NCBI GenBank assembly: GCA_963725665.1
Contig: CAVRZA010000001.1
Span: 96,001-160,000, forward strand
Reading direction: 5' to 3'
From: an uncultured Actinomycetes bacterium
GTDB taxonomy: Bacteria; Actinomycetota; Thermoleophilia; UBA2241
DNA length: 64,000 bases
Of this stretch, positions 1-64,000 are shown one piece after another. The notes beneath the pieces are model-generated. The model saw only the letters and a list, made by a program, of their open reading frames with translations, did not search any database and had not been told where the DNA came from. Each line of letters begins with the position of its first letter. Position 1 is the stretch's first letter. A program made the position numbers and the translations under genes.

Positions 1-1387
1 CGTAGGTGCGGTGGGCGAGGTTGGAGAAGTAGACGGTGCCGCCGACGACCGACGGTCCCCCCGAGATGGCGCCCCTCGAGGCGAAGCTCCAGCGCACCGC
101 GCCCGTGCGCAGATCGAGGGCGTAGAAGACGCCGGAGTAGGAGCCGACATAGACCCTGCCATGCCAGATCGCCGGCGACGAGTACACGTAGGCGCCCAGC
201 GGACGCGACCACAGCAGGCGCCCGCTCGAGGCCGAGAAGCAGTAGACGGCGCGGCCGCTGCTGTTGGGGAAGACGACGCGACCTCCTGAGACCGCCGGCG
301 TGCCGTAGAAGTTGCCGGCGCCGTGCGCGCGCCAACGCACGGCGCCCGTGCGCGCGTCGAGCGCGTACGCCGCGCCGTCGTAGCGGCCGATGTAGATGGT
401 CCCGCGGGCGTAGGCCGCGCTCGAGGTGATCTTGGCGCCCAGGTGGGCGCGCCAGCGCACGCGTCCGTCGCGCTTGTCGAGGGCCCAGACGTTGCCGTGC
501 CAGTCCCCGACGTACAGGAGGTTTCCCACCACCAGGGGAGAGGATTCGGTGGGGCCGACCGCGTTTCGTCTCCAGACGTCGTGACCGCTGAAGCAGTCGA
601 TGGCGCGCACGGAGCCGCTGAGGAGGGTGAAGTAGGCGATGCGCCCGCTCACGGCCGGCTGCGAGGCGAAGTCGGAGTTCGTGCGGCGTTTCCAGACGAG
701 CTTACCGTCGGCGAGGCGGCGCGCCACCATGTACCGGTGCTGGACGTTGTAGATGGCGAGCCCATAGGCCAGTGTCGCTGGGAACTCGAGCATCCCCCAC
801 GACGGACTCTTCCAGAGCAGCCTGCCGGGCAGGCCGACGTCCAGCGCCGCCGCGTGGTGCGTGCGCGCGGCGTCGTAGCCCCACGTGGTCCACTGCGTGG
901 CCGTGCGGTAGAGCGGGATCGTGACGCGCCCCTGCCTGTCGGCTCGCGTCTGCAGGGGGAACGTCGAGTAACCCGCGTGCGAGGGCGTGATGCGCAGGCG
1001 CTGTCGTGCTCGCCGCGTCTCGACCACGGCAATGCCCTGGGCGTCGGTCTGCACCACGGACTTCACGGTCGTGACGTCCCTTGGGGCCGTGACCACGAGG
1101 CGCACCCCCGCGAGCGGCCTCTGCGTGCCGCCGTCGACGACGCTGAGGGTCACCTGGTGCGACGGGGTGGCTGACGGAGTGGGGGTTGGGCTGGGGGTGG
1201 GGCCGGCTGGCGGCGGCGGCGTGCCGGAGGAGCCGCAGCCGGCCAGCCCCACCCCGACGATGATCAGTCCGCTGAGTGCCGCGGCGCGCAGTGCATGAGC
1301 GCCGCGCGGGGCGGCCGACCCGGCGCGCGAGCGCGACGAACGGCGGGCACGGCCGAGCAGGGTCCCGGGGACGGCGTGGGCGGTCAT
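1..1387 (-). CDS. PQQ-like beta-propeller repeat lipoprotein (BamB-like); 3' end runs off the window, start uncertain
   Basis: Minus frame read by hand: lipobox LAGC, P/T/S linker, repeats such as YSSPAIWHGRVYVGSYSGVFYALDLRTGAVRWSF. Absent from the ORF track because it has no stop in the window. Confidence 0.8.
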   Translation of the reverse strand, partial: MTAHAVPGTLLGRARRSSRSRAGSAAPRGAHALRAAALSGLIIVGVGLAGCGSSGTPPPPAGPTPSPTPTPSATPSHQVTLSVVDGGTQRPLAGVRLVVTAPRDVTTVKSVVQTDAQGIAVVETRRARQRLRITPSHAGYSTFPLQTRADRQGRVTIPLYRTATQWTTWGYDAARTHHAAALDVGLPGRLLWKSPSWGMLEFPATLAYGLAIYNVQHRYMVARRLADGKLVWKRRTNSDFASQPAVSGRIAYFTLLSGSVRAIDCFSGHDVWRRNAVGPTESSPLVVGNLLYVGDWHGNVWALDKRDGRVRWRAHLGAKITSSAAYARGTIYIGRYDGAAYALDARTGAVRWRAHGAGNFYGTPAVSGGRVVFPNSSGRAVYCFSASSGRLLWSRPLGAYVYSSPAIWHGRVYVGSYSGVFYALDLRTGAVRWSFASRGAISGGPSVVGGTVYFSNLAHRTY

Positions 1388-1417
1388 ATACAATGCCCTC
1401 ATGGAGAGAGACCCGCT

Positions 1418-1987
1418 TTGACCTGGGTGTGGGCGATAGGACGCCTCTTGGGCCTATCGACGGCCGCGGGCATCCGCGCCTCGCTCGTGCTGGCCGTCAT
1501 CGGCATCCTCGGCCGCGAGGGCTGGGGTATCCACTTGTCGGCCGGTTTCCTGTGGCTGCAGACCTGGATCGCCATCGTCGTCTTCATAGTACTCGCCATC
1601 TTCGAAGGGTCCTTCGACAAGGTGCCCACCTTCGACCGCTTGCAGAACCGTCTCCTGGTGCCCTGGCGCATCGCCGCCGGCGCTATCGCCGGCGGCGCCG
1701 TGATGGCTCACGGCACCACCGGCCTCATCATCGGCCTCGTCGGCGGGGGCGCTCTCGCCTATCTGGGCATGTACGTGAAGTTCGCCATCCGGCCGCGCTC
1801 GACGACGAGCGGCGCGGCCGTCGGGCTGATCAGCCTGACCGAGGACCTGGTGGCCTTCGCCACGGCCGTCCTCACCGGTCTGCTGGCTCCGATCGGCTAC
1901 GTCTTCTTCGCGTGGACGCTCTGGCTCGTCGAGCGTTTGCGGCGCCGGCGCAGCGCGAAGTACAAGGGCCTGCGCGTGCTGCGCTAA
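1418..1987 (+). CDS. DUF4126-family membrane protein
   Basis: GLSTAAGIRASL...FEGSFDKVP.FD...SLTED pattern, hydrophobic; TTG start inferred. Confidence 0.75.
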   Translation: MTWVWAIGRLLGLSTAAGIRASLVLAVIGILGREGWGIHLSAGFLWLQTWIAIVVFIVLAIFEGSFDKVPTFDRLQNRLLVPWRIAAGAIAGGAVMAHGTTGLIIGLVGGGALAYLGMYVKFAIRPRSTTSGAAVGLISLTEDLVAFATAVLTGLLAPIGYVFFAWTLWLVERLRRRRSAKYKGLRVLR

Positions 1988-2016
1988 AGCGCGCCGCGGC
2001 CGAGCGAGGTCTTCTC

Positions 2017-2694
2017 GTGGACGACGCAGGCAAGCTCGCCGACCGCCGGCTGCGGATGGTCGAGGAACAGATCGTGCGCCGCGGCGTCACCGACGCCAAC
2101 GTGGTCGCGGCCATGCGGTCCGTGCCGCGTCACCTCTTCTTGCCCCCCGAACGTGAGCACGAGGCCTACGCCGACGAGGCGCTGCCCATCGGCCACGGCC
2201 AGACCATCTCGCAGCCCTACATGGTCGCGCTGATGACGCAGCTCCTGGGGCTCGACGTGCGCAAGAAGATCTTCGATGTCGGCAGCGGCTCGGGCTACCA
2301 GACGGCGGTGCTGTGCGAGATGGCGGGCGAGGTCTTCGCGATCGAGCGCATCCCCGAGCTGGCCGAGCGCTCGCGAGCCGTGCTCGAGAAGCTCGGCTAC
2401 GACAACGTGACCGTCATCACCGGCGACGGCACCATGGGCTTGCCCGAGCAGGCGCCCTTCGACGCCATCTTGGTCGCGGCCGCAGCGCCGGAGGCGCCGC
2501 GGCCGCTCCTGGGGCAGCTCGCCGACGGCGGCCGCCTCGTGATCCCCTTGGGGCCGGTGCACCGCGAGCAGATGCTCACCGTCTTCACGCGCGAAGGGAC
2601 GGGCCTCCGCCGCGACGAACACGTCTACTGCCGCTTCGTGCCCCTGATCGGCGAGGAAGGCCTCGGGGGCGCTCAAGGCGACGGAGCGGTGTGA
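2017..2694 (+). CDS. pcm: Protein-L-isoaspartate(D-aspartate) O-methyltransferase
   Basis: VPRHLF, AYADEALPIGHGQTISQPYMV, DVGSGSGYQ, GDG..G....APFDAI, CRFVPLIG. Confidence 0.95.
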   Translation: MDDAGKLADRRLRMVEEQIVRRGVTDANVVAAMRSVPRHLFLPPEREHEAYADEALPIGHGQTISQPYMVALMTQLLGLDVRKKIFDVGSGSGYQTAVLCEMAGEVFAIERIPELAERSRAVLEKLGYDNVTVITGDGTMGLPEQAPFDAILVAAAAPEAPRPLLGQLADGGRLVIPLGPVHREQMLTVFTREGTGLRRDEHVYCRFVPLIGEEGLGGAQGDGAV

Positions 2695-2709
2695 GGCAGG
2701 AGGCCCACG

Positions 2710-3012
2710 GTGGCCGACGAAGCTGAAAGGATGCCTGTGGACGACGTCGCGCGGCGCTTGCGGGTGCACGGCCTCGTGCAGGGCGTCTACTACCGTTACG
2801 CGACGCGCCAGGTGGCGAGCGTGCTGGGCCTCTCGGGGTGGGTGGCCAACCGCCGCGACGGCAGCGTCGAGGCGTTCGTGCAGGGGCCGCCGGAGCACGT
2901 CGAGGAGCTGATCGCCTGGTGCGGTGAAGGACCGCGCGGGGCGCGCGTCGAGCGCGTCGACGTCGAAGACGCCGCGCTCGACGCGCGCCTCACCGGCTTC
3001 GGCATCAGGTGA
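2710..3012 (+). CDS. acyP: Acylphosphatase
   Basis: VHGLVQGVYYR, GWVANRRDGSVE, GPRGARV. Confidence 0.92.
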   Translation: MADEAERMPVDDVARRLRVHGLVQGVYYRYATRQVASVLGLSGWVANRRDGSVEAFVQGPPEHVEELIAWCGEGPRGARVERVDVEDAALDARLTGFGIR

Positions 3013-3080
3013 GCGTGGAAGACGAGGGCTAACGGCCGCCGTTTGGGCGGCCGATGAGCAGATACGAGAGAGTAGGTAGG

Positions 3081-3755
3081 ATGGCGAGCCGCACGCGCGT
3101 GACACTGGAGAAGGTCCGCAAGGACCCCGAGACGAAGGCGTTCGTCAAGAAGGCCGACGAGAACCTCGAGAAGCTCGGCTACACGGAGCATTCGACGCGC
3201 CACGCCGGCCTCGTGGCGCACATCGCCGAGAACATCCTTCTGCGTCTCGGCCACCCCAAGCGCGAGGCCGAGCTGGCCGCCATCGCCGGCTACCTGCACG
3301 ACATCGGCAACGTCGTCACCCGGCTCGACCACGGCATCGCATCGGCGCTCATCGCGCGCGAGATCCTGGAGCAGCTCGGGATGCCTGTCGAGGAGTATAC
3401 GGAGGTCATGGCCGCCGTCGGCAATCACGAGGAGGAGTACGGCGAGCCGGTCAGCGCCATCGCCGCCGCGCTGATCCTGGGCGACAAGTCCGACGTGCAC
3501 AAGAGCCGCGTGCGCAATCTCGACCCCAAGACCTTCGACATACACGACCGCGTCAACTTCGCCAGCCAGAAGTCGTTCGTGGCCGTCAACGCCGAGTCGA
3601 GGACGATCACGCTCCTACTCGAGATCGACACCACCGTCTCGCAGGTGATGGAGTACTTCGAGATCTTCCTCTCGCGCATGGTGATGTGCCGCCGCGCGGC
3701 GAGCTTCCTCGGCTGCGACTTCAACCTGGTCATCAACGGCACGCGGCTGCTGTAG
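3081..3755 (+). CDS. HD-domain phosphohydrolase
   Basis: GYTEH..RH, LHDIGN, GNHEE, DKSDV. Confidence 0.85.
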   Translation: MASRTRVTLEKVRKDPETKAFVKKADENLEKLGYTEHSTRHAGLVAHIAENILLRLGHPKREAELAAIAGYLHDIGNVVTRLDHGIASALIAREILEQLGMPVEEYTEVMAAVGNHEEEYGEPVSAIAAALILGDKSDVHKSRVRNLDPKTFDIHDRVNFASQKSFVAVNAESRTITLLLEIDTTVSQVMEYFEIFLSRMVMCRRAASFLGCDFNLVINGTRLL

Positions 3756-3869
3756 GAGTCCACAATGAGCCCCGTGGCATCCAGCAGGAGCCGTGACTAC
3801 ACGATAGGGGAGCGCACGCGACCCATCCCGCGGCGCACGAAGACGAGAGACGACTACGGAGGTGGTCAC

Positions 3870-4127
3870 ATGGCAAAGCGAAGGAAGAGGGGCGGCCTCC
3901 TGTTCGGGCTGCTCGTCGGCGCCGGGATCGCGCTGCTTCTGGCGCCCAAGACGGGCAAGGAGCTGCGCAATCAGCTCTTCGGCGGGTCGCTCGACGAGCA
4001 GCGGTCACGGCTGCAGGACGCCGTCGGGGCCGGCCGCGAGTCGGCCGAGAAGCGTGCCGAGACCCTGCGCGCGAAGATCGAAGAGACGAGGCAGCGCCTG
4101 CGCGAGCAGATGGGTGACTCCGCCTAG
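3870..4127 (+). CDS. YtxH-domain protein
   Basis: GLLVGAGIALLLAPKTGKELR; GGAGG RBS. Confidence 0.85.
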   Translation: MAKRRKRGGLLFGLLVGAGIALLLAPKTGKELRNQLFGGSLDEQRSRLQDAVGAGRESAEKRAETLRAKIEETRQRLREQMGDSA

Positions 4128-4152
4128 CCACCCGCGCGTGTCTCCAGGGACT

Positions 4153-4998
4153 ATGCGGGCGGCGGCCGCGCTGAGCGCGGCCGCCGCCCTCGGTCTGTCG
4201 TACCTCCTCTTCGAGTCGCAGTGGTTGCGCCGGGTCGAGCAAGAACTGGGGATCCCCGGGCTCCCGCACGAACTCGATGGGTTCACCGTGGCCCAGCTCT
4301 CCGACCTGCACGTGGGGTTCGTGCCGAGCTTCAATGTGCGCACCTTGCGCAAGGCCGTGGCCGTGCTCCACGCCGCGCGCCCTGACCTGATCGCCGTCAC
4401 CGGCGACCTCGTCACCGGCAGCGGGCGCCTCGAGGCCCTGCGGGCCGAGCTCGCCCGTCTGCGTGCGCCCCACGGCGTCTTCGCTGTGCTCGGCAACCAC
4501 GACCACGCCGAGGCGAAGTTCGTGCCCGTTCGGCCGCCCTCGCCCGAGGAGCTGGGCCGCCTGACCGAAGGGGCGGGCGTCAGGCTGCTCACGAACGAGT
4601 GCGTCACGGTGCCCGTCGGCGCGGCGGCGGTGCAGGTCTGCGGCGTCGACGACGTGCAACACGGCTACGGCGACCTGGCGGCGGTCGAGGCTCGCCTCGA
4701 CCGCCGCCAGGTCGTACTCCGCCTGCTCCTGAGCCACTTCGGCGAAGTCGCCGCGCGCGTGGCGCCGGGCGACTTCGCCCTCATCCTCTCTGGGGATACG
4801 CACGGGGGGCAGATCTGCCTTCCCTGGTTCGGCGGGCGCGTGATGTTGAGCAGCCCGCGCGCCGAGTTCCGCGAGGGCTTCCATCGCCGCGACGGCGCGC
4901 TCGTCTACGTCACGCGCGGCGTCGGCACGAGCTTTCTGCCCTTCCGCTTACTCTGCCGCCCCGAGGTCGTCCTCTTCCGCCTCAGAGCGGCACGGTAG
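4153..4998 (+). CDS. Calcineurin-like metallophosphoesterase (YkuE/YaeI-like)
   Basis: SDLH, TGDLV, LGNHD, SGDTHGGQI, VTRGVG. Confidence 0.9.
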   Translation: MRAAAALSAAAALGLSYLLFESQWLRRVEQELGIPGLPHELDGFTVAQLSDLHVGFVPSFNVRTLRKAVAVLHAARPDLIAVTGDLVTGSGRLEALRAELARLRAPHGVFAVLGNHDHAEAKFVPVRPPSPEELGRLTEGAGVRLLTNECVTVPVGAAAVQVCGVDDVQHGYGDLAAVEARLDRRQVVLRLLLSHFGEVAARVAPGDFALILSGDTHGGQICLPWFGGRVMLSSPRAEFREGFHRRDGALVYVTRGVGTSFLPFRLLCRPEVVLFRLRAAR

Positions 4999-5013
4999 GC
5001 GGTAGCCTGAGGC

Positions 5014-6183
5014 TCAGCCCCCCCTGACGGCGCGCAGCGCGCGCGCCGGCCACGGCGCCACCTCGAGGATCGCCGCCGTGGGACAGATCTCCGTGCAGGC
5101 GTAGCAGCGCACGCAGGGGTCGTCGTCGAAGACCGGCACGGGGTCCAGCGTGATCGCCTTGACGCCGCAGATCTCGACGCAGTTCCCGCACCTGGTGCAG
5201 GCAGAGGCGTCGACGAGCCGGGGACGAGCGCTCAGGAGGCTGCGCGACAGCCGTCCCAGGGTGGCCGGTGCGGGTGTGGTCGCGCCTCCCTGCGTGCCCT
5301 CGAAGTCGCGCGTCGAGGGCTCGAAACCGTGGTCGCGTGCGATAGGGTCGCCGGCGAGGTCGTAGGGGCGGTGGAGGTCGATCAGGCCACGGCGCTCGGC
5401 GGCGGCGAGGGTGTGGACGTAGTGGTAGCGATGGTCGGTGCGGTCGGCGAGGGCGGCGTCGAGCGCGATGGCGTCGCGGGCCGCGAAGAGCGACTCCATC
5501 CGGCGCGGACGGCCGCTTCCCGGCCCCTTGCCCTCCATGGCGACGACGGCGTCGATGACGGAGAAGCGCGGCCGCAGGGCGAGGTAGAGGTCGAGCAGCA
5601 TGTCGGCGAAATCCTCGCGTCGCTGAGCCTTGACGTGGAGCTGGGCCTTGAGCAAGCCCGGGACACAGCCGAAGGCGAGCTTCACGCCGCCGGTGAGGCG
5701 CATGAGGCCGTGCGTCTTCAAGGGGCCCACCTGCACGATGGCATCCGCCTCGGTGAAGCAACGGCAGACGGTGAACGAGCGGAAGAGCCTGCCCTCGGGG
5801 GCCTCGATCCTGACGGTCTCGGCATCGGCGTGGACGGCCTCCACGCCCTCTTCGGCGCAGACGCCGGCGATGCCCGCCTCGGCGTAGGCCTTCATCACGG
5901 CGCCTTCGCGCCCGGTCCCACCGGGGCTGTCGGCGACGAACGGCAGCGCGCCGGCCTGCTTGAGGGCGCGCAGCACGACGCGCAGGGTCTCCGGGTTCGT
6001 GGTGACGACCTTCTCCGGCGCCGCGGCGCGGAGCAGGTTGATCTTGACGGCGACGCGCTCGCCGGGCGAGACGATCGCCGGCCAGCCCCCGAAGGGGGCG
6101 ACCAGGCGCTCGACCGACCCGGCGAGCGCGTCGCCGTAGCTTGCCGTGACGTGGGAGACCAGCGCGGGACCTGCCGACTGCAT
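5014..6183 (-). CDS. DUF362-domain protein with two C-terminal 4Fe-4S motifs
   Basis: KINLL, LKTHGLMRLTGGVKLAFGC, MEGKGPGSG, CTRCGNCVEIC and CVRCYACTEICP; TAGACT -10 lies 7 nt before the ATG. Confidence 0.88.
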   Translation of the reverse strand: MQSAGPALVSHVTASYGDALAGSVERLVAPFGGWPAIVSPGERVAVKINLLRAAAPEKVVTTNPETLRVVLRALKQAGALPFVADSPGGTGREGAVMKAYAEAGIAGVCAEEGVEAVHADAETVRIEAPEGRLFRSFTVCRCFTEADAIVQVGPLKTHGLMRLTGGVKLAFGCVPGLLKAQLHVKAQRREDFADMLLDLYLALRPRFSVIDAVVAMEGKGPGSGRPRRMESLFAARDAIALDAALADRTDHRYHYVHTLAAAERRGLIDLHRPYDLAGDPIARDHGFEPSTRDFEGTQGGATTPAPATLGRLSRSLLSARPRLVDASACTRCGNCVEICGVKAITLDPVPVFDDDPCVRCYACTEICPTAAILEVAPWPARALRAVRGG

Positions 6184-6250
6184 GGCCCTCAGTCTAGCCT
6201 GTCGCACCGTTGCGTGCAGCAGGACGCACGACAGCGGCGCGCAGAGGGCG

Positions 6251-6979
6251 CTAGGAGTTGGCGGTCTGTCTTGTCAGCCAAGCCGGCGGCTTGAGGTAGA
6301 GCCAGAGCACCCCGAGCGTGTAGACGAGAGCGATGGGAAGGGCGGCCTCTTCGATCGTGTCGCTGCCGAGCAGCTCGCCGACCTCGCGCAGGCCGCTCAC
6401 GAGAAGGTAGGCCGAGAAGGCGAGCAAGAGAAGGCTTGTGATCCTGAAGAAGAGGCCGATGTCGAGACGCCTGCCGCCCTGGTACACGACCACGCCTAGA
6501 GTGACGGCGACGGCAAGGCCGGCCAAGCCGCCGACCAAGGTCGCGGCCGCCGAGCTTGCGCCGCTGGCCGCGAAGAGGAAGAGCGCCATCTCGATCCCCT
6601 CCCGCACGACGGCCACGAAGGCCAGCCAGAAGAGGGCCCTGCCCCCCGCGGCGAGGGCGGCGCCTACCTTGTTGCGCAGACTGGATGACGCGGCAGAGCT
6701 CTGCTTGCGCATCCAGAAGATCATCCAGGTAAGCAGCGCGGCGGCGGTCAGCATCGTGGCGCCCTCGAACACCTGCTCCGCGGTGCCTTCGAGCTCCCGT
6801 CCCGTCGCGAAGAGAAGGGTCGCCGCGGCGATGCTCACGAGCGTCGCGAGGCCGACGCCGACCCATACCCTGCGCCGGGCGTCTCCCGCTTGCGCGGAGC
6901 GCAGCGTGGCCAGCACGAGCCCCACGATGAGCGCCGCCTCGAAGCCTTCGCGCAGGGTGACGAGGAGCGAGCCGATCAT
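6251..6979 (-). CDS. FTR1/EfeU-family iron permease
   Basis: Two REGxE motifs (LREGFE, VREGIE); multiple TM segments. Confidence 0.92.
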   Translation of the reverse strand: MIGSLLVTLREGFEAALIVGLVLATLRSAQAGDARRRVWVGVGLATLVSIAAATLLFATGRELEGTAEQVFEGATMLTAAALLTWMIFWMRKQSSAASSSLRNKVGAALAAGGRALFWLAFVAVVREGIEMALFLFAASGASSAAATLVGGLAGLAVAVTLGVVVYQGGRRLDIGLFFRITSLLLLAFSAYLLVSGLREVGELLGSDTIEEAALPIALVYTLGVLWLYLKPPAWLTRQTANS

Positions 6980-7012
6980 GGAGACCGCCTTTGGGTAGGG
7001 GGAGCAACCGTC

Positions 7013-7031
7013 GTATGTTAGGCTAGCCTAA
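7013..7031. promoter_or_regulatory. DtxR/IdeR-type iron box
   Basis: GTATGTTAGGCTAGCCTAA matches TTAGGTTAGGCTAACCTAA at 16/19 and lies about 35 bp upstream of the FTR1 start. Confidence 0.8.
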
Positions 7032-7053
7032 AGTGGCGTCGGCGTAAAGGTCG

Positions 7054-7644
7054 TCAGAGCGCGGCCACGGCGCCGGCCACGACGGCGTAGTGGTAGGGAA
7101 GGGGCGGGCCCGGCGCAAGGGCGCGCCGCACGTGCAGGCCCATCGAACGCACGATGGCTTCGGTGCGCTCCAGCGAGAGCACGTGGGCCGCGGGTGGCCC
7201 GACGGGGCGCTCGATCGGAGCCCAGTCGACGATCACGAGGCGGCCGTCGGGCGCGAGGAGCCGCCTCATCTCGGCCAAGGCCTCGGTCTCGTCGTAGAGC
7301 TCGTGCCAGACGTTGACCGCCAGCACCACCTCGGCGGCCCCCTCGGGCAGCGGCACCTTGTTGGCCTTCGTCGCGACGATCTGCACCCTGGCGGCCAGCT
7401 TGGGCGTCAGCTTGGTCGCCAGGATATCGAGGAGATCACGGCTCAGGTCGACGGCGATCACGCGGCCGCGCGGCAGCGCGGCCGCGATGGGCAGGGTGTA
7501 GACGCCTGTGCCCGCGCCGTAGTCGACGACGGTCTCAACGCCAGTCAGGCCGAGCAGGTCGACGACGACGTCGGGGTGCTGCCAGTCGAGTCGGTCCGGG
7601 TCCTCGAGCTTGGCGGACTTGGCGGGGTCGAACTTACGAGCCAT
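7054..7644 (-). CDS. Class I SAM-dependent methyltransferase
   Basis: VVDYGAGTG, VIAVDLS, LAPDGRLVIVDW. Confidence 0.9.
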   Translation of the reverse strand: MARKFDPAKSAKLEDPDRLDWQHPDVVVDLLGLTGVETVVDYGAGTGVYTLPIAAALPRGRVIAVDLSRDLLDILATKLTPKLAARVQIVATKANKVPLPEGAAEVVLAVNVWHELYDETEALAEMRRLLAPDGRLVIVDWAPIERPVGPPAAHVLSLERTEAIVRSMGLHVRRALAPGPPLPYHYAVVAGAVAAL

Positions 7645-7957
7645 CGGCGCCGGGAGACGCCTGCAGGCATTGGGCGTACTTGAGGAAGGTCTCCAGGGCC
7701 CGCTCGATGGCCACCTCCGACGAGGCGTCCTCCTCGTCGAGCAAGCACTCGCGCACCTTGGTCGTGATCAGGTAGATGCCGACGCGGTCGAGCGCCGCTC
7801 TGGTAGCCGCGAGCTGGGTGAGGATGTCCTCGCAGTCCCGGCCCTCTTCGATCATACGCTGCAGACCGCGCGCCTGGCCCTCGACCCGGCGCAGCCGGTT
7901 GAGGATCTTGTCGACCTCTTCGAAATCGGCCTTTGCGCTCTTGAGGTCTTCGTTCAT
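7634..7957 (-). CDS. CsoR/RcnR-family repressor (C-x-C, CstR-like ligand set)
   Basis: RLRRVEGQARGLQRMIEEGRDCEDILTQLAA...KVREC. Confidence 0.9.
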   Translation of the reverse strand: MNEDLKSAKADFEEVDKILNRLRRVEGQARGLQRMIEEGRDCEDILTQLAATRAALDRVGIYLITTKVRECLLDEEDASSEVAIERALETFLKYAQCLQASPGADGS

Positions 7958-7965
7958 GGCCCGAC

Positions 7966-7984
7966 TATACCCCCGGGGGGTGTA
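7966..7984. promoter_or_regulatory. CsoR-family operator (G/C tract palindrome) overlapping the -10
   Basis: TATACCCCC-G-GGGGGTGTA immediately upstream of the repressor; minus-strand TATAGT lies 6 nt before the ATG. Confidence 0.8.
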
Positions 7985-8058
7985 ATGGGCAACGTGATAT
8001 CCTTGCTGCCCCTGCGCCGGTGACGATGTCGGCGATGTAGGGGGTACAGACACGCGAG

Positions 8059-9090
8059 ATGCAGAACCTTGGGCCACAACCGCGCTTGATGGCGGCGGGC
8101 GGCGGGGCGGAGGCGCGCGGCGCCTCCGCCCCGCCGCCCGCCGCTCCGTCCCCACCCGAGCCCGCACCTGAGCCCACGCCCCCGTCGCGGCGGCCTCGCT
8201 GGCTCGGCCGCCGCACCCTCGTCGGCGTCAGCGTGGCGATCGTCGTCGTCCTCGTGGTACTTGCCCTCACCACCGGCCTTGCGACCGATGTCCGCACCCT
8301 CATCGCCGACGTGGCGAAGTGGGTCGAGCACCTCTTCGCCGAGTACGGCTACCCGATCGTGTTCCTCGCCGTCCTGGGCGAGAGCGCGGGTTTGCCGCTC
8401 CCCGGCGAGACCATCCTGCTGATCGCGGGTGTCGCGGCCCAGCACGGCAGCCTCGCCTTGCCGGTCGTGTGGCTGCTCGGCGCCACCGCCGCGATCGTGG
8501 GCGACAACCTGGGCTACTGGGTGGGCCACTACGGCGGCCGGCCGTTGCTGATGCGCTACGGGCGCATCCTGGGAGTGCACGAGAGAGAGCTGCGCATCCT
8601 CGACAAGTACTTCGAGGTGCACGGGGCGAAGACCGTCTTCCTCGGGCGGTGGGTCATCTTCCTGCGGGTCTGGGCGGCCCTCTTCGCCGGCGCTGCGCGC
8701 ATGAACTGGAAGCGCTTCTTCATCTACAACGCGCTCGGCGGCACGGCCTGGGTCATCTCGATGAGCTCGCTCGCTTACATCTTCTCGTCCAGCATCAGTA
8801 GGCTGAAGGGCCTCTTCGGGGTCGTCGCCTGGGTACTGGCCTTCGTGGTGGCGGGGTTCGTCGTGGTGTTCGTCGCCCGCGAGCAGCGCAAGAATCTCGA
8901 GAAGTACGCACGCGAGGACGATGAGGCCGAGGGGACCGCGGCTTCTACGGCGAGCGACGGGCCCGCCGACGCGGGGCCCGCCGCGCCGGCGACGACCGAC
9001 GCGGCCGACGCCGAGTCGCGACCCAACACGGCCGACGCCGAGCCGGAACCTACTCAGGACAAGGGACCGTCGCCCGGTAGCGTTCCTTGA
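8059..9090 (+). CDS. DedA-family membrane protein
   Basis: ESAGLPLPGE, GDNLGYWVG, FLGRW; low-complexity termini. Confidence 0.9.
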   Translation: MQNLGPQPRLMAAGGGAEARGASAPPPAAPSPPEPAPEPTPPSRRPRWLGRRTLVGVSVAIVVVLVVLALTTGLATDVRTLIADVAKWVEHLFAEYGYPIVFLAVLGESAGLPLPGETILLIAGVAAQHGSLALPVVWLLGATAAIVGDNLGYWVGHYGGRPLLMRYGRILGVHERELRILDKYFEVHGAKTVFLGRWVIFLRVWAALFAGAARMNWKRFFIYNALGGTAWVISMSSLAYIFSSSISRLKGLFGVVAWVLAFVVAGFVVVFVAREQRKNLEKYAREDDEAEGTAASTASDGPADAGPAAPATTDAADAESRPNTADAEPEPTQDKGPSPGSVP

Positions 9091-9910
9091 GTTCGTTGAG
9101 CACGTCGTCAGGGATCGCACGGCCCTCGGCCCCGACCCCCAACACCACGTTGGGCTTCACCGCGCCGTGGAAGTCGGAGCCGCCCGTGGCGACCATGCCG
9201 TTGCGTGCCGCGATGTCGAGGCAGAGCCGCGTCGTGGCCTCGTCGTAGGTGCCGTAGTAGCACTCCAGGCCGGCGACGCCTCCCGCTGCCGCCGAACGCA
9301 CGATGCGCTCCAGCTCGATGGCGTCGACCGAGATGATCCCCGGGTGCGCAAGCGAACCGATCCCACCCGAACGGCGCAGCAGGCGGACCGCCTCGGACAG
9401 GGCGAGGCGGCGGCGGTCGACGTAGGCCGGGGCGCCCTTGCGCAGGAACCGCTCGAAGGCCTCCTCGATCGAGGAGACGTAGCCGCGCTGGCGCATGACC
9501 TCGCCGATGTGCGGGCGCCCTACGGCGCCGCCATCGGCGACCCGCGCCAGCGCCTCCGGCTCCACCGGGAAACCCAGCTCGGCCAGCCGTTCCAGGATGC
9601 GCGCGTTACGCACGTCGCGGTAGTGGCGCAGCTCCGCCAGCGCCGCGTGCAGCTCCTCGGTCGGCAGCTCGCAGAAGAAGTAGCCCAGCAGGTGGAGGGT
9701 GCGGTCCTCCCACTCGAGGCTCAGCTCGACACCCGGGACGACCTCGATGCCGAGCCGCTCGCCCGCGGCGAGGGCCTCCTCGAGCCCGTCGACGGTGTCG
9801 TGGTCGGTCACGGCCACGGCGCTCAAACCGAGATCGCGGGCGAGCTCGACGAGCTCGGTCGGGGAGACGGTGCCGTCGGAGTGGGTCGTGTGCGCGTGCA
9901 GGTCGATCAT
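9050..9910 (-). CDS. PHP-domain phosphoesterase (TrpH/YciV-like)
   Basis: DLHAHTTHSDG, TDHD, GVELS, GRPH, GGSDFHG. Confidence 0.92.
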   Translation of the reverse strand: MIDLHAHTTHSDGTVSPTELVELARDLGLSAVAVTDHDTVDGLEEALAAGERLGIEVVPGVELSLEWEDRTLHLLGYFFCELPTEELHAALAELRHYRDVRNARILERLAELGFPVEPEALARVADGGAVGRPHIGEVMRQRGYVSSIEEAFERFLRKGAPAYVDRRRLALSEAVRLLRRSGGIGSLAHPGIISVDAIELERIVRSAAAGGVAGLECYYGTYDEATTRLCLDIAARNGMVATGGSDFHGAVKPNVVLGVGAEGRAIPDDVLNELKERYRATVPCPE

Positions 9911-9934
9911 CTTCTGGCCTACCGTACCACGACC

Positions 9935-9965
9935 GGGGCGCGGCGCGTTTCACGCGCCGCGCCCC
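9935..9965. repeat. Perfect 14-bp inverted repeat between divergent genes
   Basis: GGGGCGCGGCGCGT-TTC-ACGCGCCGCGCCCC. Confidence 0.85.
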
Positions 9966-9981
9966 AGGTAAGATACCGACT

Positions 9982-11055
9982 ATGCGCATCGGAATCATCG
10001 CTCCTCCGTGGTTCCCCCTGCCTCCCAAGGGCTACGGCGGCATCGAGCTCGTCGTCTCGCTTCTCACCGAGGGCCTCGTGCGCAATGGGCACAACGTGAC
10101 GCTCTTCGCCAGCGGCGACTCGGTCACGCTCGCGAGACTGTCGTCCGTCTTCTCGCGCGCGCCCAGCGAGCAGATCGCCACCGGCTTTCACCTCGAGGTG
10201 CTGCACGCCCTCGAGGCCTACTCGCACGCGCGCGAGTTCGACATCATCCACGACCACGACGGGCTCGCCGCGCGGTCGATGGGCGCCCTGGTCCACCGTC
10301 TCGTGGGCACCCCGGTCGTGGCCACGTTGCACGGACCGGCCGACTCGGGCACGCTGCTCTCCCTGGGTGTGCTGCGCGAAGCGGTGCGCTTCATCGCCAT
10401 CTCCGAGTACCAGCGCTCCGGGTTCCCCGACCTGCACTTCATCGGCACGATCCCCAACGGCATCGACGTCGACGGCTACCCCTTCTCGAGTGAGAAGGAC
10501 TCCTACTTCCTCTTCATCGGGCGCATGTTCGCCGACAAGGGTGCGCACACTGCGTGCGAGGTCGCGCGCCGGCTCGATGCGCGGCTGATCCTCGCCGGCA
10601 AGCTGAACGAGGACGCTGAGCGGCAGTACTTCGCCGAGTACGTCGAACCCTTCCTGAACGACAAGATCTTCTACCGCGGCGAGGTCGAGCACGACGTGAA
10701 GCTGGAGCTCTACCGCCGCGCCAGGTGCACGCTCTTTCCCATCCAGTGGCCCGAGCCCTTCGGCCTGGTGATGATCGAGTCGCTGGCCGCCGGCACGCCG
10801 GTCATCGCCTTCCGACGAGGGTCGGTGCCCGAGGTGATCGAGCACGGCCGCACCGGGTTCATCGTCGAGACCGTCGACGAGATGGTCGACGCCGCCAAGC
10901 ACATCGACGAGATCGACCCCGCGGAGTGTCGGCGCGCGGTCCAAGAGCGCTTCGGCATCGTCCCCTTCGTGGCGGCGCACGAGGAGGCCTACCGGCGCAT
11001 GCTCGACGAAGGGCCCGAGTGGTCCACATTGAGCATGCCGGGCCCCCTCGTCTAG
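9982..11055 (+). CDS. Glycosyltransferase family 4 protein
   Basis: PPKGYGGIE, WPEPFGLVMIESLAAGTPVI. Confidence 0.93.
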   Translation: MRIGIIAPPWFPLPPKGYGGIELVVSLLTEGLVRNGHNVTLFASGDSVTLARLSSVFSRAPSEQIATGFHLEVLHALEAYSHAREFDIIHDHDGLAARSMGALVHRLVGTPVVATLHGPADSGTLLSLGVLREAVRFIAISEYQRSGFPDLHFIGTIPNGIDVDGYPFSSEKDSYFLFIGRMFADKGAHTACEVARRLDARLILAGKLNEDAERQYFAEYVEPFLNDKIFYRGEVEHDVKLELYRRARCTLFPIQWPEPFGLVMIESLAAGTPVIAFRRGSVPEVIEHGRTGFIVETVDEMVDAAKHIDEIDPAECRRAVQERFGIVPFVAAHEEAYRRMLDEGPEWSTLSMPGPLV

Positions 11056-11138
11056 CGAGGACGGGACGGTCCAGCCGGTGGCTGCCCAGTCGTCGGCGCA
11101 GTCACCGAGGTCGCGCGGGCACGACCGCTCGCTGCGCC

Positions 11139-13244
11139 CTAGAGCGCTGTAGCGCCGTCGTGGACTCGAGCGGCGGCCGCGTCGAAGAAGGCCGACACGA
11201 CGTCCGGGTCGAACTGCGACCCGGAGTTCCTGCGTAACTCCGTCAGCGCCTCCTCTGAGGGCATGGCCTTGCGGTAGGGGCGGTCGGACGTCATGGCATG
11301 GAAGGCGTCACAGGCGAGAAGCACGCGTGAGCCCAGGGGGATCTCGTCGGCGGTCAGCTGGTCGGGGTAACCGCTGCCATCCCAGCGCTCGTGCGCCGAA
11401 CGGACGATGCGGGCGACGGGGCGCAGATACTCGATGCGCGAGATGATGCGCTCGCCGATCACGGTGTGCTCGGCCATCACGGCGAACTCGTCGTCCGTCA
11501 GCTTCCCCGGCTTGTTCAGGATGGTGCCGGGGACCCCGATCTTGCCGATGTCGTGGAGGACGGCAGCATACTGAAGCTGGCGCTGCTCGCCCTCGCTGAG
11601 GCCAAGGCGCCGGCCCACGGCCGTCGCCATGCTCGCGAGGCTGTCGGCGTGCTCGGCCGTGTAATGGTCCTTCGCCTCCATGGCTGCCGCGAGGGCGGTG
11701 ACCGTCTGCAGGTTGATGGCGTCGAGCTTGGCGTAGACCTCAGCGTGCTGCAGCGCGACGGCGATCTGACCGGCGATCGCCCCGAGCAGGGCGAGATCAC
11801 CTTCGTTGTAGAAGCCACCGTCGTTCGTTCCCAGCGCCAACGTCCCCGCTAGTCTGCCGTTGGGAGCGATCGGGGCCGCAACCAGTGTCCCGGCATCGTC
11901 GCCGTCCGCACCGCGCTTCCCGCCCAGGGCCGGCTCTCCCGTGGCGCTCACCGCGGCGGCGAGGTGATCGGCGGCCGCCTGTGCGCCGTCGGGGTCACCG
12001 TAGCTGGTAGTGGCGCTCAGACCGAAGGGTTCCTCGTTCAAGTAGAGGATCGCGAAGTCGGCCGAGAAGACTTCGGCGACCATCTCGGTAAGGCGGCGCA
12101 GCTCCGTGCGCACGTCGGGCATCTGGGCAAGCGTCTCGCCGAAGGTGTTGAGGCTGGCGATCTCGACCGACAGCCCGCGGATCTTGCCCGCCATGGTCTC
12201 GAGCTCGTGGTTGACACGCTCGGACATCGTGTTGAACGCGACCGCGACCTCGCCGATCTCGTCGTTCGTCTTCACCTCGATGTGCTGGTGCGTGTCGCCG
12301 CGCGCGATGGCGGCTGCGGCCTGCGCCAGCCGCCGCAGCGGGCGGCCGATCATCGCCGTCACCAGCGCGCCGACCGCGATCGCGACGATCAGGGCGGTGA
12401 CCATCGCCAGGGCGCCGGTCGCCCGCAGTGTCGCGCCCGTGACGGCGACGTAAGAGCTCTCGACGCCGAGGCGGATCAAGCCGTGGAGCTCGCCGGCGCG
12501 GTCGCGAAGCTGCGTAAGGACGATGGTGGCAGCGCCGTCTGTGAACGGCATGCCCGGCTTGATGTTGGCCGGCAGCGTCGTGGGCACACCCATCGCCGAC
12601 GAAGCGACGAGACGACCATCTGAGTAGAGGCTGATCCGGCTTGCGCCGGTGTACTCGGCGACGTTTGCGAGCAGCTCGGAATCGATGGGCCGACCGAAGA
12701 CGACCGCTCCCCGTCTCGCCGAGCCTGGCGCCTTCGCCTCTACCACAGGACCGGCGCTGACGATGTAGGCATGGCCGTTGACGGTGGCGATGTCCCAACC
12801 CTTGGCCCCCTCGGTTGCGGCGGCCGCCACGATGGGCAGGTCGAACAGCGACGGAGCGCGCGCGAACTGCCCGCCTGCCGACACGATGTGGCCGTCCAGG
12901 GTGAGGACCTGGGCGCCCTTGAAGGCGGTGTGACTGGGGACCCAGAGGGTCACGTTCTTCTCTATCCACGCGACGTCGGCGTCCGCGATCGCTTTCGTGA
13001 GGAGCGTCGATTCGCCGATCGAGATGACCTGGTCCATGCCGTGGAGGCCCTCGTTACGGAGCGTCGCCATCATCGCCTGGCTGCGGTTGCTCATCTCGAG
13101 ACGCTCCTGCTGCTGCAACGCCTGCGAGGTGGAGCGGAAGCTCATGAAGGCGAAGACGGCGAGTGGCACGAGGGCCACGAGCACGAAGGCGATCAGCAGC
13201 TTGCGGCGGATGGTCAGTGCCGAACGGAGTCTACGCGTCGTCAT
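11139..13244 (-). CDS. Membrane sensor HAMP-GAF-HD-GYP c-di-GMP phosphodiesterase
   Basis: Two TM segments, HAMP (DEIGEVAVAFNTM), GAF, LHDIGKIG, HERWDGSGYP. Confidence 0.92.
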   Translation of the reverse strand: MTTRRLRSALTIRRKLLIAFVLVALVPLAVFAFMSFRSTSQALQQQERLEMSNRSQAMMATLRNEGLHGMDQVISIGESTLLTKAIADADVAWIEKNVTLWVPSHTAFKGAQVLTLDGHIVSAGGQFARAPSLFDLPIVAAAATEGAKGWDIATVNGHAYIVSAGPVVEAKAPGSARRGAVVFGRPIDSELLANVAEYTGASRISLYSDGRLVASSAMGVPTTLPANIKPGMPFTDGAATIVLTQLRDRAGELHGLIRLGVESSYVAVTGATLRATGALAMVTALIVAIAVGALVTAMIGRPLRRLAQAAAAIARGDTHQHIEVKTNDEIGEVAVAFNTMSERVNHELETMAGKIRGLSVEIASLNTFGETLAQMPDVRTELRRLTEMVAEVFSADFAILYLNEEPFGLSATTSYGDPDGAQAAADHLAAAVSATGEPALGGKRGADGDDAGTLVAAPIAPNGRLAGTLALGTNDGGFYNEGDLALLGAIAGQIAVALQHAEVYAKLDAINLQTVTALAAAMEAKDHYTAEHADSLASMATAVGRRLGLSEGEQRQLQYAAVLHDIGKIGVPGTILNKPGKLTDDEFAVMAEHTVIGERIISRIEYLRPVARIVRSAHERWDGSGYPDQLTADEIPLGSRVLLACDAFHAMTSDRPYRKAMPSEEALTELRRNSGSQFDPDVVSAFFDAAAARVHDGATAL

Positions 13245-13287
13245 GCGGTTCGATCTCGTCGCTTCCTTTGTGGGGCGCCTGCTGACC

Positions 13288-13315
13288 TTATCGGCCAGAA
13301 GGCGCGATGGCTTTC
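13288..13315 (-). promoter_or_regulatory. Sigma28 (FliA/WhiG)-type promoter
   Basis: Minus strand GAAA-N16-GCCGATAA upstream of the HD-GYP gene. Confidence 0.65.
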
Positions 13316-13429
13316 GCGCTTTTTCCCTGATACGCGCGTGTGACTAGACGAATGTACTGCCCGAGTCGGTGCGCGGGCGGTCTCATCCCCGCTTGTCGGG
13401 GGACTCGAGAAGGACGGTAAGGTTCGGCC

Positions 13430-14837
13430 ATGCCCCTGCCCTACGACGACGTCCATCTCATCGCCGACCCTCTCTACCGCTACATCCGCATCACGGTGGG
13501 CGGGGGAGCGGGCGAGACGACCGAGGCCGACATCATCGACCGGCCCTGGGTGCAGCGGCTCAAGCGCATCCACCAGCTGCAGAGCGCCTGGTGGGTCTTC
13601 CCGACGGCGGAGCACAGCCGCTTCGTGCACAGCCTGGGGACGATGCACCTCGCCGGCGAGCTCGCACGCCAGGTCTACCCGACGCTGCGCGAGGTCGAGT
13701 CGGGCGCTCCCTCACTGCCGGTCGTCGAGGAGACGCTGCGGCTTGGCCGGCCTCTTGCACGACGTCGGCCACGGTCCGTTCAGCCACTTCTTCGACGAGG
13801 AGGTCCTCTACCCGCGCTTCGGGCTCGACCACGAGCAGCTCTCGCAGCTCATCATCGTGGAGGAGCTGGGGGAGGCCGTAGAGGGTCTGCGCAGGAGCCC
13901 GAGCGGTCCGTTCGGCGCCGGGGAGGGCGTCGATCCGCGACACGTGGCGCACCTGATCCGCGCCGGCGCGACGGACGTCCCCGAAGAAGAGCCGCCGGCG
14001 CCGCGTTGGGTGGAGCTCCTGCACCGCGCGCTGTCGGGCGCCGTCACCGTCGACAACATGGACTACGTGCGCCGCGACGCCTACCAGTGCGGGGTCGCCG
14101 CCGGGCCCATCGACGTGGACCGCCTGATCTACTACACGTTCTGTACCGAGGAGGGGCTGACGTTCCACAAGCGCGCCCTGAGCTCGCTGCGCGCCTTCTT
14201 GAACGCACGCTTCTACATGTACGAGAACGTCTACTTCCACCGCATCTCGCGCGGCATCGACCTGCACCTCATGGAGATCTTCCCGGCCACGATGCGCCTT
14301 CTGCTGCCGGACGACCCGCGCTTCGACCGTTCGACGTACCAGCGACTCACCGAGTGGTGGCTCTTCGACGCCGTCGAGCGCTGGCTCGAGGAGCCGGCGG
14401 GAAGCGAGAAGCGGAGCCTCGCCGAGGAGTGGCGCGCCATCATCCACCGCGACGTGAAGTACCGCATGGTCTTCGAGCAGTCGATCGAGCGCCAGCAGCC
14501 GCTGCCGGCGATGCGCGACCTGACGCGCGAGGAGTTCGGGGCGGGGATTCGCGAGGCGCTGCCGGCGGCGCTCAAAGACCTCGTCTTCGCCGTCGACATC
14601 GCCTCGCAGGATCCCCGCCCCCTCAACCCGATGACCGGCCCCAAGCGGCTCCCGGTCTTCGACCCGGCCACGGGCCGCGTGGCCGACGAGCTGCTCAGCG
14701 GGATCCTGGAGTTCGTGCCCGCCAAGGCACATCTCTACCGCGTGTTCGCCACCGACCACACGCACGACCGCGAGCTCTCGCAGGCGGCTCGGGTCGTCCT
14801 CTCGCGGGTCGGGGAAGCCAGCCTCACCAACCTGTGA
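13430..14837 (+). CDS. HD-domain dNTP triphosphohydrolase-like protein (SAMHD1/YdhJ type), +1 frameshift near 13743
   Basis: QRLKRIHQL...AEHSRFVHSLG in one frame, LLHDVGHGPFSH...DNMDY...MYENVYFH in the next; removing one T joins them. Confidence 0.85.
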
Positions 14838-14927
14838 CCCTCGCGACGCGGGCCGCAGAGGCTTCTGCTACCATGGAGCCGGTGGTCCGCCTCGTGGTGC
14901 CGCCGAGGTGGCACGAAAGGGGGTACC

Positions 14928-17424
14928 GTGACGCGCTGCGCCGTCTTCGTGTTCGCTGGACTCTCCCTGCTCGCGACGCTGCTCACGCTACCGGCTGTGG
15001 CTGCCGGCGCCGCCGTGCGGCAACGACCGGCAACGGCCGTTGCCGCCGCAACGGCGCCCGCAGCCTCGCCGGCCAAGTGGACCTACGCCATCTACGCCAA
15101 CGCCGACAACGACACCGAGTACTGCTGGTCCCGCTTCACGTTGCCTGCCCTCGAAGGCCCTGCCTGCCTCGCCCGACGTCAACGTCGTCGCCATGGTCGA
15201 CTGGTCGAGCGTCAAGAAGGGCGTACAGCTTCTCAAGATCTCGGGCGGCACTGTGCAGGTGGTGGCCCGCTGGCCCGACAAGGACTTCGGCCTGGGCGCC
15301 ACGTTCGAGTGGTTCCTGCGGCAGGTCAGCAGCCGCTTTCCCGCCGAGCATCTTGTCGTCAGCGGATGGGATCACGGCTACGGCTGGCGCTACTTCTCTC
15401 ACGACTTCACCTCGGGCCATCGCATCACGATGCCCCAGCTCCGGGCGGCCATCGTCGGCGCCGGCGTGCCGATCGACGTCCTCGCGTTCGACGCCTGTAA
15501 CATGGCCGACGTGGAGGTGGCCTACGAGATGGCGCTGACCGGGCGCGTCTCCTACATGGTCGGCTCGGAGGAGACGATCGACTCCGACGGGTTCCCGTAC
15601 GACGGCATGCTGGCACCGCTGCTCGCCGACCCGGCGCGAACACCCGAGCAGGTCGTGAACGACATGCTCGCCGGCTGGCAGCGCTACTACGATCCGGTGC
15701 GCTGCTTTAACCTCAACAACCTCTCGGCCATCGACCTCGCCAAGATCCTGCAGGGTCGGGCCGATCTGCGCGCCTGGATCGCGCGGCTGCGGACCGACCT
15801 GCCGCTCTACCGCGCCCGCTACGCGGTCGCGCTGCGACACAGCATCTACGCCTACGACTCGTGGCACGTCGATCTGGCCGATGTCGCGTCTCGTCTGGCT
15901 GCCGACACGGGCATCGACGACGTCGAGCTCAAGACGCTGTCGTCGACGGTGGCCGCCACAGCGCGTGGCGCCGTCGTCGGCGTGACCAACCCGGCCTACT
16001 CGCGGCGCTTCACCGGCATGACGCTGTGGTGGGGCACCGGGAGTGACTGGCGAGAGTATCGCGACGCCTACGGTCGGCAGGTGGCGTTCGGCAAGGACCT
16101 GGGTTGGGCCTCGTTCCTGCGTGCCTACAACGCGGGCGTGCGCGGGCCCACGAACGCTCCCTTCCCGCTTCTGGGCCGTACCACTTGCAGCCTCACCGAT
16201 ATCGCCTTCGCCGACGCGGCGCACGGGTGGGCGACCGGCTACGACGAGATCGCCAATCTGGCGGTCATCCTGCGCACCACAGACGGTGGCAAGCACTGGA
16301 GGACTTACCGCCCCGATTGGCTCTACAGCTACACGACCAGCTCCCTTGCCGTCGTCGACGGTCGGCGGGTCTGGGCGGTGGACAGCGCCGCCTACACCCC
16401 AAGCACGGACGGGTGTGACGGAAGTGCGATCCTGCGCACCTCGGACCGCGGCGCGCACTGGTCGTCGAGGATGCGCGGCGCACCCAAGTACCTTTCCGGG
16501 GTGGACTTCGTGACCCCAAGAAACGGATGGATCACCGGCGTCGACGATACTCTCCTGCACACCACCGACGGCGGCGCCCACTGGACGTCCGCCGGCACGC
16601 CTTCCAACTGCGACCTGTGGTCGGTCGACTTCATCGACGGCGGACACGGCTGGGTCGTGGGCGGCGACGCGGCGCTGATGCAGGGGGCCATCCGGCACAC
16701 CGACGACGGCGTCACCTGGGTCACGCAGAAGACCGTCACGGGCTCCGTCATCTACGGGCTCGACGCCCTCGACGGGTCACGCGCCTGGGCGGTCGGCGGC
16801 GATCCGGTCGCCGGGACCGGCGTGATACTTCACACCGGCGACGGGGGCACGACCTGGGACGTGCAGTACGGCGCCGCCGATGCGCCGTGGCTGAGCGATG
16901 TCACCTTCATTGACGGATCCACGGGATGGGCGGTCGGCGCGCGTGGAACGGTGCTGCGGACGATCGACGGCGGAACGAGCTGGCAGGCGGTGGACCTGGG
17001 CACGACGGCCGACCTTACAGCCGTCTCCTTCCCCACCAGTCAGGACGGCTGGATCGTTGGCGACACGGACCGCCTCTACCACACGTCTGATGGCGGCGCG
17101 ACCTGGGAGCTCGTCCGCGCCGACGTCGTCGGCCCGACGACGTCGGCGCCGGAGCCCGCCAAAGTGCGTCGGGGAGCGACCGCCGTGCTCCAGTACCGCG
17201 TCAGCGACGCGATAAGCCCGACCGCCGCCGTCGCGATCAGGATCGTGCGCTCTGGGACTGTTGTGAAGACGCTCGCGCTGGGCACGCAAACGACCGGCGT
17301 CACGCACGTCGCGAGGTTCGTCTGCCGTCTGGTGCGAGGGACGTACCGGTTCCGCGTCTCCGCTCGTGATGAGGCCGGCAACGCGCAGAGCAGGCGGGGG
17401 TCGAACACGCTGACCGTGCGCTGA
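14928..17424 (+). CDS. Secreted clostripain-family (C11) peptidase with YCF48/BNR repeats and a C-terminal Ig-like domain; +1 frameshift near 15153
   Basis: Signal peptide and KWTYAIYANADND in the first frame; WDHG, FDACNM and repeated T.DGG..W in the second. Confidence 0.82.
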
Positions 17425-17470
17425 TCAGGCCGGGCCGTGAGCGCGGCGCTGGCGCGACGAAGGGGGAGCC

Positions 17471-18757
17471 ATGGGAACTGGAGTGACGCTTCATCCATCG
17501 CAGCGGCGCACGATCGTCGCGCTGCGAGGACTTCACCCGAGGGTGACGAGGCTCACCCCGCGGGTGTTGGTCGTGACCGTGGCGCTGCTGCTGGCGGCCG
17601 CCCTCTCTCCCGCACGAGCCGCGGCCGAACCGGCTCCTCAGGCCAAGTGGACCGTCATGGTGTACATGTGCGGCGACAACAACCTCGAGCCGTGGATCAC
17701 ACACGACATCGACGCGGAGATGGCGGCGGTCGGCTCGAACGCCGACGTGCAGGTCGTCGCCCTCGCCGACCGCAGCCTCGGCCACGGCACCGATGACGGC
17801 GACTGGACCGGCACCCTGCTCTTCAACGTCGCCAAGGGCATGACGGCGACTCCCGAGAGCGCCGTCGCCGACTGGGGTGAGCGCGACATGGGCTCGCCGC
17901 AGACCCTGATCGACTTCGTCACCTGGACGCGCGCGAACTATCCTGCCGACCGGTACGCCCTCATCTTCTGGGACCACGGCTGGGGCTGGTGGCCGGGCGA
18001 GACCATGGTCGACGAGACCAGCGGAGACACCCTCGACATGGATGAGATCCGCCGCGCCATGGACGCAGCGGGGGGCGTCAACATGGTCGGTTTGGAGACC
18101 TGCCTGGGGCAGATGATCGAGGTCGATGCGGAGTTTCGCGGCTTCGCCCGCGCCATCGCGGCCTCCGAGGACTCCACCGGCTACACGACCTTCGACTACC
18201 GTCAGATTCTCAGTGCGCTCCAGGCCACCCCGACGATGACGGCGGCAGAGCTCGCCGTCGTCGCGGCGAGGAGCATGAAGACCGGCCACGACAAGTGGAC
18301 GCTGACGGCGTCGGCGGTCGCACTGAACAGAAGCTGGGACTCGCTCGCGAGCGCCGTTAGCGACCTGGCGTGGGATCTCGCCTACGGGCTGCCGAAGTAC
18401 CACAAGGCCTACGCCGTCGCTCGCCGTCACGCGGCCATGCCGCCCCAGAGCTACCCTGAAGTGAGGGACCTGTACGACGTCGCCCGGGAGCTGAGGTCGC
18501 ACGTCGGGTCGGCACTGATCAAGAGAGACTGCACGAGGGTGCTCGTGTCGCTGCGCAAGGTCGTCCTCTACGAGTGGAGCACCCCGGCGGAGGGTGACCT
18601 GCACGGTATCAGCATCTTCTGGCCCAGCGCGCCCGCGCCGCCGCGCCCGGGCTCCAGCTTCTCGCAATGGGTCGGCTTTCCCTACTACTGTTCCCAGCTC
18701 ACGTTCACGCGGATGACGTACTGGGGCGACTTCCTGACCGCCTGGGGGGCGAGATGA
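17471..18757 (+). CDS. Secreted clostripain-related cysteine peptidase (start uncertain)
   Basis: KWTVMVYMCGDNNLE, YPADRYALIFWDHG, ETCLG. Confidence 0.88.
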   Translation: MGTGVTLHPSQRRTIVALRGLHPRVTRLTPRVLVVTVALLLAAALSPARAAAEPAPQAKWTVMVYMCGDNNLEPWITHDIDAEMAAVGSNADVQVVALADRSLGHGTDDGDWTGTLLFNVAKGMTATPESAVADWGERDMGSPQTLIDFVTWTRANYPADRYALIFWDHGWGWWPGETMVDETSGDTLDMDEIRRAMDAAGGVNMVGLETCLGQMIEVDAEFRGFARAIAASEDSTGYTTFDYRQILSALQATPTMTAAELAVVAARSMKTGHDKWTLTASAVALNRSWDSLASAVSDLAWDLAYGLPKYHKAYAVARRHAAMPPQSYPEVRDLYDVARELRSHVGSALIKRDCTRVLVSLRKVVLYEWSTPAEGDLHGISIFWPSAPAPPRPGSSFSQWVGFPYYCSQLTFTRMTYWGDFLTAWGAR

Positions 18758-20731
18758 ACCGTCGCGCAAGGATCGTCGTAGTCGCCGTCGTTGCCGCGTG
18801 CCTGGTCGCGGGGCTTCAGCTCGTGGCGGAGGGAGCCGCGTTTGCCCGTCCATCAGTCGGCCCATCGACCGCCGTCCGGTCACCGTCGGCCGGCGGATGG
18901 AGTACGGCCTTCGTGCGCGTGAACCAGGTCGGGTATCCCTCGGGCGCGCCCAAACGCGCCTACCTCATGTCGACCTCTGCCACCGCCGGCGCGACCTTCG
19001 TCGTGGTCGACGGCGCGGGCGCGATCGCCTACTCGGGCACGGCGGGCGCGAACCTCGGCCGGTGGAACGCGAAGTACCCCAACGTCTTCCCTCTCGATCT
19101 CTCGTCGGTGACCGCGCCGGGCGTCTACAAGATCGTCGTGCTCTGGCCCGCGACGGCGGTCTCGCCCAGGTTCACGATCGACAGTGGCACGAACGTCTAC
19201 TCGGGCGCGCTGGCGAACACGTTGCGCTTCTACCAGGTGCAGCGCGACGGCGCCGACTTCGTCCGCTCGGCGTTGCGCAACGCCGCGGCCCACTTGAACG
19301 ACCGCCACGCGATGACGTACGCGACGCCGAAGGTCGACGCCGACGGCGTCTTCCGCGGCGACCTGAAGGCTCTCGGCGTGCGCCGCAACGCGTCGGGCGG
19401 CTGGTGGGACGCGGGCGACTATCTCAAGTTCGTCCACGCGACCAGCTACACGGAGTCGGTGCTGCTCTGCGGTGTGCGTGACTTCCCGGCTCAGATGGGC
19501 GCCGCTTCGGGCACGTCCGACTTCACGGCCGAGGCGAGGTTCGGTGCCGACTGGCTGCTGCGCATGTGGGACGACAAGACGAAGACGCTCTACTACCAGG
19601 TCGGCATCGGCAGCGGCAACGACAAGACCGCCGGCGATCACGACATCTGGCGCCTGCCGCAGAAAGACGACACCTACCGCAAGGGCGATCCGCTCTACCG
19701 CTACATCCGCCATCGGCCGGTGTTCCGCGCGGGGCCGCCGGGATCGAAGATCAGCCCCAACCTGGCCGGACGCGACGCCGCGGCTCTGGCCGAGGCCTAC
19801 CAGGTGTTCAAAGCGAGCGACCCGGCTTTCGCCGGCAAATGCCTGCTGGCCGCGCAGCACATCTACGACCTGGCGAACACGAACCCGCGGCGACTCACGA
19901 CGGCGATCCCCTACGAGTACTACCCGGAGACCGAGTGGCGCGACGACCTCGAGCTGGGCGCCACCGAGCTGTACCTGGCCGTCGCGGCCGGCGGTCTCCC
20001 CGCGGGAGTGCCGCACACCGACCCAGCCTTCTATCTCTCCGAGGCGGCGCACTGGGCGCGCGCCTACATCGACGGGCCCGAACGACGCCGCCGACACGCT
20101 GAACCTGTACGACGTCTCCGGGCTGGCCCACTTCGAGCTCTATCGGGCGATCACGCAGGCTGGGGACCCGGCGGGTCTCGAGGTGACGAAGGCCGATCTG
20201 CTCGCGGACCTCAAGAAGCAGCTCGACAAGGCGGTCGCGCAAGCCGGGACCGATCCGTTCCAGTTCGGCTTCGCCTGGAACCAGTGGGACACGACCACGC
20301 ACGGGGCCGGCCTGGCCGTCATGGCGAGCGAGTACGACCAGCTCACCGGCACGACGGACTACGCCGAGTGGAGCAGCCGCTGGCTGGCGAACATCCTCGG
20401 GGCCAACGCGTGGGGGTCGTCCTTCATCGTCGGCGATGGGACCAGGTTCCCTCGCCGCCTCCAGCATCAGGTCGCGAACCTGAAGGGGACGCTCAATGGC
20501 AAACCTCCGGTGCTGCTGGGGGCGTGCGTGGAAGGGCCCAACAGCGACCAGGACAGCGGCGCCATGCCCAACATGCGGCTGGGTCCGCGCGCCGACTTCT
20601 TCAAGCAGTTCAACGGGCACGGCGCGAAGTGGCGCGACGCGGTGCAGAACTACCCCAACACCGAGCCGGCCATCGACCTGACCGCGCCGAGCGCGCTCGC
20701 CTTCGCGCGCATGATGGCGGGTCTGTACTGA
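18754..20731 (+). CDS. Secreted glycoside hydrolase family 9 protein; +1 frameshift near 20078
   Basis: VRVNQVGY, SGGWWDAGDYLKF, then ILGANAWG and NTEPAID in the shifted frame. Confidence 0.87.
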
Positions 20732-20732
20732 T

Positions 20733-20777
20733 GGCGAGGCGGCGGGGGCCCCGGGACGGGGCCCCCGCCGCCTCGCC
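20733..20777 (+). terminator. Perfect 21-bp GC hairpin (probable terminator)
   Basis: GGCGAGGCGGCGGGGGCCCCG-GGA-CGGGGCCCCCGCCGCCTCGCC directly after the GH9 stop; no U tract. Confidence 0.7.
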
Positions 20778-20893
20778 GCGGTCCTCTCCCAGCCACCCGG
20801 TGACGGTCTCGCGGTGGCTGCAGCCGTGCCGCGACCGCTCTCGGCACGGTTTCGAGGTGGTAGAGTGCGCGCGACGGCGGCAAGGAGGAGTCG

Positions 20894-22086
20894 GTGGGGG
20901 CGGTTGCTCTTGCGCGGGTGCGGCGCTACGACATCGACTGGCTGCGCATCGCCGCCGTCCTGCTGCTGATCCCCTTCCACACGGCGCGCGTGTTCAACGT
21001 CGGCGAGGAGTTCTACGCGAAGAACGACCCGATGAGCACCGCGCTGCAGCATTTCATCTACTTCGTCTACCCGTGGCACATGAGCCTGCTCTTCTTCCTC
21101 GCCGGCGCCGCGTCGTGGTTCGCCCTCGGTTTTCGTAGCAGCGGCCGATACGCGAGCGAGAGGCTGAAGCGCCTCATGGTGCCGTTCCTCTTCGGCCTGC
21201 TCGTCATCGTCCCGCCGCAGGCCTACATCGGCATGCTCACCAACAGCGCGGCGGATCGCTCGTGGTGGAGCCAGTACGCGTACTACTGGACGAACTGGAG
21301 CGATCCCCAAAGCTACGCCGGGCCGTGGACGCCCGGGCACCTCTGGTTCATCCTCTTCCTCTTCGTCTACTCGCTCCTGGCTCTGGGGATCTTCCTGTGG
21401 CTGCGCCGCGGCGGTCACCGGCTCATCGACTGGTTCGCGCGCGCCTGCCGCTTCCGCGGCATGGTCATACTGCTGCCCGCCATTCCTCTGCTCATTGAGA
21501 AGTCGGTGAACCCGATGGACGACCTCAGCGGACAGACGCCCGTCGGCTTCTTCCTGCTTTTCGTGCTGGGCTTCGTCATGGTCGCCGACGAGCGCATCGT
21601 GGCGGCCGTAGACCGGCATTGGCGCTGGGTGCTGCCGCTGGGCATCGCCTTCATGGCCGTGCGCGCCGGGCTCTGGCCGCACACCGACGAGTGGCCCGAC
21701 CCGAGCTGGCAGGACACGCTCGTCAACTGGTTGATGTACGTGTTCGGCGTCTGGATGATGATCGTCGGCCTGCTGGGGCTGTGCCACCGCTACGTCAACC
21801 GCGCGAATCGGGTGTACCGCTACGCGACCGAGGCCGCCTACCCCTTCTACATCCTGCACCAGACGGTGATCGTGCTCCTGGCCTACCTCGTCGTGCAGTG
21901 GGGCGTCGGCATCCCGGCAAAGTACACGATCATCGCCGTTGCGTCGTTCTGCCTGACGCTGGCCATCTACGAGGTCGCCGTGCGGCGCTGGGGCCCGTGC
22001 GCTTCCTCTTCGGCATGAAGCCGAAGAGGAAGCGCACGGTGGAGGCCGTGCCGGCAGAGCGCGTCGCCGAGCCGGCGGCGCGCTAG
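20894..22086 (+). CDS. Acyltransferase-3 family membrane protein (OpgC/MdoC-like); single-base deletion near 21996
   Basis: RRYDIDWLR, WHMSLLFFLAG, HLWF, YPFYILHQ; the C-terminus VRFLFGMK continues in another frame. Confidence 0.87.
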
Positions 22087-22295
22087 CCTGGCGCCTTCGG
22101 ATGTCGGCGGCGCGGTAGCCGGCGCACTCGACTGCAGTCGGCGGCGCGCCGGCCGGGCGCACTCGACCCCGCGCCGGCGGCGCCAGTTCGCCGTGCTGCG
22201 CGTGCCGTGTTTCGCGTGCGCGCGTCGACCCGTCGCTTTTCTTAACACGCCCCATCGGCTTCGAGGCGCAAGCGAACGGGCACAAGGGCAATAGC

Positions 22296-23126
22296 ATGAC
22301 TGCTACGCCTCCCGCCGACCTGGCCCTCGACGCCCGCCGCGAGATGCCGCGCGAGGCCTGCCGCATCGTCGATGCGGCACGCGCGCGCGGCATCGCGCTG
22401 CGTCTCCTGGGCGGCCTCGCCGTGCGCGCACACTGCAGCGAGATGGCCTTCTGCGACCGCGACTACGCCGATCTCGACATGGTCGGACGACGCCGGCAGA
22501 TCAGGGAGATCGCGGAACTGTTCGTCGATCTCGGCTACGGGGAGAACCCGCGCGCCCGGATGAGCACACGCGGACGCCAGCTCCAGTTCACCCGCGCTTG
22601 CGAACACGCCGACGCCGGTCTCGGTGTCTCGGTGCATCCCGACGACCACGTCGACGTCTTCCTCGACGTCTTCAAAATGGATCACGAGCTCGACCTGGGA
22701 GACCGCTTCGAGCTCGCGGACGAGTACACGTTGCCGGCTAACGACCTGCTGCTCACCAAGCTGCAGATCCACAAGACGAACGAGAAGGACCAGCGCGACA
22801 TCCTCACGTTGCTCAAAGACATGGAGCTGGGGGAGGACGTCCAGCAGGACAGGGCCGCGGACGTGATCGACGTGCTCTCCCTCGCCGGGCAGTGCGCTTC
22901 AGATTGGGGCCTGTACTACGACGTCGTGACGAACCTGGAGCGAACACGGGTCGCGCTCGATCGCTACGAGCTGGCCGCGGAGGAGCGTACGCGCCTGCGC
23001 GCGGCCCTCGACCGGCTCGGTCGGGCCATCGACGAGGCGCCCAAGTCGAGGGCCTGGCGCAGGCGCGCCAAGGTCGGCACGCGCAGGCCTTGGTACAACG
23101 AGGTCGAGGACCAGGACGAGGAGTAA
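22296..23126 (+). CDS. Uncharacterised nucleotidyltransferase-fold protein
   Basis: LLGGLAV..H...RDYADLD, DLLLTKLQI, KDQRD. Confidence 0.65.
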   Translation: MTATPPADLALDARREMPREACRIVDAARARGIALRLLGGLAVRAHCSEMAFCDRDYADLDMVGRRRQIREIAELFVDLGYGENPRARMSTRGRQLQFTRACEHADAGLGVSVHPDDHVDVFLDVFKMDHELDLGDRFELADEYTLPANDLLLTKLQIHKTNEKDQRDILTLLKDMELGEDVQQDRAADVIDVLSLAGQCASDWGLYYDVVTNLERTRVALDRYELAAEERTRLRAALDRLGRAIDEAPKSRAWRRRAKVGTRRPWYNEVEDQDEE

Positions 23127-23174
23127 GGCTCGGAGCTGCGGGCCCCGACTCTGACGGCCCGCGCGTGACGAGCC

Positions 23175-23822
23175 TCAGCCGGACGATGGGCGCGCGATCC
23201 TCTCTGCGGCGGCTCGCTGTTCGCGCTCCACCTCGTCGCGTACACAGCAACCCACGACGTGGTCGTTGACCATCCCGTAGGCCTGCATGCCGGCGTAGAG
23301 CGTCGTCGGCCCGAGGAAGCGGAAGCCACGCCGGCGTAGCTCTCGAGCGAGGGCCTCGGCCTCAGGCGTCTTCGCCACGTAGTCGGCCATGCGCCTGATG
23401 GGCTCCTGCCGTTCGGGGCGGTACGACCAGAGGAAGGCCGCCAGCGAACCGTGCTCCTCGACGAGCTCCAGGGCGAGGCGCGCGTTGCGCACGGCGGCCT
23501 CGATCTTGCGCCGGTTGCGCACGATGCCGGCATCGGCGAGGAGCCGCTGCACGTCGTCCTCGCCGTAGCCGGCCACCGTGGCGATGTCGAAGCCGGAGAA
23601 CGCCACGCGGAAGGCTTCACGCTTGCGCAGGATGGTCAACCACGAGAGGCCGGACTGGAACCCCTCCAGGCACAGCCGCTCGAAGAGCTCGTTGTCGTCG
23701 AGCAGCGGACGGCCCCACTCCTGGTCGTGGTAGGGCGTATAGTCCGCGGAGCCGACGGCCCAGAAACAGCGCAGTCGGCCGTCGGCCCCGCGCGCCAGAG
23801 CATCCGAGGTGGTCGCGTTCAC
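23175..23822 (-). CDS. tag: DNA-3-methyladenine glycosylase I
   Basis: RCFW, YHDQEWG, LEGFQSGLSWLTILRKRE, IVRNRRKI, GPTT, NDHVVGC. Confidence 0.95.
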   Translation of the reverse strand: MNATTSDALARGADGRLRCFWAVGSADYTPYHDQEWGRPLLDDNELFERLCLEGFQSGLSWLTILRKREAFRVAFSGFDIATVAGYGEDDVQRLLADAGIVRNRRKIEAAVRNARLALELVEEHGSLAAFLWSYRPERQEPIRRMADYVAKTPEAEALARELRRRGFRFLGPTTLYAGMQAYGMVNDHVVGCCVRDEVEREQRAAAERIARPSSG

Positions 23823-23931
23823 ATTGGGAGCCTAGCAGCCGGCGGACGTCGTTGCGCGTCGGTTACTCGCCGGCAGAGCCAGCCACGGCCGGGACGCCGC
23901 TCGCACGCTCGGCCGCTTGGCTCCGCGGCGC

Positions 23932-24315
23932 TCAGGCGGTCCGATAGACCACCTCAAACCGATTGCCGCTGGGATCCCGGAAGAAGAACGCGTAGTAGCT
24001 CGGGTCGTATTCGGGACACTCGCGCGGCCCGCTCTCGACCTGCGCGCCGGCGGCGCGGGCGATCGCCGCCACCCTGTCGACCTCGTCGCGGCTCTCGGCC
24101 CAGAAGGCGATCCTGTTCTCGTTGGGCACGTGGCCGCGGTCTTCGGTGATAGCGAAGTACGCGGCCGAGGGCAGGCTGCCCTCGGCCGCCCAGCCCTTCC
24201 ACGTCTCGCCGTGGTACACGTGCACGAACCCCAAAGCTGGGAGCAGGGCGGCGTAGAAGGGCAGGGCCTCCTCCATGTCGCCGACACGCAGATCGATGTG
24301 GCCGAAGCGGTTCAT
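23932..24315 (-). CDS. VOC/glyoxalase-family protein
   Basis: HIDLRV, YYAFFFRDPSGNRFEVV. Confidence 0.9.
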   Translation of the reverse strand: MNRFGHIDLRVGDMEEALPFYAALLPALGFVHVYHGETWKGWAAEGSLPSAAYFAITEDRGHVPNENRIAFWAESRDEVDRVAAIARAAGAQVESGPRECPEYDPSYYAFFFRDPSGNRFEVVYRTA

Positions 24316-24396
24316 CCCGGGCCCTCCCTTGTGGCCGACCTCGTCTTTCGCCGGTGCGGGGAGCAGTCTACCTGAGGCGCTATACTGGGCCTCCGT

Positions 24397-24472
24397 GGGC
24401 CGCTAGCTCAGATGGGAGAGCGCCGCCTTTGCACGGCGGAGGTCAGGGGTTCGACTCCCCTGCGGTCCACCA
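24397..24472 (+). tRNA. tRNA-Ala (TGC)
   Basis: Cloverleaf: GGGCCGC/GCGGTCC acceptor stem with G3:U70, CCGCC-TTTGCAC-GGCGG anticodon arm, GTTCGA, encoded CCA; TATACT -10 at 24381. Confidence 0.97.
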
Positions 24473-24602
24473 CCTCGCTTACGCTCGTTTGCAGCGGGGT
24501 ATAGCGAACGCCCCGCGTGTGAACACCGTGGCGGGGTTCAGTGGCAGGATGACGAGGTCGCGGACGCGGGGCGGCGGGAGGTCGTGCTGCCGGCGGGGCG
24601 CG

Positions 24603-25697
24603 CTACGGTCGTCCGACCGTTCTTCGCGTCGTATGCGACGACATGACATCGGCGCCGGATCCCCGAGACTCCGCCGGCCGGACGGCGCACCCGGCGTTCA
24701 GTCCGAGCTCTGCTCCCGGCGCGACGACGATGACGATGTTGCCCAGCTTCTGCTCCGTCTCGGCGTACCGGTGGGCCTCGGCCATCTGGTCGAGGGGGTA
24801 CTGGCGGTCGATGATGGGTCGGAGCTTCCCGGCCTCGACGAGCTCCGTGACGGCGCGCAGGTGCTCGCCCGTGCCGGTGCCCGAGCTGAAGACCATCTTC
24901 TTGTCGCCGGTCAGCGAGGTCCAGAGCCCGCGGATGAACTGGGACGTGTGCGGATTGGCCACCACGTACCGCCCGCGGGGACGCAGCAGGCGGACGACGC
25001 GGCCGAAGGGCGCCCGGCCGACGACGTCGAAGACGATGTCGAAGTTCCCCGCGCCGTCCGTGAAGTCCCGTTCGGTATAGTCGATGACCTGGTCAGCGCC
25101 GATCTCGCGGAGCATCTCGAGCTTGCCGGTGCTGTCGACGGCGACCACCTCGGCGCCGGCATGCTTCGCCAGTTGGACCGCGTAGGTTCCGAAGCTCCCG
25201 CCGGCGCCGATGATGAGGACCCTCTGCCCGGCGCCGATGCCGCCCTTGCGCAAGAAGCGAAACGCCTCCGTCGCGCCGTAGGGGACGGCGGCGGCCTCGG
25301 CGTAGCTCATGGCCGCCGGCATGGGGGCCACGACGCTGCCGGCGCGGCGTCCGCCCACACGGACGTACTCGGCGTACGCCCCGAGTCCGATCCCGGTCGT
25401 GCCGTAGACGCGGTCTCCGGGCGCGAAGGAGGTCGCCCCGTCACCGAGCGACTCCACCTCGCCGGCGAACTCCTGGCCCAGGATGCGGACCCGGGGCCTC
25501 ACGACGCCGAACGCCAGACGGAGGGGGAGCCAGATCCACGCAGGGAACTCGAACCGGCGGATCTCGCAGTCCGCCCTGGAGACCGTCGTGGCGCGGATGC
25601 GGACGAGCACCTCGCCGTCCTTCGGGCGCGGCTTCTCGACCTCCTCGAGCTTGAGGACGTCCGGGCCGCCGTAGGCTGTGCAGACGATCGCCTTCAT
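24603..25697 (-). CDS. NAD(P)-dependent MDR-family alcohol dehydrogenase/oxidoreductase
   Basis: MKAIVCTAYGGPDVL, ILGQEFAGEV, GAGGSFG, ADQVIDY. Confidence 0.9.
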   Translation of the reverse strand: MKAIVCTAYGGPDVLKLEEVEKPRPKDGEVLVRIRATTVSRADCEIRRFEFPAWIWLPLRLAFGVVRPRVRILGQEFAGEVESLGDGATSFAPGDRVYGTTGIGLGAYAEYVRVGGRRAGSVVAPMPAAMSYAEAAAVPYGATEAFRFLRKGGIGAGQRVLIIGAGGSFGTYAVQLAKHAGAEVVAVDSTGKLEMLREIGADQVIDYTERDFTDGAGNFDIVFDVVGRAPFGRVVRLLRPRGRYVVANPHTSQFIRGLWTSLTGDKKMVFSSGTGTGEHLRAVTELVEAGKLRPIIDRQYPLDQMAEAHRYAETEQKLGNIVIVVAPGAELGLNAGCAVRPAESRGSGADVMSSHTTRRTVGRP

Positions 25698-25941
25698 GAA
25701 TACCTCGCAGTCCCTCGCAGTCGCGTGCGCCCTGTCGGGGCCATTCTCTCGCACCTTCTGCCCTGACGCCCCGGAGTCTTGCCGAGGCCGGCGGCACGCG
25801 GGAAGGCGGCGGCTACATGGTGCGGCCTGTTCCTGACCAGGCATTCCCGACGTGAGGAGTTCGAGCAGGACGACAGTCCACGGGCGGAGCGGGGAATGGC
25901 AACTCATCGAGAGGCGATCAGCCGCACGACCTCTTCACGAA

Positions 25942-25985
25942 GGTTCGAGAGTTGTCCCCTTAGGTCCACCAGCCTGCTTACGCTC
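25942..25985 (+). repeat. Decayed tRNA-Ala 3'-end copy (att remnant A)
   Basis: GGTTCGA..TCCCCTTAGGTCCACCA (15/17 to the tRNA end), then GCTTACGCTC as after the intact tRNA. Confidence 0.7.
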
Positions 25986-26345
25986 AGACGCAGGCGTTTC
26001 TCGCTCTCCATCTACCGCACCTGACCCTTGGGAGGCCCTGTTCGCATCCGGTCGGCGAGACCGAAGCGAGGGCGAATCTGATCTTGTCCCCTTCTGGAGC
26101 TTCGTTCCGCCCCGGGGCGGTGACCGCATCGAGCGCTAACCCCTTCGTCTACGTCGCTGACCAATCTCACGTCAAGGAGGAGTTGCAGCCCTACGACTGG
26201 TAGCGCGACCTTGTGGTACGCGGTGCGCGAGAGCATGGGCTGCCCGTAGTCAGACCAGTGGAGACCTCGGCTGCCAATTCCTTGAGCCCAGTGCTTGCAG
26301 GCCGTTTGCTGGACAGGTCTCTTGACCCACTGCACAAAGCTGGCT

Positions 26346-27269
26346 ATGAACGACCCACGGCGAACGAAGGGGGAGGCGGAGACGGCAGCTCGACCCTGGT
26401 GGCGCGGGCCGCGGGACGGGGCATGGCGGTTCACGCAGGCCGCGGCGGCAGGCGGCCTCACCCGCATGGCCGCCGCCCTCACCTACTACCTTGTGCTCGC
26501 CATCTTCCCGGCGCTGCTCATCGTCGCCGGCCTGCTCGGCGCGGTCGGTCTCTCGCCGCAGAGCGTCGCTGCCCTGCTTGACGCCGTCGCCGCGGTGGGC
26601 CCGGACTGGGCCGTGGGCTTCGTGCAGGGCACCCTCTCCAGCGTGCTCTCGGCCCGCGGCACGTCCCTCGCGCTCGGCGCCGGCGTGCTGCTCGCGCTGT
26701 GGACCGCCTCCAGCTACGTGTCGGCCTTCCTCTGGGCGGCGCAGCAGATGGAGGGCCGGCAGCCGCGATCCTTCCTGCGGGAGCTGCCCGTGCGCTTGGG
26801 CCTCGCGCTGCTCCTGCTTCTCCTGCTGGCCGCGTGCGCGGCGGCGATCGTGGTGGCGGGGCCGTTCGCCAAGTGGCTCGGCGATTTGCTGGGCCTAGGC
26901 GACGCCGTGCTCACGGCCTGGTCGTGGCTGAAGTGGCCCTTCCTCTTCGGCGTCGCCTTGCTCGTGCTGCTGCTCCTGTATCGCGCTGCAGCACAACACG
27001 GGACTCGCTGGCGGAGCCAGATCGCGGGCGCGGCCGCCGGCGTGGTCATCGTGCTCGTCGTCTCGGCGGGCTTCAGCGTGTACCTGAGCCATTTCGCCTC
27101 CTACAACAAGGTCTACGGAGCCCTCGCCACCGGCATCGCCTTCCTCGTGTGGGCGTGGCTTGTCAACGCTGCCGTGCTGCTGGGTTTCCTGGCGATGGCC
27201 ACTTGGGAGCAAGGCGCGAGAACGAAGCGGGATGGCGCGTCGAACGCCGAGCAGGAAGCCGACCACTGA
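26346..27269 (+). CDS. YihY/virulence factor BrkB family membrane protein
   Basis: AAALTYYLVLAIFP, ALWTASSY, SYNKVYGALA. Confidence 0.9.
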   Translation: MNDPRRTKGEAETAARPWWRGPRDGAWRFTQAAAAGGLTRMAAALTYYLVLAIFPALLIVAGLLGAVGLSPQSVAALLDAVAAVGPDWAVGFVQGTLSSVLSARGTSLALGAGVLLALWTASSYVSAFLWAAQQMEGRQPRSFLRELPVRLGLALLLLLLLAACAAAIVVAGPFAKWLGDLLGLGDAVLTAWSWLKWPFLFGVALLVLLLLYRAAAQHGTRWRSQIAGAAAGVVIVLVVSAGFSVYLSHFASYNKVYGALATGIAFLVWAWLVNAAVLLGFLAMATWEQGARTKRDGASNAEQEADH

Positions 27270-27896
27270 CGCCACCACAAGGGAGCCGTCTGTGAACATC
27301 CGCAGGTTGCGACACTTCCCGCAACCCGTCTGCAACCAGACTCAGCGGCAGTAGCTAACGCCTTCGCTCACCAGGTAGCCTTCGGACGCGAGGAGGCCTT
27401 CCGTTGCCTTCCCGCGCCTCTCACCCGCGAGACGGCCCAGGGTGCTTCTCGATATCTCAGAGCGCTTCGGAGATACCCTCCGTGGGCTAGAGAAGGCCTG
27501 TCTTGGGCCAGATCATGACCAGCCTCTCGCCGATCGGCTCAAGGGTTTGCGTTTGCAGGCTGTTTGCAGACGGGTGACCGAGCCTACGTCGCGGCCGCAT
27601 TCCCACGCTTGCTGCGGCGCCCCCCAGCTCCCTCTGACCTACGCCCCCCCAAGGCGGCGCCGGTTTCCCAAGCTGGACGGTTGCCGAGCTGGGCGAGATG
27701 GTGAACCAAGCCGGGCACGGTGCTCGTGATATCGTCCTCGTGCCCCAACGGGCTCTCGAAGGGGGAAACCAGTGCTACGACACGCTCTCGTCTGTCTCTT
27801 CTCTGCGCCGGCGTTCGATGCTGCGGCCTACGCCGACGGCGGCAGGACTCGGTCAGCCGGCAGCAGGCCGTGACCCCCGCCACGTAGGCTCAGAGC

Positions 27897-29060
27897 GTGA
27901 TGGACGTCGTAGAGCGCTACCTCCTCCTCTCGCTGCGCCTCGGGCGCCACATCGACGGCTTCGTCGACTTCTACTACGGCCCGCCCGAACTTGCCGAGCG
28001 GGTCGTGGGCGAGGAGCCGGCCGCGCCGGGGACACTCGCCGACGAGGCGCGGGAGCTCGTCCGCTCCCTCGGCGACCTCGGCGACTCGCAGCGCGAGCGC
28101 TGGCTCGCGGCGCAGCTGGAGGGCCTTGCCGCCGTCACCGAGCGGCTCGACGGTAGGCCAATGTCGTACGCGGAGGAGGTGCGCCGTTGCTACGGCATCG
28201 ATCTCGACCCCGCGTCCGAGGACGAGCTTGCGGCGGCGCACCGGCGTCTCGACGAGCTGCTCCCGGGCCCGGGCCCCCTGGGCGAGCGCTTCCGCGCGTG
28301 GCGCCGAGAGCGCGAGCTGCCGCCAGACGCCGTCCTCCCGGCGATGGAGGCACTGACGACGGAGCTGCGCCGGCGCACCAACGCGCTCTTCGGCCTGCCG
28401 GAGGGCGAGGCGGCCGAGATGGAGCTCGTCTCGAACGAGCCCTGGGACGCGTTCAACTACTACCTGGGCGGCAGGCGCAGCCGGATCGCCCTCAACACCG
28501 ACCTCCCCTTGCGGGCGGAGGTACTGCCCATCGTCGTGGCCCATGAGATCTACCCGGGCCACCACACGGAGAACGCGCTCAAGGAGGCCCTGCTCGTCGA
28601 CGGTCGCGGGCACCTCGAGCAGGCGATCGCCCCGGTGGGGACGCCGCAATCGCTTGTCGCGGAGGGGATCGCGACCACGGCGCTGGACATCCTCGGCGAG
28701 GAGGCGGAGGTCGCGTGCGCGCAAATCCTCGCCGGCTTGGGCGCCGGCTACGACGTAGAGCTGGTGCGCGCGGTTCGCGAGGCCGAGCAGCCGATGTGGC
28801 GCGTCGACGACTGCGCCGCGCACATGATCCACGTGCAGGGCCGCGATCTCGACGACGCGCGCGCGTTCGTGAGCCGCTGGTCGCTGCGCCCGCCGGACGA
28901 GGTAGAGAAGACGATCGAGTTCGTCACCCACCCGACCTGGCGCGCGTACGTCGTCGTGTACGAGACGGGGCGGCGGCTCGTCGAGGCGTGGACGGCGGCT
29001 GACCCTGCGCGCTACCGGCGACTGCTGACCGAACAGCTGACCACCACGGATCTGCAATAG
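27897..29060 (+). CDS. DUF885-like protein (HExxPGHH putative metallopeptidase)
   Basis: AHEIYPGHH, AEGIA; TAGGCT -10 lies 6 nt before the GTG. Confidence 0.7.
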   Translation: MMDVVERYLLLSLRLGRHIDGFVDFYYGPPELAERVVGEEPAAPGTLADEARELVRSLGDLGDSQRERWLAAQLEGLAAVTERLDGRPMSYAEEVRRCYGIDLDPASEDELAAAHRRLDELLPGPGPLGERFRAWRRERELPPDAVLPAMEALTTELRRRTNALFGLPEGEAAEMELVSNEPWDAFNYYLGGRRSRIALNTDLPLRAEVLPIVVAHEIYPGHHTENALKEALLVDGRGHLEQAIAPVGTPQSLVAEGIATTALDILGEEAEVACAQILAGLGAGYDVELVRAVREAEQPMWRVDDCAAHMIHVQGRDLDDARAFVSRWSLRPPDEVEKTIEFVTHPTWRAYVVVYETGRRLVEAWTAADPARYRRLLTEQLTTTDLQ

Positions 29061-29159
29061 GCGCACACGGTCGCGTCAAGAGGAGGCCAGGGAGTGCTGA
29101 CCTCCGCCCCCCAACGGCGGCGCACGACGACCCCAGCCTCAGCGGCGCTGGGCCGCATG

Positions 29160-30587
29160 CTAGACGGACACGGCAGCCGTGATTACGTCCAGTTCGCGCA
29201 CTTGATCGGCTGAAAGCAGCGGCCCACGCTCGTCGGCGAGTGCAAGAACCTCGCGCACCCGTTCGCACGCCACGTCGTACTCGGTGCGTCCTACCTCCTG
29301 CCATTTCTCGTAGGACAATCGCGAGGCAATCGAGGGGAGGAACTGCTCCCCGGCACGAACGCGGCGCCTGGTTTCCTTCTCGCGCAGGTAGTCGCCGCTG
29401 AAGCCGACCCGCTCGATCATGTCGGCCATGATCGTCTCTGGCGTGATCTCAACCTCGCCCAAGATGCGCTTGATCATCTGGGCTATCTCGTTGTCGATGA
29501 TGATTTGCGGCAGAGACAAGACACCGGCGCCGTTCAGTAGCCCTATCCCTCCTGTCATGAGGTCTGCGCCACTCGACGCGACTACCAAGCCCTTCAACGC
29601 CTTCTCGAAGCCCGCTTGAACTCCCGCGTACTTTGCATCGGTGGCGAGGGCTGGTGCCAGGGCTGGGACCCCCAGGTAGTGCGAGACCTCAACACAGGCC
29701 GCAGATATCTGCCCCGCCTCCAGAGCAGCAAATGCGAAGGTCGTTGTACGCATGTCGAGGACCCCGGCGCAGGCTCCCATCATCAGAGGCGCTCCGGGAC
29801 AGCTCAACTGCACGGCAGTCGCCGCACCGAGGAACTCGGCGATGTTCATGACGACTGCCCCCGCGACGGTGATCGGCGCCGTGCCTCCGGTGGTTGGCAT
29901 CGACAGGATGTTCACCGGGAACCCGTGCACAGCCATCTCGATGCAGGCATCGAGCGCCGGGCCGTGCGCCTGCATCGGCGACGCAGTGGTGGTGATGAAG
30001 CTGACGCGTGGGCGGTGCCGCCGGCTCTCGAGATCGCCGCCGACCACTTCGGTCATCCGAAGGATGGGATCTACCTGTGACAGGTCCTCTATCTGTACCT
30101 GTACATGCTTGCCTGTTGAAGCCAGCGTTGCGGCGATCTCCACCACAATGCGGCCCTGGGGCGGACAGTCGTTGCCCGCCACAATCGGCCAGATGATGTC
30201 GACCGCTGACATCGAGTCGAGGACAGTTGTCGCTTTGCGGAGATCCTCGACCGTCGTCGACCGGTACGCCCCAGTTTCGAAGTCAATGGTCCTACTGGCT
30301 TGACCGGAGTTGAGAAAGTGGATGCTTCCGTCTAGGACACAATCGCGGTCCGGCGTCGCGCCGCCTAAGACATAGCTGTGGGGCATCGTGGCCAGGGCAC
30401 ACTCAACGAGGCGTCGGGGAATCCGGGCAGTCCCTGTTTCACGATCGACAGCTGCGCCGGCGTTCGCCAGCGTCTCCAGCGCCCTTCCCGGCCCGAACCG
30501 CATCCCCATGTGCTCAAGCAGGCTGACCGCCTCTTCGTAGACTAGTGCTCGCTCCTCTTTCGTCGTCCACCCGACGCGTGCTCTCAC
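29160..30587 (-). CDS. MttB-superfamily (trimethylamine methyltransferase family) corrinoid methyltransferase, non-pyrrolysine
   Basis: GGTAPITVAGAVV..IAEFL, PGAP, TDAK..G.QAGFEK, IDNEI; Ala at the Pyl-equivalent position. Confidence 0.92.
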   Translation of the reverse strand: MRARVGWTTKEERALVYEEAVSLLEHMGMRFGPGRALETLANAGAAVDRETGTARIPRRLVECALATMPHSYVLGGATPDRDCVLDGSIHFLNSGQASRTIDFETGAYRSTTVEDLRKATTVLDSMSAVDIIWPIVAGNDCPPQGRIVVEIAATLASTGKHVQVQIEDLSQVDPILRMTEVVGGDLESRRHRPRVSFITTTASPMQAHGPALDACIEMAVHGFPVNILSMPTTGGTAPITVAGAVVMNIAEFLGAATAVQLSCPGAPLMMGACAGVLDMRTTTFAFAALEAGQISAACVEVSHYLGVPALAPALATDAKYAGVQAGFEKALKGLVVASSGADLMTGGIGLLNGAGVLSLPQIIIDNEIAQMIKRILGEVEITPETIMADMIERVGFSGDYLREKETRRRVRAGEQFLPSIASRLSYEKWQEVGRTEYDVACERVREVLALADERGPLLSADQVRELDVITAAVSV

Positions 30588-30740
30588 CGCCAGCCTCCCA
30601 TTCCGAAGCTATCGATCACTGTTGGTCGAAGACTCTCGGACAGCCACTGCACGATGTGCAACCGGCGCGACCCTCCTTCTTGCTCCTGAGATCGTCGGTG
30701 ATGTGACGAGTCGAACGCTGTCGCGAGGATCAGTGTTCCC

Positions 30741-32588
30741 TTAGGCCTCTTCCTCTGGGCGCCGACGCCGTCGCAGCATCACCACGGTCACGCCGGCAAT
30801 CACCGCCGCCACCGCAATGCCCCAGATCCACGTCAATGACTTGCCCCCCTCGGCAACGGCCTTCGGCGCCACATCCAAATAGGATTTCTGGGTGTCCTGT
30901 GTCATCACAACTGGACCCTTGCCGTTGAGGGTGCGCAGCCACCCGGTCCACTTCTCCGTGTTGTACGCCTGCAGCAGCGTCGGGTACGCGATCACGGACT
31001 CGGGGCAGTTCTCGTACATGACCTTCTGCGCCTCCATCACGAACTGGGCGCGCTTGTCTTTGTCGAGCTCCTGGGCTTGCAGCTCGTAGAGGCGGTCGAA
31101 CTTCGCGTTCGACCAGCAGGGCTCGTTCCAGTTCTCGATCTGGCTTGTCGTGAAGGCGTTCAGCGTCTGGCCGGGGTCGTCGTAGCCGTACCAGGTCCAG
31201 AAGTACATGTCGAAGTCGGGGGCGTATGTGTCGCCCTTGTAGTTCCAGATGCGATCGGTCAGGAAGCCCTCGTCCACGACCTCGTATCGGATGTCGAGGC
31301 CGATGTCGCGAAACCAGCCGGTGATGAGCTTGCCCGCGGCCTGCTCCTGGGTCGACGCGGTGAGGGCCCACATCCGAAGCCTGATCGGTTTCCCCTTGTA
31401 CTCGCGTAGGCCATCGCCGTTCGTGTCGGTGTAGCCGGCCTCATCGAGCAGGCTCTTGGCCTTCTCGGGGTCGAAGGTGCGCAGCACGCCGGCCGGCGGC
31501 TGCCAGTGGTAGTCGGGGTTGGTCCAGCAGTCCGGCGTCAAGACAGTAGTGCCCGGGATCGCCCTGCCGTTGTAGGCGATCGAGACCAGTTGGTCGCGGT
31601 CGATTGCGTAGTCTAGTGCGACGCGAAACTTGGGGTCGCGCAGTGCGGGGTGCCCAAGTGAGGCGGCGCGTGCGTAGCCGTTGTAGTCCAGGTAGTCCCA
31701 GTTGAAGAGGAGGTAGGAGATGGCGTTGATGCCGGGTGTGTTCTTGAGCCTCGCGAAGTCGCCCACCGTGATCTGGTGCGCCGCGTCGATCCGGCCGGCC
31801 TTGAGATCCATGACCATCGTGCTCGGGTTCCTGTAGTAGATGAGCATGAGTTCGTCCACGGCCGGTGCGCCCAGAAAGTAGTCCTTGTTGGCCTCCATGC
31901 GAACGTACTCGCCGCGCTTCCACTCCACGACCTGGAACGGGCCGCTCCCGATCACGGGCGGGTCGTTTCTGAACGTCGTCGCCGCTGCCTTGGGCGGGAT
32001 CTTGCTCCAGATGTGCTTCGGCAGGATGGGTATCCAGAGGCGGAGGATGTTCGCCTTGGGCTTGTCTGTGATCATCTTGACCGTGTAGTCGTCGACTTTG
32101 ACCGCTTTGACGATGCCTTTCGCCGGCCCCGAGTAGGCGGGCATCTCGTTGTCGATGATGTAGTTGTAGGTGAAGACCACGTCGTCGGCTGTTAGAGGCA
32201 CGCCGTCCTGCCACTTGATGTTCTTGTGAAGGTGAAAGGTCCAGGTCTTGCCGTCGGCCGAGGACTCCCAGCTCTCGGCGATGCCGTCGGGTCCGGGACC
32301 ACAGTCCTGCGGGCGGTGCTCCACCAGGAAGTCGTAGTTCTGCACGAACACCTCGTAGACCGGCAGCGCGTAGCCGATGAACGGATTGAGGTTGTCTACG
32401 TCTTCGAACGCATACCCGATGCGAAGGACGACCTTGTTGCCGCTCGCAGGCGAAGCGCTCGGGCTGGCTGCGAAGATGACGTGAGTCCCCGCAAGCACGA
32501 GCAGGGCCACGACGATGAAGGCCAAGCCGATCCAGGCTAGCCGTCGCTTCCCGGGCGACGGCTTGGTGCTGTCGAACGACGTTTCCAT
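30741..32588 (-). CDS. Family 5 ABC substrate-binding protein with a C-terminal TM anchor
   Basis: WTFHLHKNIKWQDGVPLTADDVVFT, GSGPF; C-terminal hydrophobic helix followed by RRRRR. Confidence 0.9.
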   Translation of the reverse strand: METSFDSTKPSPGKRRLAWIGLAFIVVALLVLAGTHVIFAASPSASPASGNKVVLRIGYAFEDVDNLNPFIGYALPVYEVFVQNYDFLVEHRPQDCGPGPDGIAESWESSADGKTWTFHLHKNIKWQDGVPLTADDVVFTYNYIIDNEMPAYSGPAKGIVKAVKVDDYTVKMITDKPKANILRLWIPILPKHIWSKIPPKAAATTFRNDPPVIGSGPFQVVEWKRGEYVRMEANKDYFLGAPAVDELMLIYYRNPSTMVMDLKAGRIDAAHQITVGDFARLKNTPGINAISYLLFNWDYLDYNGYARAASLGHPALRDPKFRVALDYAIDRDQLVSIAYNGRAIPGTTVLTPDCWTNPDYHWQPPAGVLRTFDPEKAKSLLDEAGYTDTNGDGLREYKGKPIRLRMWALTASTQEQAAGKLITGWFRDIGLDIRYEVVDEGFLTDRIWNYKGDTYAPDFDMYFWTWYGYDDPGQTLNAFTTSQIENWNEPCWSNAKFDRLYELQAQELDKDKRAQFVMEAQKVMYENCPESVIAYPTLLQAYNTEKWTGWLRTLNGKGPVVMTQDTQKSYLDVAPKAVAEGGKSLTWIWGIAVAAVIAGVTVVMLRRRRRPEEEA

Positions 32589-32599
32589 GAGCGAACCCC

Positions 32600-34369
32600 C
32601 TAACAGATGACAGGCAGAGTGATGCACGACGCCCTTGTTGCGTCGTGGCAGACGGTCTGTCGCGCCGGCCGGAGCTGGGCGTCCATTCCGAAGTCGTGCC
32701 CGGTGTTGGGGTTGCGATCGTAGCGGTCGAAGTTGCTGCTCGAGATCTCCAACCGCAGGCGGTGTCCGGCCTTGAAGAGATAGCCCGTCGCCGTGAGGTC
32801 TACCGCGAACTCGTAGATGCGGCCGGGATCGATCAGCGTCGGTGAGGTGTCCGATTCGCGGAAACGCGCCCGTCTGATGCCCTCCTGGACGAGCTGCGAG
32901 TAGCCATCGGGCCAGACGTCGACCAGGGCGGCGGTGAAGTCCGTGTCGGGGGCGCTCGAGGACGCCCACAGGGTCACCGACAGCGGCCCCACCACCTCGA
33001 GATCTGAGGAGAGGGGTGGTGAGGTGTAGACGAGGACATCTGGTCGATCTTCGACGGGGCGGCGGTCTTGCATGTGGCGCGCGACCTCCCACGGATTCTT
33101 GCCGGCCCAGTAGTCGACTGGCCTGGCGGGGTCGTAGACGAAACCATCCGCCGGCTCGTCGCCGGGCGGTTCCGGCGAGAGCTCTCCGTCACCACGAAGG
33201 CTCATCGCGTTGCCGGCGCTGTGGAGGTAGTACTGGACGAACACGGTGCCCGGCAGGGGGAATACGTCGCCTTCGCGCCACCGGTTGGCTCCCACGACGA
33301 AGAGGCGCACGCGCTTCGTGTCGGCGAAGCCGGTCTCCGCCCCGCGCAGCCAGTGGTCGAAGAACTCCTGTACGCGGTCGTAGGTGAATCCATGCCCCTC
33401 TACCTTGATCCTGCCAATGCGGCCGGTACGGTCTGGTGTCGTCTCGTGGTCGTTGGGGCTGATGACGAGCCACTGGTTGGCGCGGGCCTCTTCGTTTCGG
33501 CAGCGTTGCTGAACGTCCCGCCATCCCCAGAGCACGCCGCGCAGCAGGACGTCGTACCAGCCACTCCAGTGCAGAACGGGGATATCGAGCGTCTCGCTCG
33601 CGTCCGTCAAGTCGAGGGCATCCCAGAATCCTCCTCTGGTGGGGTTGCGAATCGCGTCGGCGAACAGCTTGCCCGGCAACCCGGCAGCTTCGGCCAGCGA
33701 GACCAGCGGGAGATGCGATGTGTCAATGCGGTACTTGTTCGAGGTGCGGCGACCGGCTTCTTCGGCGAACCACACTCCCTCGGATGAGAGACAGAAGGCA
33801 CCGCCCTCGTAGACGTTGTCGTACTCGTCCAAGGCTATGTCGCCGGGAGCGATGCACGTCAGCCCAGGGTGGTGAGATCTCGCTGCAGCCCACGAAGTAT
33901 GGCCGTAGTATGACTCCCCTGTCACGCCGATCTTGCCGTCACACCAAGGCTGGTGCGTGATCCACTCAATGGTGTCGTAGCCATCGTCCGTCTCGCGGCG
34001 GAAGGCCTCGAACTCGCCTTCCGAAAGGAACTTGCCACGTACATCTTGGACAATGCACACGTAGCCCTTGCGTGCCCAGAACCTGCCGTGCGCGGGCATT
34101 CTGCAGTACGGCTCACCCTTTCCGTACGGCAGACGGACGACCACGACCGGTAGGGCCGCGGGACGGTTTTCCGCCTCGGGCTGATAGATGTCGGCGAACA
34201 GCCTCACGCCGTCCCGCATCGGAACCGCGACGTTCTTGGAGACGCTCACGCGAGAGTAGACATCCGGGGTCTCGGTCGGCAACTCGTCGAACGGCAAGGC
34301 GATGTGCTTCCTGAGGCCGGTGCGCCCCCGCGCCATCAGCCACTTGAGGTCAGCTCTCACGTGGCTCAT
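32600..34369 (-). CDS. CocE/NonD-family hydrolase
   Basis: VPMRDGVRL, QDVRG, GESYYG nucleophile, GWYD, GHRLRLEISSSNF. Confidence 0.93.
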   Translation of the reverse strand: MSHVRADLKWLMARGRTGLRKHIALPFDELPTETPDVYSRVSVSKNVAVPMRDGVRLFADIYQPEAENRPAALPVVVVRLPYGKGEPYCRMPAHGRFWARKGYVCIVQDVRGKFLSEGEFEAFRRETDDGYDTIEWITHQPWCDGKIGVTGESYYGHTSWAAARSHHPGLTCIAPGDIALDEYDNVYEGGAFCLSSEGVWFAEEAGRRTSNKYRIDTSHLPLVSLAEAAGLPGKLFADAIRNPTRGGFWDALDLTDASETLDIPVLHWSGWYDVLLRGVLWGWRDVQQRCRNEEARANQWLVISPNDHETTPDRTGRIGRIKVEGHGFTYDRVQEFFDHWLRGAETGFADTKRVRLFVVGANRWREGDVFPLPGTVFVQYYLHSAGNAMSLRGDGELSPEPPGDEPADGFVYDPARPVDYWAGKNPWEVARHMQDRRPVEDRPDVLVYTSPPLSSDLEVVGPLSVTLWASSSAPDTDFTAALVDVWPDGYSQLVQEGIRRARFRESDTSPTLIDPGRIYEFAVDLTATGYLFKAGHRLRLEISSSNFDRYDRNPNTGHDFGMDAQLRPARQTVCHDATRASCITLPVIC

Positions 34370-34455
34370 GCGCCCTCCCTCCGGCTCCTCTTCGCTTCTC
34401 TGGTTCCATGCCAGCCCCCGCCCCCAGCAAGGCTGGCCGTGGAGAAACTCGCTCC

Positions 34456-35358
34456 CTAGGACGACCTGACAGTGTCCTCAAACCAATCGAGCACGCGAAG
34501 GAACTGCGCGCACGAGCAATCATCCGCGAGCACGTTCAGTGGCACGGACGGGCGTAGATCGATAACGGAGTCGGGGAGGGCAAAGTGCCTCACCCCGTTC
34601 AGACGCTCGAGCGCTTCGAGCCTACGGGACCTCTCGTAGAAGAGCGGCGAGTTGCTCAGCTGACGGAAGAGAAGGACCACGGTTCCATCGGTTCGGACGC
34701 TGGCCAGCTGGTGGGAGAAGCCGCCATTGGGGATCGTTGGAGAGAACGAGCCACACTGCCGCCCCGTACCCCAGCTCACGGTGGCACCGCGAGCCAGAGC
34801 CCAGTCAAGAATCGCCTTGGCTGGCGCTAGTGATGTTGGGTTCCACGTGCACAACTCGCGTAGGAATGATTCCTGATCCCAGTGTCGCCTCTCACCGCCG
34901 GGCGGCACCCGACCGACCAGCGACCACAAGGCGATCTGGAACGTCTCGAGCTGTCGTCGAAACCAGCTGAAGTGCTCGGACCAGGCCGCCAAATCAAGGA
35001 GATCCCCCCGCCTCCGAATCTCGATCACATGGGAGTTCGTCCCGCCCGGTCGCCAGGTGGGCGCCTGCTCGAAGCCAGCCTCCACCTCTTCCCGATGCGC
35101 CAGAAGAAAGGAGAACACAGTGTCGGCATCAGCGTCGTTGAGCGTGTACTTGACGCCGATCTCGCCGAGACGAACGCGGATCATCGACAGCAGGTTGCCG
35201 GTCGTGAGATCGGCGTTGTGCCACATCCAGCCGTCCATGGTGGCGCGGGCGCAGTGAACGCTGCTGGAGTCCTCCATGTAGCGCTTGAAGCTGCTCCAGA
35301 AGTCATGGCGCAGCTGCGGAACGCTGACACCGCCGACCCGCAGCGCCTGCACTGGCAT
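34456..35358 (-). CDS. DUF4268-like two-domain protein lacking a nuclease domain
   Basis: LRHDFWSSF N-terminal domain and WDQESFL...WGTG C-terminal domain; AAGGAAG RBS before ATG 35358. Confidence 0.65.
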   Translation of the reverse strand: MPVQALRVGGVSVPQLRHDFWSSFKRYMEDSSSVHCARATMDGWMWHNADLTTGNLLSMIRVRLGEIGVKYTLNDADADTVFSFLLAHREEVEAGFEQAPTWRPGGTNSHVIEIRRRGDLLDLAAWSEHFSWFRRQLETFQIALWSLVGRVPPGGERRHWDQESFLRELCTWNPTSLAPAKAILDWALARGATVSWGTGRQCGSFSPTIPNGGFSHQLASVRTDGTVVLLFRQLSNSPLFYERSRRLEALERLNGVRHFALPDSVIDLRPSVPLNVLADDCSCAQFLRVLDWFEDTVRSS

Positions 35359-35461
35359 GCTTCCTTGCACTGATGTCCCCCTCGGACGTCGACCGACGCA
35401 CGACGTCCAGCGCCGGAGGTAGGGCCACGTGGCGCTCGGCCCCCGTTCGACCCTCGACACT

Positions 35462-35575
35462 CCGATAATGCACAAATTCGCTCGGAACGCAACGGCGGCT
35501 GCCGCGTGAGGCTTGAGCGCACTCCCAAGCTTCTTCCAGAGGTGTTGCGTTCCGAGCGGTCTCGTGCATAGTCGG
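35462..35575. promoter_or_regulatory. Long inverted repeat forming back-to-back promoter-like sequences
   Basis: Perfect 15-bp IR at 35479-35493 and 35544-35558, extending imperfectly to 32 bp; each arm reads TTGCGT-N16-CAT(A/T)(G/A)T outward. Confidence 0.7.
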
Positions 35576-35615
35576 GCGCGAGGCGTACCTGCGGCAGAAC
35601 GAAGGGGGTAGTCGG

Positions 35616-37037
35616 GTGACCGGAATGTTCTTCAGCGTCTGGGATCAAAGGGCCTGCCAGCGGGTTCACGACGCCACTCTCGAGGTCCTCGCCGAGACTG
35701 GCGTCGACGTGCTGCACGAAGAGGCCCGCAAGTTGCTGGCTTCGGCGGGGGCAAGGGTCGAGGGCACCCGCGTGTTCATCGACGCCGGGCTAGTGGACGA
35801 GGCACTTGCCAGTGCCCCTCGCGCCTTCACGTTGAGCTCGCGCGGAGGGAACGCACCGCTCGCGGTCCGCGATGGAGAGTGCTACTTCGGGACCGGGTCG
35901 GACTGCCTGTTCCACCGCGATCTGGCCACCGGCGAGCGTCGCCGTGTGCTCAATGCCGACATCGAGGGCATGGCGGCACTCTGCGAGAAGCTGCCGAACA
36001 TCGACTTCGTCATGTCCATGGGCCTACCCGACGATGTACCCCTGGCCCTTGATGATGTCGTTCCCTTTGCCGCCATGCTCGCCGGGACCACGAAGCCGTT
36101 CATCATCACCCCACGGGACGGCGCGGTGTTGCCCACAATGCTCGAAATGGCAGCGCTCTGTGGCGAGGCAAACAGCTTTGTTGTCTACAGCATGCCGGCG
36201 CCGCCGCTGCGGCACGACTACGTGGCGGTCGACAAGCTTGTCGCCAGTGCGCGTCTTGGCATCCCGGCCTTGTATGGTCCGGCTCCGCATGCCGGAGCAA
36301 GCGCGCCGAGCTCGGTGGCCGCCGTTACCGTCGTCGGCAACGCTGAGGTCCTAAGCGGACTGGTCATCAATCAGCTTGCGAACCCTGGGGCGCCGTTCAT
36401 CTACGGGGCATATGTCTATGCCCTGAGCATGCGCACCAGCTCCGAGGTCTACTGCTCGCCGGAGGCCTATGCGGGCCAGTTCGCGCAGTGCGATCTCGCC
36501 AGGTTCTACGGGCTGCCGAGCTTCGGCTACGGAGGAGTCACCGACTCCAAGACGCTCGATGAGCAGTGGAGCGCCGAGTCCGCCATCACGGTCATTCTCG
36601 GCGCTCTTTCGCGGGCGACTCTGATCCATGACGTCGGCTACATGGAAGCTGGGATGCAGAGCTCCTATGAGTCGATCGTCCTCGGCGAGGAGTTGATCGC
36701 CTATGCGCGTGCACTGCTGCGCGAGGTTCGTGTCGACGATGAGGCCTTGGCGCTCGACGAGATCAAGGCAGTCGGGCCGGGCGGCAACCATCTGGCACGG
36801 CCCTACACTCGCAAACACCACCGGGAGTTCTTCGACCCCCAGCTGCTCGACAAGCGCGTCTACGATAGGTGGTTGAATTCGGGCGGTCATACGCTGGGCA
36901 ACCGTGTACACGAGAGAACCCTGGCGCTGACTCAGGAACCGCGAGCCTTCGAGTTGGAGCCAAGCGTACGTCGGCAGCTCGACGAGATGGCGGCGAGGAT
37001 ACGGCCTGAGGAGCGCACGGTTGTATCTGCCGGCTGA
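35616..37037 (+). CDS. MttB-superfamily methyltransferase, non-pyrrolysine (divergent paralog)
   Basis: RVHDATLEVLAETG, NAEVLSGLVINQL..PGAPF, FYGLPS...TDSK, HDVGYME; Val at the Pyl-equivalent position. Confidence 0.92.
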   Translation: MTGMFFSVWDQRACQRVHDATLEVLAETGVDVLHEEARKLLASAGARVEGTRVFIDAGLVDEALASAPRAFTLSSRGGNAPLAVRDGECYFGTGSDCLFHRDLATGERRRVLNADIEGMAALCEKLPNIDFVMSMGLPDDVPLALDDVVPFAAMLAGTTKPFIITPRDGAVLPTMLEMAALCGEANSFVVYSMPAPPLRHDYVAVDKLVASARLGIPALYGPAPHAGASAPSSVAAVTVVGNAEVLSGLVINQLANPGAPFIYGAYVYALSMRTSSEVYCSPEAYAGQFAQCDLARFYGLPSFGYGGVTDSKTLDEQWSAESAITVILGALSRATLIHDVGYMEAGMQSSYESIVLGEELIAYARALLREVRVDDEALALDEIKAVGPGGNHLARPYTRKHHREFFDPQLLDKRVYDRWLNSGGHTLGNRVHERTLALTQEPRAFELEPSVRRQLDEMAARIRPEERTVVSAG

Positions 37038-37087
37038 CGTCGTCGTGCGTGTCTGTGCACCCTGTAGCCAATAGTCGGGAGGTTGAC

Positions 37088-37738
37088 GTGAGCGACGAGT
37101 TGTTCGCGAAGATGAAGCAGACCGTGATCGACGGCGAGGTCGAGGAAGCGGCCGCCCTGGCGCAGCAAGGCCTCGACGCCGGCCTCTCGCCCACCGACAT
37201 CCTCGACTCCGGTTTCGTCAAGGGCATCGAGGAGGTCGGTGACCTCTTCGGCAAGGGCGAGTTCTTCCTCCCCGAGCTGGTGCAGGGTGCCGAGGCCATG
37301 AAGGCCGCCGTGGGTGTCCTGCAACCCGAGTTCGACAGAAGCAAGGTGGGCCGCAAGGTCACCGGCGTGGCCGTCGCCGGCACGGTGGCCGGCGACATCC
37401 ACGAGATCGGCAAGACGATCGTCTGCTCGATGCTCTCGGCGGCCGGCTTCGAGGTCTACGACGCCGGCTGCGACGTGCCCGTGGAGACCTTCATCACGCA
37501 GGTGCGCGAGAAGCAGCCCGACCTGCTGCTGCTCTCCGCTCTTCTAACGACCACCATGCCCAACCAGCAGAAGACCATCCAGGCCTTAAAGGACGCCGGT
37601 CTGCGCGCGGGCGTCAAGGTGATGATCGGCGGCGCCCCCACGACGCGCGCCTGGGCCGACGAGATCGGCGCCGACGGCTACGCCGAGGACGCCATCGAGG
37701 CCGTGGTTGCCGCCAAGAAGCTGGTCGGCGCCGCCTAG
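37088..37738 (+). CDS. Cognate corrinoid (B12-binding) protein, MttC/MtbC-like
   Basis: FFLPELV, GTVAGDIHEIGK (DxHxxG), SALLTTTM, MIGGAP. Confidence 0.95.
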   Translation: MSDELFAKMKQTVIDGEVEEAAALAQQGLDAGLSPTDILDSGFVKGIEEVGDLFGKGEFFLPELVQGAEAMKAAVGVLQPEFDRSKVGRKVTGVAVAGTVAGDIHEIGKTIVCSMLSAAGFEVYDAGCDVPVETFITQVREKQPDLLLLSALLTTTMPNQQKTIQALKDAGLRAGVKVMIGGAPTTRAWADEIGADGYAEDAIEAVVAAKKLVGAA

Positions 37739-37996
37739 CCTACCCGACTGATCTCGAAAGGGAGAGTGGCTAGAGCAGACGAACCACCAGCGGTCTGCCC
37801 CGCACCATCCGGGCCTCTGGCTCACGCATTCGGCGCGATTGCTGCCACAGGAGAGTCGCATGTTAGGCTTTGCCAAACAGGGCGAGCGGTTGCCGGGGGA
37901 TGGCCAGCCGAGCCAGCTTGGACGGGGGAGGCCTATGGGCTAGAGCCGCTCTCCGCAGGTGAGCCGAAGAAGCAGCGGACACTCTAGGGGGAAACC

Positions 37997-39604
37997 ATGG
38001 AAGACCATGAGTACGGTGTTCCCGGGGATGCAGAAGGCTTCGAAGGGAAGTACACGCGGGCGCAGGTGCTGAAGGGAGCTGCCGGCCTGGGAGCGGCGGT
38101 GACTCTCGGCTCGCTCCTTGCCGCCTGTGGCTCATCGTCAAGCAGCACGACATCGGCTTCGCCGAGCGCGGGCGCCAAGAAGGGCGGCGACCTGCTTGTG
38201 GGAGTTTCCGCCGGTTCAGCCAAGGACACCCTCGATGCTCAGATGTCCATCAACGAGCCGGACATCGCGCGGCAGTTCGAGCTCTACGATACTCTCATCG
38301 GGCGTGATCGGAACTTCCAGATGGTCAATCTCCTGGCCGAGGAGGTCACTCCGTCGCCCGACGCGCTGTCGTGGACGGTGAGGCTGAAAGACGGACTCGA
38401 GTTCCACAATGGAAAGACCGTCACGGCCGACGATGTGGTCTTCAGCTTCAGACGCATCCTGGACCCCAAGGACCTCAAGGCCGGCGCTGAGTTTCTGCAG
38501 GGATTGAAGCCGTCCGGGATCAAGAAGCTTGATGACCGCACCGTACAGTTCAACCTCGAAAAGCCAAATGCCGTCTTCGACAGTGGCCTGTCGTACTACC
38601 AGAACTCGATCATCCCTATTGGCTACGATCCCAAGAAGCCTATCGGGACGGGGGCGTTCAAGTTCACGAGCTGGCGTCCTGGCATCGACAGCGACTTCGC
38701 TCGCTTCGACAACTACTGGGGCGAGGTGGCCAACGTCGACTCTGTGAAGACCATCGAGTTCAGCGAAGAAACCGCTCGAGTGAACGCGCTGCTAAGCGGC
38801 GATGTACACATGATTTCGAATCTGCCAGGGTCGCAGATCAAGGTGGTTCAGGCGGATTCCGGCCTCCGCGTTCTCAACGCGCGTGGCGGCGGTTGGATTC
38901 CTTTCACCATGCGGGTCGACATACCGCCGTTCAACGACGTACGCGTCCGCCAGGCCATGAGGCTCATCGTCGATCGGCCTCAGATGCTCCAGCTTGCCTT
39001 GAGCAACCAGGGCTGGCTCGGCAACGACATGTACGCGCCCTTCGACCCCGTGTATGCATCCGACCTGCCTCAAAGAGTCCAGGACCTCGAGCAGGCTAAG
39101 TCCCTCCTCCAGCAGGCCGGTCAGAGCGACCTCAGGGTGGAGCTGCCGACGACGACGGACTACATTGGCTTCCCGGAGTCGGCTCAGGTGATCAGCGAGC
39201 AGGCGAAGGCGGCCGGCGTGACGATCAGCGTGAAGAAGCTGGATTCGGGCACCTACTGGGATGGCTACCTCAAGTTCCCCTTCGCCCAGGACTGGTGGTA
39301 CACACGCGACTATCTGCTGCAGACTGCAGCGGGCACCTTGCCGAACGCCCCCTACAACGAGACTCACTGGAATGACAAGGAGTGGCTGAGCCTCGTCAGA
39401 GAGGCCTTTCGGACGGTCGACGTCGACAAGCGCAAGGAGCTGTGCCACGCGGCGCAGGTCATCGAGTATGAGCGCGGTGGCTACATCGTCTGGAGCTTCA
39501 ACAACCAGGTCGACGCGTACAACACGAAGGTGCAAGGCGTCTATCAGGACAAGTCCGGCATCCCTCTGATGAGCTGGCATTTCAACACCGTGTGGCTGGC
39601 GTGA
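37997..39604 (+). CDS. Family 5 ABC substrate-binding lipoprotein
   Basis: Tat-like TRAQVLK, LAAC lipobox, FHNGKTVTADDVVFS, PFNDVRVRQA. Confidence 0.92.
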   Translation: MEDHEYGVPGDAEGFEGKYTRAQVLKGAAGLGAAVTLGSLLAACGSSSSSTTSASPSAGAKKGGDLLVGVSAGSAKDTLDAQMSINEPDIARQFELYDTLIGRDRNFQMVNLLAEEVTPSPDALSWTVRLKDGLEFHNGKTVTADDVVFSFRRILDPKDLKAGAEFLQGLKPSGIKKLDDRTVQFNLEKPNAVFDSGLSYYQNSIIPIGYDPKKPIGTGAFKFTSWRPGIDSDFARFDNYWGEVANVDSVKTIEFSEETARVNALLSGDVHMISNLPGSQIKVVQADSGLRVLNARGGGWIPFTMRVDIPPFNDVRVRQAMRLIVDRPQMLQLALSNQGWLGNDMYAPFDPVYASDLPQRVQDLEQAKSLLQQAGQSDLRVELPTTTDYIGFPESAQVISEQAKAAGVTISVKKLDSGTYWDGYLKFPFAQDWWYTRDYLLQTAAGTLPNAPYNETHWNDKEWLSLVREAFRTVDVDKRKELCHAAQVIEYERGGYIVWSFNNQVDAYNTKVQGVYQDKSGIPLMSWHFNTVWLA

Positions 39605-39688
39605 CGAGGCTTGGTCAAAGCGCATCGTGAGTCTCTCAACGGCCGGGCGGTCAGACCGGCGCGCGACCAGGATTCAGCGGAGGACTAG

Positions 39689-40648
39689 GTGGGATTTGCC
39701 AAGCTAGTCCTCCGCCGCGTGGCGCTGGGAGTGCTCACTCTCTTTCTGGTCTCTGTACTCGTGTTCGCCGCGACACAAGCTCTGCCCGGTGACGCCGCCA
39801 AGGCCATCTTGGGCAAGTCGGGGACGCCGGACCGAGTCGCCGCACTTCGGGAGAGACTGGGACTCGACCGGCCCAAGACGACTCAGTACTTTGTGTGGCT
39901 GAAAGGCACTGTGAGAGGCGACTTCGGCACGTCCCTTGCGCAAGGCACCAGCGTCGCCAGTCTGCTCAGTTTCCGTCTCAAGAACTCCGCCGTGCTCGTT
40001 CTCCTAGCAGGTCTGATCAGCGTGCCGATCTCGATACTGGTCGGTGCTTGGACGGCGTACCGGCGAGACGGCCCCTTTGACACCACTCACTCGATTGTCA
40101 GCCTCATCCTGGCCTCGCTGCCAGAGTTCGTCATCGGCATCCTGCTGATCATGCTGCTCTCGACGCAGGTCTTTCACATCTACCCAGCGATATCGAGGAT
40201 TCCGTCGGGTTCATCCGTCTGGAGCGAGCCGGACCGACTTGTGCTGCCGATACTGGCCCTTGTCCTCTCGGTGCAGCCCTACATCAGCCGCATCCTGCGG
40301 GCTTCTATGATTGACGTGCTGGAGAGCGACTACGTGCAGATGGCGCGGCTGAAGGGCCTCAGGGAATGGACGGTAGTAGCGCGATACGCTCTGCCCAACG
40401 GCCTTGCGCCCACCATCCAGGCCACGGCTCTCTCTCTTGCCTGGCTGGCCGGTGGCATTGTCGTCATCGAGTATCTGTTCGCCTTTCCAGGGATAGGCTC
40501 GCTCTACGTCGACGCTGTGGGCAGTCGGGACCTGCCTGTCATCCAAGCCATCACGCTGCTCATTGCAGCCATCTACATCGTTCTCAACCTCACCGCGGAC
40601 ATCATCACGATCTTGATCACCCCCCGCCTCAGGACGGGTCTCCAGTGA
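39689..40648 (+). CDS. Peptide/nickel ABC permease (DppB-like)
   Basis: LPGD, GDFGTS, YVQMARLKGL, RDLPVIQ. Confidence 0.93.
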   Translation: MGFAKLVLRRVALGVLTLFLVSVLVFAATQALPGDAAKAILGKSGTPDRVAALRERLGLDRPKTTQYFVWLKGTVRGDFGTSLAQGTSVASLLSFRLKNSAVLVLLAGLISVPISILVGAWTAYRRDGPFDTTHSIVSLILASLPEFVIGILLIMLLSTQVFHIYPAISRIPSGSSVWSEPDRLVLPILALVLSVQPYISRILRASMIDVLESDYVQMARLKGLREWTVVARYALPNGLAPTIQATALSLAWLAGGIVVIEYLFAFPGIGSLYVDAVGSRDLPVIQAITLLIAAIYIVLNLTADIITILITPRLRTGLQ

Positions 40649-41580
40649 GCGGGAGCGGCCTCGAGCTAGGCGAAGGGATCATCGGCCCCGGCTTCGAGGA
40701 GGTGCCGGCGCCGAGCGCCCGGGGCGTCCGCCGCCGCCGGGAGTGGGTGCAGCTGCTGCGCGACGCCCTCCACTACCGGCGCACGCAGGTCGGTCTGGCG
40801 CTGTTCCTCTTCATCGCCGCCCTAGCCGCATTTGGCCCTCTTGTGGCGCCGCACTCGCCGTATGAGTTCATCACGGCGCCCTTCGCTGCCCCTTCGGCCG
40901 TTGCCCGCTTGGGCGGCGACAACCTCGGCCGTGACGTGCTTTCCCGCGTGCTCTACGGTGGCCGCTCGGTGCTCATTCTCTCAATCATCGCCACCGCCGT
41001 GGGCATGATTATCGGCGTCTCTCTGGGCCTCATCGCCGGCTACGCCCGGGAGGCCGTCGACGACGTCATCATGCGCCTGCTCGACGTGCTGCTCGCCTTC
41101 CCGCAGATCGTCTTCGTGCTCTTGCTGGTCTCGGTGCTCGGGCCGCGCCTGTGGCTCATCGTGCTCACTGTGGGCCTCTCGCACGCGCCCCGCATTGCGC
41201 GCGTGATACGCGGCGCTGCGCTGGACGTCAGGGAGCGCGACTTCGTCAAGGCGGCCGAGTCGCTGGGGGTCTCGCGATTGAAGATTCTTCTTGGGGAGAT
41301 CCTGCCCATGATCACAAGCCCCCTGCTGGTGGAGTTCGGCCTGCGCCTGACCTACTCCGTCGGGATCATCGCCGCCCTCTCCTTCCTGGGCTTCGGCCTG
41401 CAGCCGCCCTCGGCCGACTGGGGCTTAATGATCAATGAGAACCGCATGGGTCTGGCCATCCAGCCGTACTCCGTCTTCGTGCCCGTCGCCCTGATCGCCG
41501 TGCTTACCATCGGCGTCAACCTGGCCACCGACGGCTTGACGCGGGCCATGATCGGCATCGAGCGAGACACGGGGGCATGA
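40645..41580 (+). CDS. Peptide/nickel ABC permease (DppC-like)
   Basis: LGRDVLSRVLYGGR, FVKAAESLG, LSFLGFG.QPP..DWG. Confidence 0.93.
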   Translation: MSGSGLELGEGIIGPGFEEVPAPSARGVRRRREWVQLLRDALHYRRTQVGLALFLFIAALAAFGPLVAPHSPYEFITAPFAAPSAVARLGGDNLGRDVLSRVLYGGRSVLILSIIATAVGMIIGVSLGLIAGYAREAVDDVIMRLLDVLLAFPQIVFVLLLVSVLGPRLWLIVLTVGLSHAPRIARVIRGAALDVRERDFVKAAESLGVSRLKILLGEILPMITSPLLVEFGLRLTYSVGIIAALSFLGFGLQPPSADWGLMINENRMGLAIQPYSVFVPVALIAVLTIGVNLATDGLTRAMIGIERDTGA

Positions 41581-43388
41581 TGAACGACGGCCTGCCAGAC
41601 GGCATTGTGATGACCGTCAGAGACCTGCGCGTCGAGCTCGATCCGTCCGGCACCGAGATCGACGACGGGGTCTGCTTCGAGCTCCGCCAGGGCGAGGTCC
41701 TCGGGTTGGTGGGAGAGTCGGCCTCCGGCAAGACGACGGCGGCGACCTCGCTGCTTGCGTTCCAGCGTCGCGGTGCCCGTATCGCCGCCGGCGACATCGA
41801 CATCGACGGCAAGGACGTGCTCAAGGTGGGCGGCGGCGGCCTGCGTCAGCTCCGCGGCGGGACCATCTCGTACGTCCCTCAGGACCCCGGGTCCGCTTTG
41901 AACCCGGCGCTGCGCATCGGCACCCAGCTCAAGGATATCCTCGAGGCGCACTCGTTCGGTGCCTCCGAGGAAGAGCGTCGCGGGCGCATCAAGGAGATGA
42001 TGGCCGAGGTGCTGCTGCCGAGTGACCGCGAGTTCCTGCGGCGCTACCCGCATCAGCTGTCGGGAGGACAGCAGCAGCGGGTAGCGCTCGCCATGGCCTT
42101 CGCCTGCCGTCCCAAGGTGATCGTCCTCGACGAGCCCACGACCGGTCTCGACGTCACCACGCAGGCGCACGTGCTAGACACCATCCGCGATATGACGAAA
42201 GCGCACCGCGTGGCCGCCGTGTACGTCACACATGACCTGGCGGTCGTGGCGAACCTCGCCGAACGCATCGCTGTCATGTACGCCGGCCGCATCGTGGAGA
42301 TCGGACCCAAGGAGCGCCTCTTCGGCGGCGCCAGCCACCCGTACACCCGGCGTCTGCTGGCCTCCATCCCGACCATCAGCGGGAGCCGCGCGCTGCGCGG
42401 CATCCCCGGCTTCGCCCCGCGACCGGGCCGCCGTCCGCGCGGCTGCCCCTTCGCACCACGATGCGATCAGGTGGTCGACAAGTGCCGCGCCGAGATGCCA
42501 CCCGAGACGCTGGTATCTGCGAACCACAACGTGCGCTGCTGGCGTGCCGAGGAGGTCGCGCTTCTGCCTCCCACCGGCAAGGACGCTAGCCCGGACGAGG
42601 CGCGCGACGTCATCGGCGTGGAAGAGATCATCGCCGTGCGCGGGGTGACTGTGTGGTACGGCGCGCGCGAGGTGCTGCACGACGTCACCATCAGCGTGCG
42701 CCCGCGCCAGTGCCTCGCTTTGGTCGGCGAGTCGGGCAGCGGCAAGACGACCCTGGCGCGCTGCATCGCCGGACTGCACCCATTCAAGATCGTCGGCGAC
42801 ATCGCCTTTCGGGGCAAGGCTCTGCCGCGCAGCGCGCGGCAGCGCCCGATAGCCATCCGTCACGCCATCCAGTACGTCTTCCAAAACCCCTACAGCTCGC
42901 TGAACCCGCGCAAGACCGTCGGGCAGATCCTTACGCAGCCGCTCTCTATCTTCTTTGACTTGAGCCGCGACGAACGCGAGCAGCGCCTCTCGCACATCCT
43001 CGGCCTGGTGTCGCTCGACGAGACACTCCTCGGCCGCTACCCGGACCAGCTCTCCGGCGGCGAGCGCCAGCGCGTCGCAATCGCCCGGGCCCTCGCCGCC
43101 GAGCCCACTGTACTCGTCTGTGACGAAGTGACCTCGTGGCTCGACGTTTCGGTGCAGGCGACGATCGTCGAGCTGCTCGTCAAGCTGCAGAGCGAGATCG
43201 GCCTCTCGATGCTCTTCGTGACCCACAACCTGGCGCTCATCAGGAGCGTAGCCCAGGAGGTCGCGGTGATGAGCGAGGGGCGCATCGTTGAATATGGCGA
43301 GGTCGACGAGGTGCTGGCCGACCCGCAGGCCGACTACACGAAGAAGCTGCTCTCGGACACGCCGACCATCGAGGCCGTCTCCGCCTGA
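41577..43388 (+). CDS. Fused dual ABC ATPase (DppD/F-like)
   Basis: Two Walker A motifs (GESASGKT, GESGSGKT), LSGGQ/LSGGE, CPFAPRC. Confidence 0.94.
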   Translation: MMNDGLPDGIVMTVRDLRVELDPSGTEIDDGVCFELRQGEVLGLVGESASGKTTAATSLLAFQRRGARIAAGDIDIDGKDVLKVGGGGLRQLRGGTISYVPQDPGSALNPALRIGTQLKDILEAHSFGASEEERRGRIKEMMAEVLLPSDREFLRRYPHQLSGGQQQRVALAMAFACRPKVIVLDEPTTGLDVTTQAHVLDTIRDMTKAHRVAAVYVTHDLAVVANLAERIAVMYAGRIVEIGPKERLFGGASHPYTRRLLASIPTISGSRALRGIPGFAPRPGRRPRGCPFAPRCDQVVDKCRAEMPPETLVSANHNVRCWRAEEVALLPPTGKDASPDEARDVIGVEEIIAVRGVTVWYGAREVLHDVTISVRPRQCLALVGESGSGKTTLARCIAGLHPFKIVGDIAFRGKALPRSARQRPIAIRHAIQYVFQNPYSSLNPRKTVGQILTQPLSIFFDLSRDEREQRLSHILGLVSLDETLLGRYPDQLSGGERQRVAIARALAAEPTVLVCDEVTSWLDVSVQATIVELLVKLQSEIGLSMLFVTHNLALIRSVAQEVAVMSEGRIVEYGEVDEVLADPQADYTKKLLSDTPTIEAVSA

Positions 43389-43498
43389 GGCGAATGCGCA
43401 ACGCTCGCTGTCGCGGCCACCGGGCGCCCGGCTGTTGGCCGGGAGCGGAGCGCGCTGTCGGCGAGGTCGACCGTGAGTGACAGGACCAGAGGAGGGTC

Positions 43499-43633
43499 AT
43501 GTTGACGCAGACCAAGTCGCTCTCGACGGCCGAGAAGCAGCTCATCTACGAGGAGCCTCTGGGCCCGCTCGAGCGCGTGTGGGTGCGAATGGCCGGGTCA
43601 ACCTGGCCACCGACGACCTGGCGTGGGCGATAA
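43499..43633 (+). pseudogene. Truncated N-terminal fragment of a fifth MttB-family gene
   Basis: GGAGG RBS, then MLTQTKSLSTAEKQLIYEEPLGPLERVWVRM, which aligns with TTAEQRALICEQALGLLERTGMR of the 45217 paralog. Confidence 0.7.
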
Positions 43634-43670
43634 GGGCCGTGGTCGGCATCGTGCGCGACAAGGGGGCGTG

Positions 43671-45203
43671 ATGAATCGAGGGGTGTACTGGATGGGGGGC
43701 GACAGCCGGTGGGATCCAGCGCCGCCGATGACGCCCCTGACACGACGCCTTCGCGCGGACATTTGCATCGTCGGTGGAGGCTTCACGGGTCTCTGGTCGG
43801 CCCTGGATCTGAAGCGTCTGGCGCCCGAGGTCGAGGTGGTGGTCGTCGAGCAGCAGTTCTGCGGCTCAGGAGCGTCAGGACGAAACGGCGGCTGGGTGAA
43901 CGGCTGGGAAGACGCGCTGCCCAAGCTCACGGGACTGTTCGGACGCGACGAGGGGCTCGGCGTGCTGGAGCTTTCACGCCAGAGCCTCGGGCGCCTGAGA
44001 GAGGTCGTGGAAGAAGGAGAGATCGAATGCGACCTGGCTTTTGGAGGAGGCCTCGTCGTGGCGGCTTCGGAGGCGCAGCTGCGGGAGCTCGAGGGGACGA
44101 TCACCTCGTTGGCGGCCGCCGGAAAGGATGATCTGATCCAGCCGCTGTCCAAAGAGGAAGCTGTGTCGATGTCGGGCGTGCAGCGGGCTGTGGGTGGGTT
44201 CGTGCTCAAGAACGCCGGGAGCGTGCAACCGGCCCTCCTTGCGCTGGGATTGCGCCGTCTCGTCATCGAGGCCGGCGTGAAGGTCTTCGAGGCCACTCCC
44301 ATGGTGGACCTGCGACGGGGGCTGCCGGCCGTCGTCGAGACCCCGGCAGGTTCGGTCGTGGCTGACAAGGTCATCCTCGCCTGCGGGTCGTGGCTGGCGC
44401 GCGTAGCGGAACTGCGCCGCACGCTGTTTCTGATCCCCGCACACATCGTGGCCACGGAACCCTCGGCGCAGCGCCTCGACGAGATCGGCTGGCTGCGCGG
44501 CAGGCCGTTTGCCGACGCGCGCACGGCGGTTCACTACGGACAGCGGACGGCCGACGATCGAATGGTTTTCGGTCGAGGGGGTGGCCGGTTGGGGTTTGCC
44601 GGGCGCATCATCCCGAGGCACTATCACGACCCGCATGAGACGGCGGAGATCGTCGACGATCTCCGCCGTCTCATGCCGACGATGGCAGCTGCGCAGATCG
44701 AGTGGGCCTGGGGCGGCCCCGTCGACCGCAGTCAGCACGGCATGCCATGGGTGGGGTCTCTGGGGCGACAGCGCAACATCCACTACGGTGTGGGGTACTG
44801 CGGCAACGGCGTCGCCTCGGCGCCGGTCATCGGCCGCACGCTGGCATCGTTGACCTTGGGCCTCGACGACGAGTACTCGAGATCCCCTCTCGTCTCCGAC
44901 CCGCCGACGTACCTGCCCGCCGAACCGGTGAGATACGTGGGCGCTCGAGCGGTCCGTAGCGCCGTGAACCGTTGCGAGGACAAGGAGGACGCAGGTCTCA
45001 AGCCGGACCCCGTCTCCGGCCTGCTGCGGCGAGCCCTGACCCTCTCGATGCCGAAGGGGGTTCAGGTGCTACCGCTGGCGGCACAGCTCGCGGCATCGAA
45101 GGGCGCGAGGGACGTCGTCGACGACGAGCTCGCGGATGGGGTGAGCGCCGAGGGGGCTCGCAGCGGATCCGACGAGTCACCGAGCAGCGAGGGGTCGAGC
45201 TAA
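43671..45203 (+). CDS. FAD-dependent amine/amino-acid oxidoreductase (DAO family, PuuB-like)
   Basis: IVGGGFTGLW, GASGRNGG, WAWGGP, GYCGNGV. Confidence 0.9.
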   Translation: MNRGVYWMGGDSRWDPAPPMTPLTRRLRADICIVGGGFTGLWSALDLKRLAPEVEVVVVEQQFCGSGASGRNGGWVNGWEDALPKLTGLFGRDEGLGVLELSRQSLGRLREVVEEGEIECDLAFGGGLVVAASEAQLRELEGTITSLAAAGKDDLIQPLSKEEAVSMSGVQRAVGGFVLKNAGSVQPALLALGLRRLVIEAGVKVFEATPMVDLRRGLPAVVETPAGSVVADKVILACGSWLARVAELRRTLFLIPAHIVATEPSAQRLDEIGWLRGRPFADARTAVHYGQRTADDRMVFGRGGGRLGFAGRIIPRHYHDPHETAEIVDDLRRLMPTMAAAQIEWAWGGPVDRSQHGMPWVGSLGRQRNIHYGVGYCGNGVASAPVIGRTLASLTLGLDDEYSRSPLVSDPPTYLPAEPVRYVGARAVRSAVNRCEDKEDAGLKPDPVSGLLRRALTLSMPKGVQVLPLAAQLAASKGARDVVDDELADGVSAEGARSGSDESPSSEGSS

Positions 45204-45216
45204 CCAGGGGGTGGAG

Positions 45217-46668
45217 ATGGCCGTCAAGGTCGAGTGGACGACAGCCGAGCAGCGCGCGCTGATCTGCGAGCAGGCGCTCGGGTTGCTTGAGCGCACGGGC
45301 ATGCGCTTCGGACCCGGGCGGGCGCTCGACGTGCTGGCGGGGTCCGGGGCGCAGGTGGACGTGGAGTCGGGCGTGGCACGGATCACGCCCGATCTCGTCG
45401 AGCGCGCTCTTTCAGCGCTGCCCGAGGTGGTCGTGCTCGGTGGCCGGACGCCCGAAGACGACTGCGTCCTTGACGGCGCGATCCACTTCCTCGACTCCGG
45501 CACCCCGACGCGCACGGTCGACTTCGAGACCGGAGTCTACAGGGCGACGACGGCCGACGACTTGCGCAAAGCGACGATCCTTCTCGAGGCGATGCCCTCG
45601 GTCGACATCATGTGGCCCATCGTGGCGGCCACCGACGTTCCAGGTGAACGGCGCATCCTCACCGAGATCGCGGTCACCCTGACGCAGACGCGCAAGCACG
45701 TGCAGCACGAGCTGGAGGCCATGTGGCAGGTCGAGCCGATCTTGCACATGATGGAGGTCTGCGGGGGCGACCTGAAGGAGCAGCGGTCGCGCCCACGCTT
45801 CAGCCTCGTCTGCTGCACGGCCTCGCCGCTCCAGGCTCACGGACCCATGCTGGACGCCTGCATGGCGATGGCCGACCGGGGGGTCCCGATCGCCGTGCTC
45901 TCGATGCCGGTGTCGGGCGGAACGGCCCCCGTGACGGTCGCGGGCGCCGTCACCATGAACATCGCCGAGTTCCTCGGCGTCGCCACGGCGATCGAGCTCG
46001 CCTGCCCCGGGGCGCCACTCATCCTTGGAGCCGCCCCAGGCACGCTCGACATGAGGGCCACGACGTTCTCCTTCGGCGCCCTCGAGGGCGCCCAGATGAC
46101 GGCCATCGGCGTCGAGGTCGGCCACCACCTCGGCGTGCCGGTGATCGGTCCCGCCGTGGCCACCGACGCGAAACACGCCGGCATCCAGGCAGGCTTCGAG
46201 AAGGCCCTCAGGGGCCTCGTCGTGGCCTCGAGCGGGGCTGACCTGATGACGGGGGGGATTGGCCTGCTCGCGGGCGCCGGCATCCTGTCGCTGCCCCAGA
46301 TCGTGATCGACGACGAGATTGCGCAGATGATCAAGCGCATCCTGGGCGAGGTCGAGATCTCGCCCGAGACGATCATGGCCGACATGATCGAGCGGGTCGG
46401 CTTCAGCGGCGACTACCTGCGCGAGAAGGAAACAAGGAGGCGGGTGCGCGCCGGAGAGCACTTCATGCCCACGATCGCCTCCCGGCTCTCCTACGAGATG
46501 TGGGAGGCCAGCGGGCGTCACGAGTACGACGTCGCCTGCGAGAAGGTGCGGCAGCTCCTAGCCGAGGAGGAGACACGCGAGCCGCTGCTGTCGCACGACC
46601 AGATGCGTGAGCTGGACAAAGTGATCGCATCCGCCGCGTCGCTCGCTTGTCAGCACGGAACCAAGTGA
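45217..46668 (+). CDS. MttB-superfamily methyltransferase, non-pyrrolysine
   Basis: Close paralog of 29160-30587; TDAKHAGIQAGFEK. Confidence 0.92.
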   Translation: MAVKVEWTTAEQRALICEQALGLLERTGMRFGPGRALDVLAGSGAQVDVESGVARITPDLVERALSALPEVVVLGGRTPEDDCVLDGAIHFLDSGTPTRTVDFETGVYRATTADDLRKATILLEAMPSVDIMWPIVAATDVPGERRILTEIAVTLTQTRKHVQHELEAMWQVEPILHMMEVCGGDLKEQRSRPRFSLVCCTASPLQAHGPMLDACMAMADRGVPIAVLSMPVSGGTAPVTVAGAVTMNIAEFLGVATAIELACPGAPLILGAAPGTLDMRATTFSFGALEGAQMTAIGVEVGHHLGVPVIGPAVATDAKHAGIQAGFEKALRGLVVASSGADLMTGGIGLLAGAGILSLPQIVIDDEIAQMIKRILGEVEISPETIMADMIERVGFSGDYLREKETRRRVRAGEHFMPTIASRLSYEMWEASGRHEYDVACEKVRQLLAEEETREPLLSHDQMRELDKVIASAASLACQHGTK

Positions 46669-46772
46669 ACGTGTCACATCCACCGACCGCTGGGGTTGAC
46701 AAGACGCCGCGGCGCCTGAGACAGGCGATGGGAAACTGAATGTGAATCAGGCCGATCAACGGAGGTTGACCT

Positions 46773-48227
46773 ATGCGCGCACGCGTCGAGTGGCTCAGCG
46801 GTCCGGAATGCAGCTGCATTATTGACGAGGCCCTCGGGGTCCTTGAGCAGACCGGCATGCGGCTTGGTGCCTGCCAAGCGCTCAAAGAGCTTGAGACGAC
46901 GGGAGCACAGGTCGATCGGCAAACGGGCGTCGCACGTCTGCCGCGTGATCTCGTGGAAAGCACACTGGCCCACCTCCCGCGCCGCGTCCTTCTGGCGGGG
47001 GCCACTCCGGCCGACGACTGCCTGCTGGACGGCGCGATTCACTTCGTGCCCTCCGGCGCTCCTACCATGACACTCGACTTCGAGACGGGGGAGTACCGGC
47101 CCAGCACACTCGAGGACGTGCGGCGTTCGACTATCGTCGCCGACGCCATGCCCGCAGTCGATATTCTCTGGTCGCTCGTCAGTGCGACCGATCTCCCCGA
47201 GGGCAGCGAGGACTTCATGGGTCTCCTCACCGAACTCGCCTGGAGCAACAAACACGTGCAGGATGGAGTAACGCAGCCTTGGCAGGTGGAGCCCATGCTT
47301 GCCGTGCTGGAGACCCTTTGCGGGGGCCTCGAGGCCTTTCGCGCTCGTCCGCGACTCAGCTTCATCTGTTGTACCACATCCCCGCTGGGGATCGACGGTT
47401 CGCTTCTCGATGCCACCATCGGTGTCGCCCGCCACGGCGCACCCATCCTCATCTACCCGATGCCAATTGCCGGTGCCACCTCTCCGGTGACCGTGGCCGG
47501 CACGGTGGTCATGAACGTGGCCGAGTTCCTCGGCATCGCCACCATCATCGAGCTGGCCGCTCCGGGGGCGCCACTGATCATGGGCGCCGGCACGAGCGTC
47601 CTCGACATGAAGGCAACGACCTTCTCGTTCGGCGCCCTCGAAACGGCACTTATGTGCGTCGCCTGCGTCGAGGTCGCGCACCACCTCGGCGTGCCCGTGC
47701 TTGCTCCAGGACTGGCGAGCGATGCCAAGTATGGGGGCATCCAGGCTGGGTACGAGAAGGCACTCAAGGGGCTCGCGGTCGCGTCGGCTGGCGCGGACTT
47801 GATCACCGGAGGCATCGGGCTGCTCTCGGGCGCCGGCATCATGAGCTTGCCGCAGATTGTCATCGACGCCGAGATCGCCGTCATGATCCGTCGCCTGCTC
47901 GGCGAGACCGAGATCTCACCTGAGACAATGATGGCCGACGCCATCGCACGAGTGGGCTTCAAAGGTGACTACCTGAAGGAGAGGGAGACGGCGCGGCGTT
48001 TGCGCTGCGGCGAGCAGTTCATGCCCGTGATTGCCACGCGGCTCTCACTAGAGGCGTGGCAAGCCGGTGGCAAAGACGAGGCCAGTGTCGCCAGCGAGCG
48101 CGTACGCGAGATCGTCGTTGCCGCCGAGGAACGAGGGCCAGTTCTGCCTCCTGACACCATGGCCCGCCTCAATAGCATCGTTGACGAGGCGGTGACAGCC
48201 ACTCGTCGGGTTCGCGGCCGAGGGTGA
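46773..48227 (+). CDS. MttB-superfamily methyltransferase, non-pyrrolysine
   Basis: GATSPVTVAGTVV..VAEFL, SDAKYGGIQAGYEK. Confidence 0.92.
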   Translation: MRARVEWLSGPECSCIIDEALGVLEQTGMRLGACQALKELETTGAQVDRQTGVARLPRDLVESTLAHLPRRVLLAGATPADDCLLDGAIHFVPSGAPTMTLDFETGEYRPSTLEDVRRSTIVADAMPAVDILWSLVSATDLPEGSEDFMGLLTELAWSNKHVQDGVTQPWQVEPMLAVLETLCGGLEAFRARPRLSFICCTTSPLGIDGSLLDATIGVARHGAPILIYPMPIAGATSPVTVAGTVVMNVAEFLGIATIIELAAPGAPLIMGAGTSVLDMKATTFSFGALETALMCVACVEVAHHLGVPVLAPGLASDAKYGGIQAGYEKALKGLAVASAGADLITGGIGLLSGAGIMSLPQIVIDAEIAVMIRRLLGETEISPETMMADAIARVGFKGDYLKERETARRLRCGEQFMPVIATRLSLEAWQAGGKDEASVASERVREIVVAAEERGPVLPPDTMARLNSIVDEAVTATRRVRGRG

Positions 48228-48492
48228 AGGATGAGAGGCGATCACGGGGGAGAGAAGGGAGGAAGTCGAAGGCTACGGCATCCCTGCGGATGAGAACTTG
48301 GTCTCGAGTCAGTTCTCACACCAGCTCGCAGTCCCAGCCGGTCCTGCGGCCTCACAGCCTGCTAACCTCCGGCAAACGAACGCAATGCGACCAGGTGACG
48401 CCCAGTATCACTCCACACCACTCGATGCCGGTTCCCCACGCTCGTGACCGCACTTCATGACACTCAGCGGCACCTACTAGCACGATACTCGA

Positions 48493-48546
48493 CGCCTTTG
48501 CACGGCGGAGGTCAGGGGTTCGACTCCCCTGCGGTCCACCACCTCG
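48493..48546 (+). repeat. Exact direct repeat of the tRNA-Ala 3' part (att site B)
   Basis: 54/54 identical to 24424-24477; begins in the anticodon stem. Confidence 0.96.
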
Positions 48547-48702
48547 TTTACGCCCGTTTGCAGGCATTCTTACATGCTCGCAGAATGCCCCTCGACCCCC
48601 CAGAACCCCCTCGTGCAGACTTCCGGCAAACGAACGGACCAGGACCAGGAAGTCCCGCAGACCGAGTACTCCATTCTGGGGTTGATGAGTTCGAGTGCGA
48701 GG

Positions 48703-50034
48703 TCACCCACGGGGAGCGGAACGTGTCGTGGCCCTCGCACTGAGCAGTCGGGGGTGGGGTACAACCGCCTTCCCGCCCAGGAAGACGCCTGTGACCGCAT
48801 CGGGAGAGAGGAAGCACGAGAGGTCGCCTGGGTCGGTGTCGAGCATGATCGCGTCAAAGATGCAGCCAGGCGCGATACGACCCTGGTTGTGGTCCACGCC
48901 GCACAGCTGGGCACCGCGCAAGGTCGCTGCCAGTAGCGCCTCTTCGACTGATAGGCCCGCTTGGTGAAGGTAGGCGATCTCAGCGAGGTTCGTACCGTGG
49001 TCCTCCGCGTTGGCGAAATCGCTACCCAGAGCAATCGGGACGCCGACGTCGTGCGCGAGTTGCACGCATTGTCCGAGACGGGGAGCAACGTCAGCGACCC
49101 CCTCACGGACCGCGGGGGGGAATGATTCTGGCTGCGCCTGCACCATCTCAACAATCCTGTGGTAGGTAACGAGTGAAGGAACCAAGCAGATGTTGTCGGT
49201 GGCCATGCAGGCTGCCTGGCGCTCGTTGAGGTGGATACCGTGCTCGATCGAACGCACCCCGGCTTCGAGCGCGACGTCGATTCCAGCGCTTCCTACCGCG
49301 TGCGCCATCACCCCACGGTTTCGCTTGGCTGCCTCGCGCACGGCAACGGCAACCTCTTCGACGCTCAGCTGTGCTTCACTTGACGCCTGCGCCCCTGCGA
49401 ATACGCCGCCGCTTGTGCACACCTTGATCCAGTCCGCCCCGGCACGCAGAACCTCGCGCACGGCGCGGCGCATCTCGTCCTCGCCGTCGACGATGAAGGG
49501 TGGACGCCCCGGGGCGGCGGGCAGGAAGTCCTCGACCGAGATTGGCATCCCTGGACCGACCAGGAAGCCGTCGGCGTGGCCTCCGGTCTGGCTGAGCATG
49601 ACGATCGAGATCTCGAGATGAGGTCCCTCGATTAGGCCGTCCTCGACCCCTGCGCGCAGGCCCGCATCGGCACCCCCCGCATCGCGGACGTGGGTAACGC
49701 CGGCTGCTAGAGTGGCGCGAAGATTGCGGGCTGCTTGGAGAGCGCGCAGCGATAGCGGCGTCTGCAGGTTCTCAAGGGTGTTCGTCGACGACATCCCAAT
49801 GTGGACGTGACAGTCGAAAACGCCCGGCATCAGCCACAGGCCGCCTCCATCGACCTGGACAGCTCCTTCGGGAGCCTTGCTCTTGGGTGCGACGGCGACG
49901 ATGATGCCGTCTTCGACGACCACATCTAGTGGGTCGCTGAAGCTCCCGCTCGCGTCGAGGGCGCGCACCCCGCGCAAGACAAGTGCCTGCTCTTTGGGAG
50001 GGCCGCTGCCGCTCCTTGTGTTCGTTCCTGTCAC
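48703..50034 (-). CDS. Metal-dependent amidohydrolase (Xaa-Pro dipeptidase-like subgroup)
   Basis: MPGVFDCHVH, GVTHVRDAGG, TGGHAD, WIKV, AHA, SIEHG, GSD. Confidence 0.92.
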   Translation of the reverse strand: MTGTNTRSGSGPPKEQALVLRGVRALDASGSFSDPLDVVVEDGIIVAVAPKSKAPEGAVQVDGGGLWLMPGVFDCHVHIGMSSTNTLENLQTPLSLRALQAARNLRATLAAGVTHVRDAGGADAGLRAGVEDGLIEGPHLEISIVMLSQTGGHADGFLVGPGMPISVEDFLPAAPGRPPFIVDGEDEMRRAVREVLRAGADWIKVCTSGGVFAGAQASSEAQLSVEEVAVAVREAAKRNRGVMAHAVGSAGIDVALEAGVRSIEHGIHLNERQAACMATDNICLVPSLVTYHRIVEMVQAQPESFPPAVREGVADVAPRLGQCVQLAHDVGVPIALGSDFANAEDHGTNLAEIAYLHQAGLSVEEALLAATLRGAQLCGVDHNQGRIAPGCIFDAIMLDTDPGDLSCFLSPDAVTGVFLGGKAVVPHPRLLSARATTRSAPRG

Positions 50035-50264
50035 GGCGAACTCGGGTAGGGATTGTCAGTCACCAGCCTGGCTCCCACCAGTCACTGCTCGCGCCAGTCC
50101 TCAGTGACCGCTCTCAGCGTCGCGAATCATACGCCTGGACACCCTGCCAACAGTTTCACAGGACTCTTCTGCTTGTCACCGTGATGGCCAAAGTCGTCGT
50201 TCCCAGGCGGTGTTCTGGCACCTTCCTCAGCCGCGCCTCGCGCACTGGTGCTGGCGACGCTGCC

Positions 50265-51278
50265 TCAGTCTGCGCGGACGGTGGCGTGGGTACGCTCGCT
50301 GCGGAAGTGGCAGGCGGCTAGATGCGCCTGGGTGTGGTAGGCAGCCGGCGACGTCTCCGTCCCGGAGCCGTCCACCGGCAGAAGCCGCGGCTCATCCACG
50401 GCGCACACCGCCTCCGCCCGCGGGCAGCGCGTGTGAAAACGGCATCCGGAGGGGACGTCGATCGCGCTCGGCGGGTCGCCCTTGAGCGGCGCCTCCGGCG
50501 TACGTCCGACTTGACTGAGGCGTGGCGCCGACTTGAGCAGCACCTGGGTGTACGGCGCCCGCGGATCGCCGAAGAGAGCGTCCCTCGGCGCCGCTTCGGC
50601 GATCCGCCCCAGGTACATCACCGTCACTCTGTCGGAGAGATGGCGCACCACCGCCAGGTTGTGCGAGATGAGCAGGATGGCGAGGCCCAGCCGCTCGCGC
50701 AGCTCGGCGAACAGAGCCAGGATCGTAGCCTGCACCGAGACGTCCAGAGCGGACACCGGCTCATCGGCGACCAGCATGCGCGGCTCCACGGCCAGCGCCC
50801 GTGCGATGGCGATACGCTGACGCTGCCCCCCCGAAAACTGGTGCGGGTAGCCGTCCAAGGCCCGAGGCGGCAGACCGACGTATGCCAACAGCTCCCGGCA
50901 GCGTCCCTCGACCTGATCGCGCGGCACAAGGTGGTGTACGCGCAGCAGCTCCGTCAGCACCTGACGGACGGGCAGGCGAGGGTTCAAGGAGGTGGCGGGG
51001 TCTTGGTACACCATCTGGATCGAACGGCGCACCGCGGCCCGACGCTGCCGGCCGACAACGTTGCCGTCGAGCACGACCTCACCCTGTGTCGCCGCGAGCT
51101 CACCCGTGATGCAGCGCCCGATCGTGGTCTTGCCGCAGCCGGATTCGCCGACCAGGCCGACGATCTCGGCCGGCGCCAGGCGGAGGGAAACGCCGTCGAC
51201 GGCGCGGACCACGCCGTAACCCTTGACCGGGAAATGGACGTGAAGGTCGCGGACCTCGATCAGGGGCTCAGGGGACAC
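50265..51278 (-). CDS. Oligopeptide ABC ATPase (DppF-like)
   Basis: GESGCGKT, FSGGQRQR, GCRFHTRC. Confidence 0.94.
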   Translation of the reverse strand: MSPEPLIEVRDLHVHFPVKGYGVVRAVDGVSLRLAPAEIVGLVGESGCGKTTIGRCITGELAATQGEVVLDGNVVGRQRRAAVRRSIQMVYQDPATSLNPRLPVRQVLTELLRVHHLVPRDQVEGRCRELLAYVGLPPRALDGYPHQFSGGQRQRIAIARALAVEPRMLVADEPVSALDVSVQATILALFAELRERLGLAILLISHNLAVVRHLSDRVTVMYLGRIAEAAPRDALFGDPRAPYTQVLLKSAPRLSQVGRTPEAPLKGDPPSAIDVPSGCRFHTRCPRAEAVCAVDEPRLLPVDGSGTETSPAAYHTQAHLAACHFRSERTHATVRAD

Positions 51279-52266
51279 CTGCCTCCAGTCCCTCCTTCAT
51301 GAGCTCGTCCACATACAGACAGGCGCTGGCTCGACCCGGCCCCGCCGGAGCCAGCGCCACGTCGCTGGTCTCGCACGGCGACCGCGCCAGGAAGCAACGC
51401 GGGTGGAACGCGCACCCCGTGGGCCGGTTCAGCGGATCGGGCAGGCTGCCGGGGATGGGGACGGGCGCGCTCACCTCGATGTCGAGATCCACCGCCGAGC
51501 GCAGCAACCCGATGGTGTACGGGTGCAGCGGCCGCGCGAGCAGGTCGGCCGCGCGGCCCGTCTCCACCAGGCGGCCGGCGTACATCACACAGACGTCTTC
51601 GCAGAGCTCGCCGACGAGCGCCAGCTCGTGCGTGACGAACACGATGGACAGGCCCATGCTCTCCTGAAGGTCGACGAGCAGGCGCAGGATCTGCGCCTGG
51701 ATGGTCACGTCGAGAGCGGTCGTCGGCTCGTCGCAGAGCAGCACCTTGGGCTCCGACGAGAGCGCGATGGCGATCATCACCCGCTGGCGGGTGCCGCCGG
51801 AGAGCTCGTGCGGGTAGCTGCGCATGCGGCGCTCGGCGTCGGGGATGCCGACCAGACGGAGCAGCTCGAGAGCCCTCGCATCGGCCTGGGCGCGCGACAT
51901 CCCCAGCACGCGCCGAGGCGCCTCGGCGATCTGGTAACCGCACGTCATCACCGGATCGAGCGACGTGCCGGGGTCCTGGAAGATCATCCCCAGCCGGCCG
52001 CGACGGGCGGCGGGCACGCCCTTGCCGCGGAGCGGCAACTCCACGCCCGCCGCCGTCACGCGGCCGGCCGTGGCGGCGGCGCGATCCGGCAGCAGCCCCA
52101 TGGTCGCGCGCAAGGTCAGGCTCTTGCCACACCCGGATTCGCCGACAAGCCCGACGGATTTGCCGCGCTCGACCGCGAGCGAGACGCCGTCGACGGCGCG
52201 GAACCGCTCCCGGTCGCGGGTGACCTCGACCACCAGCCCGTCGACCTGCAGTGCCGGATCGCTCAT
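51268..52266 (-). CDS. Oligopeptide ABC ATPase (DppD-like)
   Basis: [38 protein letters not shown]. Confidence 0.94.
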
Positions 52267-53159
52267 TCGGGACGCAGCACGTCGGCCAATCCGTCGCCGA
52301 GCAGGGAGAGGCCGATGCCGGTGATGACGACGCACAGACCGGGGATGGTCGACAGCCACCACCGCGTGGTCATGAACGGCTGGCCGTCGAAGATCATCGA
52401 TCCCCAGTCGGGGTTCGGCGCCTGGATGCCCAGGCCCAGGTACCCCAGGGTGACCACGGCGAGGATGACGAAGACGATGTCCGATGTCGCGTAGACGATG
52501 GCCTGGGTGATCGTGTTGGGCAGGATGTGCCGGCTGAGGATGCGAGGATCCGACAGGCCCCCTCCCTTGGCCGCCGATGACCAGCCAAGGCGGCCGACGA
52601 CGAGTGTGGAGCTGCGCACCGTGCGCGCGTAGGTCACCCAATCGGTCAGCGCGAAGGCGATGAAGATGCCGCGGATGCCTTTGCCTACCACGAACACCAG
52701 GGTGATGATGAGTACGTAGTAGGGGAAGGCCATGACCACGTCGATGATGCGGCTGAGCACCGTGTCGGGCCAGCCCTTGTAGTAGCCGGCCAGCGTACCT
52801 ATGGTCGTCCCGATAGTGAACGGGATGAGCACCACCAGGAAGCCCGTGGCGAGGTCGAAACGGCCTGCCCACAGCAGGCGCGACCAGACATCCCGCCCGA
52901 GCTGGTCAGTCCCCAGCCAGTGGGCCCACGAAGGGGATGCCAGGATGTCGGTGAGATTCTGCTGCAGCGGCGGGTAGCGGTCGATCCACGGTGCGAGAGC
53001 GGCGAGAAGGATGAGGACGCCGAGGATGGTCGCGCCGGCGATGAGCGAGCGGTTGCGCGCCGCTTTGCGCAACAGAGGGTGCGAGCGGACGACGAGACCC
53101 TCAAGCGCGACGGCCTGGTCGCCACCGGCGCTCGGGCTACTCACGGGACTAGCGCTCAC
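52263..53159 (-). CDS. ABC permease (DppC-like)
   Basis: HWLGTDQLGRD, HILPN, PDWG. Confidence 0.93.
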   Translation of the reverse strand: MSASPVSSPSAGGDQAVALEGLVVRSHPLLRKAARNRSLIAGATILGVLILLAALAPWIDRYPPLQQNLTDILASPSWAHWLGTDQLGRDVWSRLLWAGRFDLATGFLVVLIPFTIGTTIGTLAGYYKGWPDTVLSRIIDVVMAFPYYVLIITLVFVVGKGIRGIFIAFALTDWVTYARTVRSSTLVVGRLGWSSAAKGGGLSDPRILSRHILPNTITQAIVYATSDIVFVILAVVTLGYLGLGIQAPNPDWGSMIFDGQPFMTTRWWLSTIPGLCVVITGIGLSLLGDGLADVLRPE

Positions 53160-54085
53160 GACAGCCGGATTCGCGGGTCGAGTCTCGCCGCCGTGAGATC
53201 GGTGACGAGATTGATGATGACCACCGACAGCGCGAGGACGAAGGTCACGCCCTGCACGACGGGGAAGTCACGGTTGCTGATCGAGGTGAGCATCAGGGTC
53301 CCGAGACCGTTGAGCTGGAACACCCTTTCGACGATCACCGTCGCGCCGATGAGGAAGGCCACATTGATCCCCAAGAGGGTGAGCGTCGGAATGATGGCGT
53401 TGCGCGCGACGTGGACGAGCAGCACGCGGTGCTCACGCAGTCCCTTTGCCCGCACGGTGGCGATGTAGTCGGCCTGGAGGACCTCGAGCATGCCGACGCG
53501 CAGGCTGCGCACCAGGAGCGGCACGATCGCCAGGGCCGACGTGAGGGCCGGCAGGATGAGCGCCTGGATGTGCTCGGGGACCGTGTCGCCCCAACCGCCC
53601 ACCGGGAACCAGCCCAGGTTCACGGCGAAGATCAGGATCAGGACCAGACCGACCCAGAACGACGGCATGCCGAGCCCGACTATGGGGACGGCGCGGATGA
53701 TGTGGTCTTCGGGTCGGTCTTTGCGGATGGCCGCGATGGTCGCCAGGGGTACGGTGATCAGGACGGCGAAGAGCGTGGCGAGGGCGACCAGCGCCATCGT
53801 CACGCCTATGCGGCTGGCGATGAGCGTGCGGGTGGGCACTTCATAGAAGAGTGAGGCGCCGGTGTCGCCGTGTGCCAGCTGCTTGAGGAAGAGCCAGAAC
53901 TGGATCCAGATCGGCTCGTCCAGCCCCCAGCGCGCGCGCAGTGCGGCGATCTGTTCCGGCGTGCCGCGGTTGCCGAGCAACGTCATCGCCGGATCGCCCG
54001 GTATCAGGCGCAGCAGGAAGAAGGTGACGATGGTGATGCCGAGGACCACCGGGATGGCCTGAGCCAGGCGGCGGACGATGTACAT
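53156..54085 (-). CDS. ABC permease (DppB-like)
   Basis: IPGDPA, YIATVRAKGL, RDFPVVQ, LDPRIR. Confidence 0.93.
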   Translation of the reverse strand: MYIVRRLAQAIPVVLGITIVTFFLLRLIPGDPAMTLLGNRGTPEQIAALRARWGLDEPIWIQFWLFLKQLAHGDTGASLFYEVPTRTLIASRIGVTMALVALATLFAVLITVPLATIAAIRKDRPEDHIIRAVPIVGLGMPSFWVGLVLILIFAVNLGWFPVGGWGDTVPEHIQALILPALTSALAIVPLLVRSLRVGMLEVLQADYIATVRAKGLREHRVLLVHVARNAIIPTLTLLGINVAFLIGATVIVERVFQLNGLGTLMLTSISNRDFPVVQGVTFVLALSVVIINLVTDLTAARLDPRIRLS

Positions 54086-54123
54086 CCGCCGCCCTCAGGC
54101 CATCCCGGTGTCAGTGGAACGCG

Positions 54124-55746
54124 TCACGCCAGCCAGACACTCTCCAGCATGTAGGCGCCAGCCGGGTTGACCGCGAAGCCGTTCACCGCGTTGCCCCAGG
54201 CGTAGATCGACGGCGGATAGGTCAGCGCCACATACGGTGCGTCCTGCGCCACCATGGCCTGGATCTGCTTGTACATCTCGCCGCGTTTCGCAGAGTCCAT
54301 CTCCCCCGCCGCCTCGCGCACCAGCTTCACGACGTCGGGGTTGTTGTAGCCGGTCCAGAACGAGTCAGAGCCGCCGTTCTCCGCATCGCACTGGAACGAG
54401 GCCATCTCGTCGGGGTCACTGATGTCGTTGATGGCGTTGTTGATCATCTGGTCGTAGTTGAACTTGCGGAAGTCGTCCTCGTAGGCCGCGTGGTCCTTCT
54501 GGTCGATGGTCGCGTTGATGCCGATCTTCTTCATGCCGTCCTGCAGGATCTGCGCCGTCTGCGCCCACACCTGGTTGCCCGTCGGGATGAGGATCTTGGT
54601 GTCAAAGCCGTTGGGATACCCGGACTTGGCGAGCTCTGCCTTGGCGGCCTCGATGTCGTAGGAGAGCAGCGGTGTGTTGGCATCGTAGTACTGCAGGCTG
54701 GGCGGGAAGAAGGATCCCCCTGCCGGTGCAGTGTTGAAGGTGGTCGCCGAGGCGATCGCCTTGGTATCGATGGTGTAGGCGATGGCGCGACGGACGTTGC
54801 GGTCGGCGTAGTACTTGACCTTCTCGTTGAAGAACACAAGGTCGACCGACCACGCCGGAAAGATGCCTACCGCGACCTTGCTGTCACCCTTCAGGGACTG
54901 CACCTGCGCCGGCGGCACGAGGTCGATGACCTGCACCCCCCCGCTCTGCACCTGCAACACGCGCTGGTTGTCGTCGAGGATGACGCGGAACACGACCTCG
55001 TCGAGGTACGGCTTGCCCGCCTGCCAGTAGTTGGTGTTGCGTTCAAGCGTGATCTCGGCTCCCTGCTGCGCCCAGGACTTGAGCTTGAACGGTCCCGTGG
55101 CGACGGGATTGGCGAAGAACTCCTTCTCCGAGAGGCCGTTGAGATCCTTGGGCAGGATCGCGTCAGAGTAGATCGAGAGGTCGGAGAGCAGCGGTGCCCA
55201 AGGCTGCGAGAGCAGGATCTTGACCGTGGACTGGTCGACCGACGTCACATCCTTGATGGCGAAGTTGAGGAAGCTCATCGACCCCGTCTTGCTCGTCCGC
55301 GCGCGGTTCAGCGACCACGCCACGTCGTCGGCCGTCATGGGCTTCCCGTCGCTGAAGGTGACATCCGGCTTGAGGGCGAGCGTGTAGGTCATGCCGTCCG
55401 CGCTGACCTCATGAGAGTCGACCAACCACGGCTGCAACACCCCCTTGGCGTCTGTGACGTACAGCGTCTCGTAGATCTTGTCGAGCGTGTACACGTTGCC
55501 GCTGCTGACCGCGACGTTGTGGGGATCCAGACCGACGGCCTGGACGGTGGGCTGGACGGCGCGACCGATGATCAGCTGGCCACCCGTCTTGGGCGAGCCG
55601 CTGGCGCTGGGGCTGGCCGACGACGATGTGGATGTGCCCCCGCAGGCCGCGGCCAGTCGCCCGAGAGCCAGCAGTCCGACCCCCGCGGCTCCGACCTTGA
55701 GTACGTCCCTGCGCGTGTACTCTTCCTTACTCCAAGACATGACCAT
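54124..55746 (-). CDS. Family 5 ABC substrate-binding Tat lipoprotein
   Basis: TRRDVLK Tat motif, AAAC lipobox, FSDGKPMTADDV, TGPF. Confidence 0.92.
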   Translation of the reverse strand: MVMSWSKEEYTRRDVLKVGAAGVGLLALGRLAAACGGTSTSSSASPSASGSPKTGGQLIIGRAVQPTVQAVGLDPHNVAVSSGNVYTLDKIYETLYVTDAKGVLQPWLVDSHEVSADGMTYTLALKPDVTFSDGKPMTADDVAWSLNRARTSKTGSMSFLNFAIKDVTSVDQSTVKILLSQPWAPLLSDLSIYSDAILPKDLNGLSEKEFFANPVATGPFKLKSWAQQGAEITLERNTNYWQAGKPYLDEVVFRVILDDNQRVLQVQSGGVQVIDLVPPAQVQSLKGDSKVAVGIFPAWSVDLVFFNEKVKYYADRNVRRAIAYTIDTKAIASATTFNTAPAGGSFFPPSLQYYDANTPLLSYDIEAAKAELAKSGYPNGFDTKILIPTGNQVWAQTAQILQDGMKKIGINATIDQKDHAAYEDDFRKFNYDQMINNAINDISDPDEMASFQCDAENGGSDSFWTGYNNPDVVKLVREAAGEMDSAKRGEMYKQIQAMVAQDAPYVALTYPPSIYAWGNAVNGFAVNPAGAYMLESVWLA

Positions 55747-55894
55747 CCCCTAGCGTCGCTTGTGACTCCCCAATTAAGAACTCATCGAGCACGGTCCGCT
55801 CACCGGTCTCGCCACGAGGTCTACCATCCGCGCGTGGCAAGGTCAATGGGCTTGCCCCCACCCCGTCTGTCGGCCGCACGCTATCCCTAATGCA

Positions 55895-56021
55895 TCAATG
55901 AGTCAGCATTGAGAGCGCAAAATAGACAGATTGGTATCTTACTAATGGCTTGTGCGAACGTGCAAGGGCCATACAATGGTGTCATTAGGCATTGACGGAG
56001 ATTTCACAGAACCTTTAGATT
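55895..56021. promoter_or_regulatory. AT-rich divergent control region with a candidate operator and promoters
   Basis: TCAATG-N6-CATTGA (55895-55912); TTGTGC-N16-TACAAT; TTGACG-N18-TAGATT. Confidence 0.5.
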
Positions 56022-56061
56022 ATGAACGGATCGACCCAACAGAATCGGGAACGGAGGACTT

Positions 56062-56856
56062 GTGATCCGAGACGCTGAGTCGTCTGTCAGCAGCGTTTCA
56101 AACGGCGGCGATTCATCATCGCGCCGTGCCTATGAGGTTCTGAGGAGAGCGTTCGTACTGTGCGAGGTCATGCCGGGGAGCCAAGTGACGGAGTCATTTC
56201 TGGCGGAGCGATATGGTCTGACTCGTGCGGCGGTGCGTGCGGCCCTCGGGAGACTGCGCCAACAGCACTGGATCGAAGCGAGCCCTAGAAAGGGTTATGT
56301 CGTTCGCCCGCTGACGCTCAAGGACATCCGGGATCTGTACGCAGTCCGTTCACTCTTAGAACCGGCGGCTGCGGAGATGGCGGCGCGCAATGCCAGTGAG
56401 TCCCAATTGGCCGAGATTGGAGAGCTGGCACGTGTGAACGCCGATGACGGTGCTGGCTATGAGGCCATCAGAGACTTCCTGGAGGTGAACACTCGATTCC
56501 ACGTGGCGGTTGCGACCGCTTCTGGGAACGAACGGATTGCGCAGATGCTCGAAGAAGTGCTCGTCGAGATGGAGAGGATGTTCCATTTCGGTCTGGCGTC
56601 CGCGAGTCGAAGCTTCGAGATGTCGCATGAGCACGGCAAGCTCGTAGATGCTCTCATGGCGGGGGATTCAGCTGCAGCCAGCGCAGCCGTGCGGGAGCAG
56701 CTAAGGACGTCGGAGAAGATGGTTGTCGACGTGGTGTTGTTGCAGAATCCCATGCTACAAAACGTGAACCTTGCGCAGGAGGCCCACATGAAGGGCTACG
56801 CCCCTGCTCGCATCGACACGGAGTACAGCCGCGAAACGGACAAGGATCGGCTGTGA
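56062..56856 (+). CDS. GntR-family regulator (FCD domain)
   Basis: PGSQVTESFLAERYGLTRAAVRAAL, LYAVRSLLE, NTRFH..A.ASGN, EH. Confidence 0.92.
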   Translation: MIRDAESSVSSVSNGGDSSSRRAYEVLRRAFVLCEVMPGSQVTESFLAERYGLTRAAVRAALGRLRQQHWIEASPRKGYVVRPLTLKDIRDLYAVRSLLEPAAAEMAARNASESQLAEIGELARVNADDGAGYEAIRDFLEVNTRFHVAVATASGNERIAQMLEEVLVEMERMFHFGLASASRSFEMSHEHGKLVDALMAGDSAAASAAVREQLRTSEKMVVDVVLLQNPMLQNVNLAQEAHMKGYAPARIDTEYSRETDKDRL

Positions 56857-57123
56857 CCCGGAATCGCTTCCACCCAGTCCGGCGGCCCTGGAGCGCTCAT
56901 GTGAGACAGTGCCACGGGGTCCGACCTACGAATGAGGGCATCGATCGGAGCTACACAGGCATGACCGCTTGACCCAATACGCTCGTCCCGACCATCGGTA
57001 TTCAGGTCGGGCACGGCTCTCCTCATGCTGCGGGGCCGCCGCCCAATGCGCAGCCGGAAGGGAGCTGGGGATAGGAGGCGAGCAGCAGCGAGCGAGTACT
57101 CTGCGAGACCGTCAGACCTGAAG

Positions 57124-58569
57124 GTGCATGATCGGCGCCCGGCGTACGAGGAGTTCCTCGACCGCTTTCCCGAGTATGCGGAGACGGCCAAGCTCGACGA
57201 ACTACGCATCACCGAATACGAACGCTTGGACCGCCTGGGTCACGTCTACCTCGACTACACGGGCGGAGGGCTGTTCGCGCAACGGCAGCTCCGCGAGCAT
57301 TGCCAGCTCCTCGGAGCGCATGTGCTCGGCAACCCGCATTCGCATAACCCAGCGTCGCGTGCCGCCACGGAGCTCGTCGAGGAGGCGCGCGAGGACGTTC
57401 ACCGCTTCTTCAACGCCGACCCGCGCGAGTACGAAGTCATCTTCGTATCCAATGCCAGCGGAGCACTGAAGCTTGTGGGCGAGGCGTACCCGTTCGACCG
57501 GCAGGCTGGCCTGCTACTGACCTTCGATAACCACAACTCAGTCAACGGCATGCGTGAGTTCGCCCACACGAGGGGTGCTACCACCACATACGTCCCAGTG
57601 TGCAACCCCGACTTGCGTGTCGACGGAGAGCTTCTGCAGCAGGCGCTGCGCGAGTCGCGGTCGCCCGATCCCACATCCCCTCCAACAGGGGGCCTTTTCG
57701 CCTACCCAGCGCAGTCGAACTTCAGCGGGGTGCAACACCCCCTGTCCTGGGTGAGGGACGCGCGCGCACACGGCTGGGACGTGATCCTCGACTGCGCTGC
57801 ATACGTGCCCACGAATCGCCTCGACATGCGGCGTGTGGGAGCCGACTTCGTGCCAATCTCGTTCTACAAGATGTTCGGCTACCCGACGGGTATCGGCGCC
57901 TTGATAGCCCGGCGCAAAGCGCTGTCCCGGCTGCGGCGACCGTGGTTCGCTGGCGGCACCATCACGATCGCCTCTGTGCAGAACGAGGATTGGCACCGTC
58001 TGGCGCCGGCACCTGCTGGCTTCGAGGACGGCACCCTCGATTACCTTGGCTTGCCAGCGGTGAGCATGGGGCTGCGCTACCTGGAGTCGATCGGGATGGA
58101 TACTATCCACACGCGGGTCTCGTGTCTGACCGCTTGGCTGATCGACGAGTTGTTGCGGCTGCGGCACAGCAACGGGCATCCGCTGGTACGCATCTTCGGT
58201 CCGCGGGACATGGAGGGGCGCGGCGCCACGATCGCTCTGCACCTGCTCGATCCCCGTGGCCGTCCGTACGACGTTTACGACATCGAGACAGCCGCAGGAC
58301 GCGAGCTCATCTCCATCCGCACCGGGTGCTTCTGTAACCCGGGTGACGGGGAGGTCGCCCATGAGATCACGAGTGGTGATATGGAGCCCTGCTTCCGCGA
58401 CAGCACGGCGATTGTCTCCCTGACCCAATGTCAACGGTCAATCGAGGACGCCACCGGCAAGGTGCCAAACACTATTCGTATATCGCTCGGCCTGGTCTCG
58501 AACTTCGAAGACGTCTGCCGCTTCGTGGCATTCACGGGGCGTTATCGCGACAGGCTTGAGGGTCGATGA
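57124..58569 (+). CDS. Class V PLP enzyme, molybdenum cofactor sulfurase NifS-like domain (start uncertain, ORF open from 57025)
   Basis: YLDYTG, GNPHS, DNHNSVNG, AQSNFSG, ISFYKMFGYPTG.GAL, FEDGT, RTGCFCNPG. Confidence 0.88.
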   Translation: MHDRRPAYEEFLDRFPEYAETAKLDELRITEYERLDRLGHVYLDYTGGGLFAQRQLREHCQLLGAHVLGNPHSHNPASRAATELVEEAREDVHRFFNADPREYEVIFVSNASGALKLVGEAYPFDRQAGLLLTFDNHNSVNGMREFAHTRGATTTYVPVCNPDLRVDGELLQQALRESRSPDPTSPPTGGLFAYPAQSNFSGVQHPLSWVRDARAHGWDVILDCAAYVPTNRLDMRRVGADFVPISFYKMFGYPTGIGALIARRKALSRLRRPWFAGGTITIASVQNEDWHRLAPAPAGFEDGTLDYLGLPAVSMGLRYLESIGMDTIHTRVSCLTAWLIDELLRLRHSNGHPLVRIFGPRDMEGRGATIALHLLDPRGRPYDVYDIETAAGRELISIRTGCFCNPGDGEVAHEITSGDMEPCFRDSTAIVSLTQCQRSIEDATGKVPNTIRISLGLVSNFEDVCRFVAFTGRYRDRLEGR

Positions 58570-58581
58570 GACCTCTCCGCG

Positions 58582-58751
58582 CGTCGGAGCCCAAGGTGGT
58601 GCTCTGCGAGAGCCGAGACCGCTCTCGACGTGACGATCCAGGCTCAGATTCAGCGCCTGCTCGTCGACCTTCAGGAGGAGGTGGGTCTGTTTCCATCGTG
58701 TTCGTCACGCACGAACTGACGTTCGTCGGCGAGCTTCTGCGAAGACGTCTG
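58582..58751 (+). pseudogene. Degenerate inverted copy of part of the DppD-like ATPase gene (51590-51758)
   Basis: [27 protein letters not shown] and [13 protein letters not shown] readable across frameshifts. Confidence 0.85.
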
Positions 58752-58784
58752 AGCGGCATCCACTCGGAAAGCAGGTGTAGGCAG

Positions 58785-59954
58785 ATGGTACGCTCAATTG
58801 AGTTCATCATGACGGCAGGACCCGTCGAGTTGTCTGACAGGGTCCGCTCCGCTCTCGGTAGCCAGCTCCTGTTCGACTACTCGCAGCCGTTTCTCGATCT
58901 CTTCCGAGACACCGAGCAGAAGTTCAAGCAGTTCCTTAAGACCGGCAACGACATCGTCATGATGCAGGGAGAAGCGCTGCTCGGGCTTGAGGCGATATCT
59001 CTCTGCGGTCTCGACGAGGGCGATGTCGTCATCAACGTCGAGAGCGGCCACTACGGCGAGGGCAACCGCTACTTCATAGAGAAGTACGGCGGCAAGGTAG
59101 TCCCGGTCGAGACGCCGTGGAACACGGTCGCGGAGCCCGAGCAGCTCGAGGCTGTGCTCAAAGCTCACCCGGAGGCGAAGATCCTCTGGCTCGTCCACTG
59201 TGAGACGCCCTGCGGGACGCAAGCCGACCTGGAGTCTCTGGCCAAGCTGGGCAAGCAGTACGGCAAGCTGGTGTTCGTCGACTCGGTGAGCTGTGCCGGT
59301 AGCTCCCCTGTGGAGGTCGATGCCTGGGGCATCGATATTGTCTCGGTGGGGTCTCAGAAGGTACTGGGGGCGCCCCCCGGCCTGAGCGCAATGTCTATCT
59401 CGGAGGCCGCCTGGGACGTCTTCCGCGGCGTCAAGCAGCCGAATCGCTATTCGTACTTCAGCATCCTTGACTGGAAGGAGCTCTGGCTCGAGAAAGGGAT
59501 ATGGCCCTACACCGCGTCGACCACGGAAGTGGCGGCGCTGAACGCAGCGGTGAGCGAGTACCTCGAAGTCGGGCACGAGGAGCATTTCCGCAGGTACGCG
59601 GAGATTGGCCGTGCCGCTCGGGCTGGGGTCGAGGCGATGGGCCTGAAGCTGTGGCCTGATAATGCACAGCACGCCTGCAACGTCGCCACTGCGATCTCTG
59701 TGCCCGACGGTATCGACGACGAGCATCTGCGGCGGCGCATGATTGAGAAGTTCGGCGTATTGATCTCCGGCAGCCTCTTCAACACGCCTATCTACGGCAA
59801 GTTGGTGCGCTTGGGCCACATGGGCAGAACGTGCAGTCCCGCATATGGCAGCGTCGCGCTCACCGCGCTCGGCCACTGCCTCAACGAGATGGGCTGTCGC
59901 GTGGACGTAGGCGCCGGAATCGACGCCTTCCTCGCTCAACTCGATCCGGTGTGA
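58785..59954 (+). CDS. Class V aminotransferase, pyridoxamine-pyruvate transaminase-like
   Basis: TAGPV, LLFDY, QGEALLGLEA, HCETPCG, GSQKVLGAPPGL, SILDW, GKLVRLGHMG; resembles the M. loti PPAT sequence as recalled. Confidence 0.8.
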   Translation: MVRSIEFIMTAGPVELSDRVRSALGSQLLFDYSQPFLDLFRDTEQKFKQFLKTGNDIVMMQGEALLGLEAISLCGLDEGDVVINVESGHYGEGNRYFIEKYGGKVVPVETPWNTVAEPEQLEAVLKAHPEAKILWLVHCETPCGTQADLESLAKLGKQYGKLVFVDSVSCAGSSPVEVDAWGIDIVSVGSQKVLGAPPGLSAMSISEAAWDVFRGVKQPNRYSYFSILDWKELWLEKGIWPYTASTTEVAALNAAVSEYLEVGHEEHFRRYAEIGRAARAGVEAMGLKLWPDNAQHACNVATAISVPDGIDDEHLRRRMIEKFGVLISGSLFNTPIYGKLVRLGHMGRTCSPAYGSVALTALGHCLNEMGCRVDVGAGIDAFLAQLDPV

Positions 59955-60247
59955 GGCTAGGCGTCTACCGAGACCGCCGCGAACGAAATGCATCGAGTTC
60001 GAAGAATGGAGGGAGAATCTCGGGCACGTCCGGAGTGTGACAGTAGCCGTGCCGTCGGGCACGATCGACGTGCTGCGGAGTATCTCCTCGCTCGTGCGCC
60101 AAGCCGTTCACTCGGGCTAACGTCCGGCTAACGAACTGCTCGATTCAACCTGACTCTCGCTGGCACTCAGTGTCAGACCACGCCTGCTCTTCACGCTCGT
60201 GGGCGCACTCAGTGGCACTCACCGGCACGCACTAGCACGATACTCGA

Positions 60248-60296
60248 CGCCTTTGCACGGCGGAGGCCAGGGATTCGACTCCCCTGCGGTACACCA
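60248..60296 (+). repeat. tRNA-Ala 3'-part copy (att site C)
   Basis: 46/49 identical to 24424-24472. Confidence 0.93.
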
Positions 60297-60407
60297 CTCA
60301 TTTGCAGGGAACTCGTGCTCCGTACGGCGCAAAGAACCGTCCTGGACACCCCCTCCTACAACCCGATGACAAACAGACTGAGTGCGGCTCGGTGCGCCTC
60401 GGTGGGT

Positions 60408-60447
60408 ACGGCGGAGGTCAGACGTTCGATTGTCCTGCCGTCGATCC
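60408..60447 (+). repeat. Decayed tRNA-Ala 3'-part copy (att remnant D)
   Basis: 31/40 gap-free match to the tRNA end, with the first 14 nt exact. Confidence 0.75.
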
Positions 60448-60559
60448 CACATGTGCCCCGGGGATGGGGCTGCGTGCCCGGTCGACGGGTTCTGAGCTGC
60501 CTGCAAGACCGCGGTTCTGGCACGTCCACGACCGCGATGACCTCTCGCGCATAAAGGCG

Positions 60560-60696
60560 TAGGCTGGGTCAGAGATCCCGCAGTCCTCTGGCTTCGGTGA
60601 TCCCGCGCAGTTGGCGACAGCGTGACCGGCCTCGTGATAGGCGATGGCCATCAGGCGCAGCGCAGGACACTCGCTGTCGTCGTCCGTCGCGCTCAT
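60560..60696 (-). pseudogene. Fragment with an M41/FtsH-like HEAGH motif; boundaries approximate
   Basis: AIAYHEAGHAVA with no recognisable continuation. Confidence 0.45.
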
Positions 60697-60805
60697 CCCA
60701 CGACCGCCAACTGCCCCACAGCCAGTCGAAGCCCGGCGTCGATCTTCTGCGCGGCCTCCTCCTGCATGCCCGGCACCACATGGCCGTACGTGCCTAAGTC
60801 CGCGA

Positions 60806-60866
60806 TGTAAAGCATGCTTGACACCACGGCCTCTCGTTGCTAGAGTCATGTCAAGCCAACTTTACA
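60806..60866 (+). promoter_or_regulatory. Sigma70 promoter flanked by two operators for the XRE regulator
   Basis: TTGACA-N17-TAGAGT; TGTAAAGCATGCTTGACA and TGTCAAGCCAACTTTACA match each other at 15/18 in inverted orientation. Confidence 0.85.
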
Positions 60867-60888
60867 CGAGGAAGGCAGAGGAGCTGTG

Positions 60889-61089
60889 ATGGTCAATCGG
60901 GTCAAGGATCTGCGCGTGGCGGCGGGTCTGCGCCAGGAGGATCTCGCCGAGAGCACCGGGGTCAGCCGCCAGACGATCATCTCCATCGAGCGCGGCCGCT
61001 ACAACCCGTCGCTCGAGCTCGCCTGGAAGCTGTCCAGGATGCTGGGCGTGACCATCGAGGAGCTCTTCTGTTTCACGGAGGGAGACTGA
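60889..61089 (+). CDS. XRE-family helix-turn-helix regulator
   Basis: NRVKDLR...QEDLA...VSRQTIISIERGRYNPSLELA...IEELF. Confidence 0.95.
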   Translation: MVNRVKDLRVAAGLRQEDLAESTGVSRQTIISIERGRYNPSLELAWKLSRMLGVTIEELFCFTEGD

Positions 61090-61090
61090 C

Positions 61091-61470
61091 ATGCGGACTG
61101 CACGCACGACCATCCTCATCGCGGTGGTGCTCGCGCTGCCGTATCTCGTCATCGGCCTGTGGTCTGACGGCCCGCTACGCCGCGACGACTCATCGGCGGC
61201 GGCATCGTCCTGCTCGTCGTCAGCGGACTCGCGGCCGCCTGGATGGCATGGCGCGGCAAGCGCATCGACGAGGCCCAGGACGAGCGCCAGACGTTCATCG
61301 TCGGCAACGCGATGCGCTTCTCGTTCTGCGTCATGGCCGTCGCCGTGCAGGCGTACTGGGCCTGGCAGTTCGCGAGCCAGGGCAACGCCGGCGACAGCTC
61401 GTTCTGGCTGCTCGTGGCCCTCTGGGGCTCGTTCCTCGGCGGCATCGTCTACAACCAGGCCAGACACTGA
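61091..61470 (+). CDS. DUF2178-like membrane protein, with two +1 frameshifts near 61172 and 61188
   Basis: Hydrophobic N-terminus, QDER motif, follows the XRE gene; removing two bases restores a single frame. Confidence 0.65.
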
Positions 61471-61491
61471 CCAGCACCGAAGGAGGACGTC

Positions 61492-61716
61492 ATGGCGAAG
61501 AGCAAGACGACACCGGGAACCGGGGCGAAGAAGAAGGTGGACACACTGGGAGAATGGATCGCCATCGGCGTCGGGGTCGGGGTCGCGTTCGGCGTGCTCT
61601 TCGGGCAGATCGGGCTCGGCATCGCGCTCGGCGCCGGCGTCGGCATCGTCATCGGCTCGGCCCTGGCGAGCCGCGGCGATGGGCGGCGCGCGGATCGCCA
61701 CGACTCTGACGCGTAG
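61492..61716 (+). CDS. Small glycine-zipper membrane protein
   Basis: GVGVGVAFG..LGIALGAGVGIVIG; AGGAGG RBS. Confidence 0.8.
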   Translation: MAKSKTTPGTGAKKKVDTLGEWIAIGVGVGVAFGVLFGQIGLGIALGAGVGIVIGSALASRGDGRRADRHDSDA

Positions 61717-61814
61717 CTCAGGCGGCGGGGCGCGACTCCCGGACGCAGTCGGGCAGCCTTCCCGCCGGCTGCGCCTCGCGCGAGTGCGGAGCGTCAACCC
61801 GCCAGCTGGGCGGA

Positions 61815-62546
61815 CTAGCCGCGGCCGAAGAGCTCCCTCAGGATGCTGCCGAACTCGAGGAGAGCATGTCGTCCTTCGCCTACGTAGACGGAGCCATGCA
61901 TCGTGGCGACGGTGGTGGGCTCCAGATCGGCGAGCTCGGCGAGCATCGGCTCGGTGGTCGGCGTATACGGCATGTAGTTCACGAGCGGCGTCCCCTCGAA
62001 GCTCTTCAGCGAGGCTCGGGTCCTCTCCAAGACATCCTCGCGAGCGATCGCTTCGGCCTTGCCGCTCTGGTGCAGGATATCGGAGGAGAAGAGCGTCTTC
62101 GTGGTTTCATCGAACAGGTGCCCAGCGTCCCAGCCGTGGGGGAGGTGGGGTGTCTGCAGGTACCGGACTCGATGCGCACCCGTCTCGATCACGTCGCCGC
62201 TCTTCAGGCCCTTGACCGGCCGCGAGGCGTAGTCCCACATGTTGATGAGGACGCCGGTCATGCTGCATATGGCCTCCGCCTGAGGAGCGGCCGCCAGCCA
62301 CTCGTTCAGGGCGCCACACTCGTCTATCTCGAAGTGACTGAAGCCGATCCATCTGATCGTCGCGGGGTCGATGACACGAGCGACCGCGTCGCGCACGCCG
62401 GGGAAGAGCGCACGCATGCCGGTGTGGTAGAGCAAGGGCTGCTCGTCTCGCACCAGGAACTGGCTGAACTCGAGGTCGGTTGGGGGTTCGAGATACGTCG
62501 AGATGCGAAAGACATCGGGGCCGATCTCGGCGACGTTGGTCTCCAT
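61815..62546 (-). CDS. MBL-fold protein (stand-alone FprA/ODP-like di-iron domain)
   Basis: SHFEIDECG, TPHLPHGWD, LFSSD, MHGS. Confidence 0.88.
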   Translation of the reverse strand: METNVAEIGPDVFRISTYLEPPTDLEFSQFLVRDEQPLLYHTGMRALFPGVRDAVARVIDPATIRWIGFSHFEIDECGALNEWLAAAPQAEAICSMTGVLINMWDYASRPVKGLKSGDVIETGAHRVRYLQTPHLPHGWDAGHLFDETTKTLFSSDILHQSGKAEAIAREDVLERTRASLKSFEGTPLVNYMPYTPTTEPMLAELADLEPTTVATMHGSVYVGEGRHALLEFGSILRELFGRG

Positions 62547-62772
62547 CCCTGGCTCCTTTCGGAAGTTCCCTGCCGAACGAGACGAGCTTGTGCGGTTCGT
62601 CGCCGCACCAAGGCACGCCTGGAAGATGCCCGCACAGGCGGCCGATGTGCCGCATTCCATCCTACCGCTGGTGGCCGTCGTTGTATGCGCTTGTTCGGGG
62701 AGCAAGCCGACGCCCGTGCGGTCTTGAGACCTCCCGCCCGTGGGTGCAGACTCCTCGGTGAAGGAGTGGTTC

Positions 62773-63027
62773 ATGCGTCGGCACGCACTCGGGGTCGTCG
62801 CGGTGTGTCTGAGCGCGCTGACGACGGGGACCGCCATCAAGGCGCCCGACGTCACCTACGGCGCACTCATCGGGGACGGCTTCACAGACGCGACCAGTCG
62901 AAAAGCCATCCGCGACGGCCTTGACGAGAGCGGCAAGCGACTGGACGAGGCCATGCCTCGCTGGCAGATGAGCGACGCGGACCTCGATGCTACGATCGCC
63001 TACCTCAAAGAGCTGGGCGCGCGTTGA
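62773..63027 (+). pseudogene. C-terminal remnant of a class I cytochrome c
   Basis: APDVTY..L, AIRDGLDESG.RL...MPRWQMSDADLDA.IAYLK; no CxxCH upstream. Confidence 0.6.
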
Positions 63028-63059
63028 GGACCGGCTGACGCAACCCATAGGAGGGCAGG

Positions 63060-64000
63060 ATGACGGCCCGCACCATCCTCATCACCGGCGCCGCAGGCAA
63101 CCTAGGTGGCCTCCTTGCCGACCGACTGGCCGGCAGCGAGCACGATCTTCGCCTGATGGTGCATCGCACCGACGTCCGCGACGACCTCAAGCGCCGGCCC
63201 CGTACGCAGGTGGTGCGCGCCGATCTCGCCGACCCGGCGTCGCTCGGTCCCGCGGTCGCGGGCGTCGACACGGTCGTGCATTTCGCCGGGGTGCTGTTCG
63301 CACCGCGCCCCGAGCGGTTCCTTCCGGTGACCAACACGGCCTGGTTCGCCAACCTGCTGGAGGCCTGCCTTGCGGCGCGGGTGGACCGCTTGGTCCTCAT
63401 CTCGTTCCCTCACGTAGAGGGACCCACCACACCCGAGAGCCCCGCGAGCGGACGCCTTGACGGTGCGCCGGTCTCGGTGCACGCACGCACTCGGCTCGAG
63501 GAGGAGCGGCTGCTGTTCTCGCGCACCGCGGGGACGGCCACGACCCCGGTCTCCCTGCGGCTGGGCATGGTCTACGGCCGCGGTATCCTCATGATCGAGG
63601 CGGCGCGCTGGCTGGCGCGTCACCATCTGCTCGCCGTGTGGCGGCAGCCGATCTGGATCCACCTGATCTCGACTGCCGACTTCCTCGCGGGGACGGTGGT
63701 GGCCGCCACCGCCGATGGTGTGTCCGGCATCTACCACGCGGGGGACGACGAACCACTGCCGCTGCAGCGCTTCCTCGACGAGGCCTGCGCTGTCTGGGGC
63801 CTCCGCCGCCCCTGGCGGCTGCCGGTGTGGATGATCGTGGCCGGGGCCGCTGCCTGCGAGTTGGGCGCCGCGGTCCTGCGCACGAAGTCGCCGTTGACCC
63901 GCGACTTCATCACGATCGGGCGTGTGTCGTACTGCGGCGACACGCGGCGCTTCCGCTCGGAGCTGCTCTCGACGCTCGTCTATCCGACTCTCGAAACGGG
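63060..64000 (+). CDS. NAD-dependent epimerase/dehydratase family protein (runs off the window)
   Basis: MTARTILITGAAGNLG, DLAD, GVDTVVHFAG, LRLGMVYG. Confidence 0.9.
   Translation, partial: MTARTILITGAAGNLGGLLADRLAGSEHDLRLMVHRTDVRDDLKRRPRTQVVRADLADPASLGPAVAGVDTVVHFAGVLFAPRPERFLPVTNTAWFANLLEACLAARVDRLVLISFPHVEGPTTPESPASGRLDGAPVSVHARTRLEEERLLFSRTAGTATTPVSLRLGMVYGRGILMIEAARWLARHHLLAVWRQPIWIHLISTADFLAGTVVAATADGVSGIYHAGDDEPLPLQRFLDEACAVWGLRRPWRLPVWMIVAGAAACELGAAVLRTKSPLTRDFITIGRVSYCGDTRRFRSELLSTLVYPTLET

Follow-up and report, generated by a model that had tools for sequence, protein, structure and literature searches.

A tRNA-Ala-anchored array of integrase-less units, probably formed by tandem accretion, in an uncultured actinobacterium of the class Thermoleophilia

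Displaced tRNA-Ala copies and the junctions around them

The window, the whole stretch of 64,000 nucleotides analysed here, comes from an uncultured actinobacterium of the class Thermoleophilia. A scan of the entire window with ARAGORN identified a single tRNA gene, an intact tRNA-Ala(TGC) on the plus strand (24397-24472). It is followed on the same strand by a 22-nt flank, which extends to position 24494 and is part of a block repeated at copies A and B described below, and then by a hairpin (24473-24515 for flank and hairpin together); both are collinear with locus L095. Genes upstream of tRNA-Ala encode a glyoxalase-family protein, a methyladenine glycosylase and an acyltransferase, with no integrase among them.

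Displaced cores were searched for with a 71-nt block, composed of 49 nt of the tRNA and the 22-nt flank, which was aligned locally along the window. The block scored 142 at the tRNA gene and 132, 85, 40 and 38 at copies B, C, D and A, respectively, against a background of 26 at the next-best place and at most 24 on the reversed sequence. Additionally, a 32-nt probe of the tRNA 3' part found three places at no more than three mismatches, with none expected from 100 shuffles. The core of copy B (48493-48563) is identical to the tRNA 3' part and flank at 69 of 71 positions, including all of the first 54; copy C (60248-60297) matches at 47 of 50 positions, and the decayed core of copy D (60408-60442) at 29 of 35. 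Copy A (25955-25993) is a decayed core 3' end with flank that matches at 28 of 30 positions over 25955-25985, with two 1-nt gaps, and is traceable to 25993. All four cores are on the plus strand, as is tRNA-Ala, and the duplicated segment runs from the anticodon stem to beyond the tRNA 3' end. The combination of an intact tRNA gene with a displaced 3' fragment is described as the classical mark of tRNA-integrated islands (PMC4383910), and the direct-orientation fragments found here conform to it.

An earlier note on this DNA had reported four same-orientation copies of the tRNA-Ala 3' half, and these are borne out by the probe, the local alignment and the shuffles. The exact match claimed for the first 54 nt of copy B stands as well; the positions and matches of A, C and D are refined to those given above. 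The note had further stated that tyrosine integrases crossing over in the anticodon loop duplicate the 3' part of a tRNA gene, and the array does bear that mark. The exactness of copy B was taken to favour continued mobility: it fits a recent event but does not demonstrate that mobility has continued.

Copies B and C each have a conserved arm of about 135 nt before the core and a partial repeat of the arm after it, which together form an attP-like junction newly described here. The P arm of junction B (48357-48491, plus strand; cmsearch 98.9 bits, E 9e-30) carries GCACTC repeats and the GGCAAACGAAC motif, and its P' arm (48610-48653, plus strand; cmsearch E 0.028, model positions 3-46) repeats roughly the first 45 nt of the arm. 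The P arm of junction C (60111-60246, plus strand; cmsearch 92 bits, E 1e-27) belongs to the same family, the arms of B and C being 79% identical over 147 nt. Between C and D, in what had been described as an empty unit, there is a weak match to the arm-start motif CAAACAGACTGAG (60353-60404, plus strand; cmsearch E 1.4), which may represent C's P' arm or, alternatively, an arm of D that has been truncated. Four to five spaced GCACTC repeats and the GGCAAACGAAC motif are kept in 8-10 copies of the arm from 4-5 genomes, and the spacing of P arm, core and P' arm is regular, at about 252 nt, and recurs in relatives. Folding of the arms as single-stranded DNA gave z-scores of -1.45, -1.16, +0.09 and -0.51, none of which supports a hairpin; on these values an attC-like hairpin structure was rejected.

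The arm is not present at every core. No arm lies upstream of copy A, and cmsearch with the arm model gave no match behind the tRNA-Ala gene (24473-24515), which is without a P' arm. A possible fifth copy of the core had been proposed at 27378, but the best local score within 27300-27600 is 18, which is background, and a fifth core was ruled out there; the region contains instead relic E (27317-27408, plus strand), a decayed arm covering model positions 4-109 (cmsearch E 5.4e-5; nhmmer E 0.067) with no detectable core. An inverted arm-start motif is found near relic E at 27544-27572 (cmsearch E 0.23).

Cargo of the units and the search for mobility genes

Behind the tRNA gene lies a gene of the Zn-dependent alcohol dehydrogenase / quinone oxidoreductase family (ADH; 24603-25640, minus strand; ORF open to 25907), recognized by the Pfam domains ADH_N and ADH_zinc_N. 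Below, G000 denotes the genome under study and labels such as G003, G008 and G024 its relatives. The nucleotide identity of ADH to its G003 counterpart, 94.8% compared with 77% for the flank, first suggested horizontal transfer. This reading was rejected because all 15 related loci have ADH at 87-94% identity, in nine of them 3' of a tRNA-Ala gene or of a displaced core; one related locus is collinear in the order tRNA, hairpin, ADH. ADH is thus a conserved neighbour of tRNA-Ala and not a captured cargo unit, as had been supposed, and therefore the position immediately next to the tRNA seems to be free, with the array beginning only after ADH. No further core copies were detected in 60 kb around the tRNA-Ala gene of G003.

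Between copy A and relic E there is a gene for a YihY/BrkB family membrane protein (26295-27269, plus strand; PF03631, E 5e-49). The cargo of unit 3 (27897-48227, both strands) was annotated with Pfam and NCBIfam. It includes four MttB-superfamily methyltransferases (29160-30587, minus strand; 35616-37037, 45211-46668 and 46773-48227, plus strand), paralogues that score 311-345 bits against an NCBIfam cut-off of 525, and a corrinoid protein (37049-37738) that passes TIGR02370. The remaining genes encode Opp-type permeases with a fused ATPase (39689-43388), an S15 peptidase (32600-34369, minus strand), a DUF4268 protein (34456-35475, minus strand), an FAD oxidoreductase (43623-45203), two SBP_bac_5 binding proteins and a 387-aa ORF without family. 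With its MttB-family methyltransferases, corrinoid protein and ABC transporter, unit 3 is a predicted methylated-amine module. It is bounded on the right by the P arm and core of B and on the left by relics A and E only.

The cargo of unit 4 (48703-59954, both strands), annotated in the same way, comprises an amidohydrolase (48703-50034, minus strand), an Opp-type ABC operon (50265-55746, minus strand), a GntR/FCD regulator of its own (56062-56856) and two class-V aminotransferases (57025-58569 and 58566-59954); its annotation points to a peptide or amino-acid transport and aminotransferase module. Core B and the P' arm bound it on the left and the P arm and core of C on the right, an arrangement of the attL/attR type. 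Units 3 and 4 hold about 15 and about 9 genes, respectively, on both strands, and units in G000 range from 1 to about 15 genes. GC content is mosaic across units, at 0.655 in unit 3 and 0.649 in unit 4 compared with 0.695 in the left flank. Unit 3 as a unit is absent from 88 relatives, in which its sole matches are to generic genes of the ABC, MttB and corrinoid kinds, at 66-85%. Unit 4 was not found as an arm-bounded unit among the same 88 genomes; counterparts of its genes in G069:C6 and G101:C12 share 84-85% identity with them, and the 40 kb taken around each contained neither arm nor core. Lower GC and absence as units from the relatives mark units 3 and 4, but not ADH, as foreign content.

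No recombinase, transposase, relaxase or phage family was matched by Pfam among the 30 ORFs between 24603 and 63998, four of which had no match at all, in agreement with the earlier observation that the region contains no intact gene of these kinds. The ABC ATPase at 41577-43388 gave P-loop cross-matches only (TniB, AAA_21). Nor did these 30 ORFs include an integrase pseudogene or another mobility-gene remnant in any window unit. PF00589 has 18 matches in the genome and none in the window. PF00239, the serine recombinase family, has no match in the whole genome while 12 of 14 control genomes were positive, and a serine recombinase was ruled out as the enzyme on this result.

Related arrays in the same genome and in its relatives

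A sister array is found in G000 itself behind its tRNA-Glu(CTC) gene, which has a P' piece after it. Of the three displaced tRNA-Glu(CTC) cores there, two have the same arm in front of them (G000:C1:38254-38389 and 60825-60960). No mobility-gene remnant is present in this array among the matches listed (25 of 35 families; 37 ORFs). A search of 89 genomes of the family with the arm model detected the arm in 42 of them, across genera and with two different tRNA cores, and its matches cluster behind tRNA-Ala or tRNA-Glu genes and are not dispersed. In every array and genome examined the displaced copies have their start in the stem or loop of the anticodon and stop shortly beyond the 3' end. Isolated arm pieces of about 67 nt without cores also occur in relatives, and orphan tRNA-Ala and tRNA-Cys 3' copies were seen on other contigs.

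G085:C8 has 36 arm matches within 175 kb and G024:C4 has 30 within 137 kb, and many units in these two genomes are only 1-6 kb long. Eighteen segments of 400 nt or more are common to the G085 and G024 arrays (87-99% identity); their order is scrambled (Spearman -0.44) and their orientation evenly split (9+/9-), even though the two genomes are 98.6% identical across 2.2 kb of flank upstream of tRNA-Glu.

Integrases were identified inside some of these arrays. A junction-bounded unit of G024 contains an integrase with Arm-DNA-bind_4, SAM_3 and catalytic domains (G024:C5:156274-157428), and three diverged copies of this segment are found in the G085 array; G085:C8 has four integrase loci among its 36 arm matches. 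Junction-bounded units with a tyrosine integrase are few, a minority seen in these two relatives. PF00589 gave no match in the tRNA-Ala and tRNA-Glu arrays of G000, in the tRNA-Ala arrays of G024:C5 (70-125 kb) and G074:C17 (4-95 kb), both searched at E<=1e-5, or in the array of G024:C4. The integrase-free arrays of relatives fit units that never owned an integrase as well as they fit decay.

The earlier note had considered an integrase acting in trans, to be looked for among the PF00589 proteins of the genome, but none of the 18 matches appears to be cognate. The three best G000 homologues of the array integrase are 41% identical with two in-frame TAG codons, 38% identical and intact in a tRNA-Phe island, and 47% identical as part of a frameshifted gene; judging from these, two of them broken, G000 probably encodes no cognate integrase. 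An integrase adjoining an arm in G008:C6 was not accepted as the cognate enzyme because the core is truncated there and the genes related to this integrase in G000 are either pseudogenes or part of other islands.

Origin of the array and its place among known systems

Taken with the arms, which would supply what non-autonomous units need for mobilization in trans or in cis, these observations suggest that the locus is probably a tandem accretion array of at least four CIME-like, integrase-less island units that were inserted by tyrosine integrases and are now without the cognate enzyme. It would be a hot spot of integration tied to tRNA-Ala(TGC). The attP of the circular elements would have consisted of the P arm of about 135 nt, a core with the same sequence as the tRNA between its anticodon stem and a point about 22 nt beyond its 3' end, and a P' arm in which the beginning of the P arm is repeated. 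Such circles would have been recombined with the tRNA gene or with an already displaced core by a tyrosine integrase, presumably one binding the arms, each integration leaving a P arm-core-P' junction between adjacent units. The present units carry cargo only and are therefore non-autonomous, like CIMEs; G000 has no intact close relative of the array integrase, and therefore the array is probably inert now, and movement would require an incoming element that brings the enzyme. Some observations sit uneasily with this model. No excision product, circle, empty site or alternative arrangement turned up: the short contigs from four sequencing runs bear neither for nor against excision, and one search of metagenome contigs with the tRNA/B flank pattern gave no match. 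A simple version predicts an array that directly adjoins the tRNA, yet there is no P' arm behind the tRNA and ADH lies there. The order of decay does not fit strict insertion at the tRNA, since A is decayed and B is near perfect, and simple decay of autonomous elements should leave wreckage, of which there is none in the window units.

These difficulties bear on the competing explanations. The missing P' arm and the irregular order of decay would fit repeats that arose by segmental duplication of the tRNA 3' region or by homologous or illegitimate recombination among tRNA fragments, the arms being an unrelated dispersed repeat, and the core-less arm pieces and orphan tRNA-Ala and tRNA-Cys copies mentioned above could be read likewise. 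However, the constant ends of the copies, the constant P arm-core-P' spacing, the clustering of arms behind two tRNA genes and the presence in some units of integrases with arm-binding domains all argue for site-specific integration, and we consider an origin by duplication or such recombination improbable. It is still less credible, indeed very improbable, that the array is an assembly or binning artefact, with a contig chimeric at short repeats and not derived from one molecule. The assembly consists of 12 contigs with 5% estimated contamination, and no run with junction-bridging reads was found: 20 sequencing runs each contained at most 0.19 of the sampled words, four of them gave short contigs only with no junction bridged, and the loose ends at 48498 belong to tRNA genes of other organisms. 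An artefact is nevertheless unlikely because the repeats are only 35-71 nt long within a 576-kb contig; additionally, analogous arrays occur in many independently assembled relatives, and G003 and G024 show synteny with the left flank.

A different reading would make the integrase-less units primary: a few trans-acting tyrosine integrases would capture, excise and shuffle them in an integron-like manner, with tRNA-Ala and tRNA-Glu as capture sites. This seems unlikely, although conservation of the arm across genera and two cores speaks for it, as do the small size of many G085 and G024 units, the reshuffled order and orientation of their common segments, the lack of mobility-gene wreckage in G000 units and the rule, among the arrays examined, that integrases are absent (four loci for 36 arm matches in G085:C8). 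The locus would then be an outpost, deprived of its enzyme, of a double-strand, tRNA-core analogue of integrons with arrays of at least 30 junctions over about 160 kb, and a lineage-wide platform of integrase-less cassettes with junctions of about 250 nt behind tRNA-Ala(TGC) and tRNA-Glu(CTC) in Thermoleophilia may be entertained only tentatively. Against it, no integrase lies beside the arrays, the glyoxalase-family protein and methyladenine glycosylase genes occupying the place upstream of tRNA-Ala; the array integrase has no close homologue in G000; the arms form no hairpins; G000 units are multigenic (1 to about 15 genes), two-stranded and mosaic in GC; and units 3 and 4 never appear as arm-bounded units in 88 relatives. 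In an integron, intI lies beside attI, attC sites fold as imperfect hairpins, and the cassettes are mostly single promoterless ORFs in one orientation without a recombinase of their own. The array resembles this in being a series of recombinase-less cargo units separated by a conserved recombination site. It differs in that the window has no intI beside an attI site, its arms lack single-strand attC hairpins, its units are multigenic and two-stranded, and its crossover lies in a tRNA core. Of the alternatives that the earlier note had posed, integron-like cassettes moved in trans or islands that lost their integrases, what survives is the set of non-autonomous units sharing arms; the integron features do not.

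Under the preferred reading, tandem accretion, the closest precedents are other islands. In streptococci, CIMEs and tandem site-specific accretion with ICEs and IMEs have been described (Pavlovic 2004, Bellanger 2011, as reviewed in PMC5704250), and the published model includes integration of a newcomer into a resident unit's att site (PMC5704250). Like the CIMEs of that review, the units here have att sites derived from the 3' end of the target gene, are arranged in tandem at one site and carry no integration or transfer genes (30 ORFs; PF00589, PF00239). Integrase-bearing units with the same arms occur in G024 and G085, the G000 homologues being 38-47% identical. Unlike the streptococcal CIMEs as reviewed there (PMC5704250), they have no functional ICE or IME partner in the genome, two tRNA targets share one arm family, and the arrays of relatives can have 30 or more junctions. 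Among Dehalococcoides ssrA islands, an integration module is present in 16 and lacking in 15, and the latter, in the authors' suggestion, may be CIMEs (McMurdie et al. 2011, PMC3146451). Those islands likewise lie in tandem downstream of a small stable-RNA gene with direct repeats of its 3' end, a conserved sequence adjoining the repeat and metabolic cargo (PMC3146451). They employ a CcrB-like serine recombinase and a 20-bp ssrA repeat (PMC3146451), whereas the repeat here is 45-71 nt of tRNA and the relatives have tyrosine integrases; a DsiB (CcrB-like) module next to attL has no counterpart here, PF00239 being absent from the genome. Islander islands share the intact tRNA gene and the direct-orientation displaced 3' fragment that mark the ends, but are defined with an integrase inside (PMC4383910), and the window array has none.

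Hot spots of this kind are already known; this arm family is unusually widespread among the relatives of the organism. The arm of about 135 nt is a practical marker of unit boundaries: with one arm model they can be located in 42 of 89 related genomes, which makes it possible to follow gene flux there one unit at a time. The array shows an uncultured actinobacterial lineage gaining and reshuffling metabolic modules at two tRNA genes, here four MttB-family methyltransferases accompanied by a corrinoid protein and transporters, and peptide or amino-acid uptake with aminotransferases. Should mobilization in trans prove true, such arrays would amount to a tRNA-based counterpart of integrons on a large scale; otherwise they would represent a well-preserved case of tandem accretion followed by integrase loss.

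Displaced tRNA-Ala copies and their flanking arms

ARAGORN places a single tRNA in the window, tRNA-Ala(TGC) at 24397-24472; the source genome (G000) comprises 3.73 Mb in 12 contigs, and the window is its segment C1:96001-160000. We searched along the window by local alignment with a 71-nt block made of 49 nt of the tRNA and 22 nt of its flank. The block scores 142 at the tRNA, 132 at core B (48493-48563, 69/71), 85 at core C (60248-60297, 47/50), 40 at core D (60408-60442, 29/35) and 38 at core A (25955-25985, 28/30 with two 1-nt gaps, recognisable as far as 25993), against 26 at the best other place and 24 at best in the reversed sequence. A 32-nt probe from the 3' part of the tRNA gave three matches with up to three mismatches, where none is expected from 100 shuffles. 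Together, the probe and the alignment confirm the four displaced copies described in the earlier note, which was correct overall but erred on the status of the ADH gene and on a possible fifth copy at 27378, where there is no core (best local score 18).

The approximately 135 nt before B are homologous to those before C (79% over 147 nt, core included). In a second array of the source genome, G000:C1:38205-77634, tRNA-Glu(CTC) has three displaced 3' copies, two of them with the same arm (P arm) in front. Eight to ten arm copies, from four or five genomes, can be aligned over their full length; four to five spaced GCACTC repeats and an ACGCTC block are common to them, and a GGCAAACGAAC motif stands at their far end. 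The arms fold no better than shuffled sequences (z -1.45 to +0.09). The first 45-70 nt of the arm are repeated about 70 nt past a core (P' arm): a search model of the arm finds this piece behind B (48610-48653, E 0.028) and, weakly, between C and D (60353-60404), and it is present behind tRNA-Glu itself too. Because the start of the arm recurs after the core, each unit junction has the order P arm-core-P' arm, as an attP site does. A further match of the arm model lies at 27317-27408 (relic E, E-value 5.4e-5), and the proposed fifth copy is therefore a decayed junction relic without a core.

Cargo of the units and the position of the ADH gene

One Zn-ADH family gene lies between the tRNA and A, and one YihY/BrkB gene between A and E. 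Unit 3 (E to B; 21 kb, GC 0.655) encodes four MttB-superfamily methyltransferases free of in-frame stops, all of them under the trimethylamine equivalog cut-off (311-345 vs 525 bits), and a cognate corrinoid protein above the TIGR02370 threshold, as well as two SBP_bac_5 proteins with an Opp-type permease/ATPase set, an S15 peptidase, a DUF4268 protein and an FAD oxidoreductase. Unit 4 (B to C; 11.7 kb, GC 0.649) carries an amidohydrolase, an Opp-type ABC operon, a GntR/FCD regulator and two class-V aminotransferases. GC is mosaic inside each of these two units, and C and D are spaced 111 nt apart.

The corrinoid-protein gene of unit 3 (37075-37736) is 98% identical to a copy at G000:C6:221087-221748; therefore one of the two is a recent intragenomic duplicate, or both are a shared recent acquisition. 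Unit 4 contains a 170-nt inverted repeat, 90% identical, at 51590-51758 and 58582-58751, and its second aminotransferase ORF carries an antisense fragment of an ABC ATPase gene at the 5' end. In two related genomes (G069 and G101) the repeat segment matches the ATPase gene only; the repeat is a scar of rearrangement inside the unit. Directly to the right of D (60418-61716) are a 67-aa XRE-type HTH gene (60886-61089) and two small membrane-protein ORFs, a locus with 82% nucleotide identity to contig C1 of the related genome G009 and with a paralogue on G000:C2. A 143-aa ORF divergent from the XRE gene (60418-60849, minus strand) has a HEAGH motif and no Pfam match, and may be the remnant of a metalloprotease/repressor pair. 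Elsewhere in the window, in-frame-looking direct repeats in coding regions at 86-516 (3 copies of 68 nt) and 16267-16857 (4 copies of 33 nt, spaced by 123-273 nt) probably encode repeat-domain proteins.

The ADH gene had been counted as a captured cassette. Its 94.8% nucleotide identity to the relative G003, compared to 77% in the flank, would fit a recent transfer, a reading overturned by its conservation: the gene is 87-94% identical across all 15 closest loci from species-representative genomes. In nine of the 15 it lies 0.03-3.5 kb 3' of a tRNA-Ala(TGC) gene or displaced core, in opposite orientation, and in three of these nine an arm precedes the core. ADH is thus a conserved neighbor of the tRNA-Ala gene or core rather than a captured cassette. 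The window is collinear with the related locus L095 (tRNA, 22-nt flank, hairpin, ADH), and the arm model finds no P' arm behind the tRNA-Ala gene of the window. The position immediately next to the tRNA therefore seems empty, and the array begins past ADH, with relic A. Three of 16 genomes (G000, L096 and L110) have a core relic of this type past the ADH start. The accretion model, as outlined in PMC5704250, includes integration into a displaced core instead of the tRNA, which would explain the irregular decay order as well.

Integrases in the source genome and its relatives

Comparison of 30 ORFs (24603-63998) with Pfam revealed no recombinase, transposase, relaxase or phage family, and four of the ORFs had no Pfam match at all. 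PF00589 has 18 matches in the genome and none in the window; PF00239 has no match anywhere in the genome. The reported absence of mobility genes from the array is thereby borne out.

The left flank of the array is syntenic with the relatives G003 and G024, and the DNA downstream of tRNA-Ala is different in every genome examined. According to the arm model, the arm family is present in 42 of 89 genomes of the family, with at least 36 matches in G024 and at least 35 in G085 (at most 36 candidates were scored per genome). A stretch of G085 that begins at tRNA-Glu (C8:1074-1230 kb) has 36 arm matches, and a stretch of G024 (C4:640-777 kb) has 30; both intersperse tRNA-Glu and tRNA-Ala cores on both strands. 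The tRNA-Ala arrays G024:C5 (70-125 kb, three displaced cores) and G074:C17 (4-95 kb, five displaced cores) have no PF00589 match at E<=1e-5. Integrases are present in relatives' arrays, sparsely. One of them (G024:C5:156274-157428, the array integrase) combines Arm-DNA-bind_4, SAM_3 and catalytic domains; the unit that contains it is 10 kb long and belongs to a tRNA-Glu array. The integrase segment (2-2.7 kb) has three copies in the G085 array (84-87% identity), two of which sit in arm-bounded units of 4.4 and 7.5 kb. The G085 and G024 genomes are 98.6% identical across 2.2 kb upstream of tRNA-Glu, yet no more than 18 segments of 400 nt or longer are common to their arrays (87-99% identity), and these are scrambled in order (Spearman -0.44, p 0.07) and mixed in orientation (9+/9-). 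This comparison suggests that arrays turn over fast, with the caveat that the closeness of the genomes is judged from one short flank, a thin basis.

A search of the source genome for a matching tyrosine integrase did recover homologs; the three best are only 38-47% identical to the array integrase, and two of them are broken. The gene at C1:513252-514463 (minus strand) matches over 513252-514298 (41% identical) and has two in-frame TAG codons; the one at C2:582099-583166 (38%) is intact and lies in an island behind tRNA-Phe; and C6:270259-270996 (47%) represents the C-terminal portion of a gene that carries a single frameshift, which is not at a homopolymer. A 27-nt tRNA-Ala-like fragment (T-arm and acceptor) lies 57 nt beyond the stop of this last gene. 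Its closest relative is an intact integrase on contig C6 of G008, found behind an arm and a truncated tRNA-Ala core (77% over residues 154-411 and 70% over 1-166, in two reading frames). By this kinship, a tRNA-Ala-associated integrase lineage has been in the source genome, but its copy is broken. Many further members of the G008:C6-type family are fragments or pseudogenes.

The C1:513252-514463 gene is otherwise full length and 67% identical to the intact G008 gene over 401 residues; its terminal stop is TAG, as are both in-frame stops. ARAGORN reports a tRNA with anticodon CUA (tRNA-Pyl) at G000:C6:343702-343774 (minus strand), in a genome rich in MttB-family genes. The C1 gene is either a pseudogene or, given this tRNA, a read-through candidate, the two TAG out of two being not significant alone. 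A 32-nt copy of the 3' part of the CUA tRNA lies 1.2 kb off (C6:342470-342501), which looks like island integration at that site as well. A tRNA-Arg(CCT) array (G000:C1:468624-552014) has three displaced 3' copies, several frameshifted integrase copies and over 20 short fragments whose matches are confined to the last 30-60 residues of the C1:513252-514463-type family, which looks like repeated integration beside or within integrase 3' ends.

The second integrase-free tandem array, behind tRNA-Glu(CTC), lies about 18 kb upstream of the window, with displaced 3' copies at C1:60776-60823 (48/48), 47951-47998 and 38205-38233. Among its cargo are genes for MMPL proteins, an arginase, a beta-lactamase-fold protein, a two-component system and a class-I Glu/Gln tRNA synthetase; the array also encloses a tRNA-Gln gene. 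Far from the tRNA genes, tRNA-Ala (44/44 identical) and tRNA-Cys have orphan 3' copies (C6:244285-244328, 242032-242075, 249193-249219 and 282548-282596; C2:584190-584240), in a mosaic of mobile-element remains (a deleted integrase, an IS110 transposase). A further copy, of tRNA-Phe, at C3:35244 points to a join between the end of contig C2 and the start of C3.

Origin of the integrase-free array

The array is most simply explained as one family of elements that tyrosine integrases inserted site-specifically in tandem (accretion). The attP of the element would consist of the arm, the tRNA core and the P' arm, and the units of the window would be non-autonomous, CIME-like (cis-mobilisable) elements currently without an enzyme. 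As such the array matches the CIMEs and accretion described for streptococci in PMC5704250. The ssrA islands of Dehalococcoides, according to the account in PMC3146451, are likewise tandem, with repeats of the 3' end of ssrA at their borders and a load of metabolic genes, and 15 of 31 have no integration module; that system uses a serine recombinase, whereas the present array is ascribed to tyrosine integrases. The integron label itself does not hold, as the array departs from integrons in three defining features: an integrase beside the array, folding sites, and single-ORF units in one orientation.

Units without integrases could also result from the simple decay of once autonomous islands, an explanation that sits poorly with the absence of mobility-gene wreckage both from the tRNA-Ala array and, among the 25 families listed of the 35 matched by its 37 ORFs, from the tRNA-Glu array. 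The same absence, together with the frequency of integrase-free arrays in relatives, keeps alive the idea of a platform served in trans whose normal mobile cargo is units without an integrase, which we nevertheless consider rather doubtful. Present mobility in the source genome is unlikely without an incoming integrase.

A full-text search of a literature library turned up no description of arrays of this sort from Thermoleophilia. The array is a tandem accretion of non-autonomous islands at a stable-RNA gene, and as such of a known kind; what is new here is its occurrence in another lineage, with a notably conserved and widespread att arm.
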